The notes under the pieces are model-generated. The model had not been told where the DNA came from and searched no databases. It worked only from the letters and a program-made list of their open reading frames with translations. A DNA stretch of 64,000 bases from a virus (Duplodnaviria; Caudoviricetes): IMG/VR virus record IMGVR_UViG_3300047382_000771, positions 32,001 to 96,000 of that record; one strand, written 5' to 3'. How positions within the stretch are numbered: the stretch's first letter is position 1; each line of letters opens with the position of its first letter. The translations under genes and the position numbers were made by a program. Below are positions 1-64,000 of this stretch, in pieces.

Positions 1-190
1 CTAATATTCGAACAGTTAGTTCGAGATTAGATAAAACTTGATTAGATAAAACCTCTAAAGCTTCTGACTCGCCCTTCTCTGAAGATAAGGCAGCGAACTG
101 CTTACGAGTCATCGCTTTAAAGGTGTTTAAAGATGCATCTTCTTCTTGAAGATGCTTTGAGACGCAGATTAATCCATATTTAGTATTCAT
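1..190 (-). CDS. uvsE: UV-damage endonuclease UvsE/UvdE, N-terminal part (runs off the window start)
   Basis: Not in the ORF track. Manual translation from ATG at 190: MNTKYGLICVSKHLQEEDASLNTFKAMTRKQFAALSSEKGESEALEVLSNQVLSNLELTVRIL. This fits the UvdE N-terminus (G..C....L...F..M....F ... L....L.NL....IL). Confidence 0.7.
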   Translation of the reverse strand, partial: MNTKYGLICVSKHLQEEDASLNTFKAMTRKQFAALSSEKGESEALEVLSNQVLSNLELTVRIL

Positions 191-199
191 AAGAATACT

Positions 200-204
200 T
201 ACAC
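200..204 (-). promoter_or_regulatory. GTGTA motif, 9 nt upstream of uvsE ATG
   Basis: aaGTGTAagtattcttATG. Confidence 0.7.
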
Positions 205-459
205 TTAAATTAAGTCTGGTTCTTCTACTACTTTAGGCTCAGGAGCTGCAGAGGAAGATTCTCCTTGAGGTTTCTGTTTATAGATCCTAAAATCAGGAGC
301 TTTTGCGTTCTCTTCTTTATATTTATTCTTGAAGACAATAACTTTCTCTCCATTCATGGTACCTGTTAAGTATTTGGTACCATCTTGCTTTTGATTTACC
401 CAAAGGGCGCCGACTTCACGATCATCCCATTCATTCTTTTCTTTATCTTTATCTGACAT
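205..459 (-). CDS. DUF736-like small protein (putative ssDNA-binding fold)
   Basis: GALW...G..YLTG...VIVFKN..K....PDFRI pattern and an acidic C-terminal tail. Confidence 0.55.
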   Translation of the reverse strand: MSDKDKEKNEWDDREVGALWVNQKQDGTKYLTGTMNGEKVIVFKNKYKEENAKAPDFRIYKQKPQGESSSAAPEPKVVEEPDLI

Positions 460-466
460 AGTAGTA

Positions 467-538
467 TTAGTATTTACGAATTAAAACAAAGGCCACAATT
501 AGACCTATTAAAAAATTAAACAAAATCATATCCGCCAT
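467..538 (-). CDS. 23-aa single-TM peptide MADMILFNFLIGLIVAFVLIRKY
   Basis: Fills the 80-nt gap. The ATG lies 1 nt after the upstream TAA. Hydrophobic core followed by RKY. Confidence 0.5.
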   Translation of the reverse strand: MADMILFNFLIGLIVAFVLIRKY

Positions 539-539
539 A

Positions 540-1076
540 TTATCTAAACTCTTTTCTCAAGAGTCTCCATCTATCTGAATCAATATTTTTTGTACCATTA
601 TCAATAGCATACAACATTTTTATGATTTCGTCAAGCGAATTATAAATATATTTATGAGGCAACATTCCTAACATCCATAAGGGAGCCTTTGATTTACCAC
701 CTTCCATGCTTACAAAAACTGGTTTTTTTTCTCTTACCGCTGTAACAATTTCTTCTGCGCTCCCCCAACTTGCAACATCTGGAACAAGATGAGCTATAAT
801 AAAATCACTTCTGTCTACAAGATTTAAATCATAAGCCCTGACTGTTTTCATTTTGTCAGCAACTAATTCATAATTTTCATCCTGCATCCATTTTTCCATA
901 AGCATACGAGAGCCTTCATCCTCTTCGACATCTTTCATGAAAGGTTTTTCGTAGGGATTGAAACAAGTGATAGAAAGCTTAGATAACTTTTTTGTTACTT
1001 CTTGCCTCCAGTCTCGCCCACTCAGATACTGCATGTGGCCAACCAAATAAGTTTTGGTTTTGTATAATAAATTCAT
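540..1076 (-). CDS. Nucleoside 2-deoxyribosyltransferase-like / dNMP N-glycosidase-fold protein
   Basis: TYLVGHM..WRQ..FNP, DLNLVDRSDFIIA and WGSAEEI..A...KPV motifs. Confidence 0.65.
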   Translation of the reverse strand: MNLLYKTKTYLVGHMQYLSGRDWRQEVTKKLSKLSITCFNPYEKPFMKDVEEDEGSRMLMEKWMQDENYELVADKMKTVRAYDLNLVDRSDFIIAHLVPDVASWGSAEEIVTAVREKKPVFVSMEGGKSKAPLWMLGMLPHKYIYNSLDEIIKMLYAIDNGTKNIDSDRWRLLRKEFR

Positions 1077-1083
1077 GCTACAT

Positions 1084-1112
1084 ATAGTAGCATCAATAAA
1101 CTAAAATGTCAA
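1084..1112 (-). promoter_or_regulatory. sigma70-type promoter, near-leaderless
   Basis: TTGACA (1112-1107), 17 nt, TACTAT (1089-1084), 7 nt, ATG (1076). Confidence 0.8.
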
Positions 1113-1129
1113 GTATTTTTTGTTTGCTG

Positions 1130-4100
1130 CTAAGCGGAAACTCGATAATGCTGGTAAATTGTCGTTTCGGGATTACCCGCAGCCATAGCTGAAAAAGGGT
1201 ATGGGTAGCAAGTTAAAATATTAGAGCCTACACCTCTTTGGTAGGTATTCCAATAACTGTCATTTGTCATATATAAAGCCATAGACTTACTTGGCCCTTC
1301 ACCTTCTCTTTTAAACCAAGCAGAGAAGCCCCAGCTACCTCCTACATGCAAGTCACTCATGTCACTAGGAAATGCTAATTGCGTTCTGAATTTAGTAGTG
1401 CTTGTGGTTGAACCATATAGCGGATCGGCACCTCTGCCATAATTAGTTAACCCATTTAATTCATCCCAAACTTGTGTTTTTGTATAATCATTAGGCCCAG
1501 GGTTATGAAGGTTCATATCGCTTTGAAATGGGTGGTAGCCAGAACTACTAACTTTACCTGTACCAACTTGAAAAACTTTTTGATTGTTATGACGCCCGCT
1601 ATTTGGACCAGAAACTCTTAATGTAAAACCACTAGGAGCTCCTACAATATTACCCGATGGGTTTAGTTCATTTTTGTAACCATAAGTTCCAACTGCAGCA
1701 CCACTTGGGATATTGAAACCTGAAAAAGCGCCAGTAAATTCAGCCTTATATTTTACTTTGTTTAATAAACCTGAACTCCAGCCAGTAGATATTAGACCGT
1801 TCGAGCCATTGTACATTTCGTCAACATCATTTTGGAAAATTGGCGAATCAAAGAAAACGGGTTGATCGATAACACCATTAAAGCAATTATCAATAGACCA
1901 AGAAGAATGTTGAGAGGCTCCTACTCCCCATCTCACGGCCCCAAAGCGAGAAGCATCGTAACTATACCTAGGCGAATAAGTATTGGTCTGTGAGCCCGAT
2001 CCTTTGTGCCAACTAGTATGAACAGCTACAGGGAGCCCGTTAACCCACATTACAACTCTTCTGTCATCTTGTGAGAATGCAATATGATACCATTCCCCAG
2101 TTATGAATTGCTCATAAGGACCTGTGCCAACTGATTTGACGGTACCTGGCCTATAACTATAAGCACTAGATGTAATTACACCGTCAGTATAAGTATCTTC
2201 ATCGGTATCACCTGTATTGGTTGTGACAGCCTGTAACGAGGTACTGTTTGAAACACTAGAAGTGGGAGGCTCCGTTAACCCAGTCTCTTCCCAAGTTGTA
2301 GTTGCTCCTGCAGGTATGCCTGAAACTCCACATCCATCAGCGGTAAATGCAAATACTTCACCATAACCAATACTTACTCCAGCTGAATGGCTGGTTATGG
2401 TAGCATTGCCACTAGCATCAGCGGTATGGTTAGAAGTTGTTGACAATATTGGGTAATTAGTTGTATCTTGACCAGTATTGTACTCTATGATAGCTTCTGA
2501 AGTTCCAGCAAGTATAGAGCTATTTACATCAAGTCCAGAAAATAATGGATGCCAACCTTGGGGAATGTATGTTTGATCAGCTAGCATACTGCTTATTTTA
2601 TAAGCAGGATCAGAACCAGTTCTAGTAAAGTTTCCTGTCGCAAATATTCCATAGTAAGATAAAATTTGGTTGATAGCTACAGGAAAAACAGGAGCATGGT
2701 CGGTAGTCATATATGACCCACCTCCACCATCTATGAAGTTTAAGAATCCATCAATAAATGCTTGTGGTAGATATGCTATAGAGGAACTATGTCCATTAGT
2801 CTCACCATTAACACCTACATAAATAATTAAATCATAATTGTTGAAATAATCTGTCCACTGTTGAGTGGTGCTGTGTAAATTCTCAATAGCATCGTGATGC
2901 AGCCATGTATTTCCTGCGCCTGTATTAACGGGGAGTTGCTCAAAAGTATAGCCAGCATGTTCAGATATATACTTAAATCCATGATAAAATTTATGAGCAC
3001 CATAATATGGAAAAGGTGAAGACCCTGATATACCATTTTTATAGTCGTTGATATATAAAATTTTATTGGTTTTATTTGTGCTTCTTGATAAAAAATTTAT
3101 ATTATTATATAAAAAAGACCATTGAGCTGGTATGTTTGAGGAATCATAAATACTGCCACCTCCTGCTAGAAATGATTCTTCTGTGGTGGTCCATTGGGGA
3201 TCGCCACCTATATTAATTCCTGCAGAATGTGATGACCAACTAGTGCCATCACCATAAGTTGGAACAATAGCTGGAGGAAGGTAACCTACATATTTTAACA
3301 TGCCACCATCAACTGTAATTTTTCCCCCATTTGGTGCGGCAGATCTAATTATGCCTAAGAAGGGATCCCCCTGTTCGTCGTCAGCTAAAGTAGAAAAAGA
3401 TCCTCTGATTCCACTAGAAGTAGCATATTCAGAAATAGTTATTAAAGAATTTGGCCTTGCACCAGTTACTGTAACTGTTTGAGTTGAGTCTCCGTCGTCT
3501 GCTATAGAAATAGATGCCGAAGAACAAGGGTCCGTAATAATAGCCCCCGAACTACCAGCTGAACCTACCGATGTATCAAGCAAGCCTGTAATTCTTAACC
3601 TAGCATAATATGTAGTATCTGGACTAAGGTCGGAAAATGCTACAGAAGCTAGAAGTGTTGGGGATGAAATTGTTTTAGCTATACTTGAAAAGTTTGAATC
3701 TGTCGCCAGCTCATAGTGAAAAGTCGAAAATCCTGCAGCAGGCATGGTTTGCCCAGTAGTTTCAGCAAAATCAAAACCCAAATCATTTTGACCAACAAAA
3801 TTAGATGTAGCTGTAGTGGTTGCTGCAAGCGGATTAAATGCAACAGCAGTTACATTAGAATATGGACTGTCTCCGTACTGAGAGCTGTCAGCTTTTACTC
3901 TATAATAATAAGTGGTTCCCGCAGTTAAATTTGCGGCTGCAGTGTTATAATTATTAGTATAAGATGTACTGTTTGCTGCAAGATGAGCTATATTGGAAAA
4001 CCCTGCGGTACTAGAGGTAGAACTTCTTTCAACCGTAAAACTATCTTCAATAAGAGTATTATCTTGGAATGAAATTTGTATCGATGTGTTTACTTGGCTT

Positions 4101-6166
4101 GCAGAGATAACTTGAGGAGCATTCATGCCAGCTTGAGTAGTAGCAGAAACAGCGGTAGACCAACTACTTACACCGCTGGTATTTTTAGCTCTTATTCTCC
4201 ATTGGTATGTGGTTGCTTGAGTTAAACCGATGTGTGAATATGTAGCAGAAGTTTGAGGCGAAGTAAGTGAGTTTGTAGCTGATGCGTAAGTATTACCTCC
4301 GTCAGAGCTAAATTCTAATTCAAAACTATCTTCATTTGTATTAGTGTCTGTAAAACTAATATCTACCTGTTCATGAGAAACTACGGTCGCCGATGTTATC
4401 GTAGGAGCGGTAAGATCGTCTAGAGTCGTAACAGTTACAGTGGTAAAACTAGATGTTGCGTCCGAATTATAGCCTCTAATCTGATAATGATAGGTATAAT
4501 TAGCAGTTAAATTGGTATCTGAGAAACTAGTTGTATTCGCAGCAAGATCAGCAAGAGGTCCATATGCCCCATTACCTGTTGCTCTTTGTAGGGTGAATCC
4601 ATCTTCATTGTTCGATGTATCAGTCCAAGAGAGTGAAATTGTTGTGTTTGATGTTGGCACTGCAGTTAAATTACTGGGTGCAGAAAGTGAGTTTGTTGTT
4701 GTGGCGCTATCCGTAGCTGTATTTGAGTCACCAGAAGTGTTGAAGCTACGAACTTGGTAGTGGTAGGTTGTATTAAATGTTAACCCAGTGTCAGTATAAG
4801 TTGTGGCACCTGAATTTAAGGTGTCTATGTCAGTATAATTTATTCCGTCCGTACTTCTCGCAATTTTAAAACCGTCTTCATTGTCCGATGTATCAGTCCA
4901 AGACAGTGAAATTGTTGAGTTTGATGCCGCAGTAGCACTGAAACCAGTAATGTCTGACAAAGTGTCCGTGGTAGTAAAGGAGCCACTGAGAGCTGAAGAA
5001 CTGCCTGATGAATTTGTAGCTATAACCTGAAAAGAATAACTATTATCTGTCACTAAGGATCCCCAGGTATAACTAGTCGTTCCTGCTGGCAGATTTACGG
5101 ACCCAATAGACTGCATACTGTTATCTGCATCAAAGCCGTTGATAGTAAACCCATCTTCATTGATAGAGTTATCAGTCCACTGCAACCCTATACTAGTATT
5201 TGTAATGCTTGTAGTAACCAAGTTTGTTGGTGCAGAGAGTGAGTTTGTTGTTGTGGCGCTACCATCGACTGTATTTGAGTCGCCAGAAGTGTTGTAGCCA
5301 CGAACTTGATAATGATAAGTAGTATTGAATGTTAAACCAGTGTCAGTATAAGTTACAACATCTGGACCTACAGTATCTATGTCGGTATAATTTATCCCAT
5401 CTGTGCTTCTTGCAATTTTAAAACCATCTTCGTTAACGGTATTATCTTGCCAATTTAACTCAATAACAGAGTTGCTAATAGGTGTAACAGTTAAACCGCT
5501 TGGACTAAGTAAATCATTAGTTGTAGTAGCACCAAGTACAGCTGGAGCACTTGTGTCATCAGTATTATATCCAATGATTCTATAATGATATGTCGTATCA
5601 TATGTTAACCCTACATCATTGTAGCTAGTAGCATCACTAGGTAGATCAGCTATTTCAGTAAAAGGTCCTGTAGCAGAAGTTGATCGTTCAATTTTGAATC
5701 CATCTTCGTTGTTAGAATTGTCTATCCATGCAAGAGATATACTGCTATTGGATGTACCTGTTGCTGACACTGGGGTTGGAGGCGCAACTAAATTAAGGGT
5801 TGTAATTGTAATTACATCAGAAAAATCACTAACTTGCCCAGCAGGATAATCACCTTTAATTCTATAATAATAGGTAGTGTTATGTGATAAAGCATTATCT
5901 ATAAGACTCTGTTGATTTGGTCCGACAGTTAATGTAGTAAGGTCAACGGTAAAAGCTGCATCTAAGGCTCTTTCAATAACAAATTGAAGCTCGATACCAG
6001 AGTCATCGGTCCAAGATAACTGAGTTTCAGTGTTGCTATTAGCTACTCCTGAAGGATTTTTCGCTGCAACACGAGTCCAAATAACTTGGGCTCCTTGAGC
6101 AATTTTTTCAGCTTTAATATTGCCAACAAAAGCTCGTGCTTGATTGTCTCCTAGTGCCCAGGTCAT
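1130..6166 (-). CDS. Large putative virion adhesin: about 9 fibronectin type III domains, a central alpha/beta domain and C-terminal LamG/ConA-like domain(s)
   Basis: Repeats of about 90 aa with W.D.S.NEDGF.I.RS..G / L...TTY.Y..R motifs. LamG-like GEWYHIAFS..VMWVNG..FNGVID. Ser/Thr-rich. Confidence 0.8.
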   Translation of the reverse strand: MTWALGDNQARAFVGNIKAEKIAQGAQVIWTRVAAKNPSGVANSNTETQLSWTDDSGIELQFVIERALDAAFTVDLTTLTVGPNQQSLIDNALSHNTTYYYRIKGDYPAGQVSDFSDVITITTLNLVAPPTPVSATGTSNSSISLAWIDNSNNEDGFKIERSTSATGPFTEIADLPSDATSYNDVGLTYDTTYHYRIIGYNTDDTSAPAVLGATTTNDLLSPSGLTVTPISNSVIELNWQDNTVNEDGFKIARSTDGINYTDIDTVGPDVVTYTDTGLTFNTTYHYQVRGYNTSGDSNTVDGSATTTNSLSAPTNLVTTSITNTSIGLQWTDNSINEDGFTINGFDADNSMQSIGSVNLPAGTTSYTWGSLVTDNSYSFQVIATNSSGSSSALSGSFTTTDTLSDITGFSATAASNSTISLSWTDTSDNEDGFKIARSTDGINYTDIDTLNSGATTYTDTGLTFNTTYHYQVRSFNTSGDSNTATDSATTTNSLSAPSNLTAVPTSNTTISLSWTDTSNNEDGFTLQRATGNGAYGPLADLAANTTSFSDTNLTANYTYHYQIRGYNSDATSSFTTVTVTTLDDLTAPTITSATVVSHEQVDISFTDTNTNEDSFELEFSSDGGNTYASATNSLTSPQTSATYSHIGLTQATTYQWRIRAKNTSGVSSWSTAVSATTQAGMNAPQVISASQVNTSIQISFQDNTLIEDSFTVERSSTSSTAGFSNIAHLAANSTSYTNNYNTAAANLTAGTTYYYRVKADSSQYGDSPYSNVTAVAFNPLAATTTATSNFVGQNDLGFDFAETTGQTMPAAGFSTFHYELATDSNFSSIAKTISSPTLLASVAFSDLSPDTTYYARLRITGLLDTSVGSAGSSGAIITDPCSSASISIADDGDSTQTVTVTGARPNSLITISEYATSSGIRGSFSTLADDEQGDPFLGIIRSAAPNGGKITVDGGMLKYVGYLPPAIVPTYGDGTSWSSHSAGINIGGDPQWTTTEESFLAGGGSIYDSSNIPAQWSFLYNNINFLSRSTNKTNKILYINDYKNGISGSSPFPYYGAHKFYHGFKYISEHAGYTFEQLPVNTGAGNTWLHHDAIENLHSTTQQWTDYFNNYDLIIYVGVNGETNGHSSSIAYLPQAFIDGFLNFIDGGGGSYMTTDHAPVFPVAINQILSYYGIFATGNFTRTGSDPAYKISSMLADQTYIPQGWHPLFSGLDVNSSILAGTSEAIIEYNTGQDTTNYPILSTTSNHTADASGNATITSHSAGVSIGYGEVFAFTADGCGVSGIPAGATTTWEETGLTEPPTSSVSNSTSLQAVTTNTGDTDEDTYTDGVITSSAYSYRPGTVKSVGTGPYEQFITGEWYHIAFSQDDRRVVMWVNGLPVAVHTSWHKGSGSQTNTYSPRYSYDASRFGAVRWGVGASQHSSWSIDNCFNGVIDQPVFFDSPIFQNDVDEMYNGSNGLISTGWSSGLLNKVKYKAEFTGAFSGFNIPSGAAVGTYGYKNELNPSGNIVGAPSGFTLRVSGPNSGRHNNQKVFQVGTGKVSSSGYHPFQSDMNLHNPGPNDYTKTQVWDELNGLTNYGRGADPLYGSTTSTTKFRTQLAFPSDMSDLHVGGSWGFSAWFKREGEGPSKSMALYMTNDSYWNTYQRGVGSNILTCYPYPFSAMAAGNPETTIYQHYRVSA
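4679..5434. repeat. Imperfect direct repeat of about 204 nt (4679-4882 and 5231-5434), period 552 nt (two FN3 units)
   Basis: For example tgcaga(a/g)agtgagtttgttgttgtggcgcta and gcaattttaaaacc(g/a)tctt occur at both copies. Confidence 0.8.
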
Positions 6167-6167
6167 T

Positions 6168-6506
6168 TTAAATAATAATATAAAGTGTTAACGGATCTTT
6201 ATTCACAAGGTTATCGTAATCAGTTTGGCTAATCCTATACATACCAGTAACTTGACTACCAGCAGATGCAACATAATTCGAACTATTTAATAATTGATCA
6301 TTGGAAGTAGGTACTTGACTTACGAAAGCTAAGTCTTGACCTGCAAATTGCGGGTTAGAGCCTCCTCCAACTGTTATATCTTGATTAGATATTGTTATTT
6401 TATTATTAAAGACGGCATCTTTAAAAAATCCAGACCCCCAATTATTACCTGGGAGACCTAAAGATCCTTCACCGTCAGCGACTGGAATTATATTTTTAAT
6501 TGGCAT
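6168..6506 (-). CDS. Small virion/tail-fibre adaptor-like protein
   Basis: N-terminal MPIKNIIPVADGEGSLG..W and C-terminal SQTDYDNL..KDPLTLYII, a common phage structural motif; paralog of 6520-6900. Confidence 0.6.
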   Translation of the reverse strand: MPIKNIIPVADGEGSLGLPGNNWGSGFFKDAVFNNKITISNQDITVGGGSNPQFAGQDLAFVSQVPTSNDQLLNSSNYVASAGSQVTGMYRISQTDYDNLVNKDPLTLYIII

Positions 6507-6519
6507 GACAAATTTTTAT

Positions 6520-6900
6520 TTAATTAACTACTATGTAAAGTGTATTTGAATCCTTAGTTGGAAGAGCATCATAGTCTGTTTGTGTGATCTTTAAAACGTT
6601 TGTGATATTATCAGAAGCTACATACTCAGCGTGATTTTGGAGTTGGCTTATGTCCGTAGGAATGATTGATGCAAAAGCAATGTCGTCTTGTATAATGGGG
6701 GTAACTGGATCAGCCTCCAGAGAATAACTTAAGGTAGAGGCGGATGTAGAATAAAATTTACCATAGTTAGTGTCAAATGAATCCATAATTCTGAAAGAAT
6801 TTTCGAAATCACCATGGTTAAACATTCCAGAAGCCCATGCCCGATCTGGTAAACCTAAACTACTATCGCTACCATTGGGGGTTATGTTTTGAATACTCAT
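6520..6900 (-). CDS. Small virion/tail-fibre adaptor-like protein
   Basis: MSIQNITPNGSDSSLGLP..W N-terminus and TQTDYDALPTKDSNTLYIV C-terminus. Confidence 0.6.
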   Translation of the reverse strand: MSIQNITPNGSDSSLGLPDRAWASGMFNHGDFENSFRIMDSFDTNYGKFYSTSASTLSYSLEADPVTPIIQDDIAFASIIPTDISQLQNHAEYVASDNITNVLKITQTDYDALPTKDSNTLYIVVN

Positions 6901-6919
6901 AATTTATTACATTATATAA

Positions 6920-6924
6920 TACAC
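6920..6924 (-). promoter_or_regulatory. GTGTA motif, 19 nt upstream of ATG 6900
   Basis: aaGTGTAttatataatgtaataaattATG. Confidence 0.6.
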
Positions 6925-6934
6925 TTAAAAACTC

Positions 6935-8701
6935 TTAGGGATTCTTAAAAGTAATATTTTCTAAGTCTTCTATCTCGAACGCATCATCAAAGTTGACTGT
7001 ATCTGTAAAGGTATTAGCATTTAATTGTAATGTTTCTGGGTCATATTGTGAAAAATATTTTGACTTGAAACCATTGGTTGAACCAACGAAAGATTGTAGA
7101 GAAGCTGAATCACTATTTGTTGTAAAAAATGAATTACCACTCTCGGTTGAAGTTATTTCAGGCTTACAAAGTATCCAGCCAGGAGGTAATGTAAAGACAG
7201 TATCGAATGGTATAGTTGTGGTCTCTCCATTTGGACCTATAAGCACAACAGGGAACGGAAATGGTCCCATTGTAAGTGGTGTTGGGGGATTACTTGTATT
7301 TTTAACCAAAATGTATGGAGGTGTCATAAGCCCACCTATAGTAACCGAAGTTCCACTGTCAGTAACCAAGGGGTCTTGAGTAAATGGAACTGTGGTTCCT
7401 AGTGCATCAGGTATGCCATCCCCATCTGCGTCTAGAATTTCTCCAAAGAAAACAGTGTCAGTCGGCTCAACTGAAATCATTTTATCTTTTTGAAAAACTG
7501 TTAATCCTCCTGAAGTTGAAATAATAACACCAGAATTTTTTGAAAGTATACTGTATTTTCTTCCTAGCCCGTTGTATGAACCATTATCATGTGTGACAAA
7601 TAAACTTTTCACATTAATAGCAGTAACAATGTCATCCGTGCCGTCACCGTCAACATCAAAGGTGAAGTCGCCTACCGTGTATCCAGCTGGAATATCAACA
7701 GGATTAGGTAGTGAATCCGCATCACTATCAATTAAACTATCTCCAAAAAATACTGTGTCATTTGGTGCAAGTTCAATAGATTCACCCGCACTAAATATAA
7801 CCACTTCACAATTAGTAGTAATAATGATTCCATGTTTCTTAGCTGACAACGAGAATGTTGTTAAGCTAGAATTTGTAGATCCGCTGTCTACATTAGTTAA
7901 AAACAAAGATGGATTGACTCCAGTACATGTTGAAAAATCTCCAGCCCCAGGATAACCTGCATCTAAATCTACTCCGTCAGGTATACCATCTCCGTCAGCA
8001 TCGCTGAATGTACCAAAGAATACAACTGTAGATGGAGTGTAATCTATAATATCTCCTGCCGCAAAATAACCGATAGAGCCGTCTGGATTGATTGAAAAAC
8101 CTCCGTCCTTAGCTGTAATTTTTACAGAGGTAGTTGTGTCGTTTCTAGAGCCATCCCCATTTAGAGGAGAAAGCAATAAAGAGGGATCTATATTTCCCCC
8201 ATCAAAAGGACCTGAACCTGCATAGTTTACATTAGTATCAAAAGGATCTACTATGCCGTCGCCATCAGAATCAACATAGGTTCCGCAAAACATTGTAGCT
8301 TTGGGTGGGAAATCAAAAACATCTCCTGGTTGAAAGAAGTGTAAGCTGCCATCAGCCAAAATTAAAAGCCCTTCGCAATCTGAGGTTTTTATAGATGTGA
8401 CTGTACTATTGTTAACGAGACTTTTTCCAACTGGATTTAAATAATCATTCATTGGAATGATATATCCATCTGGGTTTGTGTAAGGCCCGCTGCCAGGATA
8501 GTCAGCTACAGTTTCAGGGTCAAATTCGTCAGGTATGCCATCAAAGTCAAGATCGTAACTGTCGATGGGTAGTTTTGCCATGAAGGGGTCGTAATAAACC
8601 CATCGCCCACCACGATAAACTCCTAATTTATTCTTGGGAACATTAAAATAATTACCTCCTTCATAAGGAACGCTGGGCCAGTCACTAACAATATAAATCA
8701 T
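6935..8701 (-). CDS. Repeat protein with DxDGDGIxD (thrombospondin type 3-like, Ca-binding) motifs, putative virion-associated
   Basis: DLDFDGIPD, DSDGDGIVD, DADGDGIPD (twice) and DSDADSLPN punctuate repeats of about 85-95 aa. Confidence 0.6.
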   Translation of the reverse strand: MIYIVSDWPSVPYEGGNYFNVPKNKLGVYRGGRWVYYDPFMAKLPIDSYDLDFDGIPDEFDPETVADYPGSGPYTNPDGYIIPMNDYLNPVGKSLVNNSTVTSIKTSDCEGLLILADGSLHFFQPGDVFDFPPKATMFCGTYVDSDGDGIVDPFDTNVNYAGSGPFDGGNIDPSLLLSPLNGDGSRNDTTTSVKITAKDGGFSINPDGSIGYFAAGDIIDYTPSTVVFFGTFSDADGDGIPDGVDLDAGYPGAGDFSTCTGVNPSLFLTNVDSGSTNSSLTTFSLSAKKHGIIITTNCEVVIFSAGESIELAPNDTVFFGDSLIDSDADSLPNPVDIPAGYTVGDFTFDVDGDGTDDIVTAINVKSLFVTHDNGSYNGLGRKYSILSKNSGVIISTSGGLTVFQKDKMISVEPTDTVFFGEILDADGDGIPDALGTTVPFTQDPLVTDSGTSVTIGGLMTPPYILVKNTSNPPTPLTMGPFPFPVVLIGPNGETTTIPFDTVFTLPPGWILCKPEITSTESGNSFFTTNSDSASLQSFVGSTNGFKSKYFSQYDPETLQLNANTFTDTVNFDDAFEIEDLENITFKNP

Positions 8702-8726
8702 TTTTTCTTATTTCTATAGGATTATT

Positions 8727-8731
8727 TACAC
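8727..8731 (-). promoter_or_regulatory. GTGTA motif, 25 nt upstream of ATG 8701
   Basis: aaGTGTAaataatcc in the intergenic region. Confidence 0.6.
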
Positions 8732-8764
8732 TTTAAAAATTAACATCGGGAAACTAATGCTTCA

Positions 8765-11700
8765 TTAACTAGCCATTCCTATCAAAGGAGAAGTGGGGCG
8801 AAGCGAAAAATTGCCATTATCTGGACCAACAAATTTAGGATCAAAATCATAAATAATAATACCGTCTGGACCACTTAAATATTCAGTAATTAATGATCCC
8901 CTGTAAGGCTTGTCTGCTTCGTCAATACCAAAAGTACCTCTGACACCATAAATACAAGTATTATGTATTAAATAATTAGCAGTAGAGGTTGTTACTTTTA
9001 CATTTGATACAAATCCAAGATTGCTGCCATGGCCAGAACTGTTGTGACTATAAGACATTTTTTCATTTCCATAAAGAATGCAATTTTTCACTAAAACAGG
9101 ACCGTTAGGAGGGCCATGACTCCAGGCACCGACACCTCCACTACCAACGAGAAAGAGCGTATTCGATATGGGTGTATTTTTGCCAACATAAAAAGTGCAG
9201 CCAATTAAATTCATTCGATCAATAGCTACAAAGCCTGAAGAATTATTACCCCCCGTAGATGTTGACCCCCAAGTACAATCAATTGTACAGTTTTTAAGCT
9301 CCGAACCATCAGCAGCACTTCTGCAAGAACCTGCTGAAGACCCACCTATTGCTGCGCTCTTATTATTGGTTACGGTGCCTTGAAAATTACAGGATTCAAT
9401 TTTAAAAACAGAAAGACTTGTACTTGCCTCAATTGAAAGTAAGCTGTATGTGCCCCGTAGGTTTGTAAAATTAAAATTGTTTAGCCCAGTCTCTAGTGCC
9501 CCTGTGTCTGATAAGATAATCCCATAACCATTATTGCCATCAATATTACAATAAGAAGCAGGTTTATAATCTCTGCCTCCAGGCAAAGTCAGATTAGACG
9601 ATAAAGTTAATTCTTGATTGACGATATATATAGTGTCGCGATTAATGGATGCTGTATGAGCCGCCGCAACAGTTAGCATGGCTGTGGCTGGAGTCTTTCC
9701 ATCGTTAGCATCGTCACCATTAACCAAGTCAACATACCATCCTGATGCTGATTCGCTATAAGTTTGTATGCCCCCAATTAATTCAGAACTTGGACGAAGT
9801 CTATAGTCTGTTTCAGAAATAAAAGCGGGTATCTCTGTGCCGATAAAATCATCGCTAGATGGGGTTGATGAAAGGTTGACATTGTAGTAAAAATTTGAAC
9901 CGCCAGTAGGGGCCCTGTGCCATAAAGTAGTCGATCCAGTGCCTATATGTATAGTATTTTTAACAGAAAAATTTGTTGTACTGTTTAAACCTTGATTGGA
10001 GGTCCCATAGATATTTGCAGCAGAACGTTTGCAGATAAAAGTGCAGTTTTCGATAATTGCTTCTCTGAAAGTGTCTTGATTGTAGTCTCCACCAAAAACA
10101 AGAGCATTAGTTGATTTACCTGTTATGGTACTATTTTTGATCGTAGCAGAAGAACCCCCCAAGAACCAGCCTCTAGTTGTAGCACTGGAATTTATGCTGT
10201 CATCAGTTTGCTCAATATTGCAAGATCCAATATCTAAGTGCCCCCTCATATATATAAGCCCGTAACTAGTACTAAAACCATTATACCGAAGAGTTAAATT
10301 CTTTATAGAAAAAGAAGTACAGTCTGGACCATAAAAGAAAGCATTATAACTGGTTCCAGTAGCACCTGTCGAAAAAATTATAGTGTTTTTAGTATTTTCA
10401 CCTATGATTTTAAGGTCAGCAGCTAAGTCCGACTCTTGACGAGGCAGCGTGTGAGTTCCGTTTTTGACAAGCAATGTCCCTGATACGTGTAGTGAAGCAA
10501 GAAAATTATTGTGAGGATTATCATAACTACCAACACCACGAGTAACAACAATTTCATTACTCATATTTGGATGTGGAGCTTGACACTCATATCTATAGAC
10601 ACCTTCTCTAAGAGTGCTAAAAGTTAATATGCCACCACTTTCTTGAGCTATCAATGCACCACTAGAATCTTTAATACCGATAGGATGCCCGCCCGTATTG
10701 TTTGTGAAAATTAAAGTGTCCCCAGTTTTAACATCAAGTTTTGGATCTGTGCCTGTAGCATCACCACTAAATGTATAGTTGTTTCCATCTCCGCTATCTA
10801 GGGAATAGTTACGTGTGGCAAATGTAGGTGTATGATTAGAGTCATACCAAAATCCTTCAGGGTATTCTAGTGATAAAGAATCTTTTGGTTGGTATCCACC
10901 AATCAAGGGGGAAGTTGGGCGTAAAGAAAGATTACTTTCATCTGCGTTAATAAATTCTGGATTAGTTGTTATGCCTCCAGATAAATTATTATTTATAACT
11001 CCTCCTGTATCTGAATCGTTTTCCAAATAAAAACTATTTGTTCCTTCAGTTATAGTACCTAAACGGCTTAAGCTTTGAGTTGGGTGTCCGTCTTGTAAAT
11101 ATTTAATATGGAATATATTATTCTTGAGAGTTATATCTCCACAGTTATATATTAAGTTATATTGACTATTTTTAACTCTAATATAAAAAGTATTATTTTC
11201 AAAAACAGAACCACTACCACCAGAAAGGCTAAATAAGTAGGAAGGGCCCTTGTATTGATAGTCAAAAACACAACCCCTTATATAGCCACCATTCCAAGAG
11301 CCACTTAATGTACGAGTCCAAAGTCCACTTGATGGCTCTTGCTTGAGTGGGGATAATGTCCCCCAAGGCGTTTCTTGTGTGGATATGCAAGAGTCTAAAT
11401 TATGCTTAAACCCTGTGCCATAAGTACCAGGTATAACATTAGTTTGTACGCTGTTGTAAAAAACTACATCCTTCCATGTTACATTGCTTCCTGCCCAGTA
11501 TGCACAATTAACAATGATGTATGCCTTGTGCCTGTTTTTTGCTTGGATAGTACAATTATTTGGCCACCACATGGCATATGTTGAGTAGTCCCAAGTGTAT
11601 CTGCCATCTCCAAGAATGATGGTGCCGCCTGCGCCGTCTGCTTGGTAGATAGCATTGCCACCAATAGGATTATCTGGCGTCCATGTTCCTAGCTCTTCAG

Positions 11701-12007
11701 CAAGAAAATTAACAGTACTAGAGCTTGTTCCATGAAGAGTCCATTCGCTGTTATTTATTACCCGAAGGTTAGTGGTCGAATCAATGAGTAAAAAAGGGTA
11801 CTCTTTACTTCCTGCAGGTGCCCAATCTGTAGGATTGTTTTGAGGCTCTGTGGTTGAGTTGTTGCTATTTATGCATACGAAAATTCTATTTCTAGAACCA
11901 TCAAAATAATCTACCCTGTCCCCAGGGTTATAGTTTGTTGACCCAAGATCATCCCAGGTGCTTCGTGAATAATTTGATGTGACCTCTACATATACAGTTT
12001 TGCTCAT
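8765..12007 (-). CDS. Putative tailspike/adhesin: N-terminal CBM5/12-like module, three pectin-lyase-like beta-helix modules, one cupredoxin-like domain
   Basis: W....NYNPGDRVDY..F.C. Three modules end in PxF...LRPxSxLIG. GGHP...YECQAPHPNM copper-ligand pattern. Confidence 0.65.
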   Translation of the reverse strand: MSKTVYVEVTSNYSRSTWDDLGSTNYNPGDRVDYFDGSRNRIFVCINSNNSTTEPQNNPTDWAPAGSKEYPFLLIDSTTNLRVINNSEWTLHGTSSSTVNFLAEELGTWTPDNPIGGNAIYQADGAGGTIILGDGRYTWDYSTYAMWWPNNCTIQAKNRHKAYIIVNCAYWAGSNVTWKDVVFYNSVQTNVIPGTYGTGFKHNLDSCISTQETPWGTLSPLKQEPSSGLWTRTLSGSWNGGYIRGCVFDYQYKGPSYLFSLSGGSGSVFENNTFYIRVKNSQYNLIYNCGDITLKNNIFHIKYLQDGHPTQSLSRLGTITEGTNSFYLENDSDTGGVINNNLSGGITTNPEFINADESNLSLRPTSPLIGGYQPKDSLSLEYPEGFWYDSNHTPTFATRNYSLDSGDGNNYTFSGDATGTDPKLDVKTGDTLIFTNNTGGHPIGIKDSSGALIAQESGGILTFSTLREGVYRYECQAPHPNMSNEIVVTRGVGSYDNPHNNFLASLHVSGTLLVKNGTHTLPRQESDLAADLKIIGENTKNTIIFSTGATGTSYNAFFYGPDCTSFSIKNLTLRYNGFSTSYGLIYMRGHLDIGSCNIEQTDDSINSSATTRGWFLGGSSATIKNSTITGKSTNALVFGGDYNQDTFREAIIENCTFICKRSAANIYGTSNQGLNSTTNFSVKNTIHIGTGSTTLWHRAPTGGSNFYYNVNLSSTPSSDDFIGTEIPAFISETDYRLRPSSELIGGIQTYSESASGWYVDLVNGDDANDGKTPATAMLTVAAAHTASINRDTIYIVNQELTLSSNLTLPGGRDYKPASYCNIDGNNGYGIILSDTGALETGLNNFNFTNLRGTYSLLSIEASTSLSVFKIESCNFQGTVTNNKSAAIGGSSAGSCRSAADGSELKNCTIDCTWGSTSTGGNNSSGFVAIDRMNLIGCTFYVGKNTPISNTLFLVGSGGVGAWSHGPPNGPVLVKNCILYGNEKMSYSHNSSGHGSNLGFVSNVKVTTSTANYLIHNTCIYGVRGTFGIDEADKPYRGSLITEYLSGPDGIIIYDFDPKFVGPDNGNFSLRPTSPLIGMAS

Positions 12008-12009
12008 TA

Positions 12010-15000
12010 CTATAATCCTTTGCCAATTAATGTCGAAGTTGGTCGTAAGTTGAATTTATTACTATCTGGGTCTACAAATTTTGGGTCAACTCCGAATAAA
12101 TTATTTTTTGAATTCAGTATTTCCGTATGATCATGGCTGCTATAAACTGGGCTAACCCCATTAAAACAATTGTTTTTTATATTAGGTAATTTAGAGGAAT
12201 TGTTCGTTCCTATGCTGGCTGCTCCATTTGGTATGTGAATAATATTGTTTTGAAATATTCTTTGGTTTTGAGAATAGTTAGTTCCGAAAATTAACGAAGG
12301 AGATACATATGTGCCATTGGCAGCGTTTCTTCCATTAAAAGTTGTAATGCCTGCGGGAATGTAAAATGTGCAATTTTTCCAACTCCATGCTCCATGATAT
12401 TGATCATCCGCAAAGCTGTCTCCTCCACATAATAACCCACCAGCATGGTCAAAAGCAATAGAGATCTCACAATTTTCCCAATGCATCGTAGAGGAATATA
12501 TGTTTCTGCCGCCACCTGTCCACGGGTAAGTGGTGCTTGATGCAGTATTTATATGCCCTAAGAATTTACAATTTTTAAAGGTACAAGACCCTAAGCCAGC
12601 TGAACCAGATACAGAAGTTATCATATTTCTTGTAGCATTATCTGCACCTATCATATTATTAAATTGGATACCAGTAAAGGTAGTATCTAGATCTAGGAAT
12701 GCCCCAATCGAAGGCCCTGGAACTGTACCCCCATATGGTTTGTATGCGAAAATATTACTTGGGTCCAATTTTGCATCAAATATAACTTCATTTATTGTCT
12801 CTGCAATATAATTGTAGCCCGCACAAGTATAAGCATACCATACATTTGAGCTGACATTTGATGACGGGCTCCTGCCAAACGATGTAGTCCAGTCGTATGT
12901 TCCGTTTATTATTATAATAGTTGATCCATAAGGAACTCCAGCATTAACAATTTCCTTAAATTCATTAAACGGACCAGCGTCTCCATGAGCACTCATTGAG
13001 GAAGCATCTTTTTGTGAGCCGTCTCCATTGTATGCATTACCTGGCTGGAGATAGTAGACATTAGTGGGTTCTGCCGTTAACCCTCCTATCGCTGGAGAGT
13101 CAGCACGCAATCTAAGGTCTTCAGATCCCGCAATTGTTTGAACGAATGAAGGGTCAGCTGTACTATTGAGATCCATATCCGCAGGGAGCCGTGTGAAAGA
13201 ATCAGTAGTGGAATAAAAGATACAACTAGAAAACACTCCAGTTGAGGGGTTATTGGAATAAAAATCCCCTCCAACATTACTGTAAAATATGCAATTTTTA
13301 ATTGAAGAACCGTTATTAACGCTAAAAGCACCGCCTACCATAAGTGGACTTGGACCGCTGTGAACATAATTATACCCACTAAGCTTGCAAAATGTACAAG
13401 ACTGAACATCGTAAGCAATCTTACTAGTGCCATTTAGAAACGCTCCACCAGGACCATTATTATCTGACAATGGTACATTAAATTGGCAGCCTGAGAGCTT
13501 GAATGAATATCCGTCAGGTAGATGACTTGTAAAATAATCAAATACACTTGAATTAATACCAGCGCCCAACTCAGCGGTAATGTTTACAGATTTGGCGCTA
13601 AAACTTTTCCAATGAGCACCCGAGAATAAACCCCTATTAAGATAACTAGAAGTATTATTTATATGAATAGTAATATTCTCTAGATTAAGTGGGGTTTGTG
13701 ACTGAGGGCCGCCAGTAAAGAGCGAGGTCCCCACATAAAAAGCTGAATAAGAATTAAAATTATTCCCAGTGGTTAACCTTGAATTATGGTTTTCTCCGAT
13801 AAAATACAAGCCGCCTGAAAAAGCTGAAGATATACCAGTGCTAGTCGAGTATCCAGTTCCTGGATACCAAGACATCAAATGATCCCCCTCCTTAAATAAA
13901 AGAGTCAGTTTTGAATCGAAGTAACCAGCATCTATTGCATCATGATAGCTCTCGAAAGGATTATTATAAGAACCAAGAGTACCTTGTGATACCACTATGT
14001 CACCTCTCATGTTTTGATGTCCAGAAACTGTACATTGATAGTAGTATGTGTCTGCGTATTTTGGAGTGAATGTAGTTGTACCTCCAGATTCAGAAGCTAC
14101 TTCAAGTCCTTGGCTATTGTAAATTGCAAGGGGGTGACCTCCAGTATTATTTGCAAAAGTTAATGTGTCTTGAATGTTGACATTAAGTGTTGGGTCTGAT
14201 CCTGTTTCATCACCGCTAAATGTATAATTTGTTCCGTTACCACTATCTAGGCTAAAGGTATGTGACGCTTGCACTGGAGTATGGTTATGGTCCACCCATA
14301 CTCCATCTGGGTATTTTTTAGATAAAGAACTTTCGTCTTTAATTCCACCAATCAATGGAGAGGACGGCCTTAAAGAAAAATTACCTTTACTAGAATCCAC
14401 AAATCCAGGGTCTAAATATTGGAAATCATCAGTAACCTCCGTGAAAGTATTAGCGTCAGAAGCTGAATATAATATATTAGATTCACCTATATTATTTGAA
14501 TGTGTTATATTAATCGGTCCAGTAGAGGTGTACCCCAGGTGGGTCGCATAAAAAATACAACTCTTTACATAGGGGCTTTTGCTAAGATTGCTAGAACCGT
14601 AGAAAAGTGGGCTATAGTTATTGCCGCTACCAAAGCCCAGGGCAAATGTAGTATTTTCCCAAATAGGACGCTCTCCTTCATGTAGCGTCGTGCCATTGCC
14701 AAATAATGGGGCAGTTGCATTAGGGAAATATAAAAGCGTATCTTTAAATGATGTATGATTAGCATTACCAATCCTGAAGTCATTACCATTTGCTGGCCCA
14801 TAAGGGCAATCTTCATCAGTTAATTTACATTGTTTAAAAAATATTTTAGAATTACTTTCTATAAGTTTAATACTACTACCTCCACCCATTATTAAATTAA
14901 TTCCAGTAATTTCACTTCTATGAGTAGTTAAGCTGTTTCCATAATGAATATAATGATAATTAAAATAGAAATGAGTAATGGTCACCTGACCTGTATTTAA

Positions 15001-15417
15001 CGCTGTGTAATCAAGACCATCGACACATAAAGCACTAGTGGGTTGAAAGTATTCACCATCTTCTAGTATAATCTCCCCAGGCACGGTGCCATCTTCAGTT
15101 GCATGAGCCCAAACTGCCCCTCCGCTACCTAGATACCTACCATTAATTGATTCAAGATAAACTTCGCCCAAAGTGTGACTATCTAATCTACCATCGCCCG
15201 CATAATATGGGTATTCTTTACTACCTATCCTAGCCCAATAAGCGTCTCCGTTTGTCTGAGGAATAGAACTGGAATGAGACTGAATACATGTATAGAGTTT
15301 TTTGTAAGCTCCATCATCATATGTAATTCTATCACCTACATTATAACTTGTCGCACTGTCCCATACGCTGTTTGACCATTCAGATGACGGTACTCTCTTG
15401 ATGTAAATTTTAGGCAT
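12010..15417 (-). CDS. Paralog of 8765-12007: CBM-like module, three beta-helix modules, cupredoxin-like domain
   Basis: WDSATSYNVGDRITY..YTCIQSH. Three DPxF...LRxxSxxIG module ends. GGHP...YQCTVSGHQNMRGDIVV. Confidence 0.65.
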   Translation of the reverse strand: MPKIYIKRVPSSEWSNSVWDSATSYNVGDRITYDDGAYKKLYTCIQSHSSSIPQTNGDAYWARIGSKEYPYYAGDGRLDSHTLGEVYLESINGRYLGSGGAVWAHATEDGTVPGEIILEDGEYFQPTSALCVDGLDYTALNTGQVTITHFYFNYHYIHYGNSLTTHRSEITGINLIMGGGSSIKLIESNSKIFFKQCKLTDEDCPYGPANGNDFRIGNANHTSFKDTLLYFPNATAPLFGNGTTLHEGERPIWENTTFALGFGSGNNYSPLFYGSSNLSKSPYVKSCIFYATHLGYTSTGPINITHSNNIGESNILYSASDANTFTEVTDDFQYLDPGFVDSSKGNFSLRPSSPLIGGIKDESSLSKKYPDGVWVDHNHTPVQASHTFSLDSGNGTNYTFSGDETGSDPTLNVNIQDTLTFANNTGGHPLAIYNSQGLEVASESGGTTTFTPKYADTYYYQCTVSGHQNMRGDIVVSQGTLGSYNNPFESYHDAIDAGYFDSKLTLLFKEGDHLMSWYPGTGYSTSTGISSAFSGGLYFIGENHNSRLTTGNNFNSYSAFYVGTSLFTGGPQSQTPLNLENITIHINNTSSYLNRGLFSGAHWKSFSAKSVNITAELGAGINSSVFDYFTSHLPDGYSFKLSGCQFNVPLSDNNGPGGAFLNGTSKIAYDVQSCTFCKLSGYNYVHSGPSPLMVGGAFSVNNGSSIKNCIFYSNVGGDFYSNNPSTGVFSSCIFYSTTDSFTRLPADMDLNSTADPSFVQTIAGSEDLRLRADSPAIGGLTAEPTNVYYLQPGNAYNGDGSQKDASSMSAHGDAGPFNEFKEIVNAGVPYGSTIIIINGTYDWTTSFGRSPSSNVSSNVWYAYTCAGYNYIAETINEVIFDAKLDPSNIFAYKPYGGTVPGPSIGAFLDLDTTFTGIQFNNMIGADNATRNMITSVSGSAGLGSCTFKNCKFLGHINTASSTTYPWTGGGRNIYSSTMHWENCEISIAFDHAGGLLCGGDSFADDQYHGAWSWKNCTFYIPAGITTFNGRNAANGTYVSPSLIFGTNYSQNQRIFQNNIIHIPNGAASIGTNNSSKLPNIKNNCFNGVSPVYSSHDHTEILNSKNNLFGVDPKFVDPDSNKFNLRPTSTLIGKGL

Positions 15418-16694
15418 TAGAAATAGCCTCCGTCAATCAATAAAGGAGCTGGGTTGGCACCAATAGAAGGAGACTGAAAACCCTGCCTGATCGGTAATCC
15501 ATTTGTGCCAAGACTGTCACTGTCCCCGTTAATCACTGAATAAGATTCTCCATCTGTATGCACAAACTCGATATCTGAAGGAGTGTCGCCATCATCAACT
15601 TTAACAGCTATACCTAAAGCAATCGCATTGTTGGCGCTGACTTCTTCTTCACCCCCAACCAGGTGAGCTACTCTATTACCAGCTGTATCAGTTGTAAATA
15701 AAATAAAAGAACTTTCATCAGAATAAATCCTTGTATCAACTGGGTTGATGGCGTGAGCCCCAATATCAGTAGCACCTTTAACTTTAAAGTCGTTGAATCT
15801 ATACCATCCAGATTCTAACCCATAATCACCTGTAGTACCAATAACAAAACGTTGTTCGTCAGTTAAGAGCTTGAACACTAGATCTTGATCTATACCTGTT
15901 AGAACATTGGATGTACCTAACCCTAATTTATCAGCAGTTAAAACTGTAACAGCATTACCTTCTGCATCTTTTACCTGTGGGATTTCGTTGAAAAACAAAG
16001 ATTTAGGGTTATCTGGATCTGGTTTTAATTCGACTTCTCCAACTTTAAGGCCAGAAGGACCGAGTAATAGCCTACCATTGCCATCGGTATCTAAAGATAT
16101 ACTCTCTGCGCCACCAAGGACAATACCTGATGGAAAATTGACAGTGGTTCCATTGGAACTTAGTACGGCATCGCCAAGGTGTAAGGAATTGTTTGTTAGA
16201 TACAAATCTCTAACCTTATTAGTTGGGCTTCCGATATCATATGCTGCATCTGACTCAGGAAGAATAGAACTATTAAATGTTAGTTGATCTGAATCGATTT
16301 TAAGGGATCCCGAGTGCTGAGTTACAGAACTCTGAGTGATGTTAGTGTCAGGTACATTTACCCACGTTACTGCAGAGCCAAGATCGTTTAGCTCAGTAAA
16401 TGATGTCAAGAAACCCTGTGCGCTAAGGTCGCTGATTTGACTAGCTGACAAGGTAAGAGATGCTTCGTGCTGAGTTACAGAGCTCTGAGTAATGTTAGTG
16501 TCGGGTACATTTACCCATGTTACTGCAGAGCTAAGATCGTTTAGCTCAGTGAAGCCAGTTAATACTGGGTTGCCTTCTAAGGTTAAGTCTGTTAAGAAGT
16601 GACCACTTTTAAAATAAGCGTCACCCCATGCCTGAGTAGAGATACCTATGCCTCCCTCTCCGTCTGATCTTGGTATTAAATTTTTAGTAGCCAT
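15417..16694 (-). CDS. Putative tail-fibre protein with a KN(L/I)IP-type N-terminus and a duplicated ELNDLxSAVTWVNVPDTNITQSSVTQH repeat
   Basis: N-terminus shared with 6168 and 6520; internal 51-aa-period repeat; overlaps the downstream gene as TAATG. Confidence 0.6.
   Translation of the reverse strand: MATKNLIPRSDGEGGIGISTQAWGDAYFKSGHFLTDLTLEGNPVLTGFTELNDLSSAVTWVNVPDTNITQSSVTQHEASLTLSASQISDLSAQGFLTSFTELNDLGSAVTWVNVPDTNITQSSVTQHSGSLKIDSDQLTFNSSILPESDAAYDIGSPTNKVRDLYLTNNSLHLGDAVLSSNGTTVNFPSGIVLGGAESISLDTDGNGRLLLGPSGLKVGEVELKPDPDNPKSLFFNEIPQVKDAEGNAVTVLTADKLGLGTSNVLTGIDQDLVFKLLTDEQRFVIGTTGDYGLESGWYRFNDFKVKGATDIGAHAINPVDTRIYSDESSFILFTTDTAGNRVAHLVGGEEEVSANNAIALGIAVKVDDGDTPSDIEFVHTDGESYSVINGDSDSLGTNGLPIRQGFQSPSIGANPAPLLIDGGYF
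16314..16550. repeat. Direct repeat of about 84 nt (16314-16397 and 16467-16550), period 153 nt
   Basis: gtgctgagttacag...ggtacatttaccca...actgcagag...agatcgtttagctcagt occurs at both copies. Confidence 0.85.
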
Positions 16695-16716
16695 AGTTGT
16701 TGAAGTTTTATTTTAT

Positions 16717-16721
16717 TACAC
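16717..16721 (-). promoter_or_regulatory. GTGTA motif, 22 nt upstream of ATG 16694
   Basis: aaGTGTAataaaataaaacttcaacaactATG. Confidence 0.6.
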
Positions 16722-16729
16722 TTTATATT

Positions 16730-18166
16730 TTAAATTATTGGATTGTTTTTTGGGATAATGTCTCCATTAGAGTCTTCTTCGAAATACTGATAGCTGTCAG
16801 AAGTAGAACTGTAAGCACCGTCTCTTGGCATGTAGGAATCAGATCCAGATTCCTCCCAGAATTGTAAGCCAGTATTATCAGTAAACGATACAGTCCTTAG
16901 GGCGAGACTACCATTGAGATCCTCAAACCATTGTATGGAGGATGAAGATACTGGAGATGGTGGTGTTGGAGTTACCCCTAAACTAGTGTTAGCAACATTA
17001 ACGAAAGTAGATTGATTTGTGAATAAAACAAATCCAGGAGGAATGATATGGGAACCAGGTATTGGCACCAAGACTGTTACTGATCCATCTGGACCCACTA
17101 AAATAGAAGGTTCCGAAAGTTGAATAGAGATTGGAAGCCCAGTGTCATTAATTGATCCGCCATCAGGGTTAGATAGGTAATCTTTAATATTTACAGAAGC
17201 ACCGCTCGATGTAGTGAAGGGGTCCGATGTATATGCAGGAGTTGGCTGACCGAGAGGAGATGTTGAATTACCTACATCTCTAAACATAGTGCAACCTGGA
17301 TTAATGGTCACCTTTCCTGGCATAAAATAAGTGACAGATCCATCGTCACAAACAATAATTCCAGCATCCACTGTTTCTATATTAATTGGAGAACCTCCGC
17401 CATTAAAAGAACCGCTATCTGGATTAGATATCAAGGAAGTGATATTGACGGAACTACCCCCAGCCGTAATGAAAGGGTCAGATGTATACGCAGGATTTGG
17501 TTGGGGTAATGGGGATGATGTTTTCCCTGAGTCTTGGAATAAGACCCAACCAGGAGGTATGGACGCGGCCCCTGGACCAATAAAATATTTGATTTCTCCG
17601 TTCGGCCCAATAATTAACCCTGAAGAATGAACGAATACAGTAATAGGGTCATTTGTATTATTTAATGTGCCTGAATCAGGATTATCAAGTAGGGAATCAA
17701 TATCAACCGATACACCCCCACTAGTTATATAAGGAGCGGGAGGAGAATATCCTACGGTAGGCAAAGCAGCTATGCCCAATAAATCTGGATCTCTAAAGTT
17801 GAGTATGCCGTCTCCGTCTGAATCACCTATCGGATCAATGTAGTTACCTAAGTAACTGTTAGTTAGCCCATCAGGCATCCAAACAGGGTAAGTTACCCCA
17901 GGAGGTGGTGGGCCTAATTCGGCCAGTCCATAAGCTGTAGCCGTACCTGAAGGCGACTTTTGTTTAGCTAGTAATTCAGAAGTAAGTAAAGGGTAGTAGC
18001 CTGCTATAGAAATAACATCAACTTCTTTGGGGACATAAACCGCTTGAAATTTTTGTTTTCCAGAGGGAGTATTTAATAAAACCTCTCTAGTGCTCCTATT
18101 ATAATATATTACCCCATCCTGTATATCTCCTTGTGGAAATTGAGAAACTTTATAAATAGTGGCCAT
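16730..18166 (-). CDS. Repeat protein, paralog of 6935-8701 (DSDGDG motif, three internal repeats of about 85 aa)
   Basis: MATIYKVSQFP resembles MIYIVSDWP; repeats PAYTSDPF..GG.SVNI..L.SNPD.GS.N; C-terminal FEEDSNGDIIPKNNP resembles FEIEDLENITFKNP. Confidence 0.6.
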   Translation of the reverse strand: MATIYKVSQFPQGDIQDGVIYYNRSTREVLLNTPSGKQKFQAVYVPKEVDVISIAGYYPLLTSELLAKQKSPSGTATAYGLAELGPPPPGVTYPVWMPDGLTNSYLGNYIDPIGDSDGDGILNFRDPDLLGIAALPTVGYSPPAPYITSGGVSVDIDSLLDNPDSGTLNNTNDPITVFVHSSGLIIGPNGEIKYFIGPGAASIPPGWVLFQDSGKTSSPLPQPNPAYTSDPFITAGGSSVNITSLISNPDSGSFNGGGSPINIETVDAGIIVCDDGSVTYFMPGKVTINPGCTMFRDVGNSTSPLGQPTPAYTSDPFTTSSGASVNIKDYLSNPDGGSINDTGLPISIQLSEPSILVGPDGSVTVLVPIPGSHIIPPGFVLFTNQSTFVNVANTSLGVTPTPPSPVSSSSIQWFEDLNGSLALRTVSFTDNTGLQFWEESGSDSYMPRDGAYSSTSDSYQYFEEDSNGDIIPKNNPII

Positions 18167-18175
18167 ATTTATTTA

Positions 18176-18180
18176 TACAC
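18176..18180 (-). promoter_or_regulatory. GTGTA motif, 9 nt upstream of ATG 18166
   Basis: aaGTGTAtaaataaatATG. Confidence 0.7.
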
Positions 18181-18217
18181 TTGTTTTGCAGCGAAACTGC
18201 AATTATTTTAATAAAAC

Positions 18218-18243
18218 AAAAAGCCTCCTAAGGGAGGCTTTTT
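18218..18243. terminator. Intrinsic terminator, potentially bidirectional
   Basis: aaaaagcctcc-taag-ggaggcttttt: a GC stem flanked by A and T tracts, 25 nt after the 18269 stop. Confidence 0.85.
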
Positions 18244-18268
18244 ATTAATTCGTTTGTGTTAAACAGAA

Positions 18269-18949
18269 TTAAGCGTATAAAGCTCCGCTAAAATCGGCGA
18301 TATCACCAAGATTTTTATACCCAGCCACATCACTGTCATCGTAAAGATGGACTCCACTAACTTTGATTTCGCCAGGAGTAACTGTAAAAGTTGTGGAACT
18401 TGCTGTGTCGGAAGAATCAGCTGTACCAACAACAAATTTAGAATCAGAATGATCCCAGATAAAAACTTGGTTGTCAAAAGAAGAACCTCTGTTAAAAAAG
18501 AAACCAGCGTCATTGGTGTAGCTGGCTCCAGCTCCATCTGAAAGCTCTATAACATTGTCTTCAATCGAGGAGTTGGTTGTGGATAATGTAGTAGTTGTGC
18601 CATTAACCGTAAGGTTGCCCCCAATGACAATGTCATTGGTTACATTTGCAGCGTCAACATAAAGTGTTCCAGCATCATAACTAAAACTGGCAGAATCATT
18701 AGCGAGAACATTGCCAGTTGTAAAAACGATTCCTCCATCTACATCTAAATTTGTACCTTTGAAACTTGCTGATTCAATAAGGGTTCCAGTTAAACCCGCA
18801 GAGAATGTTTGGCCAGCGGTAAAGTTATTTTCCGTAGCAAAAATAGAGGTATTATTATTACTGATAGCATTGCTAATTTCTGTGGAAATTTTATCGTTCG
18901 TTAATTGACCAATCTTGTAAAAGATTGAAGCGGTGTCTGGGTTAGCCAT
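18269..18949 (-). CDS. Putative tail-fibre/virion protein
   Basis: VIGGNLTVNGTTTTLSTTN.SIEDNVIEL..G and AGFFFNRG..VFIWD motifs typical of phage fibres; N-terminus shared with 21646-22485. Confidence 0.65.
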   Translation of the reverse strand: MANPDTASIFYKIGQLTNDKISTEISNAISNNNTSIFATENNFTAGQTFSAGLTGTLIESASFKGTNLDVDGGIVFTTGNVLANDSASFSYDAGTLYVDAANVTNDIVIGGNLTVNGTTTTLSTTNSSIEDNVIELSDGAGASYTNDAGFFFNRGSSFDNQVFIWDHSDSKFVVGTADSSDTASSTTFTVTPGEIKVSGVHLYDDSDVAGYKNLGDIADFSGALYA

Positions 18950-19003
18950 GATAATTAGTTAGTTATTTTTTTGTTTGTTAAAAAAAGGTTAGTTAATAAA
19001 AGG

Positions 19004-19008
19004 TACAC
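19004..19008 (-). promoter_or_regulatory. GTGTA motif, 54 nt upstream of ATG 18949
   Basis: ttGTGTAcctttt in an AT-rich intergenic region; spacing is longer than at the other sites. Confidence 0.45.
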
Positions 19009-19035
19009 AAAAATTTTATTTTTTTTCTTTTTATT

Positions 19036-21546
19036 TTATAAAAGTCCTGGAATTAAATTTGTTTTCTTTTGAATAGAATTAATTTTTACGTTCGCATTTA
19101 ATGAAGTTTCGATTTGAGGTTGAATGTTTGTAACCAAGGATCCAGTATCTAAGGAGAGAGGGTAATCTCCTTGCGCCCCATAAAGTACACTTGCTCCATC
19201 CTTCCTGAATAATCTACCACCAGATATATTTACTGCGGTATTTCCGACGTTCTGAATTTTTACATCCGCAATATTTTGGTCTATTTGATAATTACTTCCA
19301 TCAATCGCTTGCACTACACCAAACCACTTGTCCACCCCATCTGATGTGGTTTGCGAATATACCAAGAAGGCATAAATCTCTTGAACTGTAGCATTACCGT
19401 CAGTCTCACTTAAATCAATACCCATGGGGGTATTAGTGTAGTCGGCAGTGAAGGTGGTTATTAGGCTAGCATCTATACCGTTTGTATTATATATATTGTC
19501 AGGCTGTTGATTTACTTGGAATACAATGCCTGTCGTTGTTGCTACCCCAGTTTGTACAAATGGTAACAGAGCTGTTGGCCCCACTACACATGTCACACGA
19601 AGTCTGACGGTATCTCCTACCGCTATCTGCGATGCAGTATATGTTCCTGAGACATCAATAAATGGATCGGTTGATGAGTACTTGATGTTAACGACTTCTG
19701 CGTCCTTAGTTACATTATAAATCTGCACCCGTGATGTACCCTCTATATTTTTTACTTCCCAGGGGAGAACCGTGGTCGATCCAAATGTACCAATGACTTC
19801 TGCCCCATTACTGAGAGTAGTTGTTCCAGTGGTTGTTATATTTCCAATGTAGGTAGTGGCTTTGATTGTTAAAGTGTTGCCACTTATCGCAAGTACCGAA
19901 CCTGCGCTTGCGTCCACCACCACATCATAAGAGCCCGCATTAATGGTGTTACCATCACGAGAAACCAAGGTATTGGCCTCTCCTGCATAATTATCCGCTA
20001 AGTAAGCCTTTGCCCTGTTGTAGAACTTCTCAGGCGTATCGATTACTGAGTACGCATCCGTAGTTGCTCTTGTGTCAGTAATTAGTGCATCGTCAAATAA
20101 TACCCAATCAACTGCGAGTTCTCCTAATCCTTTAAGTGCTTGTGTTGAGGTGGACAATGAGTGCCCATAAGAGCAAAACTTAAATGTGAAATCGTCTGCG
20201 TTAGAATTGGAATCAGACCTTCTGTCTACACGATAAAAGCCCCCAAAGTTAGCAGTGTCCCAGTCTGAGTAAGATGGTTGTGCGTTATTGGTACTACTTA
20301 CTCTCCATCTCCCACCCGATAAATGTATTCCATATTCAGTAGCACCATCAGAGTCATTAGTGGTGTACTCATGGACTTGCACTCCAGTCAGAACTTCAAA
20401 TTTAGCTATATCACCACTAGCATCTGTAGTCTTATTGTAAATCTCTGAGGTGCTATAATCATAAATCATGTCACCATTCGCATCTACAACTCCTCTGGTA
20501 ATTGGCGAGTCTCCAGATGCAGTGTATCCATTGACAGTATCAAACGCCTTACTCTTAACAAATGTTGCATTCTTTGCGTATGCGGATGGGTTGTCTTCAA
20601 GGTATAATTTTACCCCCTCAATTGCAGTTCCGCTTGCATTCTTAATATTAAATGAAACTTCTTTTTTTGTAACAACTACACCTCTTTGCCCAGTTGAACC
20701 TCTTGTGTCCCTCCACATCTTAACAATGTCACTACCAGTTGCAGAATTTATAACTTCGTATTCACGATGGCATTGATTATTTTGCCCATCTGAACCAATG
20801 TCGTAATCATTAATATTCTGCGAAACATCAAATTCTCGCAATGTGTGATATGAAATTACACCTTGGTTGATGACCTCGCCAATAGACGAGTTTGCAAAAT
20901 TAAATGTCGCACTAAATGCAGGAAGTAAAACTGCAACCCCATCAAATGTTCCATTAAATGAACCATTGGCATTACCGAATGGATTTCTCCACTCTAGTGA
21001 TGATGTTGTGCCTCGCCAAGTAGTGCCAATGACATCTAGGGTCATAGAACCAGTGCATGGTCTACCAGTCAGAATAACTCCACCTCTACCAACGAAAGTA
21101 GAACCTCCACCTCCACCTCCCATACAAGCATCACTTGGATGCCAGTTAGAAATCCTAGCTCCTGCAAAGATTAAACCTGTGCTTTTAGAATTAGTAGATG
21201 TACCTCTAGTTGCATTGGTTCTAGTAGTCCCGTAGTAATAATAAGCTGGATTCGCATTCGTCCCGCTAATACTTATAGCGTTTGTTGCATCAGCATTTGA
21301 TAGCCCTGCATTCGTGTGCCGAAGGATAAGTATCTCAGTATCTGGATTATGATACAATGTGCCTTTGATGACTATCTTTACTGTAGGTGCAATTTCGTAA
21401 ACATCTATATGGCTTTCATTTATGTAATGAGTTACGCCTGTTAATCCGATTAACCCACTAAGGTCATTCTCAGTTGTTCCTGATGTTAACTCTAAAATAT
21501 TTCTATTACCCGATGAGTGGGTGGAAGCTTTGTAAGTCCAGGCCAT
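19036..21546 (-). CDS. Hypothetical beta-rich virion/tail protein (836 aa)
   Basis: Long T/S/G-rich ORF inside the structural block; no catalytic motif recognised. Confidence 0.55.
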   Translation of the reverse strand: MAWTYKASTHSSGNRNILELTSGTTENDLSGLIGLTGVTHYINESHIDVYEIAPTVKIVIKGTLYHNPDTEILILRHTNAGLSNADATNAISISGTNANPAYYYYGTTRTNATRGTSTNSKSTGLIFAGARISNWHPSDACMGGGGGGSTFVGRGGVILTGRPCTGSMTLDVIGTTWRGTTSSLEWRNPFGNANGSFNGTFDGVAVLLPAFSATFNFANSSIGEVINQGVISYHTLREFDVSQNINDYDIGSDGQNNQCHREYEVINSATGSDIVKMWRDTRGSTGQRGVVVTKKEVSFNIKNASGTAIEGVKLYLEDNPSAYAKNATFVKSKAFDTVNGYTASGDSPITRGVVDANGDMIYDYSTSEIYNKTTDASGDIAKFEVLTGVQVHEYTTNDSDGATEYGIHLSGGRWRVSSTNNAQPSYSDWDTANFGGFYRVDRRSDSNSNADDFTFKFCSYGHSLSTSTQALKGLGELAVDWVLFDDALITDTRATTDAYSVIDTPEKFYNRAKAYLADNYAGEANTLVSRDGNTINAGSYDVVVDASAGSVLAISGNTLTIKATTYIGNITTTGTTTLSNGAEVIGTFGSTTVLPWEVKNIEGTSRVQIYNVTKDAEVVNIKYSSTDPFIDVSGTYTASQIAVGDTVRLRVTCVVGPTALLPFVQTGVATTTGIVFQVNQQPDNIYNTNGIDASLITTFTADYTNTPMGIDLSETDGNATVQEIYAFLVYSQTTSDGVDKWFGVVQAIDGSNYQIDQNIADVKIQNVGNTAVNISGGRLFRKDGASVLYGAQGDYPLSLDTGSLVTNIQPQIETSLNANVKINSIQKKTNLIPGLL

Positions 21547-21620
21547 TATGCGTAATCCTTTGTAATAGATGAGACATTACCATCCCCATCGTATGCTATT
21601 GTTTTAAAAATTAAATTCAT
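21546..21620 (-). CDS. 24-aa mini-ORF MNLIFKTIAYDGDGNVSSITKDYA, resembling the C-terminus of the upstream gene
   Basis: Manual translation. Its TAA overlaps the ATG of 19036-21546 (TAATG). Similar to ...LTKQLVYNVDGNLKTVTRTYA of 21646-22485. Confidence 0.55.
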   Translation of the reverse strand: MNLIFKTIAYDGDGNVSSITKDYA

Positions 21621-21637
21621 AATCAACTTATATTATA

Positions 21638-21642
21638 TACAC
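21638..21642 (-). promoter_or_regulatory. GTGTA motif, 17 nt upstream of the mini-ORF ATG 21620
   Basis: atGTGTAtataatataagttgattATG. Confidence 0.6.
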
Positions 21643-21645
21643 ATA

Positions 21646-22485
21646 TTACGCATATGTTCTAGTAACTGTTTTGAGGTTCCCATCCACATTATAAACTAAT
21701 TGTTTTGTTAGTGTGGCCCCCGTTACAACATCGGTGATTAATATTTGTGTTAAATCACCGCTGGTGTACGTAAATGCTTTGGTGAAAAGCTTTGTGGTTT
21801 TGGTGTTGTTCAACCAAACATCTATAGTGTCCACATCACCATCAACAGTATATGAAATTTCGTGGTAATATGTGGATAACCGAGATTTATAATCAAGATC
21901 AATTAAATTAGTACCTGGCTCACTAAAGCGAGTGGGACCATTGGGTAGATGATCTTTGAGGATGGCGGCAGTATCGCTACCCTCCTCTGACACAGTTAAA
22001 TTAACTGAAGAGAAATTGACAACTTGGGGTGTAGAATGGTTATAGTCTGTATAAAGAGTGGCACCCGAAGCTGCACTTGGGATAGAGTTAGGTTCATTTT
22101 CATCAGTTACATAGTACAATATATCATCATGAACGATGAACTCATTAGCAGCAGGAGTGTCGCCAGCACTAGCGACTCGAGTTAATGCGGCAGCTTCTGT
22201 TTCGTCAACTATGTCAAACTTTATAACACTAATGTTTTGAGTATTATCACTAGCATCAACGGATGCAAGAAAGTTGCCAGCAACCGTAATTGTTAAAACG
22301 GTGATATCTGTAAGGTCTACTAATGGATATATGTCAACTGAAACTGTAGCGTCTGTAGGAAGACCTGCTGTGCCGCCTCCGCCACCTCCGCCGCCTGTAA
22401 CAGCGTTAGCAACTTCCGATGCAATTTTTTGCTTGGTTAGTTGCCCGATTTTATAAAAAATAGAATTTGTATCTGGATTTGGCAT
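21646..22485 (-). CDS. Putative virion protein with an NPDTxSIFYKIGQLT N-terminus and a C-terminal YD-like repeat
   Basis: N-terminal ~28 aa shared with 18269-18949, then a poly-Gly linker; SYTVDGD / TYTSGD / VYNVDGN repeats. Confidence 0.55.
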   Translation of the reverse strand: MPNPDTNSIFYKIGQLTKQKIASEVANAVTGGGGGGGGTAGLPTDATVSVDIYPLVDLTDITVLTITVAGNFLASVDASDNTQNISVIKFDIVDETEAAALTRVASAGDTPAANEFIVHDDILYYVTDENEPNSIPSAASGATLYTDYNHSTPQVVNFSSVNLTVSEEGSDTAAILKDHLPNGPTRFSEPGTNLIDLDYKSRLSTYYHEISYTVDGDVDTIDVWLNNTKTTKLFTKAFTYTSGDLTQILITDVVTGATLTKQLVYNVDGNLKTVTRTYA

Positions 22486-22491
22486 CAGTAT

Positions 22492-22519
22492 ATTATAATA
22501 TTAATTATGTTTTTGTAAA
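22492..22519 (-). promoter_or_regulatory. Possible sigma70-type promoter, leaderless
   Basis: TTTACA (22519-22514), 16 nt, TATAAT (22497-22492), 6 nt, ATG 22485. Confidence 0.4.
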
Positions 22520-23308
22520 GTATGCCGTCACTAATTTTTCACCGTGCATAGTTACGGTTGTTGTTGAAGAAAATGAGTCAGCTATGTTTTCTCCAGACCA
22601 GTGATTGAATGAATATCCAGGTAGGGCAGAAGCAGATATGTTGGCGGTGGAGCCACTAAGGTAAAGATTAGATGAGTCGGAGACTGACGCAAGTCCCCCT
22701 TTTCTTGCTGTAGTAATCAGCCTAAACTCGTACTCAAACTGATTACCTGTTATGCCATCATTAAAATGTTCAATCATTCTATTATCGAGAGATTGAGCTG
22801 AGAACAAAGCATATTCTAATGCATCGTCTTTAGTTTTAATGTGGTCAGGATATAATGAGCCGTCATGAGTAAACGCAGTATCAGCTTCAGATGATTGAGA
22901 TATTTCATTTGAAATATAATTAGCTATAGTTACTCCTTGCACTCTCAAATCTCCCTCGACAGCAAGGCCAGCTCCGCCAATCATAATTCCAGAAGTAGGA
23001 TCGTCAGATATACTACTACCTCCTATGTATATGGTGTCTGGATTAAAGTAAGCATCTCCAGTAACATATAGGTCATTATTTAATCGTACATCCCCATTAA
23101 AATAAGATTGGCCCTGGACTGAAAGATATCCATTAATATCAGCATTTGTAATCCCGTGACCTACTAAAGTACTAGGTATAGAAGCTAAATCACTAAAAGA
23201 AATAGTGTCAGGCACAGCATCCCAGCTAGTACCGTTCCAGATATAGTTCCTTCCTGCTTGGCTTACAGTGTCATTTAAGGATGGGTTTGATGGAAATTGT
23301 ATGGCCAT
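22505..23308 (-). CDS. Putative tail-fibre-associated protein with one C-terminal InlB B-repeat-like domain
   Basis: MAIQFPSNP.LND...YIWNGTSW phage motif; C-terminal ISASALPGYSFNHWSG...TTTVTM..VTAYF. Confidence 0.6.
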   Translation of the reverse strand: MAIQFPSNPSLNDTVSQAGRNYIWNGTSWDAVPDTISFSDLASIPSTLVGHGITNADINGYLSVQGQSYFNGDVRLNNDLYVTGDAYFNPDTIYIGGSSISDDPTSGIMIGGAGLAVEGDLRVQGVTIANYISNEISQSSEADTAFTHDGSLYPDHIKTKDDALEYALFSAQSLDNRMIEHFNDGITGNQFEYEFRLITTARKGGLASVSDSSNLYLSGSTANISASALPGYSFNHWSGENIADSFSSTTTVTMHGEKLVTAYFTKT

Positions 23309-23318
23309 TGTTATAGAT

Positions 23319-23323
23319 TACAC
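23319..23323 (-). promoter_or_regulatory. GTGTA motif, 10 nt upstream of ATG 23308
   Basis: aaGTGTAatctataacaATG. Confidence 0.7.
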
Positions 23324-23351
23324 TTATTTAATTGTTTTTATATTAATAGTT

Positions 23352-24836
23352 CTAAGTTATCTGAGAATTATCTGTAGTCCTATACCAGGAGCCATTATAA
23401 TGGTATGCCATAACCTGCGTATTTGTAGTGGAACCGTCTATGACTAGAGCTAGGGTTCCATCTTTAATAGAGGTAGGTAAATCTAATTTATTATAAACAA
23501 GAGGGGTGGATACTGTTTTAATTTCATCTTGCAATAAAGTAATATCGTCAGACAGGGATATAAAATTAGCTAAAGATTCCCCGCTGACCGTTATTAAGTC
23601 ATCGGCGGCTGCACCAATAGTCCCATCAACTATCGAGTCTGATAACTGCTGTAAATCGTCTGATAAAGCTATGAAATTAGCTAAAGCTTCCCCACTAACA
23701 TTAATCAAATCAGATGTAGCGGCCCCAATACTTCCATCAGAAACAGCTCCCGATAGTGCATCCAAGCTATTAGATAATGAAGCTATGCTAGCCACAGACC
23801 TGCCACTAAGAGAGTCGAGCCCTGATTCAATTCCGTACTGTTGGTCTAAAATTTGACCAAAAGTAGCTATTGTTCTACCGCTGAAATTTTCGAGACTATT
23901 ATCTACCTCGTAGATGTCTCCAATTAATTTACCAAAAGAAGCTACCGATCTACCGCTTAAAGAATCTAGATTATTGTCTAAATCGTATATGTCATTTTGG
24001 AGTAGCCCAAATGTAGAAACCGTTCTACCGCTTAAATAGTAAAAAGCATCATCAATGTCAATATATTCATCAAGATCGTTTTTAATATATACATTGTCTG
24101 CATAAAATTCTTTACCACTTATATCTCCTTGGACCGTGTAATCTAAAACTTCCGTTACATGAGTTTTACCTGTTACATATAAGTCTCCAGAAATATAAAC
24201 ATTTTCAGCATAGAACTCGTCAAACTTTCCACTAGCACCACTTGTGATTCCTAAATCATAGTTATAAATATAATTGGGTACGCCAGCTAATCTGTCACCA
24301 CTATTGAATTGAACATGGTAATCTTCGCCTGCGGCATAATCACGGGGTTGACCCAAGTATGCAATTTGTAACCAATCAGTATCATTATTGTCGCCTGTTT
24401 TTTCGTAAATATCGCTTGTAGATAGATCTAAAAAATGTGCCCCTCTAATACCTGCAGCCTTATCGCTTTTCCCTACACCAGTAGGAGGAGCAAAATCCCA
24501 AATAAGGGGTTTTCTATTGCCCAAGTTAGCACTAACAAAATCTTCAAAAGGTAAATTAGCACCGCCACCTGCGCCTCCTTGGCCAACTTGAATTGTTGTG
24601 TTTACCCACTTAGAGCCATCGTAAACTAAGACTTCCCCAGGAGAGGCATTAAGTGCATCTACATTACCTATTTGGTTAATCGAGTTAACAGATGGGCTAC
24701 CTGCTGGAAAAGCATCCACCCATTGTTCGCTATCACCGTCACCGTAATATATTTTTAGTTTACCAGCATCACTCTCCCACCAAAGATCTCCTGTTTGGGG
24801 GGTTAGGGGTGCATCATCTTGAATAGAAATAGCCAT
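23352..24836 (-). CDS. Putative tail fibre with coiled-coil repeats
   Basis: GDLWWESDAGKLKIYYGDGDSEQWVDA motif; four 25-aa-period (L/F)SGR(T/S)VA repeats; two 36-aa DG.IGAA..DLI.VSGE.LANFI.LSDD repeats. Confidence 0.65.
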   Translation of the reverse strand: MAISIQDDAPLTPQTGDLWWESDAGKLKIYYGDGDSEQWVDAFPAGSPSVNSINQIGNVDALNASPGEVLVYDGSKWVNTTIQVGQGGAGGGANLPFEDFVSANLGNRKPLIWDFAPPTGVGKSDKAAGIRGAHFLDLSTSDIYEKTGDNNDTDWLQIAYLGQPRDYAAGEDYHVQFNSGDRLAGVPNYIYNYDLGITSGASGKFDEFYAENVYISGDLYVTGKTHVTEVLDYTVQGDISGKEFYADNVYIKNDLDEYIDIDDAFYYLSGRTVSTFGLLQNDIYDLDNNLDSLSGRSVASFGKLIGDIYEVDNSLENFSGRTIATFGQILDQQYGIESGLDSLSGRSVASIASLSNSLDALSGAVSDGSIGAATSDLINVSGEALANFIALSDDLQQLSDSIVDGTIGAAADDLITVSGESLANFISLSDDITLLQDEIKTVSTPLVYNKLDLPTSIKDGTLALVIDGSTTNTQVMAYHYNGSWYRTTDNSQIT

Positions 24837-27529
24837 TATAATTCAGATATTAAGTATTTTGCTGGTGTACTAGTGTCAGCATTTGCGGCCCTAGATAAAA
24901 AATCAAGGTTGAAAAAGAATGATCCTGTGCTAGATATTAAACCATCTCCAGAGCAAATAGTAAATCCATCATCAATATCCATTCTGATTGAAATTTCAGG
25001 GCCAACGGTTTGTGACGGATCTCTGTAATAATAGTCCGTTCCCCCATTTGGCCCCGCCCCAGCTTCACTTAAGTTTTCCATTGATACATTCAAGGGGTTT
25101 GTAACTGTTGTACCTATGTCGCCCAATCCTTGAAGTAAGGAGTGCGGATGTACTGAGATTGTTCTCTCTGTGAATCCAGAAATTTGATAAGAGGTTGGTG
25201 TGGATGTGAAAGTTTCTACTCCAGCTAAGTTTTTCCCGCTTGCTGTAAAATCAAAAACGCCTTTAAGGTCTGAATCTTTAACAAGTATTTCAAAATTATT
25301 ATCAGTTAGGGATGTTCCTTGAGATTTTTGAATTAAAATTGATTGAGGGGATTGATCTGGACTTAATTCCAGTGAAGGATTTTCGTACATTTCTTGGTCT
25401 GATTCCAATGAGAAAGTATAATTTTCACCATTTAGCGAGCTTACTAGGGCACTTGGTAGGTTGATGGAAAACTCTATAGGTTTGGAAGCAATATTAACTA
25501 CAAAAGAATCTTCTAGAACCAAGCCATTAGTTGTTTTAGTTAATAGAACCTTAACATTTGGTACACTTATATTGTAAGTAGAAGGGTTAATGCAATTAAT
25601 AACTTTTAAGTCAAAATCTACACCTGGGTCAGGAATGTCTAAGTCCCCATCAATAGATGTATATAAAATATTATCAAAATTAGATGTTGAAACATTAACA
25701 GCACAGCTATCACCTGGCCCCAAAGCAAGATTAGGTAAAATGTAGGATATATTATTTAATGTAAAAGATGGGCCAATTTGATCTAGATTAGCTGTATTAC
25801 TTGATGTTGTTGTGTCTGAAAGTGTATTGTGGGTATTTTTAGCAACCATAGTCACAGACTGCACCCCAGTTCTAGTAGAAGAAACCGTTACGGGTACATT
25901 AACTACATATATGTCATTGCCATTATCAGTAACTAATGTTGGGTCAGAAGTATAACTGTTGGTAAAAGCTGTTTGGCTACCGTCAGAAATACCACTGTCC
26001 TCAACAGAGATTTGAATAGAGTCTATACTGACTCCTTGGGTATCTATAGTAGTAGATACATGCACCGTGTCTCCAGCCTTAAGATCTGCGGTACCCACTA
26101 AGTGTGGGCTGACCGACTGTACTGCTGGTAAAGTGATTTCACAATCAGTAATAGATGGACCGTTAGCTATTTTTATAGTTGTTTCTTTAGAGTCCGTAGC
26201 TCCATTAAACCGTCTTGCTGAGGATAGTCTCAGATTAGGAGATTCATTAAATATGCCAGCTGAATAAGAAACTGTTTTAGGATCTTGATATATATCTAAG
26301 CCTAAAACTAATATATCAGTAGCATTAACTTGTAGATTTAAATATTCCACAGTATCGCCATCGTTTGAATCCCAGTTTAATATAGAGTGAACTACATCAA
26401 TGCTTTCACCTTCTCTTAAGCCGTCTGATCTTCCGTTGTAATCAGTAATTGGCTGAAATATAATATCAGGATACAGTTGATCTAATAAACGAGTTGAATT
26501 TACCCCTGGAAAATTGTCAGCAGTAGATTGGGTAGTGCCTGTAGTTCCAAGGTTACTAATTGACCTAATTGAAACACCAAGATCCCCAACCCTGTCCGAA
26601 ACTGTCACTGGTATAGTCGCCCTTTTTATCCCTGCGCCCATCTCTATCAACGGGTAAGAAGTAAAATCTATGTGCTCAGCTAAACCTTCGTCAAAAACTT
26701 CTATACCTGAAGGTTCTTGAAGGACATCGTGGTATAAATTAAAATCATAATCTACAAAAATATTTATAATATCTCCATGTTTTAATGCAGATTCGCCAAG
26801 ATTTTCTCCAGGCCTTGGTGTTGCAAGAGCTATATCATCTATAAAAATATTAGTAGCAGTAGGTCCTGGACCCATTTCGATTACATCAATATAACCAGAG
26901 GATTTTAAAATATATGGATCTCTACCATTTTCAGCGTTCCATGCAACTTCATTTCTGCCACTAATTATGCCTGTCCTTGGATAAAATGCTTCACTAGAAG
27001 AGCCATTAATTCCGTCGATGGTTCCTTCAAACCTCCTAGACATTTCACCAAACTCTGTAATATTTGATAGCGGAATAACGCTCTCTTGTATGTAGCCAGT
27101 ACCTATATAATCACTAAATGTTCCATCCCATCTAGATGAAACTTGCAGTGAATTAGCTGTGTTAACATAAATTCCTGACAAAACGGTATTTGGTGTCGGG
27201 GTATGGTCGTAGTAAATCGGTATAATTGGACCTTGATCATTTTTTACATCATGTATGAAATAGTGGGTTTGCTGTAATGCTGCAAATCCAGATCTAAATT
27301 CATCACGATTATCCATAGCGATACCGCTAACAATATCGATTTTATTTTCTAAAATTTGTCCTGTAGCAACTAGCTGGCCAGAGAGATCTCCAATTTGACC
27401 AGTGATTGGGCCAATGACACCAGAATATGGGATTTGGTAATTATTAGCCTGAGTAGCTACAACAAACCTGTGATCTCCAATGGGTTCCGTTAACGGAAGA
27501 TCTGTGATTTTCCTATTAGGAGTAGCCAT
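24836..27529 (-). CDS. Putative tail/baseplate-associated protein with duplicated Ig-like blocks
   Basis: RKITDLP N-terminus; an internal duplication of about 220 aa (ALKHGDIINI / DLKAGDTVHV; IPVTVS / VPVTVS; LDQLYP / LDQIGP). Confidence 0.55.
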   Translation of the reverse strand: MATPNRKITDLPLTEPIGDHRFVVATQANNYQIPYSGVIGPITGQIGDLSGQLVATGQILENKIDIVSGIAMDNRDEFRSGFAALQQTHYFIHDVKNDQGPIIPIYYDHTPTPNTVLSGIYVNTANSLQVSSRWDGTFSDYIGTGYIQESVIPLSNITEFGEMSRRFEGTIDGINGSSSEAFYPRTGIISGRNEVAWNAENGRDPYILKSSGYIDVIEMGPGPTATNIFIDDIALATPRPGENLGESALKHGDIINIFVDYDFNLYHDVLQEPSGIEVFDEGLAEHIDFTSYPLIEMGAGIKRATIPVTVSDRVGDLGVSIRSISNLGTTGTTQSTADNFPGVNSTRLLDQLYPDIIFQPITDYNGRSDGLREGESIDVVHSILNWDSNDGDTVEYLNLQVNATDILVLGLDIYQDPKTVSYSAGIFNESPNLRLSSARRFNGATDSKETTIKIANGPSITDCEITLPAVQSVSPHLVGTADLKAGDTVHVSTTIDTQGVSIDSIQISVEDSGISDGSQTAFTNSYTSDPTLVTDNGNDIYVVNVPVTVSSTRTGVQSVTMVAKNTHNTLSDTTTSSNTANLDQIGPSFTLNNISYILPNLALGPGDSCAVNVSTSNFDNILYTSIDGDLDIPDPGVDFDLKVINCINPSTYNISVPNVKVLLTKTTNGLVLEDSFVVNIASKPIEFSINLPSALVSSLNGENYTFSLESDQEMYENPSLELSPDQSPQSILIQKSQGTSLTDNNFEILVKDSDLKGVFDFTASGKNLAGVETFTSTPTSYQISGFTERTISVHPHSLLQGLGDIGTTVTNPLNVSMENLSEAGAGPNGGTDYYYRDPSQTVGPEISIRMDIDDGFTICSGDGLISSTGSFFFNLDFLSRAANADTSTPAKYLISEL

Positions 27530-27531
27530 GA

Positions 27532-30099
27532 CTAGGAGCTCTTTTTAATTGTTTCTACTTGCCTTTTAAGAGAGTCTATTTCCCTTTGTTGGTCTTTAAG
27601 AGCCTCTATTAAAACGGGTATTAATTTATGATAAGAAACAGCCAGGTTACCTTCGGAATCATTACCTACTGCATCAGGAAAAACTGATTGGACATCTTGA
27701 GCAATAACACCTATATCTTTTTTCCCCGCAAGATCTAAAGGAGCATCTTCAGTCCATACAAACTCGTAACCAGAAATTTTAGAGACTTTGTCTATAGCAT
27801 TGGTTAGAAACTTTAAATTAGATTTTAATCTCTTATCAGATGTGAATAAACTAGGTTCAGTCCCTGCGTTCCAATTGGTTATAGATAGAGTTCCGTCCGC
27901 TGCAACAGAAAGACCATTGCCTGGTTTGACTGTGCCTACTGCAGCAGCTGTTGCGACTGCAACACTGGCAGCGAGAGTTATTTGGGTGTCCGATGCTTGG
28001 TCGGCTGTAAAAGTTCCAACTTGAGTTCCTGATCCATCAACAAATGTTAGTGTTCCATTGTTGGGGGCAGGAGGATCTGGTACAGTGATCGTTGTGTTGG
28101 TCGATTGGTTTGCTGTAAAGTTACCTAGTACTGTGCCAGAATTTGTTGTTATACTTAATGTCCCATCGTTGGGGGTGTCAGGCACCGTGACAGTTGAGTC
28201 TCCATTTTGGTTAGCGGTGAATGTCCCAAGTGTTGTGCCACTTTGGTTTTGGACTGTTAATGTTCCATCCTTAATATCAGAAAGTAAAGCTACTTGACTG
28301 CCGTTCCATAATAAATCAGTAGTTGTAACCTTAAGAACTTCAGACCAATTTGATCCGCTGTCGCCACTGGTTTCAAAAGAAAAGCCTGCATTAGTATTAA
28401 AGGGTCCATCGACAAGGGTGAATTGCTGCCAAGAACTACCTTCTCTGTTCCTTAGTGTGACATCTCTACCATCCACTCTCCCTGTACTTGTAATAATATT
28501 GCCAGGAGAAATATTTGTGTTAGTCTGACCAAAAGCTATGTTGCCTAAGTTATCAACAACAAGTGGGTTTGGTAATGTCGCTCCATTATCAGTTGTTGTT
28601 CCAATAGCTATATTGTTTAAATCTGAAGCTATAGCGGCAGTAGCTGCTCCAGAACTCGCGCCTCTTAAATAAAGCGAGGGTGTATTTGAAACTCCGTCAA
28701 TACATAGCAGATCTTGCATGAAAGAAAAGCCACCGATTACTTTAAATTTAGATGTACCAATTGGTGTGGTGCCCGCAACAATATCTCCAACTGATACATT
28801 GCCAGTGGAATCTATAGATATCCTAGGGGAAGCAGTGGTTGAAATATGGAAATAAGATGAAGTAGTTGTCCCTATATATGAGTCATTAAAATCCCCAACC
28901 TCTACCTTCAATTCTGTAGATGAATTTTTAATTCTCAAACCATTATTACCATCCGCGCCCCCTTCATTAACTGTTGAGTCAATCCAGGAACTGGGATTAT
29001 TGTCATTTAAACCAAGTTTACCTAAGCTCGTGATGCGAGCCCTCTCTGTGGCACCATCAATGCCTGCAGTAGAATTATTTAAAGTAGTATGAAAAACTAA
29101 TGCACCATCTTCGGCATTATTTGTGTTTGTTTCGATGGCCCCACCAATAAAAGCATATGGCTTATTAGCTTCAGAGTTAGATGAATGTCCAAAATTGAAA
29201 GAAACCCCAACCATGTCTCCTTCAATAGAACTAGGTTTTTCAATAAAAATTGGAGCATTGTCTCCAGCATAAACGTGGAGTTGAGTTGATGGTTCTTCTG
29301 TATGAATCCCTACTAAACCATCTTTAACTATAAATTGGCCAGATTGAAAGTCGTCAATTAAAAATTGTATTCCATCTTCGTAACTAATGTTTAACTTGCC
29401 TGTTGGTGCTGCGCCTGAACCCATATGTATATTACCAGCAGAATTAGCCCAAAAAAATGTTTCATTAGCTGAAGCTAAACCCGCGTCTAATCTTATCAGT
29501 GGCACATTGTCTTCTGCACCATCCCTGGTTCTAGCATCTATATATAAACCAGAATGGCTAGCATTTAATGCTGTATTAATGTATTGCCTATAATTATAGT
29601 GGTTGCAGGAGTTTCTGTAATCATTAAAGTGATTACCGCCAACAATAATAGAATCTGAAAAACATCCCGTTACTGATTTTAAATTTTTTGCAATAGAATG
29701 GTCTGAGGTTAATAATGTAAATGTCCCGCTATTACCAAAAATCTCATCAACATAAGTATTTTCTAATAAATATGTATCACCACTAACCCTTAAGTTGTCT
29801 TTTATGTACATACCTTCTCCTGAAGCTATATACATTTTGGTGTCACCACCTATGTCAAATTTTAAATCTCTTGCGTCTGTAGGATCAAAGAGGCCTATGT
29901 GTAATGCCTCATCATTCCCAGAAAAAGGGTATAACCCTCCGAACATTTCGTCTTTTAGGTCAACTGAAAGACGCTTAAAATCCCATTTATAGTTCCTTGC
30001 ATTAACGTCGGAACTGACCCCACTAGCTACTACAAAATAAGTATGAGAATCTCCTGAACCGTAAAAATCTTCAAACTGACTAATTTTTTTATCTGCCAT
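27532..30099 (-). CDS. Tail fibre with a C-terminal peptidase S74 intramolecular chaperone
   Basis: SDKRLKSN...ISGYEFVW...DIGVIAQDVQ...VSYHKLIPVLIEALK coiled coil; repeated G.VGI/LGL fibre motifs; three (D/N)GTL....G..LG.FTA.Q repeats. Confidence 0.85.
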   Translation of the reverse strand: MADKKISQFEDFYGSGDSHTYFVVASGVSSDVNARNYKWDFKRLSVDLKDEMFGGLYPFSGNDEALHIGLFDPTDARDLKFDIGGDTKMYIASGEGMYIKDNLRVSGDTYLLENTYVDEIFGNSGTFTLLTSDHSIAKNLKSVTGCFSDSIIVGGNHFNDYRNSCNHYNYRQYINTALNASHSGLYIDARTRDGAEDNVPLIRLDAGLASANETFFWANSAGNIHMGSGAAPTGKLNISYEDGIQFLIDDFQSGQFIVKDGLVGIHTEEPSTQLHVYAGDNAPIFIEKPSSIEGDMVGVSFNFGHSSNSEANKPYAFIGGAIETNTNNAEDGALVFHTTLNNSTAGIDGATERARITSLGKLGLNDNNPSSWIDSTVNEGGADGNNGLRIKNSSTELKVEVGDFNDSYIGTTTSSYFHISTTASPRISIDSTGNVSVGDIVAGTTPIGTSKFKVIGGFSFMQDLLCIDGVSNTPSLYLRGASSGAATAAIASDLNNIAIGTTTDNGATLPNPLVVDNLGNIAFGQTNTNISPGNIITSTGRVDGRDVTLRNREGSSWQQFTLVDGPFNTNAGFSFETSGDSGSNWSEVLKVTTTDLLWNGSQVALLSDIKDGTLTVQNQSGTTLGTFTANQNGDSTVTVPDTPNDGTLSITTNSGTVLGNFTANQSTNTTITVPDPPAPNNGTLTFVDGSGTQVGTFTADQASDTQITLAASVAVATAAAVGTVKPGNGLSVAADGTLSITNWNAGTEPSLFTSDKRLKSNLKFLTNAIDKVSKISGYEFVWTEDAPLDLAGKKDIGVIAQDVQSVFPDAVGNDSEGNLAVSYHKLIPVLIEALKDQQREIDSLKRQVETIKKSS

Positions 30100-30112
30100 A
30101 TCAAGTATAGAT

Positions 30113-30117
30113 TACAC
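30113..30117 (-). promoter_or_regulatory. GTGTA motif, 13 nt upstream of ATG 30099
   Basis: atGTGTAatctatacttgatATG. Confidence 0.7.
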
Positions 30118-30143
30118 ATAATTGGCAAAAAGTTTTAAACTAA

Positions 30144-32558
30144 TTATGATACTTTAAATTTTATTTCAGAATTCGATAGGTAGAAATCAAAATTTATAGA
30201 TGTATTTACATTTTTATTTAAAACATAAGAAGATAGTGGAGACTCTATGTTTTTCTTAATTATTCTATCTAAAGGCCTAGCTCCCATGTTTTCTTTTCTT
30301 GCTAATTCACATATATATTGTACGGAATCTTCATCTAAAGATAGGGAGATATCTCTTTTTTTCAGTTTCTTTTTTAGAGAAGAGATTTTGCCATTTAATA
30401 TTTTAATAAAAGATTCTTGTGGTAAGTTCTCGAATAAAATAATCTCATCAAGCCTATTGCAAAGTTCTGGGCTTAATAATTTTATAGCTTCTTCTCTGAC
30501 TTCTTCTTCTTTTGTATTATTTGACTGGCTAAACCCGAGACTGGTTTTGGTTAAAAGGTGAGCCCCTATGTTACTAGTTAATATAATAACACAATCTTTA
30601 AAATACGCTTTGCCGCCAAACTGATCTTCTATCTCACCTTCCTCTAAGATTTGTAATAATAATTGCTGGACATCTCTATGAGCTTTCTCTATTTCATCAA
30701 AAATTAAAACACAGTGTGGGGTTTTTTTAACTTTTTCTATTAAGAATCCCCCCTCTTCATAACCCACATAGCCAGGAGAAGAGCCTATAAGCTTTGATGA
30801 GGATATTTTTTCAGAGTACTCAGACATATCTAGTCTGATGACTTTTTTAGAATCTCCAAAAAACTTTTCAGCTAAAACTTTGCCAGTATAGGTTTTGCCA
30901 GTACCTGTTAGACCTAGAAATAAAAATGAAGATATTGGTTTGTGGTTATCCTTAATGCCTAATTTTGACCTACCTATGCTATCCACTATGGAGTCAATAG
31001 CAGATGGTTGACCTATAACTTGAGATTTTAGGGAACGTTTTAAATTATTTAAATTAAACGAAGATGATTTATTGATATGCTCTACTGGCACCTTTGTTTT
31101 TTTAGCGACTATAGACTCAATCAGGTCTATTGATATGGTTCTATCTATAGATTTTTCCCATTTGTTGTATTCATCTTCGTATCTATCCAGTAAGCTTTCC
31201 TCTAGTTTAGCATTAATTTCAGGCTCATAACTTAAGTCGTAGAGCTGGGATTCTATTTGAGATAAAGAGGAAGGTTCGGTTAGATTAAATATTTTTAAAC
31301 AAGAGCCAGCCTCATCCATTAAATCGATGGCTTTATCAGGGAAATATTTAGTTGGCAAAAACTCTTCAGCCAAATCCACAATTTTCTTCAAGCATGTTTT
31401 GGAGTATTTTACATCATGGAATTCTTCGTATGATTTTTTAATTCCATTAAGTATTTCTAGGCACTCGCTTTTGTTGGGCTCATCAACAAACACAGGTTCA
31501 AGCCTTCTGTTCAAAGCCATATCTTTTTCTATGCTTTTTTTATACTCTGGATATGTAGTGGCGGTAATTAGTTTGATTTGACCCCTAGCGAGAGCTGGCT
31601 TTAATATATTAGCAGCATCCAATGCCCCCTCCGCACTCCCCGCACCAATCAAGGTATGAGCCTCGTCAATAAATAAAATAATATTAGAATCAGAAACCTC
31701 TGAAATTAAGTTTTTTAATCTTTGCTCGAATTGACCTCTATATTTAGTGCCAGCAACCATTGATGCTATATCGACAGCATAAACTTCAAAATTTTGCAAG
31801 AAAGATGGGCAGCGTTTAGCCACAATTAGATTAGCTAGACCTTCCACACATGCAGTTTTACCTACGCCAGGGTCACCAATTAAAATGGGATTGTTTTTAT
31901 TTTTTCTACCCAAGATTTCGAAAATTCTATTAACTTCAGAGTCACGACCTATGACTTTATCAATCTTGCCCCTCGATGACATTTCATTTAAATTAACACA
32001 GAAATTTTCTAAACTACTACCTTCAGTATTGCTGGGAATTTCGGTCGGAGTTTTGGGGAAACTGCCTGGGTTGCCTTGGTTGCCAGGAATATCAAATGTA
32101 AGATTTTTAAATTTTAATAAATTCAAAAAGTCTAACATAACCTTGTTTGGTTCTTTATCTATGGAAGTTAGGAACATGCAACCTGCTCCTCCTTTCCTAT
32201 TTAACAAAGCAAAGAAAAGGTGTTCTGCACCTATGTAATGGTCTTGACACTTCTCAGAGAGCTTATGGGCTTCGTTTAAAGCAGTTTTGAAATCATCATT
32301 ATACTGAACATCTTTAAGGCTAAGGTCTGATTCCCCTTTCTTGTTCAGGGAACCAAAGGTTGTTACAAAAGATACGAATTCATTTTTAGATATTTTTTGT
32401 TTACGCAGAAACAGATCTATGAAATCATCTTCAGATTCTAACAAAAGAATCAACAAATGCTCTTCTCTTACGGACAGATGGCCAAGAGAAAATGCAAGCT
32501 CTTTAGATTTAGTTATGAAATACTGGGACTTCGGTGAAAAGTTTGGGCCTTGTGACAT
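30144..32558 (-). CDS. ClpA/ClpC-family AAA+ unfoldase
   Basis: Clp N-domain (EEHLLILLL, GAEHLFFALL); NBD1 GDPGVGKT / FIDEAH; NBD2 GLTGTGKT / FDEIEKAH; LGF loop; no long ClpB middle domain. Confidence 0.92.
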   Translation of the reverse strand: MSQGPNFSPKSQYFITKSKELAFSLGHLSVREEHLLILLLESEDDFIDLFLRKQKISKNEFVSFVTTFGSLNKKGESDLSLKDVQYNDDFKTALNEAHKLSEKCQDHYIGAEHLFFALLNRKGGAGCMFLTSIDKEPNKVMLDFLNLLKFKNLTFDIPGNQGNPGSFPKTPTEIPSNTEGSSLENFCVNLNEMSSRGKIDKVIGRDSEVNRIFEILGRKNKNNPILIGDPGVGKTACVEGLANLIVAKRCPSFLQNFEVYAVDIASMVAGTKYRGQFEQRLKNLISEVSDSNIILFIDEAHTLIGAGSAEGALDAANILKPALARGQIKLITATTYPEYKKSIEKDMALNRRLEPVFVDEPNKSECLEILNGIKKSYEEFHDVKYSKTCLKKIVDLAEEFLPTKYFPDKAIDLMDEAGSCLKIFNLTEPSSLSQIESQLYDLSYEPEINAKLEESLLDRYEDEYNKWEKSIDRTISIDLIESIVAKKTKVPVEHINKSSSFNLNNLKRSLKSQVIGQPSAIDSIVDSIGRSKLGIKDNHKPISSFLFLGLTGTGKTYTGKVLAEKFFGDSKKVIRLDMSEYSEKISSSKLIGSSPGYVGYEEGGFLIEKVKKTPHCVLIFDEIEKAHRDVQQLLLQILEEGEIEDQFGGKAYFKDCVIILTSNIGAHLLTKTSLGFSQSNNTKEEEVREEAIKLLSPELCNRLDEIILFENLPQESFIKILNGKISSLKKKLKKRDISLSLDEDSVQYICELARKENMGARPLDRIIKKNIESPLSSYVLNKNVNTSINFDFYLSNSEIKFKVS

Positions 32559-32569
32559 ATATAATATTA

Positions 32570-35146
32570 TTACACAGAATCGTTCTTAAAGTCGGAAAGT
32601 TTCATGTAGATCATTTCGTCAATGATCCTTATTCGATTTAAAAATAATGCATCTCCAGACCTATTTTTTTCCCCATAAACAACAACTATGTTCCCTTCTG
32701 AGGGGACCTTATTATCCTTTAAATATTCTGTGCATTTTTTGAACCTAGCTGTATCTACTAATATACCATCGACATTCCCGACCTCATCTTCGAGTTCGAG
32801 TTTGATGTAAAGATTACCATTTCTGGATTTTTCTTTTTTTGCAAATTTAACGACCAGTAAATATTTAGCAACAGTACCAGCTTCGCACTCTTTAAAAAAC
32901 TTAGAGTCCTTTAACTCCGAGTGTGAACTAGAAAATACATCTTTTAATCTAGTCGAGTAACTGAACCCAAGTAAGCTGCGTTCGAAGTACCAATTGGCGA
33001 ATTTCTGGTTCTTACTGTTTTTGTAGTATATTTCTTTTTGTGGCAAGTATTTTTTCTTAATAGTTTCATATCTAGATTCTTTAATTAATGGCTTGCCATC
33101 GTCCCCTGAGTATTTAAAACCAGAAGTTTTTGCTGAATTAAATATTTCGAACACGTCTTTATCTTCTTTTTCATGTATTGATATGAAGTTTCTTTTCTCT
33201 CTGTCAGTAAGAATATTAAATAATTGAGCCTCTAGTACTTGTTTGGCCCTATCTTCGTTTTGAGAGTCACTAAGAGCGCCTGCCTGTATTAAGGATGACA
33301 ATGTGCCTATATTGAGACCAGAATGCTTAGCTGCTATGAATACTTCGAATTTATTAACAAACTTTTCTTCCTTGAACAACTGTATGGCATGTAAAGTTTT
33401 ATCGCTTATGCCCTTTATGCTAGACAAACCATATCTTATGTTTCCATCTTCAACACAATAATCAAAATCAGATTTAACTAAATTTGGTGGTAATAGTTTT
33501 ATGTCAAAATTTGGTAGCTCTTTGCTGATATTAGAGACTTCAAGCTGCGGATTTGGCTCAAAGTTTGTCATTTTTAATAACGCAAGAAAGAACTCTTGTG
33601 GATGATTAAATTTTAAATAAACAGTCCATGCCGCTAATGTAGCGTAACTGATAGAGTGGCTTTTATTAAATGAATAATTAGCACTATCTTCAGCCACCTT
33701 CCATAAAATATCACCAATAGTCTCTTCGAGATTTTGTTCTTCTATCTTATCTTCAATCTTGCTTTTCCACTCTGGCATTTTGTCTACCTTTTTCTTGCCT
33801 ACAATTCTTCTTAATTGTTCTGACTCGTCAAGGGTGAACCCTAATCTCACCGCCATCTTCATTAACTGCTCTTGGTATAATGGTATACCACCAGTATACG
33901 AGAGCTCTTCTTCAAAGAAATCATGAACTACCTGAGCCTCTCCAGACCTAATATAGTCAGAGTACTTATCAACAAAATCTAATGCCCCTGGCCTGGCTAA
34001 AGCTATAACAGCACTAAGCTCTTCAAGGCTTCTGGGTTTCACTTTTCTGCAAACAGAAAAATTAGTATGAGCCTCTATCTGAAATAAACCATGCGGAGAA
34101 TCTAGTTCAGAGAAAGGGTAATAGGTCTTGTCTTCATCTAGAGGTATCTTTGTTGGGTCAATACCTATTGAGTTGCAGGTGTTGTAAATTACACTTAACG
34201 TACGCAACCCAAGAATATCAAACTTAACCATAAGTTCTGACACCCAATTCATATCATAACCAGTGACAAGAGAGCCGTCATTAGTTTTTTGAACGGGACA
34301 TATGTCTTCGATTGCATTACAGGAAATAGCTATGCCAGACGGATGAACTCCTGAGTTTTTGTTTAAACCCTCAAGCTTCCTTGAAATGTCTACCACCCTC
34401 GTGTTATCTTCGGACCACTCCTTGAATTTAGTACTCTCCTCTAAGGATTTATCTATAGATGCTACCTTCCCAAAATTCTTGGGTATAAATGATGTAACAT
34501 GATTTATGTCTTGCTCTATATAATTACCTACTATTTTTCCACACTCCCTAATGCAGAGTTTGCTGCTCAAAGTATTCAATGTGAGAATTTTAGCAGTTCT
34601 ATTTGGGTAGCGATTTTCTATGTAAGAAACAACCCTGTCCCTATGTTCATAAGAAATATCATTATCAATATCAGCTAGTAAGCTTCCATCAAGATATGTT
34701 ACTCCATCTTTCTTGATCTTTTTTGCTCGACTCTCACTCACGAACCTCTCAAAAAATAAGTCATACTTAATAGGGTCAATCTTTGTGACACCAATAAAGA
34801 ATAAAACTAAAGAACCAGCGGCAGAACCACGACCTGGCCCAGTAGGTATATCATTTTCATGACAAAAATTTAATATGTCCCAATTCAGCAATATATAATC
34901 TATAAACCCTAATCTTTTTAAAATTGATAGCTCGCTAGATAGTCTGCCCTTGTACCCAAGTTTATCTTTTGATAAATCAATCCCTTTTAGTTTAGCTCCC
35001 GATTCACAGATCCTTTTTAGAAACATGAAATTAGATGCCCCGTCCTCCAAACCAACAGACTCGTACTGTTCTTTAGAGATGTTGATAGTGGGAAGGAGCA
35101 CTCCCGCAGGGATGCATTCTTCATAACTTGTGTAGGAATCAAACAT
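32570..35146 (-). CDS. dnaE: DNA polymerase III alpha-like catalytic core, lacking the PHP domain
   Basis: GPGRGSAAGSLV, FERF, DIDND, HPSG, KFDILGL, LYQEQLM, YSFNKSH and a C-terminal OB fold. Confidence 0.95.
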   Translation of the reverse strand: MFDSYTSYEECIPAGVLLPTINISKEQYESVGLEDGASNFMFLKRICESGAKLKGIDLSKDKLGYKGRLSSELSILKRLGFIDYILLNWDILNFCHENDIPTGPGRGSAAGSLVLFFIGVTKIDPIKYDLFFERFVSESRAKKIKKDGVTYLDGSLLADIDNDISYEHRDRVVSYIENRYPNRTAKILTLNTLSSKLCIRECGKIVGNYIEQDINHVTSFIPKNFGKVASIDKSLEESTKFKEWSEDNTRVVDISRKLEGLNKNSGVHPSGIAISCNAIEDICPVQKTNDGSLVTGYDMNWVSELMVKFDILGLRTLSVIYNTCNSIGIDPTKIPLDEDKTYYPFSELDSPHGLFQIEAHTNFSVCRKVKPRSLEELSAVIALARPGALDFVDKYSDYIRSGEAQVVHDFFEEELSYTGGIPLYQEQLMKMAVRLGFTLDESEQLRRIVGKKKVDKMPEWKSKIEDKIEEQNLEETIGDILWKVAEDSANYSFNKSHSISYATLAAWTVYLKFNHPQEFFLALLKMTNFEPNPQLEVSNISKELPNFDIKLLPPNLVKSDFDYCVEDGNIRYGLSSIKGISDKTLHAIQLFKEEKFVNKFEVFIAAKHSGLNIGTLSSLIQAGALSDSQNEDRAKQVLEAQLFNILTDREKRNFISIHEKEDKDVFEIFNSAKTSGFKYSGDDGKPLIKESRYETIKKKYLPQKEIYYKNSKNQKFANWYFERSLLGFSYSTRLKDVFSSSHSELKDSKFFKECEAGTVAKYLLVVKFAKKEKSRNGNLYIKLELEDEVGNVDGILVDTARFKKCTEYLKDNKVPSEGNIVVVYGEKNRSGDALFLNRIRIIDEMIYMKLSDFKNDSV
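32571..32575 (-). promoter_or_regulatory. GTGTA motif, 12 nt upstream of the clp ATG
   Basis: ctGTGTAataatattatatATG. Confidence 0.7.
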
Positions 35147-35345
35147 TATTCTGTAAGGTGTTTTCTATTTCAAGTAAATCTGTATAAACTGCGTATACTT
35201 CATCTGGTCTCGTGCTCCAATATTCTGGAGGTTTTGATAAGAAAAATTTAATTAGATCAGCTAAGTGTTGGTTGGCTTTGTTCTTGAGTAATGTGTCTTT
35301 TAAGTATTGGTATGTAATAGTATTATTCATATTGAAATATTCCAA
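35139..35345 (-). CDS. Hypothetical protein (68 aa)
   Basis: ORF overlaps both neighbours within the operon. Confidence 0.5.
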   Translation of the reverse strand: MEYFNMNNTITYQYLKDTLLKNKANQHLADLIKFFLSKPPEYWSTRPDEVYAVYTDLLEIENTLQNNV

Positions 35346-35974
35346 ATCATTTTATTAAAAACTTCAAAATTTTTAGTTATATCGTAAAGCGCATCATGCA
35401 GTTTTGCAGGATCAAAACTTATATCGTACTTTTTGCAACAAGAGGCTAAGTTTAAACTCATACCCCTCTCTCTGAAAGAATTTAATTTGAATTGAAAAAC
35501 AGATAAATCTTCTTTTTTGTTGTATGGTATTTCTTTTTGTATAGCTTTGCCGATTGATAATGTATCAATAGATCTTTTAAGATAACTGTAGTCAGTCTTT
35601 CTGCCTAAGCACTGTCTGAATATGTTGTGTATATATATATCAAAACCAAATATATTGTGCCCCAAATTTATGTACTCTGGATTATACAAGTAGGTCTCAA
35701 AGTGATCTAAGATAAAAGAAGGATCTTCGCCTCTAGCATTATATACTTTTCTCGAAAAACCAGTAATCTTTTCTGCATCTTTGGATATTTTTAAGTCATC
35801 CCATTTTATATAATAATCGTGCTTGGAAATAATCTTTGTTCCCTCAGCAATAATAAATGCTAACTGCCAAGGCTTGTTATCTTCTGACGCTAAATTAAGA
35901 TTGCAGGTTTCGAAATCAAAGATAAGATATTTTTGATCTTTTTTAAACCTTAAAAGTTCGTTATCCATTATCAC
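35327..35974 (-). CDS. dnaQ: DEDDh 3'-5' exonuclease (DnaQ/epsilon-like)
   Basis: ExoI IFDFET, ExoII GHNIFGFD, ExoIII HDALYD. Confidence 0.88.
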   Translation of the reverse strand: MIMDNELLRFKKDQKYLIFDFETCNLNLASEDNKPWQLAFIIAEGTKIISKHDYYIKWDDLKISKDAEKITGFSRKVYNARGEDPSFILDHFETYLYNPEYINLGHNIFGFDIYIHNIFRQCLGRKTDYSYLKRSIDTLSIGKAIQKEIPYNKKEDLSVFQFKLNSFRERGMSLNLASCCKKYDISFDPAKLHDALYDITKNFEVFNKMIWNISI

Positions 35975-36167
35975 TTGAGAGGTTTTTTAAATTATTAATT
36001 AAAGCATGCTTTTCCTTGCTGGGTAAGGAGTTATACTGCCTCTTTAATGCTTTAAGCATTCTTTTGTGTTCTGGTATAGAGCTGTCATAATTTATGATAG
36101 ATTTTATTTTTTTAACAGTACTGGAATTCATAATTTTATATTTAGGATTGTTATAGGAGACTCTCAT
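35961..36167 (-). CDS. Hypothetical basic protein (68 aa)
   Basis: ORF overlaps both neighbours. Confidence 0.45.
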   Translation of the reverse strand: MRVSYNNPKYKIMNSSTVKKIKSIINYDSSIPEHKRMLKALKRQYNSLPSKEKHALINNLKNLSSDNG

Positions 36168-36900
36168 AGCAAAATTCTTTACTACCCATGTGGTCTAAGT
36201 TGGGTTTTTCTAGAGAACTTTTTCTAGACGCGAAAGAGCTTCTAGAACATATGAGTTTATATGTTAAGAATGCTTCAAAATCTTTACGATTTTTATAAAA
36301 AACAGATTTAGTTTTATGGGTCGGGTAAGAATGATTCAATGTATAGTTTTTGATATTGTTTTCTAACATAAAATCAAAGGGTAAACCATTGTCTTCCAAA
36401 AAGAAATGAGGGTTAAAACTAGATAAATCCACGACAAATGAATTAAATAAAAATAAATTACAAAACAAAAAAGAATCATAAAATGGAACAGCTAAATCTA
36501 GATGGTCTGAATTCCAATATGAAGCCAAATCCGTTAAGGTGATAGCATTTATATCACTCGACTTTACTTTACTATAAATTTTAAATAAACACTTGCACCC
36601 TTCGGAATTCTTACTAAATACAATTAACTTATGTTTCGGAGTTTTTTTGTCTTCTGGGTCAAAAGATTCGTCTACTATATCTATTCTTAAACCGAATCTA
36701 AAATTAACATCCATAGCCTTAGCTACTTTGTTCGCTTGAAGGAAACCCATAAAGCTATCTTCAACCATTACTACTTCTGTAAGATTGTTTTCTTTAACTA
36801 TATCAAATACAGAATCTGATGAGCCATTCGACTCGGAAGGCTCGTTTAATGTTAAGATAGATTTACCAATAGAATAGTGGCTTTTGAATAGCGGTATCAT
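36151..36900 (-). CDS. Stand-alone PHP domain of DNA polymerase III alpha, metal ligands degenerate
   Basis: SHYSIGKS resembles HSEYSLLDG; MVEDS resembles ITDH; FRFGLR resembles IIGxE; HKLIVFSKNSEG resembles HLxLLAKNxxG. 249 + 858 aa is about a full-length DnaE. Confidence 0.8.
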   Translation of the reverse strand: MIPLFKSHYSIGKSILTLNEPSESNGSSDSVFDIVKENNLTEVVMVEDSFMGFLQANKVAKAMDVNFRFGLRIDIVDESFDPEDKKTPKHKLIVFSKNSEGCKCLFKIYSKVKSSDINAITLTDLASYWNSDHLDLAVPFYDSFLFCNLFLFNSFVVDLSSFNPHFFLEDNGLPFDFMLENNIKNYTLNHSYPTHKTKSVFYKNRKDFEAFLTYKLICSRSSFASRKSSLEKPNLDHMGSKEFCYESLL

Positions 36901-36908
36901 CGCTAAAC

Positions 36909-36937
36909 ATCATAGCAATAAACAGGTTCGAAGTCAA
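36909..36937 (-). promoter_or_regulatory. sigma70-type promoter with extended -10, near-leaderless
   Basis: TTGACT (36937-36932), 17 nt ending TGc, TATGAT (36914-36909), 8 nt, ATG. Confidence 0.75.
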
Positions 36938-36939
36938 GG

Positions 36940-38094
36940 CTATTTTTTAGCTCTCTCAATGAAGTGGTCGGCTAAACCACCTTCGTCTATGTACTCCTGC
37001 AACTCTTCTAATAATTTATTCCTAATAGCTTTTACATCTGGTGGTAGCTCTTCCTTCTTGTGGGCTGCGAAAGTCATCGTAGCTGCTATCAGGAGTAGGA
37101 TAGCTAGAGGGTCAAATACGAATATAAGAGTTATTATAACTACACGGATGGCTTGATTAGTGTCAATAGACATACCTGCCCATTCGTTTAGCATGTTAGC
37201 TATATATAGGATTGGACCTATCTCCACTTCTAGGGCCCTTAATTTGGATCCATACTCAAATTTTTCTGACTCCATGACATCTATTCTGTCGTAAGCTTCT
37301 TCTATGACAGTTCTTGGGACACTTGTTTCTTTTGGAGCAATGGAGGTGCCTATTAAAATATTATCAATTTTATCTCTTGAGTCTTTTATTTTATCATCAA
37401 AACTTGAAGAAATAGATTGAATTTCTTCCTCAATAGATAAACGCTGTGAAGCTAAGCTTTCTTTTTCTTTTTTTTGAGCATCGACTAGTTGGTCATATTT
37501 TTTTTGACTCCCAAAAAGACCGCTTGGTTTTGCGTTTTTTAATTCTAGATCTAACTCCAAGAGCCTTCCTGATATATTTGTTATAATTTTCTCTTGTACA
37601 GATATAGAGGAAGACTTTTCTTCTTTTAATAATTTAACCCTAGACTCTAATACTGCAACAGTATCGCTCGAATTTTCTTGAGCGGACTGCATGGATTCAT
37701 TTAAGGATTTAAATTCTAACTCTTTTCTTTCTATAAATTTTAATTCCCTATTGATTTTATCATCTATCTGTTGAATGATTGCTTGTTCTTTTTCTATAGA
37801 TGCGTGGTGCTCCACGTGCGATCTTGAAAGGAAGCCAAAAATACCCATACTTGTTATCAAACTTAAAACAACAACAGAAAATAAAAGATAACGTTTAAGA
37901 AACTTAAATGCATTATTCCAATTATGGTGCAACCATACGGACGCAATAAGTTTTCCAATCTCCAGTACCCCGCCCATAATTATGATAGCTTCCCTTGAGC
38001 CTGGGAACATGGTAGCTAGACCTATGACACTAAAATAAGCTGCCGTCAAAGAAATAGATACGGCAGAAACAAAAACTAGTCCTGCAAAAAACAT
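36940..38094 (-). CDS. Membrane protein with N-terminal TM helices, a long coiled coil and a C-terminal TM segment
   Basis: Hydrophobic AAYFSVIGL, GGVLEIGKL and ITSMGIFGFLS segments; EVEIGPILYIA...FDPLAILLLIAA; resembles a family I recall from large aquatic phages. Confidence 0.7.
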   Translation of the reverse strand: MFFAGLVFVSAVSISLTAAYFSVIGLATMFPGSREAIIIMGGVLEIGKLIASVWLHHNWNNAFKFLKRYLLFSVVVLSLITSMGIFGFLSRSHVEHHASIEKEQAIIQQIDDKINRELKFIERKELEFKSLNESMQSAQENSSDTVAVLESRVKLLKEEKSSSISVQEKIITNISGRLLELDLELKNAKPSGLFGSQKKYDQLVDAQKKEKESLASQRLSIEEEIQSISSSFDDKIKDSRDKIDNILIGTSIAPKETSVPRTVIEEAYDRIDVMESEKFEYGSKLRALEVEIGPILYIANMLNEWAGMSIDTNQAIRVVIITLIFVFDPLAILLLIAATMTFAAHKKEELPPDVKAIRNKLLEELQEYIDEGGLADHFIERAKK

Positions 38095-38355
38095 TTATAA
38101 GTCCTCCTTTAATCCTCTTTTCTTTATTTTATTATTTTGATATGTACAAAAAGTAATCAAAACAAAATGCCTACCCATAACTTTTTTATGAGTAATAGAA
38201 TAATTGTAGTTTTTTAGGAAACGAGATAAATCAATTAAGTATTTATCTTGTACATATATTATGATTTTTTTTGGATTACCTTTGTCGTCAATATCTTGAG
38301 AGAACATGACATCGTCTGCATATTCATAGCAAATATTTTCTATCGTAGTATTCAT
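38095..38355 (-). CDS. Hypothetical protein (86 aa)
   Basis: ORF preceded by the GTGTA motif. Confidence 0.5.
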   Translation of the reverse strand: MNTTIENICYEYADDVMFSQDIDDKGNPKKIIIYVQDKYLIDLSRFLKNYNYSITHKKVMGRHFVLITFCTYQNNKIKKRGLKEDL

Positions 38356-38366
38356 TCATAATAATG

Positions 38367-38371
38367 TACAC
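38367..38371 (-). promoter_or_regulatory. GTGTA motif, 11 nt upstream of ATG 38355
   Basis: taGTGTAcattattatgaATG. Confidence 0.7.
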
Positions 38372-38377
38372 TACAAA

Positions 38378-39448
38378 TTACAAAAAATCATCAATTTCTA
38401 CAGCAGGTTTATTCCAATAAGGGCAGCCTTTGTATTCCATTTTTTCCACATATTCCCCTTTAGATTCGTCAGGTGTAAGTATATTTTTGGCTTCTTCAAA
38501 AACTGACTTAATAATTTTACCAGATTCATTTTTGATAACATAATAAGTCAACGGCTTCCTGTAAGAACATATATATGCCACGATAGGCTCACCGTTTTTA
38601 TCTAAAAGGGGACTACCTTTAGATATTTTATAACCATCCTTCCCGCACATTAGCGGGCCGCCAAAGGTTCCGTCTTGAGGATAACCTTGTGATCCAGCAA
38701 AGTTAGCTACTGCGTCTTGCTCGTCAAAACTATCTAGGAAAGATTGTATATCGGTTAAGTGAAGCTCTACCCCCTCTAGCTCTTCGTCTGATAAATTTTT
38801 CATTTTCAAATTGCCATTCGCATTTAAATCAAACTTTAAAAACAAAAACTCAACTTGACGTTTGGTGAAATTAGGGAACATTTTTTTAACAGCGAGAGTG
38901 TAAAGAAAATCTTGGAGATTATCTGTCACTTCTTTACCTTTGAAAATTTGCTTACTGCTCTTAAAGTCTCTGATGATGGCGGTGCTTTTTTCTTTATACA
39001 AGAATAATTTATCAATAAAGCCTCTAAGTCGGTAAAGTTTTCCTGCTTCATCAACAGTAATATCAAAAGATTGCTCAGATATAGCTTGATCGGGCGTCCC
39101 ATTATGATTGTCCCCGAAGAAATCAAAGTGCAGGCCTGCCAGCGTCATGTCGTCAATCATTTTTAAATTGTCTACATCGTTTACATTTAATTTTTTAGCA
39201 TGATACTGGACCAGCCTTTTGATTGGGGCACACGCAAATATAGAATCTTTAAGAATGATTTCGTCATATATTTTTTTGTGTTTTTCTTCCCCTAATAACT
39301 CAAAGATTAAGTGGCATATCCATCCCCTGCTTGCACCATCGTTACTTTTGTCTGGAACTTTTAAATGGTATGTAGCCCAATAACTCCAAGAGCAACTTTG
39401 GGCTTTTTTAATTTTACTAGCTGATAGTGGAGTGAGTTCTTTTTTCAT
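38378..39448 (-). CDS. PD-(D/E)XK exonuclease, RecB/AddB/Cas4-like
   Basis: LSASKIK..SC N-terminal motif; RG..CH; LRGFIDK; IIRDFKS; C-terminal cysteines (MCG, ICS, GCP). Confidence 0.8.
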   Translation of the reverse strand: MKKELTPLSASKIKKAQSCSWSYWATYHLKVPDKSNDGASRGWICHLIFELLGEEKHKKIYDEIILKDSIFACAPIKRLVQYHAKKLNVNDVDNLKMIDDMTLAGLHFDFFGDNHNGTPDQAISEQSFDITVDEAGKLYRLRGFIDKLFLYKEKSTAIIRDFKSSKQIFKGKEVTDNLQDFLYTLAVKKMFPNFTKRQVEFLFLKFDLNANGNLKMKNLSDEELEGVELHLTDIQSFLDSFDEQDAVANFAGSQGYPQDGTFGGPLMCGKDGYKISKGSPLLDKNGEPIVAYICSYRKPLTYYVIKNESGKIIKSVFEEAKNILTPDESKGEYVEKMEYKGCPYWNKPAVEIDDFL

Positions 39449-40482
39449 TACATGTGTTTTTTGAATGATTGATAAGCAGATTTAGATATATCACCAGATT
39501 CATTGTAAGATTTTATATCACTATCTATTTGTTCTAGATTTGAGCCTGGCTCAGAAAGGTTTGATGACCAGACTTCTATCTGATATTCATTCATGTCTCC
39601 GAAGTCATTAAGTGTCGGAGGGTTAATAGCTATCCTTGATCGAGAGAAATAATTCAAAAGCTTACAATAAACTCCTAGAGATCCTATTTTGCCTCTATTT
39701 TTTTCTTTCCCTTCATCGTTATTAAGACAAATGTGAATACATTCAGCGTCAATACTTAATAAAAAACATAGAACTTTTGAAGATATAGATGTACCAAAAG
39801 TACATATAGTATTATGTATACCTGCAGAATGAAGTGATAGTATATCACCTATACTTTCAACTAAATATATACATCTGTTTTCTTTAATTGAATTTAGGAA
39901 TATATTTTCACCGTCAACGGGAACAAAAGCTGGGTATACCCAATTAGTTTTTTTACCGACATGTTTCCATTTGGGCCTATTAGAGGATTTACTATTCATG
40001 TCCCTTCCGCTGAAACCATGTATCTGACCAGTTTCATTGTAAATTGGGAAAACGAACCTTTGATACATAGCCCCCTCTGTAGCGAGACCCCCTTTTAAAT
40101 TAACCAAGACATCTTCACTAACCCCCTTGTTGGTATAAAAAATATAGTGAGGCATTAATTTTTGCAGAATGGATTCGTCGTATATTTTTTCAGAAGACAT
40201 TTTAGGTTTTTGCTGATTTACTGGGTTGTTAGAAAAGTTTTCTAAAAACTCACTAATTTTAGATTCATCTGTAGTTTTAATTGTTGCACAAATTAATTCC
40301 TTAAATGGCATTCTTGGGGTGTTTTTAACGAAGTCAGTCCACACCCCTGTGTCCTTATATATCATTAAAGCTGTGGGATTATTACCACCCCTGTACAATG
40401 CACTGGTCCTCCAATGATTGCCGCAATCTTGCAGAGAGTAGCCCATTTTGTTTAGGCTAGTTTTAATTACTTCTTGATTCAT
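39448..40482 (-). CDS. dnaG: DnaG-type DNA primase (TOPRIM)
   Basis: RFVFPI.N..G.IHGFSGR; KWKH; LVESIGD; G TS; LNND; DFGDM. Lies directly downstream of the helicase. Confidence 0.85.
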   Translation of the reverse strand: MNQEVIKTSLNKMGYSLQDCGNHWRTSALYRGGNNPTALMIYKDTGVWTDFVKNTPRMPFKELICATIKTTDESKISEFLENFSNNPVNQQKPKMSSEKIYDESILQKLMPHYIFYTNKGVSEDVLVNLKGGLATEGAMYQRFVFPIYNETGQIHGFSGRDMNSKSSNRPKWKHVGKKTNWVYPAFVPVDGENIFLNSIKENRCIYLVESIGDILSLHSAGIHNTICTFGTSISSKVLCFLLSIDAECIHICLNNDEGKEKNRGKIGSLGVYCKLLNYFSRSRIAINPPTLNDFGDMNEYQIEVWSSNLSEPGSNLEQIDSDIKSYNESGDISKSAYQSFKKHM

Positions 40483-41984
40483 TAAAGCTCTGGATCGAAT
40501 AAGTCTCCTCCGCCTGGGTTATTTACATTTAATTCTGCAGCTGTCTGTGCATCCACCATGTCCTGCAAGTCGCCTACTTCTTTGACTGCAAAATTTTCAA
40601 TTTCAAGATTAATGCAGTTGCGTTTTAATTCACCGTCATGCATCCTTACTGGAACTACAGCTCTATGTACGTCTTCCCCTAAGTGCCTACACTTAAACCA
40701 GCTCAATTTATGAGTACCAAAACCCTCTTCTTCAGCTAATTCGTCTGTTGTTTTCTGCCTAAGACTAAGTAAGTGAGAGCTGAACTGAGTAATCCTGTCG
40801 GATAAAGAGACGATGCTCTCATCTTCAACTAAACTGTCTGACCTTCTATTATTAGTGATGCCAGTCCTATTACTTTGAACGCTGGTTATTAATGATAAGG
40901 CGGGTTCATCATTAAAGACTAAGTCTTTTTGGATGAGTCTTTTAAGTTTATCAACCATCTCCCCAACAACTTGCCATTCAGATTTATTTTGCATGCTTTC
41001 TGACGTGGTTTTGATATAGTCAAAGCTTAATATCATGGGGTTACCCCTCCCTACATTTGAAAAATAAAAATGTTTTACTTTCTGGATCATGGCATCTACA
41101 GGTAATCCCCCTACATTTTCATAGAAAAACTGATAGTTTTTAACCTTAGACCAAACATCTCTTACCTTAGAAACTATTTCGTCACCAGCCTGCCTCCATT
41201 GACCAGTTTCTAATAGTCTAATAGGTACCCCAGATAAAGCAGAGCACTGACGCATTATAAGTTCTTCTTTACTCATTTCGCCGTTGTCTAGATGCAAAAC
41301 AGGTATGCTGTATTTCAAGGAAACTTTAGTACAAAAGTCCATGACAAATTGTGTTTTACCAACACCAGATCTAGCTACTATTGTGGTGATGTTTCCAGGC
41401 CTAAGTAATGAACCTAGAACTTGATGTAACCTAGGGTGCGGACCAGTTGGGCCAAAATCTGTTATTGGATTGTTGCCTCTATCTTCTATTAACTCGCTCA
41501 TCTCTGAGAAAATATTTTTAGGAGCATCTGCTTGGTTTTCATAAGAACTAATTGTTTTATTGAAAATTTCATCAGCAGTATTGACTATATCTGTATAGGA
41601 TTTTTCTGCACTCATCTTTTCCATGGAGGATGAGAGTTTTAATCCTACTTGTTTAATTTCCCTGCGTATCGATAATTTTTTTACTTCTCGAGCTGAGGAA
41701 ACCGTACCTGCTTCAGAGCACTTCCTTAAGGATAACGCATGCAGATAGTCACCTATATCTATGTTGTCTTCAAAAGAGATCCCCGATAGAGATATCTTTT
41801 CAGCAAGAATAGATGAGTCTATTGATTCAGACTTTTCGTAACTGTTAGCGAGGAAAGCATAAATAGTTTTATTGACATCTGATACGAAGTCGTTAGCACT
41901 AAAAAAGGGGGCTACTTGACTGTAAGCACAAGGATGAGATAATAATCCAGCAATTAATTGCTGTTCGAGTTCAAATGAATGCAT
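40482..41984 (-). CDS. dnaB: DnaB replicative helicase
   Basis: Walker A ARSGVGKT; LDNGEMS; FDYIK; SVQSNR; SDRITQFS. Confidence 0.92.
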   Translation of the reverse strand: MHSFELEQQLIAGLLSHPCAYSQVAPFFSANDFVSDVNKTIYAFLANSYEKSESIDSSILAEKISLSGISFEDNIDIGDYLHALSLRKCSEAGTVSSAREVKKLSIRREIKQVGLKLSSSMEKMSAEKSYTDIVNTADEIFNKTISSYENQADAPKNIFSEMSELIEDRGNNPITDFGPTGPHPRLHQVLGSLLRPGNITTIVARSGVGKTQFVMDFCTKVSLKYSIPVLHLDNGEMSKEELIMRQCSALSGVPIRLLETGQWRQAGDEIVSKVRDVWSKVKNYQFFYENVGGLPVDAMIQKVKHFYFSNVGRGNPMILSFDYIKTTSESMQNKSEWQVVGEMVDKLKRLIQKDLVFNDEPALSLITSVQSNRTGITNNRRSDSLVEDESIVSLSDRITQFSSHLLSLRQKTTDELAEEEGFGTHKLSWFKCRHLGEDVHRAVVPVRMHDGELKRNCINLEIENFAVKEVGDLQDMVDAQTAAELNVNNPGGGDLFDPEL

Positions 41985-41994
41985 GTTTTATTTA

Positions 41995-42267
41995 TTAGTT
42001 GGAATCCTCTGGATCTATATCTCCGAAGCCAAACATGGATTCAGATTCTTCTAAGTTGGTGAGGTATTTTTCCAAAGATTTGCGTAATCCCATTTCTATG
42101 ATTTGGTTTTGAGCCCTTGTATAAACAAGAGGTTTTCCCTCTTGAGTTACGAAAGCTAATATGAAACCTTTGTGTTGGTTTCCCTCCCCGCTTAATTCAA
42201 AAATTGTATCAAGCAATGATTCGGGCATTTCAAATTTATTTAAGTCGTCTGGATTTATATCTGACAT
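41995..42267 (-). CDS. Hypothetical acidic protein (90 aa)
   Basis: ORF preceded by the GTGTA motif. Confidence 0.55.
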   Translation of the reverse strand: MSDINPDDLNKFEMPESLLDTIFELSGEGNQHKGFILAFVTQEGKPLVYTRAQNQIIEMGLRKSLEKYLTNLEESESMFGFGDIDPEDSN

Positions 42268-42276
42268 AATAATATA

Positions 42277-42687
42277 TTACACATCTATCCCTAAGGATTT
42301 TAATAAAGTTTTGGATAAATCGTCCTTGGGGTATACCTCTATGAACTTAATGTTGTTGAGTTTGCAATATTCTTCTTTACTATTGTCACGTCTAATTTGG
42401 CTAAGAAAATTTGACTTAGCTTTGCCGTGAAAAAATGGAGTATATTTTAAGTGTTGCTCTCCTTGGACTTCTATAGCTATTGAGTGACTGGCATTGTAAA
42501 AATCAAAGGACATTCTAGTGCCAACTACAGGCATTTCCTCAAAAACAAAATCTGAAGACCAGTACTTTTTTAGAAATTGTTTTACAAAGAATTGCCTTTT
42601 GCTTCTGCTTGGTTTTTCCCAATCAATTAAATATTTTTTTGGCTTACTTAATCTTTTACTGCCGCCTGTGAGAGTTTTAAAAATCAT
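42277..42687 (-). CDS. Vsr/DUF559-like PD-(D/E)XK endonuclease
   Basis: FDFY...IAIEVQGEQH...Q..RD..K..YC..NNI..IEV. Confidence 0.75.
   Translation of the reverse strand: MIFKTLTGGSKRLSKPKKYLIDWEKPSRSKRQFFVKQFLKKYWSSDFVFEEMPVVGTRMSFDFYNASHSIAIEVQGEQHLKYTPFFHGKAKSNFLSQIRRDNSKEEYCKLNNIKFIEVYPKDDLSKTLLKSLGIDV
42278..42282 (-). promoter_or_regulatory. GTGTA motif, 10 nt upstream of ATG 42267
   Basis: atGTGTAatatattattATG (inside the 3' end of the upstream gene). Confidence 0.65.
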
Positions 42688-43799
42688 GCTTTACAGATTA
42701 AGTTTTTAAAATGTTTAATTAAAAAATCTACTAACTCTGGGTTGGCTTCTAGTTCTTTGTTTAGATTAGATTCTCCTTGTATCTTATCTGGGAACTCAAA
42801 TTTGTTTTGCTTTAAGGTCGATATAAAATCTTCTTCACAGGATATCCAAGCTCCTTTCCTATTGATGTAGCCCCACATATAAAGCATGTCTATGATTTCA
42901 CGCTCAACCCATATAGAATTACCATCAGTTCTGCCATACTTGATTGGGTATTCGAGAGTATAATTAGTTTTTTCAATTGGAGATTTCTTTACCGTGATTT
43001 TAGCTATATGTCCAAGTATTTTATTTTTCTGTTGATCTATCGGTTGAGTTTGGTTCTCTAAGATGAGATCTTTTTTGAATCTAGGCTCGAACTCGAGTAT
43101 GTAATTAGCAAAGTGGAGTAAAGCATTACCTCCCGTCGCTGTTGTTTGCCTTATGGGAGCTTTACTGTAGGGGTCAAGTTTAATATCTGCACGAACTTGC
43201 GAGATAAAAATAGCCATATGACCTCTTTTAGCTAAAGCTATACTCATTTTTTGCATGAACTTAGCTCCCAATAAAGCTCCTCCTGCAACTTTATGAGAGT
43301 CCTGAAAGTCTTTTTCTAAGTCATCTTTCATGATTAAGCCATCTAAGGAATCCAAGACAAAGCAATACCTTGTTTCGTCTGGATTTTTAGCAACTAAAAC
43401 TCTCATTAGATCTAAAACCGTCTCATATATATTACAGTCAAAGATGAAGCATGTGCCTTGCTCCCAGTCACTTTCCTCTGTGACAAAGTTTATGCCGCAC
43501 CTTTTCTTCATTTCTTTAGAAAGTCTTCCTTCAGCTTTTATATAAACTGCTTTTGAATTAGGCATTTTGAGGAAATTTTTTGCTACCTCTAAAGCTTCAG
43601 AGCTCTTGCCCCCTTCATTCATCCCTGTAAAGCGATGTAATCCTGGACCTAGACCCCCATTTAATTCAAAGTCAACCTTTAAACTTCCAGAAGAGACTTT
43701 GTAATCTACTTCCTTTTCGAAGTTGTAATGGTGATCTTCGTTTTGTTTTAAAAATATTTTTAAAGCTTGTTGTCCTGATAAATCTTGCGTCTTACTCAT
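42684..43799 (-). CDS. recA: RecA/UvsX-family recombinase
   Basis: Walker A GMNEGGKS; YIKAEG; FVLDSL; FISQVR; TGGNALLHFA; KITVKKS; IEYG-like IKYG. Confidence 0.9.
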   Translation of the reverse strand: MSKTQDLSGQQALKIFLKQNEDHHYNFEKEVDYKVSSGSLKVDFELNGGLGPGLHRFTGMNEGGKSSEALEVAKNFLKMPNSKAVYIKAEGRLSKEMKKRCGINFVTEESDWEQGTCFIFDCNIYETVLDLMRVLVAKNPDETRYCFVLDSLDGLIMKDDLEKDFQDSHKVAGGALLGAKFMQKMSIALAKRGHMAIFISQVRADIKLDPYSKAPIRQTTATGGNALLHFANYILEFEPRFKKDLILENQTQPIDQQKNKILGHIAKITVKKSPIEKTNYTLEYPIKYGRTDGNSIWVEREIIDMLYMWGYINRKGAWISCEEDFISTLKQNKFEFPDKIQGESNLNKELEANPELVDFLIKHFKNLICKA

Positions 43800-44127
43800 A
43801 AAGGAATGATTTGATAGTTTTTGTAGATTTTTTATTTAAAATATTATCGCCACAAACTTCTCCGAGTTCTACCGTTTGTTTTTGTGGGATTTTATAATGA
43901 AACCTTTTGTACTTTTTGTCAAGCTCTTTAGCATAAAACCCTGACCTAAGTACGATTAATGTTTCTATTTTATCTGGAAACCTAAGGTTTTTCCAGAATA
44001 ACTTGGATGGATATTTTTCTAATAAAATATTAAGCGTTTTGATTTCTCTTGCCCAGAAAGGTCTTTTACCTTTTGCGGGAACATCTACCAAAGATTCAAT
44101 AATTATTTTCTTGTCTGAATGCCTCAC
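43792..44127 (-). CDS. Hypothetical basic protein (111 aa), first gene of the recA-dnaB-dnaG operon
   Basis: GTG start lies directly behind a sigma70 promoter. Confidence 0.55.
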   Translation of the reverse strand: MRHSDKKIIIESLVDVPAKGKRPFWAREIKTLNILLEKYPSKLFWKNLRFPDKIETLIVLRSGFYAKELDKKYKRFHYKIPQKQTVELGEVCGDNILNKKSTKTIKSFLYE

Positions 44128-44133
44128 CCGACC

Positions 44134-44162
44134 ATAATACCAAAAGAGTTCGGTAAAGTCAA
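44134..44162 (-). promoter_or_regulatory. sigma70-type promoter with extended -10, leaderless
   Basis: TTGACT (44162-44157), 17 nt ending TGg, TATTAT (44139-44134), 6 nt, GTG 44127. Confidence 0.78.
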
Positions 44163-44168
44163 GTATAA

Positions 44169-47100
44169 TTATGAATAACTATTTGGTGTAAAAGATGTAT
44201 TACTAGAAGGGTAGGATCTTGATGGGCCCCAAATCAATCTCGCTGCACCAACTCCACCTAGGCCTCCGTTAGCTCGGGTATCGTCTTCTGCACCACCACC
44301 GCCGCCACCGAAATTTCCTCCGTGTCCGCCAGATGAGCCATCGCTCCCTCCAGAACCACCCTTGCCTATTGTTGAGCCGCTTCCAGATCCTCCAGAACCA
44401 CTACTACCAACACCATAAATGCCGACTCCGCCACCCCCATTAGATTGAGTGCCACCTCTTGCTTGACCTGCTCCGCCTCCTCCGCCGCCACCTGATCCAT
44501 TAAATCCATTTTTGTAATTTCCTGATGAACCTTGGCCTCCATTACCAGAATACCCAGCAGCACCACCTCCACCGCCGCCCCCGTTATTGTATTGAGAGGG
44601 TCCTCCGTATCCTCCTCTGAAGCCATTTGGGCCAGTAATATGAGAACCTCCAAGAGTGGCATTACTACTTCCATACGCTCCACCTTTACCACCGCCTGCT
44701 TCTAAAATGGTTGAATTGTTAAGTTTAATTACAGTATTACCTCCGTCAACCCCAGATGTTTTTGCCCAACCAACTCCTCCGCTACCACCTCTACCGACTA
44801 TGATGGTTATTTCATCACCTGGATTCACTGACTGTGAGGATGTGTAAGAGAGTGCTCCCCCGCCTCCTCCAGAACCAGAGTGTGTACTATTACCGAAAGA
44901 TCCAGCGGCCCCACCACCAGCACCAACCGCTAAAGCTGATATAGAATTAACGTGATTTGGTACTATGAATCTATATGTACCATCGGTTGTAAATTGCTCT
45001 TCACCCTGAGGGGTGATTGGGTTAGTTCCACCACTCATTTGAATGGTTTGTCCTTGGTTTAAAATTACAGAGCCACCTTGGTTTATAATAATGTCGGGAT
45101 CATTAGAGTCGTTCCAGTCATTAACAAACTCGGTTATAGTTTTTATTCCGTCCCCACTAAATGTGAACCCATTAAAAAACGAACTGTTGGTACTACTAGT
45201 TAATGAAACACTGGCCTGACTCTGGTCTGACGCAGTCACATTGCCAGAAAATAAAGAAGGGGAGCCTATAGAGCCTACCATGTACAAGGCTCTTATGTTA
45301 TCATTACCAGTAGAAGTAGTAAACTCAGTGTTCGGGTCAATCGGGTCCGCAAAAGTTCCAGGGCCATCCGTAACCCATTTAGCAAAAAGATATCCATTAT
45401 TAGGTGAAGCTGATAATGTGATTTTAGAATCCATTACCTTAGACAGGTTATTAACTCCATCCCCGTTTTGGGTACCTTGATTACCTGAAACCGTGATATT
45501 GTATCTGATTAATTTAACAGACAAATTAATAGTAGCATTTCCAGCCCCAACCGTAAAAGTTGTGCTAGGAGTGCTTGGACCAATTTGGCCAGCACCAGAA
45601 AGAGACCATGATTCAAATTCATAGCCAAGATTAGGGAGTGAGGATATAGTAACTACATCACCAATATTATAAACCCCACCCCCAGTTGCACTGGAGTTAG
45701 AGCCATTAATTGTAATTGTATAATCGATTGGTGTGAAGACCGCCTCTAAGAAAGCATTTCCATCACCGCCAATAAAAGTGGTTGATGCGGAGTTTACGTC
45801 TCCTATCGAGCCAGGTCCGCTTATGTTCCAGTGACTAAATTCGTAGCCGAGGTTAGGTGTAGCTGAAATGTTTACAACTTCCTGGTAATTAAATGAACTA
45901 GAACCAGTGGTTGAACCCGTGAAAGATTGCAGGCTTAGTTCGTAATTTATTAATGTATAAGTACCTTCTATTGTAGCATCACCTGCACCAACAGTAAAAG
46001 TTGTGCGTTTATTGAAAGAGTCAAATAAGGATCCAGTACCAGTTATGCTCCAATGACTGAACTCGTATCCAGTATTACCTATAGCTTCAATAGAAAAGGT
46101 ATCATTTATATTATATATGCCAGATCCAGTTTCGGTACCATTATCACCTTGTACTGAAATATTGTAATCAATAGCTGAGTAGTTTGCTGTAAGAGTAGTA
46201 TGCCCTTCTCCGACTGTAAAACTAGTCGAAGCTGAATTAGAATTAGCAATGCTTCCAGAACCTGACTTAGTCCAGTTTACAAACTCATAACCAGAGTTTG
46301 GTACAGCTTCAATAGTGAAGTTATCGTTAATGATGTGACTACCCCCAGCGGTTTCAACTCCGTTCTGTCCACGAATAGATATCGTGTAAGGTATTGCTAC
46401 ATAATTAGCTGTTATTGTTGCATCTCCAGCACCAACTATAAAATTAGTATTAGTGATAGAGCTATTTTGTATAACTCCAGATCCAGATAAAGACCAATGA
46501 GAGAATCTGTAGCCAGGGTCAGGGTTAGCTGTTAAAGATACAATATTATTTATATTATAAATGCCCCCTAAGCTTTCTGTTCCATTGTCTCCGTTTACAG
46601 TTATAGTATAATCGATAGCATTATATGTCGCTGATATGTCACAGTCTCCGTTTCCTACTGTGAATTGTGTTGATGCGGAGGAGGTGTCAGCTATAGTTCC
46701 AGCTCCAGATTTAGACCAAGATACAAATTCATAACCTAGGTCTGGAGTTGATAATAAATTAATATTGTCATTAATATTGTATATACCAGGGCTATTAACT
46801 GTTCCATTAGTACTATTAAAGTTAATTAAATAATCTATAGCTTTATAGATTGCAGTAAGTACTGCATCACTAGTATTGACAACATAACTAGTATTATTTA
46901 AACTGGAATTAGTAATTGACCCATCTCCATTTGTGGACCAATTAGAAAATAAATAGCCAAGGTCTGGTGTCGCTGTTATATTAACAATATTGCCTATGTT
47001 ATGAATCCCTGGGCCAGGTGTTTCCGTACCATTGGAACCGTCTGTACTAATGGAGTAATCTATTAAAGTGTAAATAGCTTCAACCGTACAATTACCTGCA

Positions 47101-49547
47101 CCTACTGTGAGTTTTGCATTAGGGGAGGTTGAGGAATCCAGAGAGCCTTGACCTGTTATAGACCAAGAAGTAAACTCATAACCAGGATCTGGTGTTGAAG
47201 TGATATTAATTACATTATTTATATTATAAACTCCAGAACCTGTTTCTACGCCATTTGAACCTTCGACAGTAATTGTGTAATCTATCAACTCGTAAATAGC
47301 TGTGACTGCAGCGTGTCCTGCACCAACAATAAATGTCGTTGATGATACAGCTGTATTGGAAATTGATCCTGGGCCAGATTTAGACCAAGATACAAATTTA
47401 TATCCAGGGTCTGGGTTAGCACTTAATGAAATTGCGTCTCCTATATTGTAGACACCTGAGCCAGACTGACTGCCATTTGGGCCAATGATTGATATATTAT
47501 AATCTATAGCTGTATAATTAGCGCTGATTAATGCATCTCCTGCACCTACTGTAAATTTGGTTTGAGTTGAGGCAGCTGAAAGTATGGTGCCTGGATCAGA
47601 AGATGACCAAGAGGTGAATTCATATCCAAGTTCTGGCTTGGCTGTTATATCTAAAACATTACCTATATTATAGATGCCTCCGCCTGTTTCTACCCCATTA
47701 GATCCATTTGTAGATATTGTGTAGTCAATAGCTTCATAGATAGCCTCTATGGTGCAGTTGCCGTTTCCAATAACAATAGATGTGCTTCTTGAGGTGCGGC
47801 TTGTAAGGCTTCCAGGTCCAGTTAGTACCCAGTTTTTAAATAAATAACCAGGATTGGGTGTAGCCGTAATATTAATTACATCGTTAATATTATAAATCCC
47901 GCCTCCTGTGGAGCTTCCATTAGATCCTGATAGTATTAGGGTGTAATCAATTGCTTGATAGTTTGCAGTAATTAAAGCATCAGATGAAGATACTTGGAAA
48001 GTAGTTGATGGGGAGTTAGGTTGTGTTATTGATCCCGCGTCTGAGGTAGACCAGTTAGAGAATTCATAACCAGGGTCAGGGGTAGCTGTAAGTCCAGGAG
48101 CACTTAAATATTCAAAGGACCCAGATCCAGTCTCGGTTCCATTATCCCCAGATACTGTGATGTTGTATAGTATTTTTGAGTATGAGGGGTATACCTCAGA
48201 GTTGCCAGCACCAACTACAAATGTTGTGGTTTCAGAACTTGGCGAAGATACTGTGCCGTCTCCTTTTACTATCCATTTGTCAAAATTAAAACCAACCAAA
48301 GCATCGGCGGAAATATTTATAGTATCACCTATGTTGGATACCGTTTTAGTAGTATAATCATTTACTGGGGTGTTGTCAGACTCCCGTCTTGTTGAAGTGG
48401 TAATATTATAATCTATAGCTTCATAAGTAGCTGTTAAGTCAACACTGGAGGTACCTATAGTAAAAACAGTGCTTGCGGATCTGTCGTTTTTAATAGATCC
48501 TGCACCAGAATTTATTACCCATTTTTTGAACTTGTAACCCGCATTTGGGGTAGATGAAATATTAACGGTATTTCCTGTTTTATATTGTCCAGAGCCAGTC
48601 TCTATACCATTACCACCTGTAAGATTGAGTAGGATAATACTCTTTTTATATTTAGCTATAATTTCACACGATCCCGCACCGACAGTAAAATTAGTGGTTA
48701 ATGAAGATTTATTTTCCAGATTACCAGGTCCAGACAATCCCCATTGTGTAAATTCATAACCAGGCACAGATGCGGCAGAAATAGAAAATGTATCACTAAT
48801 ATTGTATATGCCACCTTCTGTTTGAGGACCTAGTCCAGATACTTTTACATTATAATCTATAGCTTCGTAATTAGCTACTATATTTGCATTGCCTGCTCCA
48901 ACTTTAAAATTAGTAGATGATGAAGAAGGGTCAGCTATAGTTCCTGGGCCAGTGAAACTCCATTGTTTAAACCTATATCCTGCAAATGGTTTTGCTGATA
49001 TATTAACTATGTTGGTGATATTGTATACTCCTGAGCCTTTTTCAGAACCATTAGTACCAGAAACATCTATGTCGTAGTCAATAGCTGTATAGCTAGCTTC
49101 AACTTTAGAGTGGAATGTGCCTACTGTAAATTGTGTAGAAGGGGAGGTTTTTTGAGCAACTGAACCTGGGCCGATGACTTTCCAGCTTTTAAATAAATAG
49201 CCAGGATTAGGTGTTGAGGATATTGGGATAGAGGTACCTACTGGAAATGCTCCCGCTCCAGTTTCTACACCGTTGTCGCCATCAATTTCTATGATGAATG
49301 TTGATATTTCAGCTAAGTCATCTGGCCTAAATGAGTTATCAAATGTATCTTGTAATAGATTATCTAATTCAGCTGTTTTTAATCTTCTATTAAATTCCCT
49401 ACCAATATGATTAACATAATAATCTTTTGCGAACTCTCCTCCGTTTTTTAAATATTCCTGAATCTCAACTTCAAGAGCATTATGTTTGCTCGAAAGTTTC
49501 CCTGAATTTCTAAGGGCATGTATTCGGTGGCGAAGATCGTATGACAT
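44169..49547 (-). CDS. 1792-aa protein with 18 tandem InlB B-repeat-like (Flg_new-type) domains and a C-terminal glycine-rich fibre-tip domain
   Basis: Counted 18 units of about 74 aa (NG.ETG.G.Y...I.A.P..GY.F..W...G.G.I....ST.F.VG.G...A.Y.AIDY). C-terminal FTTDGTY.F.VP..V..I....VGAGGG...GARLIWG. Confidence 0.82.
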   Translation of the reverse strand: MSYDLRHRIHALRNSGKLSSKHNALEVEIQEYLKNGGEFAKDYYVNHIGREFNRRLKTAELDNLLQDTFDNSFRPDDLAEISTFIIEIDGDNGVETGAGAFPVGTSIPISSTPNPGYLFKSWKVIGPGSVAQKTSPSTQFTVGTFHSKVEASYTAIDYDIDVSGTNGSEKGSGVYNITNIVNISAKPFAGYRFKQWSFTGPGTIADPSSSSTNFKVGAGNANIVANYEAIDYNVKVSGLGPQTEGGIYNISDTFSISAASVPGYEFTQWGLSGPGNLENKSSLTTNFTVGAGSCEIIAKYKKSIILLNLTGGNGIETGSGQYKTGNTVNISSTPNAGYKFKKWVINSGAGSIKNDRSASTVFTIGTSSVDLTATYEAIDYNITTSTRRESDNTPVNDYTTKTVSNIGDTINISADALVGFNFDKWIVKGDGTVSSPSSETTTFVVGAGNSEVYPSYSKILYNITVSGDNGTETGSGSFEYLSAPGLTATPDPGYEFSNWSTSDAGSITQPNSPSTTFQVSSSDALITANYQAIDYTLILSGSNGSSTGGGIYNINDVINITATPNPGYLFKNWVLTGPGSLTSRTSRSTSIVIGNGNCTIEAIYEAIDYTISTNGSNGVETGGGIYNIGNVLDITAKPELGYEFTSWSSSDPGTILSAASTQTKFTVGAGDALISANYTAIDYNISIIGPNGSQSGSGVYNIGDAISLSANPDPGYKFVSWSKSGPGSISNTAVSSTTFIVGAGHAAVTAIYELIDYTITVEGSNGVETGSGVYNINNVINITSTPDPGYEFTSWSITGQGSLDSSTSPNAKLTVGAGNCTVEAIYTLIDYSISTDGSNGTETPGPGIHNIGNIVNITATPDLGYLFSNWSTNGDGSITNSSLNNTSYVVNTSDAVLTAIYKAIDYLINFNSTNGTVNSPGIYNINDNINLLSTPDLGYEFVSWSKSGAGTIADTSSASTQFTVGNGDCDISATYNAIDYTITVNGDNGTESLGGIYNINNIVSLTANPDPGYRFSHWSLSGSGVIQNSSITNTNFIVGAGDATITANYVAIPYTISIRGQNGVETAGGSHIINDNFTIEAVPNSGYEFVNWTKSGSGSIANSNSASTSFTVGEGHTTLTANYSAIDYNISVQGDNGTETGSGIYNINDTFSIEAIGNTGYEFSHWSITGTGSLFDSFNKRTTFTVGAGDATIEGTYTLINYELSLQSFTGSTTGSSSFNYQEVVNISATPNLGYEFSHWNISGPGSIGDVNSASTTFIGGDGNAFLEAVFTPIDYTITINGSNSSATGGGVYNIGDVVTISSLPNLGYEFESWSLSGAGQIGPSTPSTTFTVGAGNATINLSVKLIRYNITVSGNQGTQNGDGVNNLSKVMDSKITLSASPNNGYLFAKWVTDGPGTFADPIDPNTEFTTSTGNDNIRALYMVGSIGSPSLFSGNVTASDQSQASVSLTSSTNSSFFNGFTFSGDGIKTITEFVNDWNDSNDPDIIINQGGSVILNQGQTIQMSGGTNPITPQGEEQFTTDGTYRFIVPNHVNSISALAVGAGGGAAGSFGNSTHSGSGGGGGALSYTSSQSVNPGDEITIIVGRGGSGGVGWAKTSGVDGGNTVIKLNNSTILEAGGGKGGAYGSSNATLGGSHITGPNGFRGGYGGPSQYNNGGGGGGGAAGYSGNGGQGSSGNYKNGFNGSGGGGGGGAGQARGGTQSNGGGGVGIYGVGSSGSGGSGSGSTIGKGGSGGSDGSSGGHGGNFGGGGGGAEDDTRANGGLGGVGAARLIWGPSRSYPSSNTSFTPNSYS

Positions 49548-49557
49548 AAATAATAGT

Positions 49558-49562
49558 TACAC
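49558..49562 (-). promoter_or_regulatory. GTGTA motif, 10 nt upstream of ATG 49547
   Basis: taGTGTAactattatttATG. Confidence 0.7.
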
Positions 49563-49568
49563 TAAAAA

Positions 49569-49808
49569 TTAAGATATGACTGCATCAACCCACTGAGAAT
49601 TTGTTCCGTCATTATAGTAGATTCTAAGTTTGCCGTAAACAGTATCAAACCAAAGGTCATTGTCGGCAGGATTAGATGGTGGCGTATCGCCACTAGCAAT
49701 GCCTGGGGTGAGGTCAGCGTTTGTGTTGACTGTAGTCTTGATTTCATTAACATTTACTGCTAATAATTTATCTCCGCTATTTTTATTCGCAAAAGTTATT
49801 TTATTCAT
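49569..49808 (-). CDS. Small virion-type protein ending in DLWFD...KLRIYYNDG..SQWVDA
   Basis: Same motif as the N-terminus of 23352-24836; coupled to the upstream gene by TAATG. Confidence 0.65.
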   Translation of the reverse strand: MNKITFANKNSGDKLLAVNVNEIKTTVNTNADLTPGIASGDTPPSNPADNDLWFDTVYGKLRIYYNDGTNSQWVDAVIS

Positions 49809-50101
49809 TATTGTAAGATCATTGGTAGTGTTCCTGGTAGAAAAGCTGGATAATCAATAAACCTCGAGGTGATCCCAGACTGGGTAACATAAAATAAAAA
49901 AGCAACTCCAGGGGTTCCTATTTTTTTACATTTAATAGGGGAGAAAAAAGATATAGGCTCAACATCAATAGCTACATCATCAATAACAATAGTTCCAGCA
50001 TTTAAAATAGAAGTAAGATGTATGTACTCACCATCGGCCTGCATAGTGTTAGCATAAGGAGTCAAAACTGAGGATGAAGATACTATCTTTGATGTAATCA
50101 T
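49808..50101 (-). CDS. Hypothetical protein, paralog of 50098-50361
   Basis: IHLTSILNAGTIVID...ISFFSPIKCK aligns with IYITAVLYSGPIVID...LSFASPLECK. Confidence 0.6.
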   Translation of the reverse strand: MITSKIVSSSSVLTPYANTMQADGEYIHLTSILNAGTIVIDDVAIDVEPISFFSPIKCKKIGTPGVAFLFYVTQSGITSRFIDYPAFLPGTLPMILQ

Positions 50102-50361
50102 TGTATGTAATACGCAACCTGAGCTAAACCCGCAGTAAAAGATTTACATTCTAAAGGTGAGGCGAAACTTAATGCTGCGAAATCAGACTCTTCTCCGTCT
50201 ATAACTATAGGGCCAGAGTATAGCACAGCCGTAATATATATATTATCGTATTGACTGCGGGTCCAATCAGCACTGGGTGGCCAAGATAAATTGGAGTTAT
50301 TATCGATAGATACAGTTGGGTCAAGATTTAACTTGCTTGGTATAGATTGCGATAGGGGCAT
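50098..50361 (-). CDS. Hypothetical protein, paralog of 49808-50101
   Basis: Same alignment as above; ATGA overlap. Confidence 0.6.
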   Translation of the reverse strand: MPLSQSIPSKLNLDPTVSIDNNSNLSWPPSADWTRSQYDNIYITAVLYSGPIVIDGEESDFAALSFASPLECKSFTAGLAQVAYYIQ

Positions 50362-50364
50362 TAA

Positions 50365-50799
50365 TCATCTCCTTTTGTTTGGGACTGCATAAAAACCCAC
50401 AACCATAAAACATAAATCCATAAATGCCGACAACATTAGGCCTCCAGTTAATGTCACAACTTCCCAATCTTTACCACCAAAAACCCAACTAAATAAACCC
50501 CATTTAGCTGAATCACCTTTGGGTACTATTAAGTCATAAGTGATGTTGGGGTTATGGGCATAATAAATCATCATATAGCACATTGTAAAAGTTATACTCA
50601 TAAACAAAACCCTGCGTGTGACTTTAACAAATGGGTCATCAGCCCTCTTGTCTTGGTTGGATATTAATGCATTAAGCATTTCATTATCTCTTGCTGCAAG
50701 TAACATTTGATCTTGCCTCTTTTGTTCGAGCCAGGCATTAACTAGGTTACATCCAAGCTTGATGCCAGCACCTAAAATAGTATTTAATATGGGACCCAT
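50365..50799 (-). CDS. Holin-like membrane protein (resembles the 3TM GTA-type holins)
   Basis: Amphipathic N-terminus, charged linker, TM RRVLFMSITFTMCYMMIYY, TM ending VVGFYAV, basic tail KRR. Confidence 0.45.
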   Translation of the reverse strand: MGPILNTILGAGIKLGCNLVNAWLEQKRQDQMLLAARDNEMLNALISNQDKRADDPFVKVTRRVLFMSITFTMCYMMIYYAHNPNITYDLIVPKGDSAKWGLFSWVFGGKDWEVVTLTGGLMLSAFMDLCFMVVGFYAVPNKRR

Positions 50800-50808
50800 A
50801 AAGGTATA

Positions 50809-51339
50809 TTACACTTTTATGGAAACAAATAGTTTAATTATTGAAGTTTTTTTAATCGAGTCAGAGTAAAACCATACCCAGGGATAACTGCAATGTATTG
50901 AATTTACTTCTTTTTCTGCATCACTTATAGATTGTTCTAAATGCCTTATACTTTTGTAATCTATATCTGATGTGTCTATTTTTAATTTTTCAGCTATAGA
51001 GATCAAATCATAGGATTTGTTTTCTTTTTTAGCTTGAACAGCTTCTTCTAGTAGGCCTCTAGTGGAGTCATCTTTAGTTATATCTGTATGGGTTTGTGTA
51101 GCTATTTTCCTAAAAATACTTTTAAGATTTTTTGGGAGAGGCTCTTTTTTTTGACCCTCTTCTTTTTTGAGGTTTTGAAAGGGGTCTTTTAAATTATTCT
51201 TAGAGCAATACTCGTGAACAGCAGAGCAGAATAAAGGGACGGATTGTTCGTAAATTTCTTTACAAAGCGAAAGCTCTTCTTTTATCTCTTTGCTTTTAAA
51301 CTTTAACCTTCTGATTAAAGTTTTTTTATACCCATCCAC
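50809..51339 (-). CDS. Helical protein containing a J-domain-like segment (HPD replaced by HTD)
   Basis: LKSIFRKIATQTHTD resembles the J-domain helix II-loop (IKKAYRKLAxxxHPD). Confidence 0.5.
   Translation of the reverse strand: MDGYKKTLIRRLKFKSKEIKEELSLCKEIYEQSVPLFCSAVHEYCSKNNLKDPFQNLKKEEGQKKEPLPKNLKSIFRKIATQTHTDITKDDSTRGLLEEAVQAKKENKSYDLISIAEKLKIDTSDIDYKSIRHLEQSISDAEKEVNSIHCSYPWVWFYSDSIKKTSIIKLFVSIKV
50810..50814 (-). promoter_or_regulatory. GTGTA motif, 10 nt upstream of ATG 50799
   Basis: aaGTGTAatatacctttATG. Confidence 0.7.
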
Positions 51340-51340
51340 A

Positions 51341-52357
51341 TTAAAAGTCGTCTTCTAATGATCCTGCCTGTTGGTATTCTCTAACTCTGCGCTCAAAGAA
51401 ATTACCCATAGCTTGCACATCTACAACCTCACCCAACCAGGGGAATGGGTTTTTATCACTAGGGAAACGAAAATCTAAACCGATTCCTTCTAATCTCCTA
51501 TTGCCTATATAATGCATGTAGTCAACGAACATTTCCGCATTCAAGCCCAAGATACCTGTCGGTAAAACATCGTGAGCATAGGCTATTTCAAGCTCTACAG
51601 CTTTTTTGATATGGTTGACAAATTCATCTTGGATTTCTTTGGTCCAAATTTCTGGGTTTTGCTCAATCAATGTATTGATTAAATATGTCCCAAAAGCTAT
51701 GTGGGAACTTTCATCTCTCAAAGTGTATTTAATTTGGTCAGAGACCCCTTGGAGTTTATTCTGGCGACCAAGAGCTAGAAGCATTGCGAAGCCGCTGAAG
51801 AAAAATGTACCCTCACAAACAATCCAGTAGGTCAAGAAATTTCTCAACAACTCTTGTTTGCCCTCTATGGTGGAAGTACTAAAATCATTTCTGGTTAAAT
51901 CATTAGTGATGCTCATTAAGAAGTCGTCTTTAGCCTTGATACTAGGTATAGTTTCGTAGGCTGTGTAAACTTCATCTATATCTAAGTCTAGACTATCGCA
52001 AATATAGACTACGGTTAAATTGTGCAAACTCTCTTCAAAGGCCTGCCTTAAGATGTACTGCCTACATTCCGCATCTGTGATATATTTAAACGCAGATAAT
52101 AATAAATTATTGCCCACTAAAGATTCAGACCCAGCAAAGAAACCTAAGCATCTTTTGACTAAAAGTTTTTCATCTTCTGTGATTTCGTCACCTTTCCATT
52201 GTTTGATATCATTTTGCATTGATATCTCAGTAGGCATCCAGTTGTTTGCGCAACTTTTTAAAAACAAGTCCCAGGCATATTTGTGTTTATGCGGAAGGAT
52301 CCTGTTGACGCCAGCAATATTTTCAGTTAAAAGTTGTCCTGTCTTATTAGTATTCAT
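51341..52357 (-). CDS. nrdB: Ribonucleotide reductase beta subunit with class Ic (R2c)-type signatures
   Basis: Metal ligands E78, E109, H112, E (CEG) and E/H (RDESSH); Val116 at the radical-Tyr position; C-terminal FFERRVREYQ. Confidence 0.93.
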   Translation of the reverse strand: MNTNKTGQLLTENIAGVNRILPHKHKYAWDLFLKSCANNWMPTEISMQNDIKQWKGDEITEDEKLLVKRCLGFFAGSESLVGNNLLLSAFKYITDAECRQYILRQAFEESLHNLTVVYICDSLDLDIDEVYTAYETIPSIKAKDDFLMSITNDLTRNDFSTSTIEGKQELLRNFLTYWIVCEGTFFFSGFAMLLALGRQNKLQGVSDQIKYTLRDESSHIAFGTYLINTLIEQNPEIWTKEIQDEFVNHIKKAVELEIAYAHDVLPTGILGLNAEMFVDYMHYIGNRRLEGIGLDFRFPSDKNPFPWLGEVVDVQAMGNFFERRVREYQQAGSLEDDF

Positions 52358-52366
52358 AGTGTGATC

Positions 52367-52395
52367 ATTATATAACGAAACTAAACTAATGTCAA
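52367..52395 (-). promoter_or_regulatory. Consensus sigma70 promoter of nrdB
   Basis: TTGACA (52395-52390), 17 nt, TATAAT (52372-52367), 9 nt, ATG 52357. Confidence 0.85.
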
Positions 52396-52458
52396 GATCA
52401 ATTTTATTTCCATAAAGTTAAAATAAGAACTATAACGCATAATAAAATAAGTCCCCAA

Positions 52459-52848
52459 TTACTTTTTTCGTTTAAATATCCCTTTAGCATAATTGTAAAA
52501 ATATAATATTAACCCTGGGAATGTAAAAATCAAGCAACAACCTATAATAAATAAAAAAGTAAACGCAGAATTAGATATACTATCGGGAGTGATGGAGGAT
52601 AATGGATAGTCCATTTCTTTAGTGATATTTAATTCATCCGATTTAATTATAGGTTTCATCGTTTTATTCGGTTGTTGTAATGTTTTTAGTTTACTGACAA
52701 CCTTTGTAGAACAAGAGCTTAATCCGAGAGTAAATAAGACATAAAGGCTAAGTAGCCATATATAGTGAGATAGTAAGCGAGGAAACTTGATAAACATAAT
52801 ATTGCTGATAGCAAAAGAGCTATTTTGTCTTTCATAATTTATATTCAT
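52459..52848 (-). CDS. Putative lipoprotein with a C-terminal TM helix (u-spanin-like topology)
   Basis: Hydrophobic signal ending in lipobox-like LSSC; about 48-aa soluble segment; TM AFTFLFIIGCCLIFTFPGLILYFY; tail KRKK. Alternative start at 52797. Confidence 0.45.
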   Translation of the reverse strand: MNINYERQNSSFAISNIMFIKFPRLLSHYIWLLSLYVLFTLGLSSCSTKVVSKLKTLQQPNKTMKPIIKSDELNITKEMDYPLSSITPDSISNSAFTFLFIIGCCLIFTFPGLILYFYNYAKGIFKRKK

Positions 52849-52849
52849 T

Positions 52850-53155
52850 TTATATAGAGCGCAATGAATTAATTATAAAAGCTAAGTTCCCAGCATGTAT
52901 GTTTGGTATTTTAAGGTTTCCTTTTGTAGTTGAAATGGTAAATCCGTATTCTTTTTCGTCTTCTGTTAGTAAATATGATATAAAATCATGCGCCCCATGT
53001 CTTTTTAACCAATCCCAATATATACTGCGAGTTCCATTTTTACAGCGAAGTAAAACATCTTCGCAGCGATATACTTTCGCATACAGTGTAACATCCCTAA
53101 AACATGAAATTTCGCTAGGAGGCTCAGATAGAACCGAATCTATAATTAATTTCAT
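52850..53155 (-). CDS. Hypothetical protein (likely start MKLII at 53155)
   Basis: The GTGTA motif sits 9 nt before ATG 53155, inside the longer predicted ORF. Confidence 0.55.
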   Translation of the reverse strand: MKLIIDSVLSEPPSEISCFRDVTLYAKVYRCEDVLLRCKNGTRSIYWDWLKRHGAHDFISYLLTEDEKEYGFTISTTKGNLKIPNIHAGNLAFIINSLRSI

Positions 53156-53164
53156 GCATAATAA

Positions 53165-53169
53165 TACAC
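53165..53169 (-). promoter_or_regulatory. GTGTA motif, 9 nt upstream of ATG 53155
   Basis: gtGTGTAttattatgcATG. Confidence 0.65.
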
Positions 53170-53179
53170 ACAAAAAAAA

Positions 53180-53566
53180 CTAGCAGTTCGATTTTATAAT
53201 TTTTACTATCTTGCTATCTATTAAATATGGGAACCTATCTAGCTCTTCAACTTTAAACCAACCGTACTCTGTATGCTCTTCATTCAGGTTAACATTAGGT
53301 ATTTCATCGAAGTTGTATTTGAATATGTCAAAAGTATTTGAACCCTTATATATAGTTTTGCAGAAAACAAGGTCTATTGGAGATATTTTTATGCCCGTTT
53401 CTTCGTCCAGTTCTCTGCTGGCACAAACCCTAGGAGACTCTGCAGGAGGCTCTCTTGAGCCTGCAAATATACTCCAGTAACCACTGTAGGCGATCTCTGG
53501 CCCTTCTATGCGTCTAGCCAAAAGGACTAAGGAATTATTATATATAATACAACCAGCAGCACTCAC
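53180..53566 (-). CDS. NUDIX hydrolase (likely start GTG 53566)
   Basis: Nudix box G(SREPPA)ESPRVCASRELDEETGI, with one extra residue after the Gly; LNEEHTEYGWF. Confidence 0.85.
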   Translation of the reverse strand: MSAAGCIIYNNSLVLLARRIEGPEIAYSGYWSIFAGSREPPAESPRVCASRELDEETGIKISPIDLVFCKTIYKGSNTFDIFKYNFDEIPNVNLNEEHTEYGWFKVEELDRFPYLIDSKIVKIIKSNC

Positions 53567-53576
53567 TGCCAATATG

Positions 53577-53581
53577 TACAC
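53577..53581 (-). promoter_or_regulatory. GTGTA motif, 10 nt upstream of GTG 53566
   Basis: agGTGTAcatattggcaGTG. Confidence 0.55.
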
Positions 53582-53585
53582 CTAA

Positions 53586-56084
53586 TTACTGGCAACTTTC
53601 ACAGATTTCTCCATTTTTCATAGCCTCGATACTACAAGCAGAGGCTTCGGTTGTTTCCTTGGATTCCGTTTCAGACGAAGAGGGGGTGGATTTCTCAATT
53701 TTACTAGCAGCCCTATTCCTTAAATAGTAGGTTGTTTTTAAACCATCTTCCCATGACTTCATATATATATCATTAAGATACTTGAGAGATGTCCCTTTAT
53801 TATACAGATTAAAACTAATCGATTGATCGAACCACTTTTGCCTAGAAGCATTACATTCAATCAACTTGATCATATCCCTGTCGAAAGCTGTTTTATATTT
53901 TTCCTTAATACGATCAGGTATAGATCCATTGAGTAGAGATAAATCTCCATCGCAACTTTTAACTAAAGCTGCCATTTCGCTATTCCATAAACCTATGTCC
54001 TTCATGTCTTTAACGAAATGAGGGTTTGTGATGTAAAAATTCCCGCTCTTATTTTCGTAAACGAATAAAACAGAAAAGTTTGGCTCAATGCTTTGTTCTA
54101 CACCATTAATGTAACCTATTGTTGCGGTAGGCGCAATAGCCATGACATTGGAGTTTCTCATGCCAAATTCAGCGATGTGATCCCTGACAGTTTTCCAGTC
54201 ATCAAGAGATTCACCCTTGCCTTTTGGTGGGGATTTTCTCTCTTGGACTTGGTCGTTGTATTGGTATGTCTTGTTCCTGTATGCCATTAGATTATTGTAA
54301 GAATCTATAGGGAGTATGTTTTGACTCCACAGAGAACCTTCGTAAGTTTCATAAGAACCTCTTTCTTTTGCTAATTTAGAGCTAGCAAGAATAGCTTGTT
54401 TGCTAAAAAACTCAAAGAAAGAATCGTTCCATTTAACGGCTTCGTCGCTATCAATATTAATATTCATTACATGCAATACATCATGAATACCCATGACACC
54501 CAAGCCTATAGGCCTGTTCTTGAGATTGGAGTTACTAGACTCCTTTGTTGGGTAGAAATTAATATCAATAACATTATCTAACATTCTTACCGCTGTATGT
54601 ATTGATTCTTTTAATTTTTCGTAATCAAATACATAACTACTTTTACCATGAGTCATCTTTTCCTTGACATGATTGAGTAGATTAATAGAACCTAAATTAC
54701 AAACAGCAGTTTCTCCTATCTCTGTTTTTTCTCCTTTACTGTACTTTGAGGCTTTTGTGTGGAGAGTTATTTCTGTACAAAGATTACTACTATGAACTAC
54801 TCCTTCGTGCTGATTAGTATAACGTATGTTACAGGGATCCTTAAATGTACTCCATGGGTGAGAAGTTTCAAATAAAACCTTTAACATTTTTTTCCATAAC
54901 TCTTTTGCAGGGCTTACTCTGTAATTTTTAATTAAACCTTCCTCTGCTTTAGCGCATAGTTCATTGTATTTTTTATCAAATTCAGCCCCAAAGCAATCGT
55001 GTAAATCAGCTTCTGTTGGGTCAAAAAAGTACCAATCATCTTCGTTCTGTACTCTCCTCATGAACTCATCTGGAATCCAAGACGCAGTATTCATATCGTG
55101 ACAACGTAATCTGTCATCTCCAGTATTTCTTCTTAAGTTGAGGAAATCTTCGTAATCCAAATGCCAGGGCTCTAGATAAGCACAGCCTGCTCCAGGCCTT
55201 TTACCTCCCTGGTTAACTGCAACCAGAAGATCATTGTATATTTTTAACCAAGGTATTAAACCTCCAGATATACCATTCGTTCCTTTAATGTGAGAACCAG
55301 CAGAGCGAAACGGAGTGACATCAAAACCTAAACCTCCTGCAAATTTTGACTTGCGAGCTTCTTGCCAAGCCCCATCAAAAATTCCATCAATACTGTCGTC
55401 AAAGGTATTTAAATAACAAGAGCTAAGTTGAGAATGCGTGGTACCACTATTGAATAAAGTGGGTGTTGAGGACGTGTAAAGTTGTTGGCTTATCAGATTG
55501 TAAAACTCTATAGCTTTTTCGTTCTTATCTTTCTCGTTTAAGGCTAAACCCATGGCGACCCTCATGTAGAAAGACTGTGGAGCTTCCATCACTTTATTAT
55601 CAAGTCTTATAAAGTACCTGTCATACAAAATTTGTATGCCGAGATATTTTAAGTTCCTGTCTCTTCTAATAGAAATTGCTTCTGACAATTTAGAGAGATC
55701 GAAGTCGAGCAACTTACTATCTAACCTTTCTTCTTTTACTAATTTTTTAGTATTCTGAATAAAACTTTTCCTGTACTGGAGCTTGAACGCATCCGAATCC
55801 GCGCTTTCTTTAAATACTTCTTTATACAAAGTATTGAGTAATAATCCCGCTGCAGCGTAGGAATAGTTTGGTTCTTTCTCTATCTTTTCCCTTGCCGAAA
55901 AAATCAGAGCTTGGTCTATCTCTCTCGTAGTGATTTTATCAAATAGCTGAAGCTGTGCGTCTAGCACTATCTCGCTAGCTGATACATCTTCAATGCCTTC
56001 ACACGCTCTTTGGGCGCTGGCATTAATTTTCTCTACAGTAAAGTCTTCTAATCTTCCGTTTCTCTTCTTAACTTTTATATCCAT
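53586..56084 (-). CDS. nrdA: Ribonucleotide reductase alpha subunit (class I) with an N-terminal ATP cone
   Basis: VKKRNG ATP cone; TPTLFNSG; SSCYL; QGGKRPGA; SNLCTEI; APTA; KTTYYLR; C-terminal CESCQ. Confidence 0.96.
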   Translation of the reverse strand: MDIKVKKRNGRLEDFTVEKINASAQRACEGIEDVSASEIVLDAQLQLFDKITTREIDQALIFSAREKIEKEPNYSYAAAGLLLNTLYKEVFKESADSDAFKLQYRKSFIQNTKKLVKEERLDSKLLDFDLSKLSEAISIRRDRNLKYLGIQILYDRYFIRLDNKVMEAPQSFYMRVAMGLALNEKDKNEKAIEFYNLISQQLYTSSTPTLFNSGTTHSQLSSCYLNTFDDSIDGIFDGAWQEARKSKFAGGLGFDVTPFRSAGSHIKGTNGISGGLIPWLKIYNDLLVAVNQGGKRPGAGCAYLEPWHLDYEDFLNLRRNTGDDRLRCHDMNTASWIPDEFMRRVQNEDDWYFFDPTEADLHDCFGAEFDKKYNELCAKAEEGLIKNYRVSPAKELWKKMLKVLFETSHPWSTFKDPCNIRYTNQHEGVVHSSNLCTEITLHTKASKYSKGEKTEIGETAVCNLGSINLLNHVKEKMTHGKSSYVFDYEKLKESIHTAVRMLDNVIDINFYPTKESSNSNLKNRPIGLGVMGIHDVLHVMNINIDSDEAVKWNDSFFEFFSKQAILASSKLAKERGSYETYEGSLWSQNILPIDSYNNLMAYRNKTYQYNDQVQERKSPPKGKGESLDDWKTVRDHIAEFGMRNSNVMAIAPTATIGYINGVEQSIEPNFSVLFVYENKSGNFYITNPHFVKDMKDIGLWNSEMAALVKSCDGDLSLLNGSIPDRIKEKYKTAFDRDMIKLIECNASRQKWFDQSISFNLYNKGTSLKYLNDIYMKSWEDGLKTTYYLRNRAASKIEKSTPSSSETESKETTEASACSIEAMKNGEICESCQ

Positions 56085-56094
56085 GAAAGTAATT

Positions 56095-56099
56095 TACAC
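56095..56099 (-). promoter_or_regulatory. GTGTA motif, 10 nt upstream of the nrdA ATG
   Basis: tcGTGTAaattactttcATG. Confidence 0.7.
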
Positions 56100-56186
56100 G
56101 ATCTTGTGTGGGGTTTTAAAAAAATACAATTAAATTGTTATCTTTTATAGATTAGCACATTTTTATGTGTATGACAAGACTATAAT

Positions 56187-57218
56187 TCAAGAGTTGTTAA
56201 CAAAATCATTTTGGTACATCTTTTCTACTAATTTATTAAAGTCTGTTTTTCTTGTCCAACCTAACTCTGTTTCAGCCATAGAGGGGTCTCCGCAAAGCTT
56301 GTGTACTTCTGCTGGTCTATAAAAATTGGGGTCAACTTCGAAAAATAATTTACCGTCGAGGGTGAAGTATTTTTCATTAACACCTTCTCCTCTTGAGATA
56401 AATGGTATATCTGCGTAAGCGAGACTAAGGTTTAAGAATTCTCTGACAGAGTGCATCTCCCCGCTGGCTAGAATATAATTTTTTGGCGAATCTTGGTTTA
56501 ACATTAACCATACACCCTCCATAAAATCTTCTGCGTCACTCCAATCTCTTTTAGCTTCTATGTTGCCTAATTTAAGTAGGGGCAGTTCGTCTGCATTTGA
56601 GTTTATTGCTTTTTTAAGTTTAGCTATTGAGTGGGAGATCTTCCTGGTGACAAAATCTAAACCCCTCCTAGATCCCTCATGGTTGAAGAGCCAGCCTTGA
56701 ACGGCATATAAACCGTAAGATTCTTTATAAACTCTAACTATGTGCCTCGCTGCACATTTAGCTGCCCCGTAAGGAGATTGGGGGTTTAATGGATGAGACT
56801 CGTTTTGAGGTGTGTACTCTACATCTCCAAACTCTTCAGATGATCCAGCATTATAAAAATTACAATGTGGGGAAAACCTTCTTATGGACTCCAAGATATG
56901 CAGGACTGAGTTTGAGTCTGTCTCCCATGTTTGTATGGGGTAATCCCAGCTCCCAGCAACGAATGACTGTGCTGCAAAGTTAATAAAGTAATCTGGCTGT
57001 ATGTCAATAATAACATCCCTGATACTATGAGCATCGTTTAGGTCCATGTTTAGTAATTGAAATCTGGGCTCTTTCTCTAGATGGAGGATATTACCATGGT
57101 TTTTGACACTCAACCTTCTCGCTGTTCCGTATATCATGTGCTTAGTATTGGCTAGAAGGTAATCAACCATGTGGCTTCCGTCTTGACCTGTAACTCCTGT
57201 GACTATAATTTTTTTCAT
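56187..57218 (-). CDS. gmd: GDP-mannose 4,6-dehydratase
   Basis: TGVTGQDGS; NFAAQSFV; SSEEFG; SPYGAAK; LFNHE; FVTRKI; RDWSDAEDF. True start MKKII at 57218 (ATGA overlap). Confidence 0.95.
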   Translation of the reverse strand: MKKIIVTGVTGQDGSHMVDYLLANTKHMIYGTARRLSVKNHGNILHLEKEPRFQLLNMDLNDAHSIRDVIIDIQPDYFINFAAQSFVAGSWDYPIQTWETDSNSVLHILESIRRFSPHCNFYNAGSSEEFGDVEYTPQNESHPLNPQSPYGAAKCAARHIVRVYKESYGLYAVQGWLFNHEGSRRGLDFVTRKISHSIAKLKKAINSNADELPLLKLGNIEAKRDWSDAEDFMEGVWLMLNQDSPKNYILASGEMHSVREFLNLSLAYADIPFISRGEGVNEKYFTLDGKLFFEVDPNFYRPAEVHKLCGDPSMAETELGWTRKTDFNKLVEKMYQNDFVNNS

Positions 57219-58003
57219 AACATTTGTATCCATTCTTCGGGGATTATATCTCGATAACCAGGACCTTCTGGGCCAAACCATTTAGATGGTGCGATAATTT
57301 TCTTTTGTTTATTTTGGTTTAACCATGCAGCCCACCAGCTAAAACTACTATTTGCGATAATATTGTTTTCACAGCAACTCATGATTTTGAGGTCCTCTAG
57401 ATTGGAGTTACCTTCCATGAATATCATGTTCGGATATTTTAGTGAATTCTTGCACCATTGTATATCATCTGAGAATACGAATATATTACCACTTGGGTTA
57501 ATTTCTTCAAGGGCTTTATTATAATAATCAGCACTTAAATTTAAGTGGTATTTAGGAGCATTTAAATAATCCGTGCGTCTTATATGTATGGAGCAAGATC
57601 CAAGGAAGTCGAAGTTGGTAAACTTAGGGTTTTCTCCAAAATCTAATAAATTAATAATACCCTCTCTATGATGTTTGAAATATTTCTCCGATTGCCAGAA
57701 GCCGTCAAGCAATAGATTGCCATCAAGGGTGCTCAGATCTAGGTGATTGTAGAAATTTTCATCGCTAATTTTGTAAACTTTTTTGCTAAAAAAGTCATCC
57801 ATGATTTGGCCTTCGAATCTATCTATTTTTATTTTCTCAAAGTTTTGAAGGTCAAACGTCCTTGGAGTACAACCCTTGCAACCACCTCTAAAAAAAGAAT
57901 CATCTAGGTATAGGTCTAGTCCGTAATCTAAACTTAATGAATAACCGTAGGCCCATTGAAAGATTTGATTAGCTAGTCCACCTTGTATTTTGGATACTAT
58001 CAT
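57215..58003 (-). CDS. GT11 alpha-1,2-fucosyltransferase-like
   Basis: GGLANQIFQ; GFWQSEKYF; IHIRRTDY; FSDDI.WC; IIANSSFSWWAAWL. Start MIVSK at 58003 (ATGA overlap). Confidence 0.9.
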   Translation of the reverse strand: MIVSKIQGGLANQIFQWAYGYSLSLDYGLDLYLDDSFFRGGCKGCTPRTFDLQNFEKIKIDRFEGQIMDDFFSKKVYKISDENFYNHLDLSTLDGNLLLDGFWQSEKYFKHHREGIINLLDFGENPKFTNFDFLGSCSIHIRRTDYLNAPKYHLNLSADYYNKALEEINPSGNIFVFSDDIQWCKNSLKYPNMIFMEGNSNLEDLKIMSCCENNIIANSSFSWWAAWLNQNKQKKIIAPSKWFGPEGPGYRDIIPEEWIQML

Positions 58004-58602
58004 ATTTCCACATACCAATTATGGTGACTTAAGACATTAACACCCAGACCCTTAGAGTTGAAGAAACGGTCTACACATTGTGAAACATGAGGGAAGTTAG
58101 GGTGATTGTAATCGTGCCCTGAAAGTATGCCTCCTGACCTTATTTTCGGAAACCAATTTTCTATATCTTGCTTGACAAATTTTTCAAAATGATTCCCGTC
58201 TATGTATACGAAATCCAAAGACGCATCTTCGAATAGTTCGTAGCATTCATTGGATAATTTCCTAATAAGCTCGAATCTATCTCCGTAGAAAGACATTCTA
58301 CCCTTGACCATGAGGTGTAGATCATCTTGCTTCTCTTGTTCTAAATTCCTCGAATCCCCTTTGTATTCGGAATAATTTAAATAAGGATCTATGCCGTAAA
58401 GTTTTGTGATATTAGTTTTATCTAAAATACTAATAGAATGACCACCATAAGCTACACCAACCTCTACCCCGATCTCATAATTATTGTCATTAATTATATT
58501 GGGTATATCGTTATGCCACTCTTTCCATTCCGAAAGATTTTCAGAAGGATATTTTGCAGTATATTTAACTTCGATTTCTTTTTGTTGTTTTTTACTTATC
58601 AT
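58000..58602 (-). CDS. Class I SAM-dependent methyltransferase (Methyltransf_24-like)
   Basis: EVGVAYGGHS; GIDPY; LDFVYIDGNH; GGILSGHDY. Confidence 0.85.
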   Translation of the reverse strand: MISKKQQKEIEVKYTAKYPSENLSEWKEWHNDIPNIINDNNYEIGVEVGVAYGGHSISILDKTNITKLYGIDPYLNYSEYKGDSRNLEQEKQDDLHLMVKGRMSFYGDRFELIRKLSNECYELFEDASLDFVYIDGNHFEKFVKQDIENWFPKIRSGGILSGHDYNHPNFPHVSQCVDRFFNSKGLGVNVLSHHNWYVEI

Positions 58603-58608
58603 GAGAGG

Positions 58609-59340
58609 TTAAAACATAGACCTTAATTGGGCGGATATTTTCTGAGACTCAAAAGAGTTCTGGGTGTACCAACTGTCTTTAGAGGTTATGTCGTGATTAT
58701 ACTTTAGGCCTGGAACTATATTTAGCTTGAAGTTTTTTTCATTCCTAAAACATAAACATAACACATATAGCACATCAACACCGAGTGGGTTTATTGGGTT
58801 TTTACAAGATTCAATACAAGAGGTGTAAGTGTGTTTGTTGACTAGAAAATTGCCTGTATTAATTAAACACTGGTCAATTGAATCTTTGGAATAAATTAGA
58901 CCCCTGAAATCATCAATATCTAAAGTCCTGCCTGAGTAACGGGAATAATCGAGAGAGGGCGAATTACATTTAGCTAAGCTTGGTAGATAAAAAGTTTTAC
59001 TATCCAATTCACCTGGTAATGAATCTAAATAATCAGTACCGATAATATTGTCAGAGTCGAGTAGAACCACCCAATCATTTGAGGCAAGATCTATAGCTTT
59101 ATATTTATTTAGGAAGGCTCCTAGGTTTTCTGTATTCCTGTGTATTTTTAGCTTTTTAGATCCTATACATTGCACTTGGTCAGATAGGTCATTGAAAATA
59201 CTTGGCTTGGAGTGATCATCTAAAATAATAATTTCATCAACCCTGTCATCGTTTACAACGTTGTGGAAAGATCTAATTGTTTCACTAGACCTATTGTAGG
59301 ATGTGATAGCTAGGGTAATTTTATTTAACATATAATGCAT
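58609..59340 (-). CDS. GT2-family glycosyltransferase
   Basis: AITSYNR; EIIILDDHS; NLG; DWVVLLDSD. Confidence 0.82.
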   Translation of the reverse strand: MHYMLNKITLAITSYNRSSETIRSFHNVVNDDRVDEIIILDDHSKPSIFNDLSDQVQCIGSKKLKIHRNTENLGAFLNKYKAIDLASNDWVVLLDSDNIIGTDYLDSLPGELDSKTFYLPSLAKCNSPSLDYSRYSGRTLDIDDFRGLIYSKDSIDQCLINTGNFLVNKHTYTSCIESCKNPINPLGVDVLYVLCLCFRNEKNFKLNIVPGLKYNHDITSKDSWYTQNSFESQKISAQLRSMF

Positions 59341-59941
59341 CCCCCCATTCGTACTCTGTCATTTTAGTTTCCTTTCTGGAGAAACCAAACTGGCTTAGGT
59401 AGTAGTCAATTTCATCTATCAGTGCACAGTTTTTATATAAATGTGCGGTGTTGACTTCTGTATAAATAAGGTCTATTGAATTTATTAAATTACCCGCACC
59501 CTTGAGAGCTAAGAGTTCCGCCCCTTGGATATCTATATTTAAAAAGTTATAAGAACTTATGTCAATTGAGTTTTCTTTAATTAAAGAATCGAGACGCTTT
59601 GTCTTCACTTTTATCGTCTCAGTAACATGTATGTGTGGGTGATGTATAGTATGTTTGCCTAAATCAAGTATTGAGGAAGACTCCCCGTTGTTTGTTATAT
59701 GGAAATCTAACTCTTGGTTATCAGTATCTGTAATCGCATAATTAAAGACACACTCAGGGCTTGGTGTATTGTTTGTTTTGCAAATAGATTTGTATTTGGA
59801 AGGGTTAGCCTCAATCCATATGGTGTTTTCTAAACCATGAAGAAGGTAGTCATTCCTTTCCTCCATAAGGTGAGCACCTATATGTATAATACCTTTTGGA
59901 GTACCATACTTAGATACTATATCTTTGAATTTAATTAACAT
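59321..59941 (-). CDS. FkbM-family methyltransferase
   Basis: HIGAH; IEANP; LNIDIQGAELLALKG; IYTEVN; WGDALY. Confidence 0.88.
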   Translation of the reverse strand: MLIKFKDIVSKYGTPKGIIHIGAHLMEERNDYLLHGLENTIWIEANPSKYKSICKTNNTPSPECVFNYAITDTDNQELDFHITNNGESSSILDLGKHTIHHPHIHVTETIKVKTKRLDSLIKENSIDISSYNFLNIDIQGAELLALKGAGNLINSIDLIYTEVNTAHLYKNCALIDEIDYYLSQFGFSRKETKMTEYEWGDALYVK

Positions 59942-60591
59942 TATAAGATTTTACTTAGGTCGTGCTTCTTAGTATTGAAGTTACTTTCTGAATGAACTCT
60001 ATGAAAGACGAGGCTGATTGGTATATTATGGAAAAGGTAGCCTTTTTTCAATAGCTTTAACCAAAAGTCAAAATCCTCTATTCCATCTAAAGACTCATCC
60101 CAGCCCCCAATTTCAAGTGCGTGTTGTTTTTTGAACACCGCACTAGAATTTGCTGTCTGGTTATCTCCAGAAAGGGATTTGTTTTTTATTTTACTATGCT
60201 CCATAGATAAGTCTGGTTGACCGCATGGTTTATTGTTTTCATCTATGTAAGTTATGAAGGAGCCAATCACATCGAATTTATCAATGTACTTTACCTGCTC
60301 TTTTAGTTTATCTTGATGCCATAAATCGTCGTCATCTTGGATAGCACAAAAATCATAATTAGACTCTTTAATTAATTTATTAAGAGTTTTGGCTTTCCCC
60401 TTGTCGTTAGCATAATCAAAAACCCTAATCCTAGTATCACTAAATGAATTAACTAAATCTTTTGAGTTATCAGTCGTTCCGTTGAACCCTACTAATAATT
60501 CCCAGTCCGTGAAATTTTGATTTAATATAGATTCGATACTTGATTTTATATATTTTTCTCCATTATATGTCGCTAGTAGAATAGAAATCAT
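59941..60591 (-). CDS. GT2-family glycosyltransferase
   Basis: SILLATYNGEKYI..SI.SIL.Q; IQDDDD; EDFDFW. Confidence 0.88.
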   Translation of the reverse strand: MISILLATYNGEKYIKSSIESILNQNFTDWELLVGFNGTTDNSKDLVNSFSDTRIRVFDYANDKGKAKTLNKLIKESNYDFCAIQDDDDLWHQDKLKEQVKYIDKFDVIGSFITYIDENNKPCGQPDLSMEHSKIKNKSLSGDNQTANSSAVFKKQHALEIGGWDESLDGIEDFDFWLKLLKKGYLFHNIPISLVFHRVHSESNFNTKKHDLSKIL

Positions 60592-60593
60592 TA

Positions 60594-61286
60594 CTAAGTC
60601 CTTAGTTCTTTGTGGTTTTTGTCGAGGGCTATTAATCTTGGATGAAACGGAGGTTTAAGACTTTCTCCATAACAGTAACCTGGGTCTAGGATTTTGGTTG
60701 GAGGGTTATCTATCATGTATCTATTAAGGTGACTTTCGTCGTGCCAAATAGCTATGTATTTTTTAGTTAAATCTTTATTAATGTTGCTTGATATTCGATT
60801 GGCCATTCTTAGGTAGGCAGATGAGCTGCCGCCATTAAAACCCCCAGCAAAATACTCCATTGGTTCTGAATCAGATACAAATGCCGAAGAGTCTTTATTA
60901 GTCTCAGGTGTGCCGCGTGTACCGTAGTAACCAGGATGTTGTGTGGCTACTAAATGGCTTAATATTTCCTCACCGACATGATCTCTAAAAATCATATCAG
61001 CATCGCAATAAAATAAATAATCGAATTTAGATAGTTGTTCTTTATTTTTATCAAAAATGTGATACCTACCTAAAGTCATCCAGGGCCAAGGCTCATGCTT
61101 CGTTAAGATAAAGTTCACAACTCTATCAGTATTTTTTGTATCGCATATAGTATCAGTAAAAATACAATACTCTACATCTATATTGTTTTGTTTTAAAAAA
61201 TATTTGTCCGCACTATGTATTAGGGGTTGTATAAATTTTTGGTATTTATTTGTAGCAATAATTAATAAGCCAACCTTAACACCCAT
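60594..61286 (-). CDS. GT6 (ABO blood-group-like alpha-1,3-Gal/GalNAc transferase)
   Basis: IATNKY; IFTD; WPWMTLGR; YLFYCDAD; HPGYY; YFAGGFNGG; WHDESHLNRY. Confidence 0.9.
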   Translation of the reverse strand: MGVKVGLLIIATNKYQKFIQPLIHSADKYFLKQNNIDVEYCIFTDTICDTKNTDRVVNFILTKHEPWPWMTLGRYHIFDKNKEQLSKFDYLFYCDADMIFRDHVGEEILSHLVATQHPGYYGTRGTPETNKDSSAFVSDSEPMEYFAGGFNGGSSSAYLRMANRISSNINKDLTKKYIAIWHDESHLNRYMIDNPPTKILDPGYCYGESLKPPFHPRLIALDKNHKELRT

Positions 61287-61914
61287 AGTTAACCACCCTT
61301 CCTTCTATATCACTAAAATCATTAGCTTGCACCCCGCATCTTTTTAATAAATACCATTTATTTTCAATAGATTGAAAAGATTTCCAAGTTTGGTCTATAG
61401 CATGTAGGTTAGGGTCTTCTCCGTTTTTTAAGGCATCTATTGATGCTTGTATTTTAGGTACGATCTTTTCACAAAAAGAAAGCCTAATAACATACGCAGA
61501 TGTAGTTTGAACATTATCGGATTTTAAAACTAAGCCTGATGAATCGATAGGTTCGCCTTTGGTCACATCATTATAGGATAGTTGGCATATATTAAAGTCT
61601 GGGTAACGTTCTATGAAATAATTCCACCTAGAAAGTAATTCACTAGTTTCTATCACTGGTATAAAATCATCCTCTAGAACAATAATTGTTTTATAGTCTT
61701 TCTCTATAGCGTCTTTGTATATATTTAAGTGGGATTGAGCGCAACCCACACTACGTAGGGGTAGTGTGGGTTGCTTTGATGTATCTATGGCTGGATATCG
61801 AGTAAAAAATCCCTCCTTAAAATTAAAAAAAGGTAGAACTAATTTGAGGGTGTGGCGATTCCTGTCCTCCCTTTTGTCTAGGTTTAAATAATAACAGTGA
61901 TCAATTTCATTCAT
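61276..61914 (-). CDS. GT25 (Lex2B/LgtB-like beta-galactosyltransferase)
   Basis: YLNLDKREDR; AID; GCAQSH; IVLEDD; TSAYVI; ID. Confidence 0.85.
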   Translation of the reverse strand: MNEIDHCYYLNLDKREDRNRHTLKLVLPFFNFKEGFFTRYPAIDTSKQPTLPLRSVGCAQSHLNIYKDAIEKDYKTIIVLEDDFIPVIETSELLSRWNYFIERYPDFNICQLSYNDVTKGEPIDSSGLVLKSDNVQTTSAYVIRLSFCEKIVPKIQASIDALKNGEDPNLHAIDQTWKSFQSIENKWYLLKRCGVQANDFSDIEGRVVNYGC

Positions 61915-62575
61915 AATTACAAGCAATGCCTACGCACATATCTTCGCACCCTCCCATGAGATTTTTACAGTCTTCGAACAAATCTTTTTGTTTAATGATT
62001 TTACTTACATATCTTTTACTTAAACAGTATCCACCGCCAGCCCAGTAATGATCTGGGAGTCCACTTAGGGAGTGGTTTGATATGAATATTTCTGGTAGTA
62101 CAAATAGTTTTTTAGATGAAGCCCAGTTCCTGAAGCCTTCAATCGTGCTTCCAATTATGGGTGTGAACCCACCGTAATCTTCAAACATAGTTTCATCGTG
62201 AAAACATTTCTTGAAATTATCGAAAGAAAATAAAGGGCTTGTTTGATTGTGTAGATTGTCTATGATTCTGCAGTCTATTTTAAGCAAGAAGTCAAATTCA
62301 AATATAGTTGAACAACAAGATAGCATTTTGAATGTTTTAATCGATAGGTTATCGTAAGACTCCTCGGTATTTAACCTTAAAACTTTAGTACTTGCGTCAT
62401 AAAGGAAGTCATTTTTATCAAGGGATGGATCTGCATAATAAGAAATTATTGTTATATTATCTTTTGACTCGCAATACTTATACCAATCAGATTTCTTTAT
62501 TTTATCTACTGAGCCAATATCTTTCTCGCAAGAATTTATACATATTAGTATTTCACTTGTGGATAAAATAGACAT
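61907..62575 (-). CDS. GT31 (Galactosyl_T)-like glycosyltransferase, DxD motif degenerate
   Basis: ESYDNLSIKT; FDFLLKIDCR (usually KxDDD); YWAGGGYCLS; EDMCVG. Start site uncertain. Confidence 0.6.
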   Translation of the reverse strand: MSILSTSEILICINSCEKDIGSVDKIKKSDWYKYCESKDNITIISYYADPSLDKNDFLYDASTKVLRLNTEESYDNLSIKTFKMLSCCSTIFEFDFLLKIDCRIIDNLHNQTSPLFSFDNFKKCFHDETMFEDYGGFTPIIGSTIEGFRNWASSKKLFVLPEIFISNHSLSGLPDHYWAGGGYCLSKRYVSKIIKQKDLFEDCKNLMGGCEDMCVGIACNYE

Positions 62576-63305
62576 CACTTCTTTCCTCCTCGTACTCTTT
62601 ATACTTACTACACACAGGGTCACCCATTACAAATTCCTTCTCAGATAAAACTGACCTAAGCAAATATTGGCATATCCACATGTCGGCATTAAACTCTGGC
62701 TCACCCATTTCCTCCCTCACCTCCTTGAATTTAGAATAAAACATGAGCATATCATCATAACTTCCGCCCACTACACCCATATTAATTAAATCCCAATCAT
62801 GGTAGTTTAACATAAACTTAAACCTATCATCCCAACCGAAGTGATCATGAACTTTGATATAAGGGAAGGAATCTAGGGGTATAGAATCCTTACAGCAAAA
62901 ATAAGACATACTAGGCATCTCAGAGATAAGGGTAGATGGATCCCTGACAACCTTCACATCTGAACCATCCGTATGAAAGACCACATCTGGTTTATCTTTT
63001 AGATTTAGCAAAAAATCATTAAAGCAGAAAAACCTCCAGTCATTATTGGAGTAGGTGCCAACATCTACTTTTTCGAAAGAAACTTGATCAGAGCTATATT
63101 CCTGCACGAATTCATCTGATAATTCGTCGTGAAAAACCACACCATTAATATCGCTGGAGTGAATTGAATCATACCAACCTTTAATATAATTAATATCTTG
63201 TTGCATAACCCTACCATCTGGACCCCTACCCACAACTGCGTTATCCGATGGGTCATTAGGGTGAGGCTTTGACGAAAAGTAAGAGGTTAGAATTAAGGTT
63301 TTCAT
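62553..63305 (-). CDS. Putative GT-A-fold glycosyltransferase
   Basis: VFHTDGSDV and NMGVVGG motifs; first gene of the glycan cluster. Confidence 0.5.
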   Translation of the reverse strand: MKTLILTSYFSSKPHPNDPSDNAVVGRGPDGRVMQQDINYIKGWYDSIHSSDINGVVFHDELSDEFVQEYSSDQVSFEKVDVGTYSNNDWRFFCFNDFLLNLKDKPDVVFHTDGSDVKVVRDPSTLISEMPSMSYFCCKDSIPLDSFPYIKVHDHFGWDDRFKFMLNYHDWDLINMGVVGGSYDDMLMFYSKFKEVREEMGEPEFNADMWICQYLLRSVLSEKEFVMGDPVCSKYKEYEEERSDVYFIHK

Positions 63306-63312
63306 TTTTTAC

Positions 63313-63341
63313 TTGACATTTTGCTAAATTATTGTTATAAT
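63313..63341 (+). promoter_or_regulatory. Perfect sigma70 promoter with extended -10, upstream of the sigma-factor gene
   Basis: TTGACA (63313-63318), 17 nt ending TGt, TATAAT (63336-63341). Confidence 0.9.
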
Positions 63342-63345
63342 AGTT

Positions 63346-63367
63346 TTTCCAAAACTGGTTTTGGAAA
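63346..63367. repeat. Perfect 10-bp inverted repeat over the predicted transcription start
   Basis: tttccaaaac-tg-gttttggaaa. Confidence 0.85.
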
Positions 63368-63415
63368 TATAAATCGTTAATCTTAGATATATTTCTAACG
63401 TTAACCTTAAATATA

Positions 63416-63448
63416 ATGTTGACATAACTATAGATTATATGTTAACAT
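63416..63448. repeat. Imperfect 33-bp palindrome in the sigma-gene leader
   Basis: atgttgacat-aactatagattat-atgttaacat; it contains a TTGACA with no matching -10. Confidence 0.6.
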
Positions 63449-63465
63449 AGTCATTTTTCAAATAT

Positions 63466-64000
63466 ATGGAGCAAAAAGATGATCAAGAGTTGGTATCCAA
63501 CCTTAAAGTTGGAAGGGATGTGAATGAAAGTTTATTTCATTTAGTCGAAAAGCATAGTGGCATATTTATAAATATGGTAAACCAGTACATGAATAAACAG
63601 TGTAGGTCTGAATTCATAAATGACAAGGAATACTATATTTATCAAGCTGCACTAAAATATGATTCAAGTAGGAATACAAAATTTTCAACATACCTAGGGA
63701 GTGAAACGAAGTGGATGTGCCTAAACACATACAACCGCTCGAAGAAAAAACATGAGGTTGATATTGATTATATAGAAAACCTAGGAGACAATTCCCAGCA
63801 ATACCATCAGATAATCAAAAGAGATACCCAGAATAAAATCTTAGAATTAGCTAACAGTAATCCAGACAAAAGAGTTCATAAAATTTTTCAATTAAGATAT
63901 AGTGGAGGCAATAAGAATAAAGTTATGCCATGGAGCGAGGTTTGCTCAAAAATAGGCCTAAGTGTGCAAGGCTGCATTAATGTACACGATCAAGCTTTAA
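63466..64000 (+). CDS. Phage-encoded sigma70-family RNA polymerase sigma factor (partial, runs off the window end)
   Basis: Manual translation MEQKDDQELV...LVEKHSGIF...YDSSRNTKFSTYL (region 2, compare FDPxRGxKFSTY)...FQLRY...MPWSEVCSKIGLSVQGCINVH (region 4 HTH). Confidence 0.85.
   Translation, partial: MEQKDDQELVSNLKVGRDVNESLFHLVEKHSGIFINMVNQYMNKQCRSEFINDKEYYIYQAALKYDSSRNTKFSTYLGSETKWMCLNTYNRSKKKHEVDIDYIENLGDNSQQYHQIIKRDTQNKILELANSNPDKRVHKIFQLRYSGGNKNKVMPWSEVCSKIGLSVQGCINVHDQAL

Follow-up and report, generated by a model that had tools for sequence, protein, structure and literature searches.

What reads the pentamer GTGTA in a large marine phage, and what kind of message would begin there? 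The window is the whole stretch of DNA that was analysed, 64,000 nucleotides from a viral contig (IMGVR_UViG_3300047382_000771:32001-96000). The first-pass annotation had noted this word on its minus strand before 17 starts, and had read it as a phage-specific promoter class that predicts leaderless transcripts and is served by a sigma factor encoded in the same window. All 17 TACAC complements are present on the plus strand, and the listed gaps to the start codons are correct when read on the minus strand:

200..204, minus strand: GTGTA, gap 9 to the ATG of a UvdE-like gene running past the window start (genome 31069-32190; UvdE Pfam E 1e-19)
6920..6924, minus strand: GTGTA, gap 19; gene 6520-6900, 126 aa, phage tail tip domain
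8727..8731, minus strand: GTGTA, gap 25; gene 6935-8701, 588 aa
16717..16721, minus strand: GTGTA, gap 22; gene 15417-16694, 425 aa; top flank score of the genome
18176..18180, minus strand: GTGTA, gap 9; gene 16730-18166, 478-aa repeat protein
19004..19008, minus strand: GTGTA, gap 54; gene 18269-18949, 226 aa; a distant, weak case
21638..21642, minus strand: GTGTA, gap 17; 24-codon ORF (21620 down to 21546)
23319..23323, minus strand: GTGTA, gap 10; gene 22505-23308, 267 aa, InlB B-repeat domain
30113..30117, minus strand: GTGTA, gap 13; gene 27532-30099, 855 aa, tail-fibre-like
32571..32575, minus strand: GTGTA, gap 12; ClpB-like gene 30144-32558; site within the last codons of a DNA pol III alpha gene
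38367..38371, minus strand: GTGTA, gap 11 (7 to an earlier ATG); gene 38095-38355, 86 aa
42278..42282, minus strand: GTGTA, gap 10; gene 41995-42267, 90 aa
49558..49562, minus strand: GTGTA, gap 10; gene 44169-49547, 1792 aa, 18 InlB B-repeats
50810..50814, minus strand: GTGTA, gap 10; gene 50365-50799, 144 aa
53165..53169, minus strand: GTGTA, gap 9 to in-frame ATG 53155, a re-assigned start (longest ORF from TTG 53173)
53577..53581, minus strand: GTGTA, gap 10 to in-frame GTG 53566 of a NUDIX gene, a re-assigned and ambiguous start
56095..56099, minus strand: GTGTA, gap 10; nrdA 53586-56084

Domain checks bear out the UvdE, ClpB-like, NrdA and NUDIX identities. The two re-assigned starts are both in frame, but the sites at 53165 and 53577 hang on the re-assignment, and the latter start is a GTG; in the shorter protein form, the NUDIX domain starts as early as residue 2. 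The 24-codon ORF that follows the 21638 site overlaps the ATG of an 836-aa gene through TAATG, which is a caveat for that site, and a terminator-like hairpin with a T run lies upstream of 18176..18180.

Position of GTGTA in the genome and its relatives

Genes were called without reference to the motif across the whole 200,094-bp genome, taking longest-ORF starts (211 genes, 190 of them on the minus strand). In this genome-wide set, GTGTA lies 9-13 nt 5' of 18 of 211 starts, where 0.57 would be expected (binomial p = 3e-21), and ranks first among the 1024 pentamers at that distance; no shuffle in 2000 matched the 18 genes, the maximum being 6. The claim of positional enrichment before starts, checked against shuffled controls on the whole genome, is therefore not only upheld but exceeded. 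Up to 60 nt upstream, the word precedes 30 genes genome-wide, and 34 of its 216 copies are intergenic, in DNA that makes up 8% of the genome.

The word itself is not over-represented (100 copies of TACAC/GTGTA in the window vs. 108 +/- 11 in shuffles), so that its enrichment is purely positional, and because it is not depleted within genes, the pentamer alone must be insufficient. Among 15 one-mismatch variants tested at the same position, none was enriched, even at a nominal p of 0.04: GTATA alone was slightly up (5 vs. 1.9 expected), and ATGTA did not occur (0 vs. 2.3 expected). Intergenic DNA is marked by just two conspicuous word families, GTGTAA (13 vs. 1.0 expected) and TTGACA (20 vs. 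1.9 expected).

Related viral contigs show both the word and its spacing at about 110 loci, which supply 165 non-redundant sites. Across the 31 loci with a relative of the sigma-family gene P0001 and the 80 with a relative of P0003, the distance to the start is 9 nt in 146 cases, 10 in 50, 11 in 23 and 12 in 51, with about one per bin elsewhere, many of these sites being orthologous and the counts thus not all independent events. A modal gap of 10 had been proposed from twelve sites in the window; those gaps are themselves correct, but the family-wide mode is 9, which places GTGTA at -14 to -10 if the A of the ATG is +1. The word is kept, with differing flanks, before a 49%-identical orthologue of the 478-aa gene (loci L010-L012), and the arrangement extends to MAG-binned contigs and to a few distant ones, including one from groundwater.

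A promoter-like class without a -35 element

Logos of 29 genome sites and of the 165 non-redundant family sites contain neither a -35 element nor any informative column 5' of GTGTA, and neither a second half-site nor a fixed partner motif turned up for it. What follows the pentamer is an A/T-rich, G-poor stretch. A weight matrix of the flanks alone, trained on relatives, sets the GTGTA copies near starts apart from the remaining 187 in the genome (p = 9e-10); flank information beyond the pentamer is weak and may partly mirror intergenic A/T richness. An extended -10 sigma-70 promoter (TGnTATAAT) was considered as the identity of the class and fails, in that the TG of GTGTA is one base off the extended -10 register and T occupies the equivalent of -7 in only about 31-50% of sites, depending on register and gap class, whereas the sigma-70-type promoters of these phages have it in 98%. 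These features support the earlier view of a distinct, phage-specific, -35-less class that is promoter-like and lies 5' of non-early genes.

Signatures expected of leaderless messages

Genes with a gap of 7-14 nt have a Shine-Dalgarno 5-mer match in 1% of cases, compared with 22% of those with a gap of 18-40 nt and 10% of motif-less genes. Under the same start rule, 96% of GTGTA genes begin with ATG vs. 71% of other genes, and at gap-9 sites a pyrimidine at -1 (86% vs. 52% in control genes, p = 6e-9) precedes an A at +1. Genes with GTGTA at the short gaps thus nearly always combine an AUG start with the absence of a Shine-Dalgarno site and of room for one. In one metatranscriptome run, whose matches were short contigs from relatives (90-95% identity), no transcript 5' end was seen.

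The same geometry recurs in the host-type promoters. The gap from intergenic TTGACA to ATG peaks at 29, and in the sigma-70-type class of the genome and its relatives T-12, A-11 and T-7 fall exactly where a start at the A of ATG would require them (T-7 in 98%; T-12/A-11 in 91-98%), with a pyrimidine at -1 in 91%, the same signature as in GTGTA genes. Because these promoters are also in the leaderless register, leaderless design appears to be general in the phage family. The claim that GTGTA genes yield leaderless mRNA holds to the extent that their geometry predicts leaderless or near-leaderless messages; that this is special to GTGTA does not hold.

Candidate readers

No phage RNA polymerase was detected in the genome, which has three sigma-family genes, P0001, P0002 and P0003; homologues of the sigma genes number in the thousands in metagenomes. 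One lies in the window:

63419..63448, plus strand: sigma-70-type promoter of P0001 (TTGACA 63419-63424, TAACAT 63443-63448)
63466..64000, plus strand: sigma-family gene P0001, 189 aa, extending 35 nt beyond the window end

The promoter had been called a perfect host-type one; with an 18-nt spacer ending in TGt, and 17 nt from the ATG, TTGACA-18-TAACAT with its TGn extension is good rather than perfect, and it is conserved in relatives at 45% protein identity. As a single sequence P0001 is a weak match (Pfam r2, 11 bits; nothing in Pfam at E 0.01). A profile of 12 family members, however, gave 67 matches in the PDB, sigma factors only (best, SigA/RpoD region 2, E 3e-4), and the family has a conserved KFSTYLGxETKWMCLN block and a recognizable Sigma-2 domain (regions 2.1-2.4). 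The AlphaFold2 model (pLDDT 82.5) has a predicted two-domain sigma-2 plus sigma-4 fold, whose best 50 Foldseek matches in the PDB are all sigma factors (probability 0.97-1.00); the free orientation of the two domains in the model keeps TM-scores low (0.3-0.4). Profile and predicted fold together argue that the 63466 gene does encode a real sigma-family protein, as had been proposed.

P0003 (genome 167977-168720) belongs to a very conserved, Cys4-containing family and in most relatives sits within an operon headed by a GTGTA site. The two-step cascade suggested earlier, from host sigma70 to phage sigma to GTGTA genes with P0001 as reader, is therefore one possible scheme among several, given three sigma-like genes and the position of P0003 behind GTGTA. 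In both P0001 and P0003 the C-terminal helix-turn-helix regions are highly conserved, yet GTGTA has no -35 partner. We regard P0001 as a credible candidate for the reader, and as no more than that.

Proposed mechanism and alternatives

Enrichment by position, invariance of the word, its conservation and the sequence signatures are observed; promoter function, the site of transcription initiation and the sigma involved are inferred. We consider it likely that GTGTA is a one-piece phage-specific promoter, used by core polymerase with a phage sigma to make near-leaderless messages. GTGTA and the A/T-rich, G-poor stretch would form a single recognition element at about -14 to -10, within the -10 region and lacking a -35, and would drive essentially all non-early units of this ~200-kb marine myophage, including those for DNA repair, nucleotide metabolism, tail and fibre genes and the terminase operon. 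The reader would most likely be host core RNA polymerase with one of the three phage-encoded sigma-family proteins. Transcription would start at, or 0-3 nt from, the A of the ATG, giving leaderless mRNA translated independently of Shine-Dalgarno sites, whereas GTGTA at 18-40 nt upstream would give a leader in which such a site is more frequent. Since early host-type promoters (TTGACA-17-TAnnnT) share the leaderless register, leaderless expression would be a family-wide property.

A host sigma might instead read GTGTA, whether the primary one in an unusual extended -10 mode or an alternative one, perhaps helped by a phage co-factor, in which case the phage sigma-like proteins would serve other promoters or roles. 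GTGTA can indeed be aligned as G-15 T-14 G-13 T-12 A-11, beside the canonical TGnTA; an early-region site (genome 18256) reads TTGACT, a 17-nt spacer and GTGTAACAT, a workable sigma-70 promoter; and P0001's own promoter uses TGtTAACAT. We nevertheless think this unlikely, in that GTGTA sites have no -35 and only about 31-50% T at the position matching the near-invariant T-7 of the sigma-70-type class, their TG is one base outside the extended -10 register, and their G1 and G3 are strictly invariant, which is untypical of extended -10 promoters. Moreover, the motif follows the phage family across varied MAG bins and habitats, which a phage-borne reader fits better. The fixed spacing to the start codon and the absence of Shine-Dalgarno sites would also suit a signal acting in RNA, either a Shine-Dalgarno-independent binding site for the ribosome or a protein, or an endonuclease site that trims polycistronic RNA; and since several sites lie just 9-14 nt past the preceding gene or within its last codons, read-through RNA would contain them. 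This is somewhat less probable still. The motif is also present 18-40 nt upstream where Shine-Dalgarno sites are commoner, and there a substitute for ribosome binding would serve no purpose; it seldom precedes internal, tightly coupled genes; divergent gene pairs carry back-to-back TACAC-N8-10-GTGTA, conserved in many relatives; terminator-like hairpins lie upstream of some sites (4% vs. 1%); and the pyrimidine(-1)/A(+1) signature is common to the sigma-70-type class, whose signal certainly lies in DNA. That GTGTA is the operator of a phage repressor or activator acting on otherwise weak A/T-rich promoters seems very improbable: the word is short and invariant, and it covers the -10 region of A/T-rich DNA with many TAnnnT-like hexamers, but a 5-bp non-palindromic site with neither second half-site nor fixed partner would be atypical, and sigma-70-like promoters show no enrichment in the late region (65 vs. 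62.7 in shuffles).

On a broader view, which we hold with evenly balanced confidence, these aquatic phages of 130-210 kb would be an abundant family, as yet uncultured, that runs nearly its whole programme leaderless, from early host-type and later GTGTA promoters. The latter would be read by a new clade of phage sigmas, from the P0001 family or from the P0003 family, which would in that case be auto-amplifying. If this is true, GTGTA would offer a cheap rule for locating transcription units and true gene starts in such contigs, and the host would be expected to translate leaderless mRNA efficiently.

Comparison with known systems

In T4, gp55 acts together with gp33 and the sliding clamp at late promoters (TATAAATA), a one-piece, -35-less class in the -10 region that serves structural genes; gp55 is a small and highly diverged sigma which the phage makes earlier in infection, and late T4 mRNAs have leaders with Shine-Dalgarno sites. 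GTGTA promoters would be alike in being one-piece and -35-less; T4 differs in its consensus and in its Shine-Dalgarno leaders. Leaderless units are found in Actinobacteria, in Deinococcus-Thermus and in their phages, such as Thermus phage P23-45. The likeness here lies in a -10 element 6-7 nt before an AUG that would serve as +1, in the lack of Shine-Dalgarno sites and in the preference for AUG; the differences are the reach of the design over two promoter classes of one phage family and a genome G+C of 36%. A WhiB gene was looked for in the phage and not found.

The closest known system is phiEco32, whose middle and late promoters have no -35 and consist of one element, tAATGTAtA, from which transcription starts 6-8 bp downstream and which is recognized by the sigma gp36 (PMC8948821; PMC12276001). 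Its AATGTA is centred at -11.5, whereas GTGTA begins with an invariant G and departs from the tAATGTAtA consensus. BLASTP of P0001, P0002 and P0003 against gp36 gave nothing below E 0.18, and the gp36 chain 9m7y_F ranked just 45th (E 0.56) for the P0003 model. phiEco32 is, moreover, a 77-kb coliphage and not a ~200-kb marine myophage with three sigma genes, and systematic abutment of promoters on start codons is not described for it in PMC8948821 or PMC12276001. Nevertheless, in both a lone conserved element with a common TGTA core occupies the -10 region, there is no -35, and the phage encodes a sigma and no RNA polymerase, non-early genes using its own element and early genes the sigma-70 promoters of the host. 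A start 6-8 bp downstream, as in phiEco32 (PMC8948821), would put +1 here at the ATG or 1-3 nt before it.

Positional enrichment of GTGTA ahead of start codons

All 17 TACAC positions that the first-pass annotation had reported in the window were found, and their gaps to the start codon are correct when the motif is read as GTGTA on the minus strand. Caveats attach to three of these sites: those at 53165 and 53577 depend on re-assigned in-frame starts, and that at 21638 precedes a 24-codon ORF joined to an 836-aa gene. This short ORF (21546-21620, minus strand; MNLIFKTIAYDGDGNVSSITKDYA) lies between the site and the 836-aa gene, overlaps the ATG of the latter as TAATG, and could encode a leader peptide or serve in coupling.

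As a word, GTGTA/TACAC is not over-represented, with 100 copies in the window (G+C content, 36.4%) versus 108 in shuffles. Its placement is nevertheless far from random in the whole genome: among 211 genes (190 on the minus strand) defined by a greedy, motif-blind call, with the first start codon of each ORF taken as the gene start, 18 carry GTGTA at 9-13 nt, against an expectation of 0.57 (p = 3e-21), and 30 carry it at 60 nt or less. GTGTA ranks first among the 1024 pentamers at 9-13 nt, and none of 2000 shuffles equalled it. Because none of its 15 single-mismatch variants is meaningfully enriched, all five bases matter. When intergenic DNA was considered, TTGACA and GTGTA(A) were the only word families to stand out.

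Conservation in related viruses

The arrangement extends well beyond this genome. Three IMG/VR contigs carry orthologues (49% identity) of the 478-aa gene behind site 18176; GTGTA is kept upstream of them with diverged flanks, and further operon heads in those contigs also bear the motif. The neighbourhoods of relatives of two sigma-family genes were retrieved, 31 loci for that of the window (P0001) and 80 for a second one (P0003). GTGTA precedes the next start there by 9 nt in 146 cases, by 10 nt in 50, by 11 nt in 23 and by 12 nt in 51, with about one case per bin elsewhere. Once look-alikes were removed, 165 sites were left, with a modal gap of 9. MAG-binned contigs have GTGTA so placed as well, and so do a few distant contigs, including one of groundwater origin.

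Opposite-strand copies can stand back to back, 10 nt apart (TACAC-N10-GTGTA), as at genome 170429-170447, between a minus-strand gene (169680-170405) and a plus-strand gene at 170675. Many related loci retain this divergent pair (e.g., L055, L060, L061, L064, L073 and L075), as do the groundwater-metagenome locus L140 and the near-identical L141. GTGTA also stands, with a gap of 9 nt, directly ahead of an IS605 OrfB/TnpB-like gene (388 aa; L138:4381-5547, L139:3130-4296) of a distant relative.

Cultured relatives are another matter: tblastn against 50,697 GenBank phage records left the 478-aa protein, P0003 and the third sigma-like gene (P0002) unmatched and gave P0001 six weak matches only (E of 0.01 or worse), so that the phage family has no cultured member in that collection. 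The 478-aa protein (16730-18166, minus strand) also has no match in Pfam or PHROG; it is capsid-sized and is made up of three internal repeats, each about 85 aa long, with the pattern …NPxSGxxNDTxSxxVVSV…GPNGExK…SPLPxPxPAYTGDPF.

The window, bases 32,001-96,000 of one viral record of 200,094 bp, encodes tail sheath, tail fibre and baseplate-like proteins, along with nrdA/nrdB, a ClpB-like ATPase, DNA polymerase III alpha, UvdE and NUDIX. ARAGORN detected a tmRNA gene with tag AESSQRVVDLDSIELGLEMAA (genome 30645-31043, minus strand; window -1355 to -957) immediately downstream of the UvdE-like gene, such that a transcript begun at GTGTA site 200 of the window may span both; a tRNA-Thr(tgt) gene lies at genome 17900-17975. 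Run searches matched the phage in about 20 DNA runs, all of seawater metagenomes, but in a single RNA run, with a small fraction of words; the contigs of that run are short, derive from relatives at 90-95% identity and say nothing of transcript ends.

Anatomy and register of the element

The first-pass annotation had noted no -35 element at the one site that it checked, and the aligned pentamers indeed have no conserved column upstream. A -35 hidden in a subset of sites was sought and rejected, there being just A or T tracts at -8 to -3, along with a few TAGACTT sites that are probably orthologous. Such tracts occur immediately 5' of GTGTA; on its other side, the next base is mostly A and the six bases after that one are A/T-rich and nearly G-free. 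A flank-only weight matrix (trained on the sites of relatives, pentamer excluded) gives the start-proximal copies of this genome much higher scores than the remaining 187 (p = 9e-10), a separation that plain intergenic A/T richness may partly explain.

Several features of these sites favour, as far as sequence can tell, a start signal acting in DNA rather than in RNA. A Shine-Dalgarno 5-mer match is found in 1% of genes with the motif at 7-14 nt, in 22% of those with it at 18-40 nt and in 10% of those without it, a distribution that fits an mRNA beginning just 3' of the motif. Under the same start rule, ATG is used by 96% of short-gap genes versus 71% of others. In the gap-9 class a pyrimidine precedes the ATG in 86% of genes versus 52% of controls (p = 6e-9); since transcription starts usually prefer a pyrimidine at -1 and a purine at +1, we count this toward a DNA-level signal. 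GTGTA also occurs as back-to-back pairs between divergent genes, and terminator-like hairpins precede some sites. At one site, a perfect 10-bp inverted repeat, AGGGGAGGTG ... CACCTCCCCT (genome 144716-144762, upstream of 143310-144743), surrounds GTGTA together with the ATG at the head of a 477-aa gene; a regulatory hairpin is one possible reading, a terminator shared with the neighbouring gene another.

With the A of ATG as +1, GTGTA spans -14 to -10 in the gap-9 class and -15 to -11 in the gap-10 class. In phage phiEco32, AATGTA is centred at -11.5 and transcripts start 6-8 bp past tAATGTAtA (PMC8948821; PMC12276001). This geometry, if applied here by analogy, would set the start 0-3 nt ahead of the ATG, and either way the leader would be absent or minimal.

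Sigma-70-type promoters share the register

The first-pass annotation presented leaderless transcripts as a feature of the GTGTA class. The leaderless geometry stands, but it is not special to GTGTA, for the sigma-70-type promoters of the same phages occupy the same ATG register. Here and in the relatives, TTGAC[AT] lies most often 29 nt from the start (62 cases), which corresponds to a 17-nt spacer, a 6-nt hexamer and six more bases. Aligned on ATG, these promoters have T at -12 (91%), A at -11 (98%), T at -7 (98%) and a pyrimidine at -1 (91%). Since they align with the A of ATG as +1, leaderless design is, judging from these alignments, a trait of the whole phage family.

Other arrangements were also encountered. 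In the region at genome 179-190 kb (loci L007/L008), several early-region promoters have in common a long T-rich upstream block (CACTTTTTTCTTGC...) and a TTGC-type -35, and end 6-8 nt ahead of the ATG. Some small genes in related contigs (e.g., L072:4939, L084:2436, L096:1601 and L122:7382) have TAGAAA about 18 nt ahead of a TATAAT-like hexamer abutting the ATG. This arrangement, not apparent in the present genome, may represent a variant -35 or a minor third class of promoter. A third class matching a third sigma was sought and discarded: with GTGTA and TTGACA set aside, only sigma-70-like variants were left (CTTGC or TAGAAA near -35, TATAAT near the start), none of them sharp.

Three sigma-like genes

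The window gene is accompanied by two additional sigma-like genes:

P0001, window 63466, plus strand: sigma-family protein of 189 aa
P0002, genome 19499-20053: ECF-type sigma, in an early operon
P0003, genome 167977-168720 (L013:1009-1752), minus strand: weaker sigma signals, Cys4 insert

The single-sequence matches of P0001 are weak. Its identification as a sigma factor by the first-pass annotation is upheld by a 12-member family profile, which matches no PDB entries but sigma factors, and by its confident predicted model (pLDDT 82.5), whose fold matches sigma factors only; on profile and predicted fold, P0001 is a true sigma-family protein. Its promoter, previously described as perfect, is a good sigma-70-type promoter kept in relatives, but an imperfect one (TTGACA, an 18-nt spacer with TGt at its end, and TAACAT). 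It also contains a direct repeat, ATGTTGACAT / ATGTTAACAT (63415-63449; 14 nt apart), which is kept in relatives with a 45%-identical protein and may be a regulator binding site.

P0003 is exceedingly conserved and abundant (2145 cluster representatives), with identities of 51-99% over 80 viral loci, where neighbouring genes are far less conserved. Its Cys4 block (CxxC...C...C), between sigma-2-like and sigma-4-like parts, is invariant, as is the GRKAGYKQIKNLK helix. An ERCC4-like nuclease and the large terminase lie further along its operon, which in most relatives is headed by GTGTA with a gap of 9-12.

At GTGTA sites T at -7 is present in about 31-50%, varying with register and gap class, and this missing hallmark argues against reading by the early-class sigma. 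Co-occurrence with GTGTA was tried as a means of telling the sigmas apart and abandoned, since the P0001 and P0003 families both co-occur with it and the related records are all fragments of 130-210-kb genomes (those of 30-60 kb are 22-45% complete by CheckV, which by arithmetic gives genomes of about 130-145 kb); in this genome the three genes are about 75 kb apart. The sole apparent absence, that of P0003 from a 150-kb related record (G002), is accounted for by where the contig ends. BLASTP detected no similarity of P0001, P0002 or P0003 to gp36, the phiEco32 sigma factor. No Pfam match to a phage RNA polymerase was found, a weak negative, as the control for the single-subunit family gave no match anywhere either. 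As a rough estimate, we put P0001 foremost as the reader, at less than even odds; P0003 is somewhat less likely, and P0002 slightly less likely again, on a par with a reader outside this set.

Clues to the host give no consistent signal. The 11 MAG bins with P0001 relatives are taxonomically mixed (six Bacteroidota; the rest Verrucomicrobia, Cellvibrionales, Bdellovibrionota and Desulfobacterota), none of 185,579 GTDB species genomes has a P0003 relative, one P0003 homologue bears an Actinobacteria label, and no WhiB gene was found. The TTGACA/TATAAT early promoters do not resemble those of Bacteroidota.

Implications and comparison with known systems

The GTGTA element is robust as an observation and likely to be a promoter. 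If so, it would reveal how transcription units are encoded in a large marine phage group without a cultured member, in which TTGACA-17-TAnnnT-6-ATG and GTGTA-9/10-ATG would mark nearly all transcription units and pin the start codon to the base. Annotation of metagenomic viral contigs would improve, early and later gene classes could be assigned without expression data, and the system would offer a compact orthogonal sigma/promoter pair to test. It also raises the questions of which host tolerates or prefers a phage with almost all messages leaderless, and which of three phage sigmas reads a 5-bp element without a -35.

Actinobacteria and Thermus offer well-known cases of leaderless units, and the late promoters of T4 follow an analogous logic. 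The literature that we searched held no description of GTGTA promoters and no link between GTGTA and phage promoters. Nearest among the described systems is that of phiEco32, whose single-element middle/late promoter, recognised by the phage's own sigma factor, has its architecture and TGTA core in common with the GTGTA class but differs in exact consensus and in sigma lineage.

Follow-up and report, generated by a model that had tools for sequence, protein, structure and literature searches.

The Pol III core of Escherichia coli comprises alpha (DnaE), epsilon (DnaQ) and theta (HolE), the DEDDh proofreader being encoded separately from the DnaE-type polymerase. The PHP domain of alpha no longer binds metal, but the stability of the polymerase depends on it, and it is the docking site of epsilon. 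In PolC of the Firmicutes, PHP, DEDDh exonuclease and polymerase form one collinear unit, and structures such as 3F2B show the exonuclease inserted inside the PHP barrel. An N-terminal PHP domain has been described as universally present on the alpha polypeptide of the C family (PMC12926913).

Replicases in pieces have also been described. In the Aeromonas phages 25 and 44RR the family-B polymerase is split into gp43A and gp43B, which co-purify and are active (Petrov, Ratnayaka and Karam 2010, reviewed in PMC2988022); that split goes along with an untranslated insert or the presence of a homing endonuclease. The split DnaE of cyanobacteria and the “fractured” dnaE of phage-like loci from marine metagenomes rely on split inteins, and a gene for a homing endonuclease is often present as well; PHP is not mentioned there (Dassa et al. 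2009, PMC2677866). Group 2.2 jumbo phages have a minimal split Pol III alpha module of stand-alone proteins with no PHP on the catalytic chain (Iyer, Anantharaman, Krishnan, Burroughs and Aravind 2021, PMC7824862). Two cultured Bacillus-group phages, Rossellomorea phage phiT1 and Bacillus phage Jayan, have two-piece DnaE genes.

The phage discussed here is an uncultured marine one. Its 200-kb record is rated complete by CheckV, and the window, i.e., the whole stretch analysed, covers 64,000 nucleotides of it. With E. coli it shares a DnaE-type polymerase, a separately encoded DEDDh proofreader and a PHP without metal binding, which may, as established for E. coli, have a structural or docking role. 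The PHP, however, is a polypeptide of its own, so that the palm comes first in alpha. The long C-terminal PHP-binding tail of epsilon is missing from the exonuclease, which has a conserved N-terminal LLRF peptide instead. Family searches by sequence revealed no theta homologue, and the genes are contiguous in the order PHP, exonuclease (EXO), polymerase core (CORE). A sequence-only reading of the locus had seen an echo of PolC in this order. The layout differs from that of PolC, since a complete seven-strand PHP comes before the exonuclease, an order that fused relatives keep, and the core is of the DnaE type; moreover, there are three polypeptides instead of one. The sole link to PolC is the best curated match of the exonuclease, which is the PolC exonuclease region.

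Like gp43A/gp43B, whose products reassemble, the replicase is intein-free and encoded in separate adjacent genes, and its products would assemble likewise. The polymerase family and the number of pieces differ; here the pieces have the proofreader gene between them, and there is no sign of a homing endonuclease. The cyanobacterial and “fractured” dnaE are likewise in pieces, yet they depend on inteins and are broken elsewhere. The group 2.2 module resembles ours in its PHP-less catalytic polypeptide and its stand-alone proteins. It is, however, cut inside the catalytic module, its genes are distant, it has neither PHP nor other alpha domains, and it coexists with a family-B replicase, whereas here a full DnaE core is the sole polymerase and PHP survives as a separate gene. 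The DnaE of phiT1 and Jayan is split without intein, with a small ORF or an exonuclease gene between the pieces, but inside the polymerase body, which leaves PHP on the first half; here the cut is at the PHP/palm linker. In the literature we found no paper describing a split into PHP, exonuclease and core.

We consider it likely (roughly 80%) that the sole replicative DNA polymerase of this phage consists of three proteins, each translated separately, that assemble non-covalently and correspond to modules of one ancestral enzyme. It is the fusions and the synteny in relatives that point to an assembly of PHP, exonuclease and core.

Layout of the replication genes

The unit is tightly packed and follows the genes of DnaB, primase and a PD-(D/E)XK nuclease (Table 1). 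It had been described as five overlapping genes, PHP, a 68-aa ORF, exonuclease, a second 68-aa ORF and core, behind one sigma70 promoter. Order, strand and coordinates of all five ORFs could be confirmed. PHP and s1 probably do not overlap, because homologues place the start of s1 at the internal ATG at 36131, 19 nt past the PHP stop. As read from the sequence, the s1 stop overlaps the exonuclease ATG by 8 nt (ATGGATAA), the exonuclease stop the s2 ATG by 4 nt (ATGA) and the s2 stop the core ATG by 8 nt (ATGTTTGA). The ATG at 35968 is the likely true start of the exonuclease, not the GTG. Such overlaps may couple translation and help to hold the three proteins in proportion.

Table 1. Features of the replication-gene unit; positions refer to the window.
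Feature	Position	Strand	Description
PHP	36151..36900	-	249 aa; stand-alone polymerase-type PHP protein, metal-binding site lost
s1	35961..36131	-	56 aa from conserved ATG; 68 aa from first possible start 36167
EXO	35327..35974	-	predicted DEDDh (DnaQ / PolC-exo type) 3'-5' proofreading exonuclease; 215 aa from GTG
s2	35139..35345	-	68 aa from TTG, 63 aa from ATG at 35330
CORE	32570..35146	-	858 aa; PHP-less DnaE-type Pol III alpha: palm, thumb, fingers, HhH, weak OB domain
Promoter-like site, sigma-70 type	36909..36937	-	TTGACT-17-TGcTATGAT; consensus match only

The promoter-like site lies in the 39-nt gap ahead of PHP; no other minus-strand match in the region is better. Judged by its consensus, a single promoter directly 5' of PHP may drive the whole unit. 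Sites of this class are not above chance in the region (28 found versus 34.5 expected). With 8 nt between the end of the site and the ATG, a transcript starting from it would be a nearly leaderless mRNA.

The two small ORFs are a different matter. About 12 of the 80 related loci have a homologue of s1, with conserved motifs, between PHP and exonuclease, and its nearest atlas clusters are viral hypothetical proteins. Relatives of s2, with a common S.P..YW motif, were found only in the nearest subclade (L002-L005, L007, L014). Neither ORF matches any Pfam, PHROG or NCBIfam family, theta included, at permissive thresholds, nor has it named atlas neighbours; an assignment to theta (HolE) or phage HOT by sequence was rejected, since no theta-family match was obtained. 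PHP directly abuts the exonuclease in 47 of 77 loci and the exonuclease abuts the core in 64. In other relatives the same junctions harbour SET-domain or GMP-reductase-like genes, and the unrelated genes between the pieces amount to up to 1.3 kb. The idea that the ORFs are theta-like or linker subunits is therefore not supported: they are patchily distributed, often absent from the junctions and without family match. By the distribution of its homologues, s1 is a real but patchily distributed cassette gene, and s2, on the same grounds, one confined to the nearest subclade. Both may be accessory cassettes that landed at gene junctions rather than parts of the enzyme.

Core, exonuclease and PHP protein

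The core is a DnaE. It matches PF07733 (E=4.7e-60), PF17657 (3.3e-32) and PF14579 (3.4e-14), and the DnaE models of NCBIfam outscore PolC by far (E=1e-135 versus 3e-10). It aligns to residues 387-954 of Taq alpha (E=8e-89) and 318-888 of E. coli alpha. Its D159, D161 and D310, which correspond to D401, D403 and D555 of the E. coli enzyme, are invariant in 19 cores, and this PHP-less chain would carry the polymerase active site. Fingers, the beta-binding HhH and the OB domain follow in DnaE order, the OB match being weak. The chain begins about 40 residues before the palm and thus has no N-terminal PHP; the PHP is encoded by a separate gene 1 kb upstream. In the complete 200-kb genome polymerases of family A or B are absent, and Pol III, PHP and RNase_T have no second gene, which leaves the core as the sole DNA polymerase detected. 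A beta clamp gene was not found in this genome either, and the phage therefore probably uses the sliding clamp of its host.

The exonuclease, the only RNase_T protein of the genome (Pfam E=7.7e-11), matches phrog_192 and, among the NCBIfam models, the PolC exonuclease region (3.9e-11) better than DnaQ (1.5e-5). The motifs Exo I, II and III are present, and D20, E22, N107, D112, H193 and D198 are invariant in 24 sequences. With these residues it is presumably the active proofreading component of the assembly. According to the alignment, the chain ends about 17 residues past the Exo III aspartate D198 and has no epsilon-like C-terminal PHP-binding tail.

The PHP ORF is a polymerase-type PHP. Its identification is based on fold, profile-profile and PHROG evidence; it stays below the Pfam PHP threshold, and a sequence search of the PDB yielded a marginal match (E=0.086). 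The AF2 model (pLDDT 84.6) is a complete seven-strand barrel. Its top 20 Foldseek matches are all PHP domains of Pol III alpha or PolC (TM 0.58-0.71), headed by E. coli alpha, and hhalign relates it to canonical DnaE PHPs with 95.5% probability. The homology on which the sequence-only reading had staked its case is thereby borne out. The ORF also matches the phage polymerase family phrog_405 at positions 58-226 of 1190 (E=3.5e-8) and the core matches the same family at 331-1080; the two proteins cover consecutive stretches of it.

The metal site of this PHP is gone. Profile-profile alignment to canonical DnaE PHPs, with the ligand columns also read across 143 family representatives, shows that at least seven of the nine canonical ligands are missing; the signature of an active proofreading PHP, HHDHEH[C/H]DH, is not there. 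Six aligned columns are substituted or deleted in the window and substituted family-wide: the histidine of TDH is a gap or D48, the glutamate of GxE is R72, the strand-4 histidine is K91, the strand-5 cysteine is deleted, and the aspartate and histidine of strand 7 are S199 and F201. Residues 1-18 contain no acidic residue and one histidine, H8. The loss of HxH, D, TDH-His and GxE ligands that had been noticed is real, except that H8, one histidine of the HxH region, is kept in the window's clade. Split and fused members of the family share the loss, and PHP inactivation probably predates the diversification of the family. The free PHP may thus serve as a structural or docking subunit.

Split and fused relatives, and what else they could mean

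A survey of synteny, as the sequence-only reading had proposed, showed the order PHP-EXO-CORE in 77 of 80 related IMG/VR loci, with core identities of 55-98%, and in distant lineages (L090, L091, L098, L099). Clustering of the PHP homologues leaves 955 at the 90% level and 550 representatives at 50%; hundreds of relatives encode the polymerase in the same three-protein split. The same PHP subfamily also occurs in single-chain PHP-EXO-CORE proteins (P0217, P0153), in PHP-EXO fusions and in PHP-CORE fusions with the exonuclease gene upstream. P0217, in L082, even occupies the same place after a PDDEXK gene. The junctions in the fused proteins coincide with the gene boundaries of the window, and the cut would fall within the linker, some 20-30 residues long, that joins the PHP tail, F[CS]xES[YW], to the core start, GVRLPEI. 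Together with the identity of the PHP, the synteny and the collinear single chains uphold the earlier view of an intein-free, three-piece C-family replicase.

The trees were built by a quick method, with architecture labels taken from metagenomic gene calls, and resolution of the PHP tree is poor. The rooted core tree has the fused forms at its base and groups the all-split clade of the window (99*) with the triple fusions as its sister; its starred branches require at least four switches of architecture. A tree with all split forms in one clade is rejected by an AU test (p ~4e-58). Changes between the split and the fused state appear to have occurred several times in the family, so that covalent linkage would not be required for function.

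Could the free PHP be a leftover, or have a separate role, e.g., as adaptor for other proteins, the working replicase being core and exonuclease only? Its catalytic site is dead throughout the family. In L084, L096 and L097 it is several genes apart from the core or non-adjacent, and tight co-expression is therefore not universal. In some relatives it shares a chain with unrelated domains (DUF4326, or unknown ones of about 200 aa). We nevertheless regard this as unlikely. The PHP gene is found wherever the contig extends to its place, 33 residues, including PFYDSF and the C-terminal tail, are invariant in 39 sequences, and PHP has been re-fused to core or exonuclease in several lineages. In E. 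coli alpha, too, an inactive PHP has a structural and docking role.

It is still far less probable that the pieces are rejoined by split-intein trans-splicing, ribosomal bypass or frameshifting and the split exists at the DNA level only. Split inteins do rejoin cyanobacterial DnaE and the environmental “fractured” dnaE (PMC2677866), and inteins reside inside the cores of the relatives P0153 and P0247. In the window, however, no intein family matches PHP, exonuclease, core or either small protein, just as the sequence-only reading had found no intein at the split. A trans-spliced DnaE was rejected, since the break shows no intein N or C halves: residue for residue, the PHP C-terminus and the core N-terminus equal those of fused relatives, leaving no additional length for intein halves. 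Every gene starts at a codon of its own, from s1 to the core there are start and stop overlaps, and the 1.3 kb of unrelated genes that may separate the pieces in relatives also speaks against rejoining.

Free-standing PHP phosphoesterases exist, and the Pfam result might suggest that the 249-aa ORF is one of them, unrelated to the polymerase and placed there by coincidence. This is largely refuted already: such esterases fit the model far worse (TM ~0.35) than polymerase PHPs (TM 0.58-0.71), the metal ligands that an esterase needs are gone, and the same subfamily forms the N-terminal domain of full-length polymerases. That the split is an assembly error of the metagenome, or that a fused gene has recently decayed into a pseudogene, is refuted, because the boundaries are conserved in 77 independent contigs and hundreds of protein clusters; all catalytic residues of exonuclease and core are also retained, and functional accessory genes lie between the pieces in relatives.

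A possible adaptor

How might three proteins find each other? In the sample analysed, a (D/E)xLLRF peptide occurs in each of the 26 stand-alone exonucleases that are found alongside a free PHP, but in neither of the two exonucleases accompanying a fused PHP-CORE and in none of the five fused exonuclease domains. Tentatively, the dead PHP could be an autonomous adaptor that bridges the tail-less DEDDh proofreader, via this N-terminal peptide, to the PHP-less alpha core. The polarity of the E. coli interaction, where the C-tail of epsilon meets the PHP, would then be reversed. We offer this as a possibility with the odds against it. If it is true, non-covalent interfaces would allow the family to shuffle, fuse and re-split three modules and to insert cargo genes, and yet to keep its replicase. 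With relatives that carry the same modules on one chain, the phage would present a replicase already dissected by nature into working parts.

Three genes for one polymerase

The polymerase unit (see table) is part of a 200,094-bp IMG/VR virus record, complete by CheckV, of which the window covers bases 32001-96000, and lies downstream of genes for a DnaB-like helicase, a primase and a PD-(D/E)XK nuclease. Its polymerase gene, CORE, carries the Pfam domains PF07733, PF17657 and PF14579, aligns with residues 387-954 of Taq alpha (E=8e-89) and 313-893 of E. coli alpha, and keeps the catalytic aspartates D159, D161 and D310, which show no variation across 19 relatives. Since it begins only about 40 residues ahead of the palm, it has no PHP domain of its own. 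EXO is an RNase_T/DEDDh protein; its top curated matches are the exonuclease region of PolC and then DnaQ, and none of its six motif residues varies among 24 sequences. It lacks an epsilon-like C-terminal tail, and phmmer found no match to it among PDB sequences. A C-family replicase in three pieces, as the sequence-only reading had proposed, is indeed what the window encodes: PHP, EXO and CORE are separate genes in a conserved order. The echo of the PolC layout seen in the same reading has to be given up, since the topology is not PolC-like and CORE scores as DnaE, not as PolC.

Positions of the polymerase unit, its neighbours and related insertions (window coordinates unless a related locus, L, is named)
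Feature	Position	Strand	Length	Remarks
ClpB/ClpA-like double AAA+ protein	30144-32558	-	804 aa	phrog_4871, E=3e-220; directly downstream of CORE
CORE	32570-35146	-	858 aa	DnaE-type Pol III alpha core
s2	35139-35345	-		small ORF after EXO
EXO	35327-35974	-	215 aa	DEDDh exonuclease
s1	35961-36167	-		small ORF after PHP
PHP	36151-36900	-	249 aa	polymerase-type PHP
384-aa protein	36940-38094	-	384 aa	flanked by PHP and the PD-(D/E)XK nuclease gene; no confident family, only weak matches to Tetraspanin and Perilipin
PHP-EXO junction inserts	L015:4809-5345, L049:4854-5366, L007:3951-4958, L020:4389-5348		~175 or ~325 aa	SET-domain (~175 aa) or GMP-reductase/IMPDH-like (~325 aa)
Four-piece unit	L096:7001-14759			two-gene core

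The 200-kb genome lacks polymerases of family A or B, and Pol III, PHP and RNase_T each occur in it only once; its three-gene Pol III is the only replicase detected. Nor does it encode a beta clamp, and the phage probably uses that of its host. Just past the HhH domain, core residues 638-654 form the near-invariant stretch LEAQxFNxLTDREKRNF. Its position is roughly that of the internal clamp-binding motif of E. coli alpha, and it may be a contact to the host clamp.

The genes are tightly packed. The overlaps are 8 nt between s1 and EXO, 4 nt between EXO and s2, and 8 nt between s2 and CORE; homologues place the start of s1 at the ATG at 36131, 19 nt past the PHP stop. The 39-nt gap before PHP holds a candidate promoter, TTGACT-17-TGcTATGAT, that is a consensus match only and ends 8 nt from the ATG. 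The genes are probably co-transcribed and translationally coupled. The ClpB-like gene keeps its place after CORE in nearly all loci that reach past CORE, and the gene for the 384-aa protein occurs in only about 20 of 80 loci, chiefly those of closer relatives.

The PHP protein was identified by fold, hhalign and PHROG, not by Pfam or PDB sequence searches. The copy in the window stays below the threshold of the Pfam PHP model, its profile retrieves only a marginal PolC match from PDB sequences (E=0.086), and tblastn against cultured phages yielded no match. The AF2 model, built with 39 homologues, is a seven-strand barrel (pLDDT 84.6, pTM 0.84). Among PDB structures, the 20 closest to it are without exception polymerase PHP domains (E. 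coli, M. tuberculosis, Taq and PolC; TM 0.58-0.71), versus a TM of only about 0.35 with free-standing PHP esterases. By hhalign, residues 31-223 match canonical DnaE PHPs with 95.5% probability, and in phrog_405 the PHP ORF covers positions 58-226 and CORE positions 331-1080. Fold and hhalign thus support the homology to the PHP of DnaE on which the three-piece reading depends.

The canonical metal signature of PHP domains is HHDHEH[C/H]DH (PMC12926913). In the aligned columns the TDH histidine is replaced by a gap or D48, the GxE glutamate by R72 and the strand-4 histidine by K91; the strand-5 cysteine is deleted, and the strand-7 aspartate and histidine have become S199 and F201. Residues 1-18 contain a single histidine (H8) and no acidic residue. 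The loss of metal ligands noted in the sequence-only reading is therefore borne out. Identical substitutions are found across 143 representatives of the family, fused forms included, which implies that the PHP was inactivated before the architecture changed.

Repeated fission and fusion

A search with CORE yielded 117 related viral contigs, 80 of which were examined. Of the 80, 77 carry all three genes in the order PHP, EXO, CORE. PHP homologues number 955 at the 90% cluster level, with lengths of 136-436 aa, and an exhaustive profile search gave 550 representatives at the 50% level. The best 150 of these 550 comprise 136 PHP-only proteins, 9 PHP-core fusions, 3 PHP-exonuclease fusions and 2 single PHP-EXO-CORE chains. 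The latter are P0217 and P0153; P0217 (1509 aa) directly follows a PD-(D/E)XK gene and so shares its upstream neighbour in the replication module with the unit of the window. PHP-CORE fusions have an exonuclease gene just upstream, and the split PHP-EXO-CORE order reappears in distant lineages. In fused forms the modules join where the split forms have their gene boundaries, the cut being in the linker that connects the conserved PHP tail to the first residues of CORE (GVRLPEI). The split is real, conserved and widespread.

The PHP-domain tree is too poorly resolved for counting events, and the core tree, outgroup-rooted and built by a quick method, was used instead. In it the family is monophyletic (starred branch, 100). 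The basal branches are fused PHP-CORE forms, like all outgroups, and the triple fusions are the sister group of the all-split clade of the window (starred, 99). The starred branches force at least four changes of architecture, and a single clade of split cores is rejected by the AU test (delta lnL 205, p ~4e-58). Fission and fusion have, accordingly, occurred more than once, an indication that the modules cooperate, linked or unlinked.

Further cuts occur. At one locus (L096) PHP and EXO are followed by an AAA gene, three genes without family match, a thioredoxin/glutaredoxin-like gene and a core that is itself broken after the fingers into genes for 602 aa and at least 392 aa, which makes four pieces in total. 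The cores of P0153 and P0247 contain inteins in the fingers region, one with a LAGLIDADG domain. Inteins evidently circulate in this polymerase family, not at the boundaries of PHP, EXO and CORE.

C-family polymerases are regarded as always containing the PHP domain as an integral part (PMC12926913); a literature search revealed no description of a free polymerase PHP. Other splits are on record: the intein-free family B polymerase gp43A/B of phages (PMC2988022), dnaE genes with split inteins (PMC2677866), and the minimal Pol III module of jumbo phages, which is split differently and is devoid of a PHP (PMC7824862). In Rossellomorea phage phiT1 and Bacillus phage Jayan, DnaE is annotated as two genes separated by an ORF of 49-76 aa, and we found no paper discussing these genes. 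In contrast to the unit described here, the DnaE of these cultured Bacillus-group phages is cut inside the palm/polymerase body.

Cargo at the junctions

The small ORFs s1 and s2 had been read as possible theta-like or linker subunits. Neither matches theta or any named family in any library, nor has either a named atlas neighbour. Relatives of s2 are restricted to six loci (L002-L005, L007, L014), those of s1 to about 12, and most junctions have no insert at all: PHP adjoins EXO in 47 of 77 loci and EXO adjoins CORE in 64 of 77. That reading therefore does not stand. Judged from their sequences and distribution, s1 and s2 are real genes but cassette cargo, not conserved subunits. Other relatives carry a SET-domain gene, a GMP-reductase/IMPDH-like gene or genes without assigned family at these places, so cassettes are inserted at the boundaries between the genes of the polymerase unit.

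A split caused by homing endonucleases, as in T4-type genes in pieces, can be dismissed, since the inserts at the junctions are of the kinds just named. Some PHP proteins of relatives (P0127, P0129, P0138, P0139, P0142, P0156, P0160; loci L090 and L091) are extended at the C-terminus by a further domain of about 200 aa without confident family (the only hint is PDDEXK_14 at E=0.011 for P0160, with D...E.K-like motifs by eye). It does not replace the exonuclease, because genes for EXO and CORE are still found after it. In P0135 the PHP is fused to DUF4326.

A proposed replicase in trans

In E. coli-type alpha, a non-catalytic PHP stabilises the subunit and docks epsilon, a role that could be probed only by mutagenesis of one large chain. 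The phage enzyme is proposed to work like this alpha-epsilon core, yet with the PHP as a chain of its own. The three modules, the state of their active sites (intact or lost), their conserved gene order and the fusions seen in relatives are shown; PHP, EXO and CORE would join as a non-covalent replicase, and by analogy with E. coli alpha the PHP would be a structural or docking subunit. In a complex prediction of core residues 1-500 plus PHP, with the exonuclease as scored partner, the score was 0.63 and that of a control in which chain 1 had been exchanged 0.53, a difference that by the rule of the tool speaks neither for binding nor against it.

How a tail-less proofreader might be held is hinted at by a conserved N-terminal (D/E)xLLRF peptide at EXO residues 5-12. 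It is present in 26 of 26 stand-alone exonucleases that accompany a free PHP, sequences that are not phylogenetically independent, and missing both from exonucleases encoded beside a PHP-CORE fusion and from exonuclease domains that are themselves fused. It may be a docking element, a lead rather than a finding.

With PHP, proofreader and polymerase as separate proteins, and natural fusions in close relatives, nature offers a trans system. It makes testable what an inactive PHP is good for, by what means a proofreader without a tail is recruited, and if it matters that the parts are covalently linked. An essential enzyme that was repeatedly split and fused, with accessory genes at its breakpoints, is also a clean viral case study. 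The arrangement is abundant, with hundreds of 50%-identity clusters from contigs of marine phages, about 200 kb in size; a large share of the uncultured large phages of the sea may, therefore, replicate with such an enzyme.

Follow-up and report, generated by a model that had tools for sequence, protein, structure and literature searches.

Results

Genomic context of the ribonucleotide reductase genes

The window, the whole 64,000-nt stretch of DNA that was analysed, covers bases 32001-96000 of an IMG/VR virus record of 200,094 bp that CheckV rates as 100% complete. On its minus strand, at 51341-52357, lies nrdB, which codes for a 338-aa class I ribonucleotide reductase (RNR) beta subunit of the R2c type, as identified with the Pfam family PF00268, by comparison with the PDB and with AF2 and Foldseek. 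The record also has PHROGs matches to a large terminase, virion and tail fibre proteins, a DnaB-type helicase, an exonuclease and a UvsX/RecA recombinase; taken with its completeness, these bear out the claim of a preliminary description of this DNA that the gene is encoded by a phage. As the large terminase shares no more than 25% identity with its counterpart in any isolated-phage record, the phage belongs to an uncultured lineage. Metagenomes from several studies contain the stretch, among them seawater, marine and viral-fraction samples, and no RNA dataset is among those listed as containing it. No tRNA genes were found in the 64,000-nt window.

The gene for the alpha subunit, nrdA, is found on the same strand at 53586-56084, and nrdB follows it 1.2 kb downstream. 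NrdA is 832 aa long, consists of one ATP-cone, the all-alpha domain and the barrel, and matches the Pfam families ATP-cone, Ribonuc_red_lgN and Ribonuc_red_lgC. Residues Cys223, Asn434/Cys436/Glu438, Cys462 and Tyr786-Tyr787 are all present, as is a C-terminal CESC. Its best PDB match is Pseudomonas aeruginosa NrdA (5IM3, E 2.1e-237), which we take to be an NrdAz member. Between the two RNR genes, also on the minus strand, are a Nudix hydrolase gene at 53180-53581 (Pfam NUDIX, E 2e-14) and, at 52459-53173, two small ORFs of 107 and 129 aa for which a Pfam search gave no match. The Nudix gene is a variable neighbour, encoded in 23 of 80 related viral loci, and the two ORFs form a variable cassette between it and nrdB, being found in 15 and in one of those loci, respectively. 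nrdA comes before nrdB in 55 of the 80 related IMG/VR loci, some of the others ending at contig edges, and the genes in between vary. Given that the identities of alpha and beta drop in parallel across relatives, the two subunits are inherited together.

The whole 200-kb genome contains exactly one PF00268 match and one PF02867 match. With a single alpha and a single beta in a complete genome, NrdB is the only possible partner of the phage NrdA. A search of the complete 200-kb genome found no class III RNR, NrdI, glutaredoxin or thioredoxin, and as genes for the last two are absent, the reductant for the enzyme would have to be derived from the host.

Upstream of nrdB is a sigma-70 consensus promoter sequence at 52367-52395 (minus strand), in which TTGACA and TATAAT are separated by 17 nt. 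The site matches the consensus at 12 of 12 positions and ends 9 nt before the nrdB ATG. Only two such perfect sites are present in the whole 200-kb genome, one of them being that preceding nrdB, and related phages again have sigma-70-like sites ahead of nrdB. The perfect site so close to the start codon and the similar sites in relatives suggest that nrdB is transcribed separately, and the gene probably has its own promoter, read by the host polymerase to give a nearly leaderless transcript.

Sequence, predicted fold and metal ligands of NrdB

The nrdB product matches PF00268 over profile positions 4-281 of 281 with an E value of 2.3e-76 and 257 bits, against a cut-off of 33.6. In a phmmer search of all PDB sequences, the best matches were to the R2c of Chlamydia trachomatis (1SYY, 2ANI and 4D8F; E 1.6e-115, 389 bits, 51-52% identity) and the second was the R2c of Saccharopolyspora erythraea (6Y2N, E 4.9e-106). 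These are the two R2c proteins for which a Mn/Fe cofactor has been characterised; the next match was 7AIL (E 7e-38). In terms of E value, the gap between the best R2c match and the next PDB protein amounts to 75 orders of magnitude. The AF2 model of NrdB, made from a 36-sequence alignment, has a mean pLDDT of 87.6 with disorder in the C-terminal tail only. When the model was compared with the PDB using Foldseek, 14 of the 14 best matches were the C. trachomatis or S. erythraea R2c (TM 0.85-0.93, rmsd 1.4-2.3 Å, 46-52% identity), with TM values of 0.87-0.92 for the C. trachomatis protein (4D8G/4M1I/1SYY). A look-up of NrdB in the ESM Atlas led to viral RNR clusters.

The HMMER alignment of NrdB residues 8-334 to 1SYY is interrupted only once, by a one-residue gap around residue 300, which allows the functional residues to be equated between the two proteins (the codons given here are all on the minus strand). 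Glu78 (codon GAA, 52124-52126), located in the GSESLV motif of residues 76-81, is the first metal ligand and corresponds to Asp84 in Escherichia coli and to Glu89 in C. trachomatis. The stretch FEESLHNLTVVY (residues 107-118) contains Glu109, His112, Val116 and Tyr118. Of these, Glu109-x-x-His112 (52022-52033) is the first ExxH metal-binding motif, equivalent to Glu120 and His123 of 1SYY, and Val116 (codon GTA, 52010-52012) takes the site of the radical Tyr, which is Tyr122 in E. coli and Phe127 in C. trachomatis. The remaining metal ligands, Glu182, Glu216 and His219 (51701-51814), correspond to Glu193, Glu227 and His230 of C. trachomatis, and the radical-transfer residue Trp40 (52238-52240) to Trp51 in C. 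trachomatis and Trp48 in E. coli. The ExxH motif, these three ligands and Trp40 are invariant in 36 diverse NrdB sequences. The C-terminal tail (51344-51376), presumed to be the peptide that binds alpha, carries Tyr328 (Tyr338 in C. trachomatis, Tyr356 in E. coli) and an acidic end, EDDF; its pLDDT falls below 50 in the AF2 model, as expected of a disordered binding tail.

The R2c traits are thus present in the phage protein: a Glu as first ligand, an inert residue at the radical-Tyr site, and R2c proteins as its nearest relatives of known structure in both sequence and predicted fold. Relative to C. trachomatis R2c (1SYY, 2ANI, 4D8F, 4D8G, 4M1H, 4M1I), the Glu first ligand, the other ligands, the inert Tyr site and the equivalents of Trp51 and Tyr338 are the same. 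However, Phe127 is replaced by Val (or Ile in relatives), the gene is viral rather than cellular, and the partner NrdA of the phage has one ATP-cone. The S. erythraea R2c shares the ligand pattern as well (46% identity, TM 0.85/0.93), but is an actinobacterial cellular enzyme that is more distant from NrdB than the Chlamydia protein.

Conservation of the signature residues

Close relatives of NrdB are abundant, being encoded on 327 IMG/VR contigs and forming more than 120 clusters (90% identity) at 81% identity or above to the phage protein. Conservation was assessed with the 120 best database homologs (81-100% identical, on contigs of up to 206 kb), most of which originate in marine metagenomes of Tara, JGI and ENA. 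Glu78, His112 and Glu182 are kept in 120 of the 120, and Glu109, Glu216 and His219 in 119, with one gapped row each. The preliminary description had read the replacement of the first Asp ligand by Glu and the loss of the radical Tyr from this one sequence, and both readings hold across the homologs: 75 of them have Val at site 116 and the other 45 have Ile, with no Tyr, Phe or Leu among them. As the ligands and the Val/Ile are retained throughout, the R2c signature is not due to chance or sequencing error. Trp40 is invariant, at least 90% of the sequences have Tyr328, as is also the case across the 36 diverse NrdB proteins, and Tyr118 is found in 119 of the 120.

On a tree of the 120 homologs built without the column for site 116, the residue switched between Val and Ile at least 17 times. 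Given these switches, and with Val and Ile alone being found, site 116 appears to vary freely, but only within the beta-branched aliphatic residues.

Phylogenetic placement

Three sources of sequences were used to place NrdB more widely: 1.8 billion representatives, searched exhaustively with HMMER, which gave 263 matches at E ≤1e-30; loci of GTDB species representatives; and a search seeded with a Phe-type relative. Sequences were labelled by their residues at sites 78 and 116, and a careful tree of 73 rows was calculated with IQ-TREE (LG+C20 PMSF). The R2c proteins of C. trachomatis and S. erythraea were compared outside this tree, by pairwise scores and discriminating sites.

All 23 of the Glu+Val/Ile/Ala rows form one clade (99% ultrafast bootstrap, 95% SH-aLRT), and 98% of the bootstrap trees keep these rows together. 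The Glu+Phe proteins make up a separate, well-supported clade from cellular genomes, including Myxococcales, Magasanikbacteria, Pacearchaeota, Nanoarchaeota and Babela/Babeliaceae, with contigs of up to 1.8 Mb. The main Glu+non-Tyr radiation excludes the Asp+Tyr proteins of Acinetobacter and of Pseudomonas putida jumbo phages, which are joined by only a few long-branch rows. An NrdB phylogeny had been proposed in the preliminary description as a check on the class Ic assignment. It places the phage protein in a clade distinct from the Asp+Tyr proteins, but the backbone branches by which that clade joins the Phe/Leu-type rows have bootstrap values of only 37-69%, so that its grouping with those rows is weakly supported. 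In the wider family, many metagenomic relatives have degenerate ligand sets.

Certain residues are specific to the Val/Ile/Ala clade: Asn113, which directly follows His112; Thr212, which lies four positions ahead of Glu216; and Asp336 in the tail, where other clades have Trp. The separation of this clade from the Phe clade, with clade-specific residues beside the ligands, is an observation against a class Ic reading. Altogether ten sites discriminate the clade from the sampled Phe clade, nine of which can be read for C. trachomatis. The C. trachomatis states at most of the nine are also found in Asp+Tyr proteins. At five sites (Asp95, Asn113, Thr212, Asn286 and Leu308), the Chlamydia protein does not have the distinctive residues of the clade, with Thr, Ile, Asp and Met at the last four, respectively; a sixth, 336, falls outside the comparison. 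Bit scores against 1SYY are 389 for the phage NrdB, 359 for the Phe-type protein P0129, 333 for P0121 of the Val/Ile/Ala clade, 269 for P0147 and 255 for P0126. These comparisons suggest that C. trachomatis R2c has largely retained the ancestral states and belongs to neither the Val/Ile/Ala clade nor the sampled Phe clade.

All inspected contexts of the Val/Ile/Ala clade are phage-like, with a GC content of 32-55%. P0121 is accompanied by an intein-bearing NrdA, an RNA ligase, DHFR and ThyA; P0173 by an NrdA that likewise contains an intein and by small ORFs in runs; and P0128 adjoins a UvsX homolog. Contigs of the clade that were binned into metagenome-assembled genomes (MAGs) share nrdA, and two of them (L005 and L006) share further genes of this phage. 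Based on these contexts, the clade appears to be virus-borne. Phe-type proteins also occur in viral sequences, as P0129 is encoded on a phage-like 176-kb contig and the metagenome-assembled Aquificae Joseph's Coat Spring virus has a Glu+Phe signature, so that there is precedent for an R2c signature in a viral record. The eleven best matches from isolated phages share 43-46% identity with NrdB, and both of those that were aligned are Asp+Tyr. The top match in the phage database, 'Acinetobacter phage MD-2021a', was rejected as a phage, its context (rstA, LysR, PhzF) being like that of a bacterial chromosome.

Discussion

NrdB belongs to a lineage that is common in oceanic viruses and not new, a marine viral clade with Val or Ile at the Tyr site having been reported in 2026 (PMC12918982). 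That bioRxiv preprint describes a 'subclass Ic-like' clade of 269 uncharacterised GOV2.0 viral populations, in which the beta subunit keeps W48, Y356 and the metal ligands with Ile or Val at the Tyr site, and the alpha subunit is nearest to NrdAz of RNRdb. The Ile/Val did not match its Ic references, which have Phe or Leu. The group was anti-correlated with predicted iron, its distribution did not follow a single-metal pattern, and the cofactor was left open. Both clades are marine and viral, both keep W48, Y356 and the ligands, and the 75 Val and 45 Ile found here agree with the Ile or Val found there. On this shared description, rather than by direct sequence comparison, the two are likely the same clade. 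The nearest alpha there is NrdAz; the best solved alpha here is P. aeruginosa NrdA. The preprint works from alpha subunits and ecology, without 200-kb phage genomes, second-sphere residues or the promoter. What our analysis adds is the monophyly of the Val/Ile/Ala proteins and their phage-like contexts, the toggling between Val and Ile, the clade-specific residues next to the ligands and in the tail, the status of the nrdA/nrdB pair as the sole RNR of a complete 200-kb genome, and a dedicated consensus promoter.

Other phages encode class I beta subunits of different kinds. The closest isolated phages, the P. putida jumbo phages (vB_PpuM-Peetri and relatives), likewise are about 200 kb in size with a class I beta adjoining NrdA, at 43-44% identity for beta and 47-48% for alpha. 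However, their NrdB has an Asp first ligand and a Tyr radical site, a class Ia-type signature, and lies outside the Glu+non-Tyr group in trees. The Cyano SP (class O-like) RNR of cyanophages (Harrison 2019, PMC6370689) is also a marine phage class I-like enzyme with a beta subunit lacking the radical Tyr. By that account, the ligand pattern of the Cyano SP beta is unique and its branch is separate from NrdBzc, whereas the NrdB described here has the full R2c ligand set.

Given the above, NrdB is likely a functional class Ic-type beta subunit that generates the radical for the phage's own aerobic RNR, most likely with a Mn(IV)/Fe(III) cofactor. The identity of the metals, with Mn in site 1, is carried over by homology from C. 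trachomatis, where the class Ic mechanism with such a cluster has been described (PMC8463856). In the phage enzyme, the two-metal site held by Glu78, Glu109, His112, Glu182, Glu216 and His219 would be oxidised by O2; class Ic enzymes can also be activated by H2O2 (PMC8463856). As Val at position 116 makes a tyrosyl radical beside the metals impossible, the oxidising equivalent would be stored on the metal cluster, most likely as Mn(IV)/Fe(III) with Mn in site 1. It would then pass via Trp40 and Tyr328 of the tail to Tyr786-Tyr787 and Cys436 of NrdA, which would reduce NDPs, giving the dNDPs needed to replicate the 200-kb genome, and the enzyme would be re-reduced by a thioredoxin or glutaredoxin of the host.

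The Val/Ile clade may instead do the same job with another oxidant, for example a homobimetallic high-valent cluster, whether Mn2 (the class Id type) or Fe2, or with a different chemistry, and so represent a class I subclass of its own. The 99/95 support for the Val/Ile/Ala rows as a separate clade, the derived second-sphere residues Asn113 and Thr212 beside the ligands, and the strict retention of a beta-branched aliphatic residue, with Phe or Leu in none of the 120 homologs, all speak for such a subclass, as does the treatment of the group in PMC12918982 as 'Ic-like' with an open cofactor. The C. trachomatis scaffold itself mis-metallates (PMC8463856). Yet the first-shell ligands are identical to those of R2c, and NrdB shares 51-52% identity with C. 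trachomatis R2c, to which it aligns nearly without gaps, the predicted fold giving an rmsd of 1.4-2.3 Å. Val is moreover not foreign to the group, since Harrison 2019 (PMC6370689), in a passage that follows Lundin 2009, gives Phe, Leu or Val at the Tyr site of NrdBzc, and the phage genome encodes no NrdI or other activase. On balance, we consider a different oxidant unlikely, though it is the alternative that we take most seriously. The wider proposal that the virus-borne Val/Ile/Ala clade constitutes a further class I subclass, found mainly in large phages, with a cofactor or activation unlike that of Chlamydia and marked by site 116, Asn113, Thr212 and the altered tail, seems to us a shade more doubtful.

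A class Ic-type enzyme also accounts better for the protein than do two readings in which the oxidant is not on the metals or the subunit is not catalytic. Tyr118, two residues past site 116 and kept in 119 of 120 homologs, could in principle carry a tyrosyl radical in place of the missing Tyr. However, Tyr118 aligns with Tyr129 of C. trachomatis R2c, for which we know of no stable tyrosyl radical, and the aligned Asp+Tyr proteins have a Tyr there too. As it is also present in the latter, Tyr118 is likely a general framework residue, and we consider a radical at this position very improbable. Loss of catalysis is, in our judgement, the least probable reading of all, whether as a structural partner like yeast Rnr4, an R2lox-type oxidase or another degenerate R2. 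Degenerate ligand sets are indeed common among metagenomic relatives in the wider family, but in NrdB and its homologs the six ligands, Trp40, Tyr328 and the C-terminal tail are all conserved, and NrdB is the sole beta of a complete genome that retains an intact alpha. For R2lox in particular, the match to 7QBK has an E value of 9.2e-11 compared to 1.6e-115 for R2c, and NrdB has a Tyr-bearing tail and an adjacent NrdA.

Two further suggestions made in the preliminary description do not carry over. Tolerance of radical scavengers does not follow from a class Ic assignment, as class Ic RNR is inactivated by hydroxyurea (PMC8463856). Similarly, a host in or near the PVC superphylum, or from another R2c-bearing lineage, is not to be inferred from this gene: NrdB falls in a separate Val/Ile/Ala clade whose inspected members are all in phage-like contexts of 32 to 55% GC, identity to the Chlamydia protein is just 51-52%, and in the one MAG that holds both a related phage contig and a second NrdB, that second NrdB is Asp+Tyr. 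At 51-52% identity, there is also no sign of a recent exchange with Chlamydiae. Assignment of a host from MAG bins (Cellvibrionales, Pseudomonadales, Woesebacteria, Deinococcota and Alphaproteobacteria) was rejected, as the labels are inconsistent and the contigs phage-sized or short.

If the reading by homology to C. trachomatis R2c is correct, large marine phages would make their own dNTPs with an oxidant stored on a Mn/Fe cluster. Such an enzyme would need one iron fewer per subunit and would expose no tyrosyl radical to NO-type scavengers. A plausible advantage of this would be in iron-poor seawater, and the Ic-like group was found to be anti-correlated with predicted iron (PMC12918982). 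With no biochemically characterised member as yet, the Val/Ile/Ala proteins represent an abundant RNR lineage that appears to be virus-borne.

Five positions of NrdB, 113, 212, 286, 308 and 336, whose codons all lie inside the gene (window 51341-52357), are conserved within the clade that carries Glu together with Val, Ile or Ala and to which the query belongs, and differ in the clade of Phe-type proteins. In the former, Asn113 adjoins the metal ligand His112, and Thr212 is close to the ligand Glu216. Position 336 is in the presumed alpha-binding tail, where Asp336 replaces a near-terminal Trp.

Directly before the gene, a putative sigma-70 promoter matching the consensus at 12 of 12 positions (window 52367-52395, minus strand) has its 3' end 9 nt before the nrdB ATG, and there is no space for a Shine-Dalgarno sequence between the two. 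Just one other perfect site is found in the 200-kb genome (window 63313-63341, plus strand), and the upstream regions of nrdB in related phages have sigma-70-like sites as well. The small ORFs flanking nrdB (107, 129, 176 and 144 aa; window 52459-53173 and 50365-51339, minus strand) gave no Pfam matches and are found in only some of the related phages, a patchy distribution that places nrdB within a variable cassette region. Immediately upstream of nrdA is a glycan-synthesis cluster (window 56187-61286, minus strand) encoding a GDP-mannose 4,6-dehydratase, a family 11 (fucosyl-type) glycosyltransferase, two methyltransferases, two GT2 enzymes and a GT6 glycosyltransferase. On the same strand, window 44169-49547 encodes a probable fibre or adhesin of 1792 aa, in which PF18998 (E 6.5e-188) identifies 18 divergent InlB B-repeat domains; a weaker match to the C-terminal glycine-rich domain PF21722 scored under the cut-off for that family.

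Many relatives in phage context have long subunits, with beta subunits of about 650 aa and alpha subunits of more than 1000 aa (P0122, P0123, P0128, P0129, P0132, P0173 and others). Two related loci, L097 (1-2983) and L101 (658-3933), have annotated intein domains in their alpha subunits. In the long beta subunits, the similarity to the query NrdB is split into two distinct segments, suggesting an insertion similar in kind to the alpha inteins.

GTDB species-representative MAGs (L004-L011) labelled as Cellvibrionales, Woesebacteria, Deinococcota, Pseudomonadales and Alphaproteobacteria contain phage contigs that belong to this lineage, including one of 210 kb; they were probably placed there by mis-binning. 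The record CAKLQH020000007.1 (L002), filed as 'Acinetobacter phage MD-2021a', encodes rstA, LysR and PhzF together with an NrdAB of the usual Asp+Tyr type, and this contig, at least, looks like bacterial chromosome. In BK013346.1 (L103), the hot-spring virus assembly Aquificae Joseph's Coat Spring virus, the R2 protein has the full Glu+Phe signature of R2c; a public virus record with an R2c-type signature therefore already exists.
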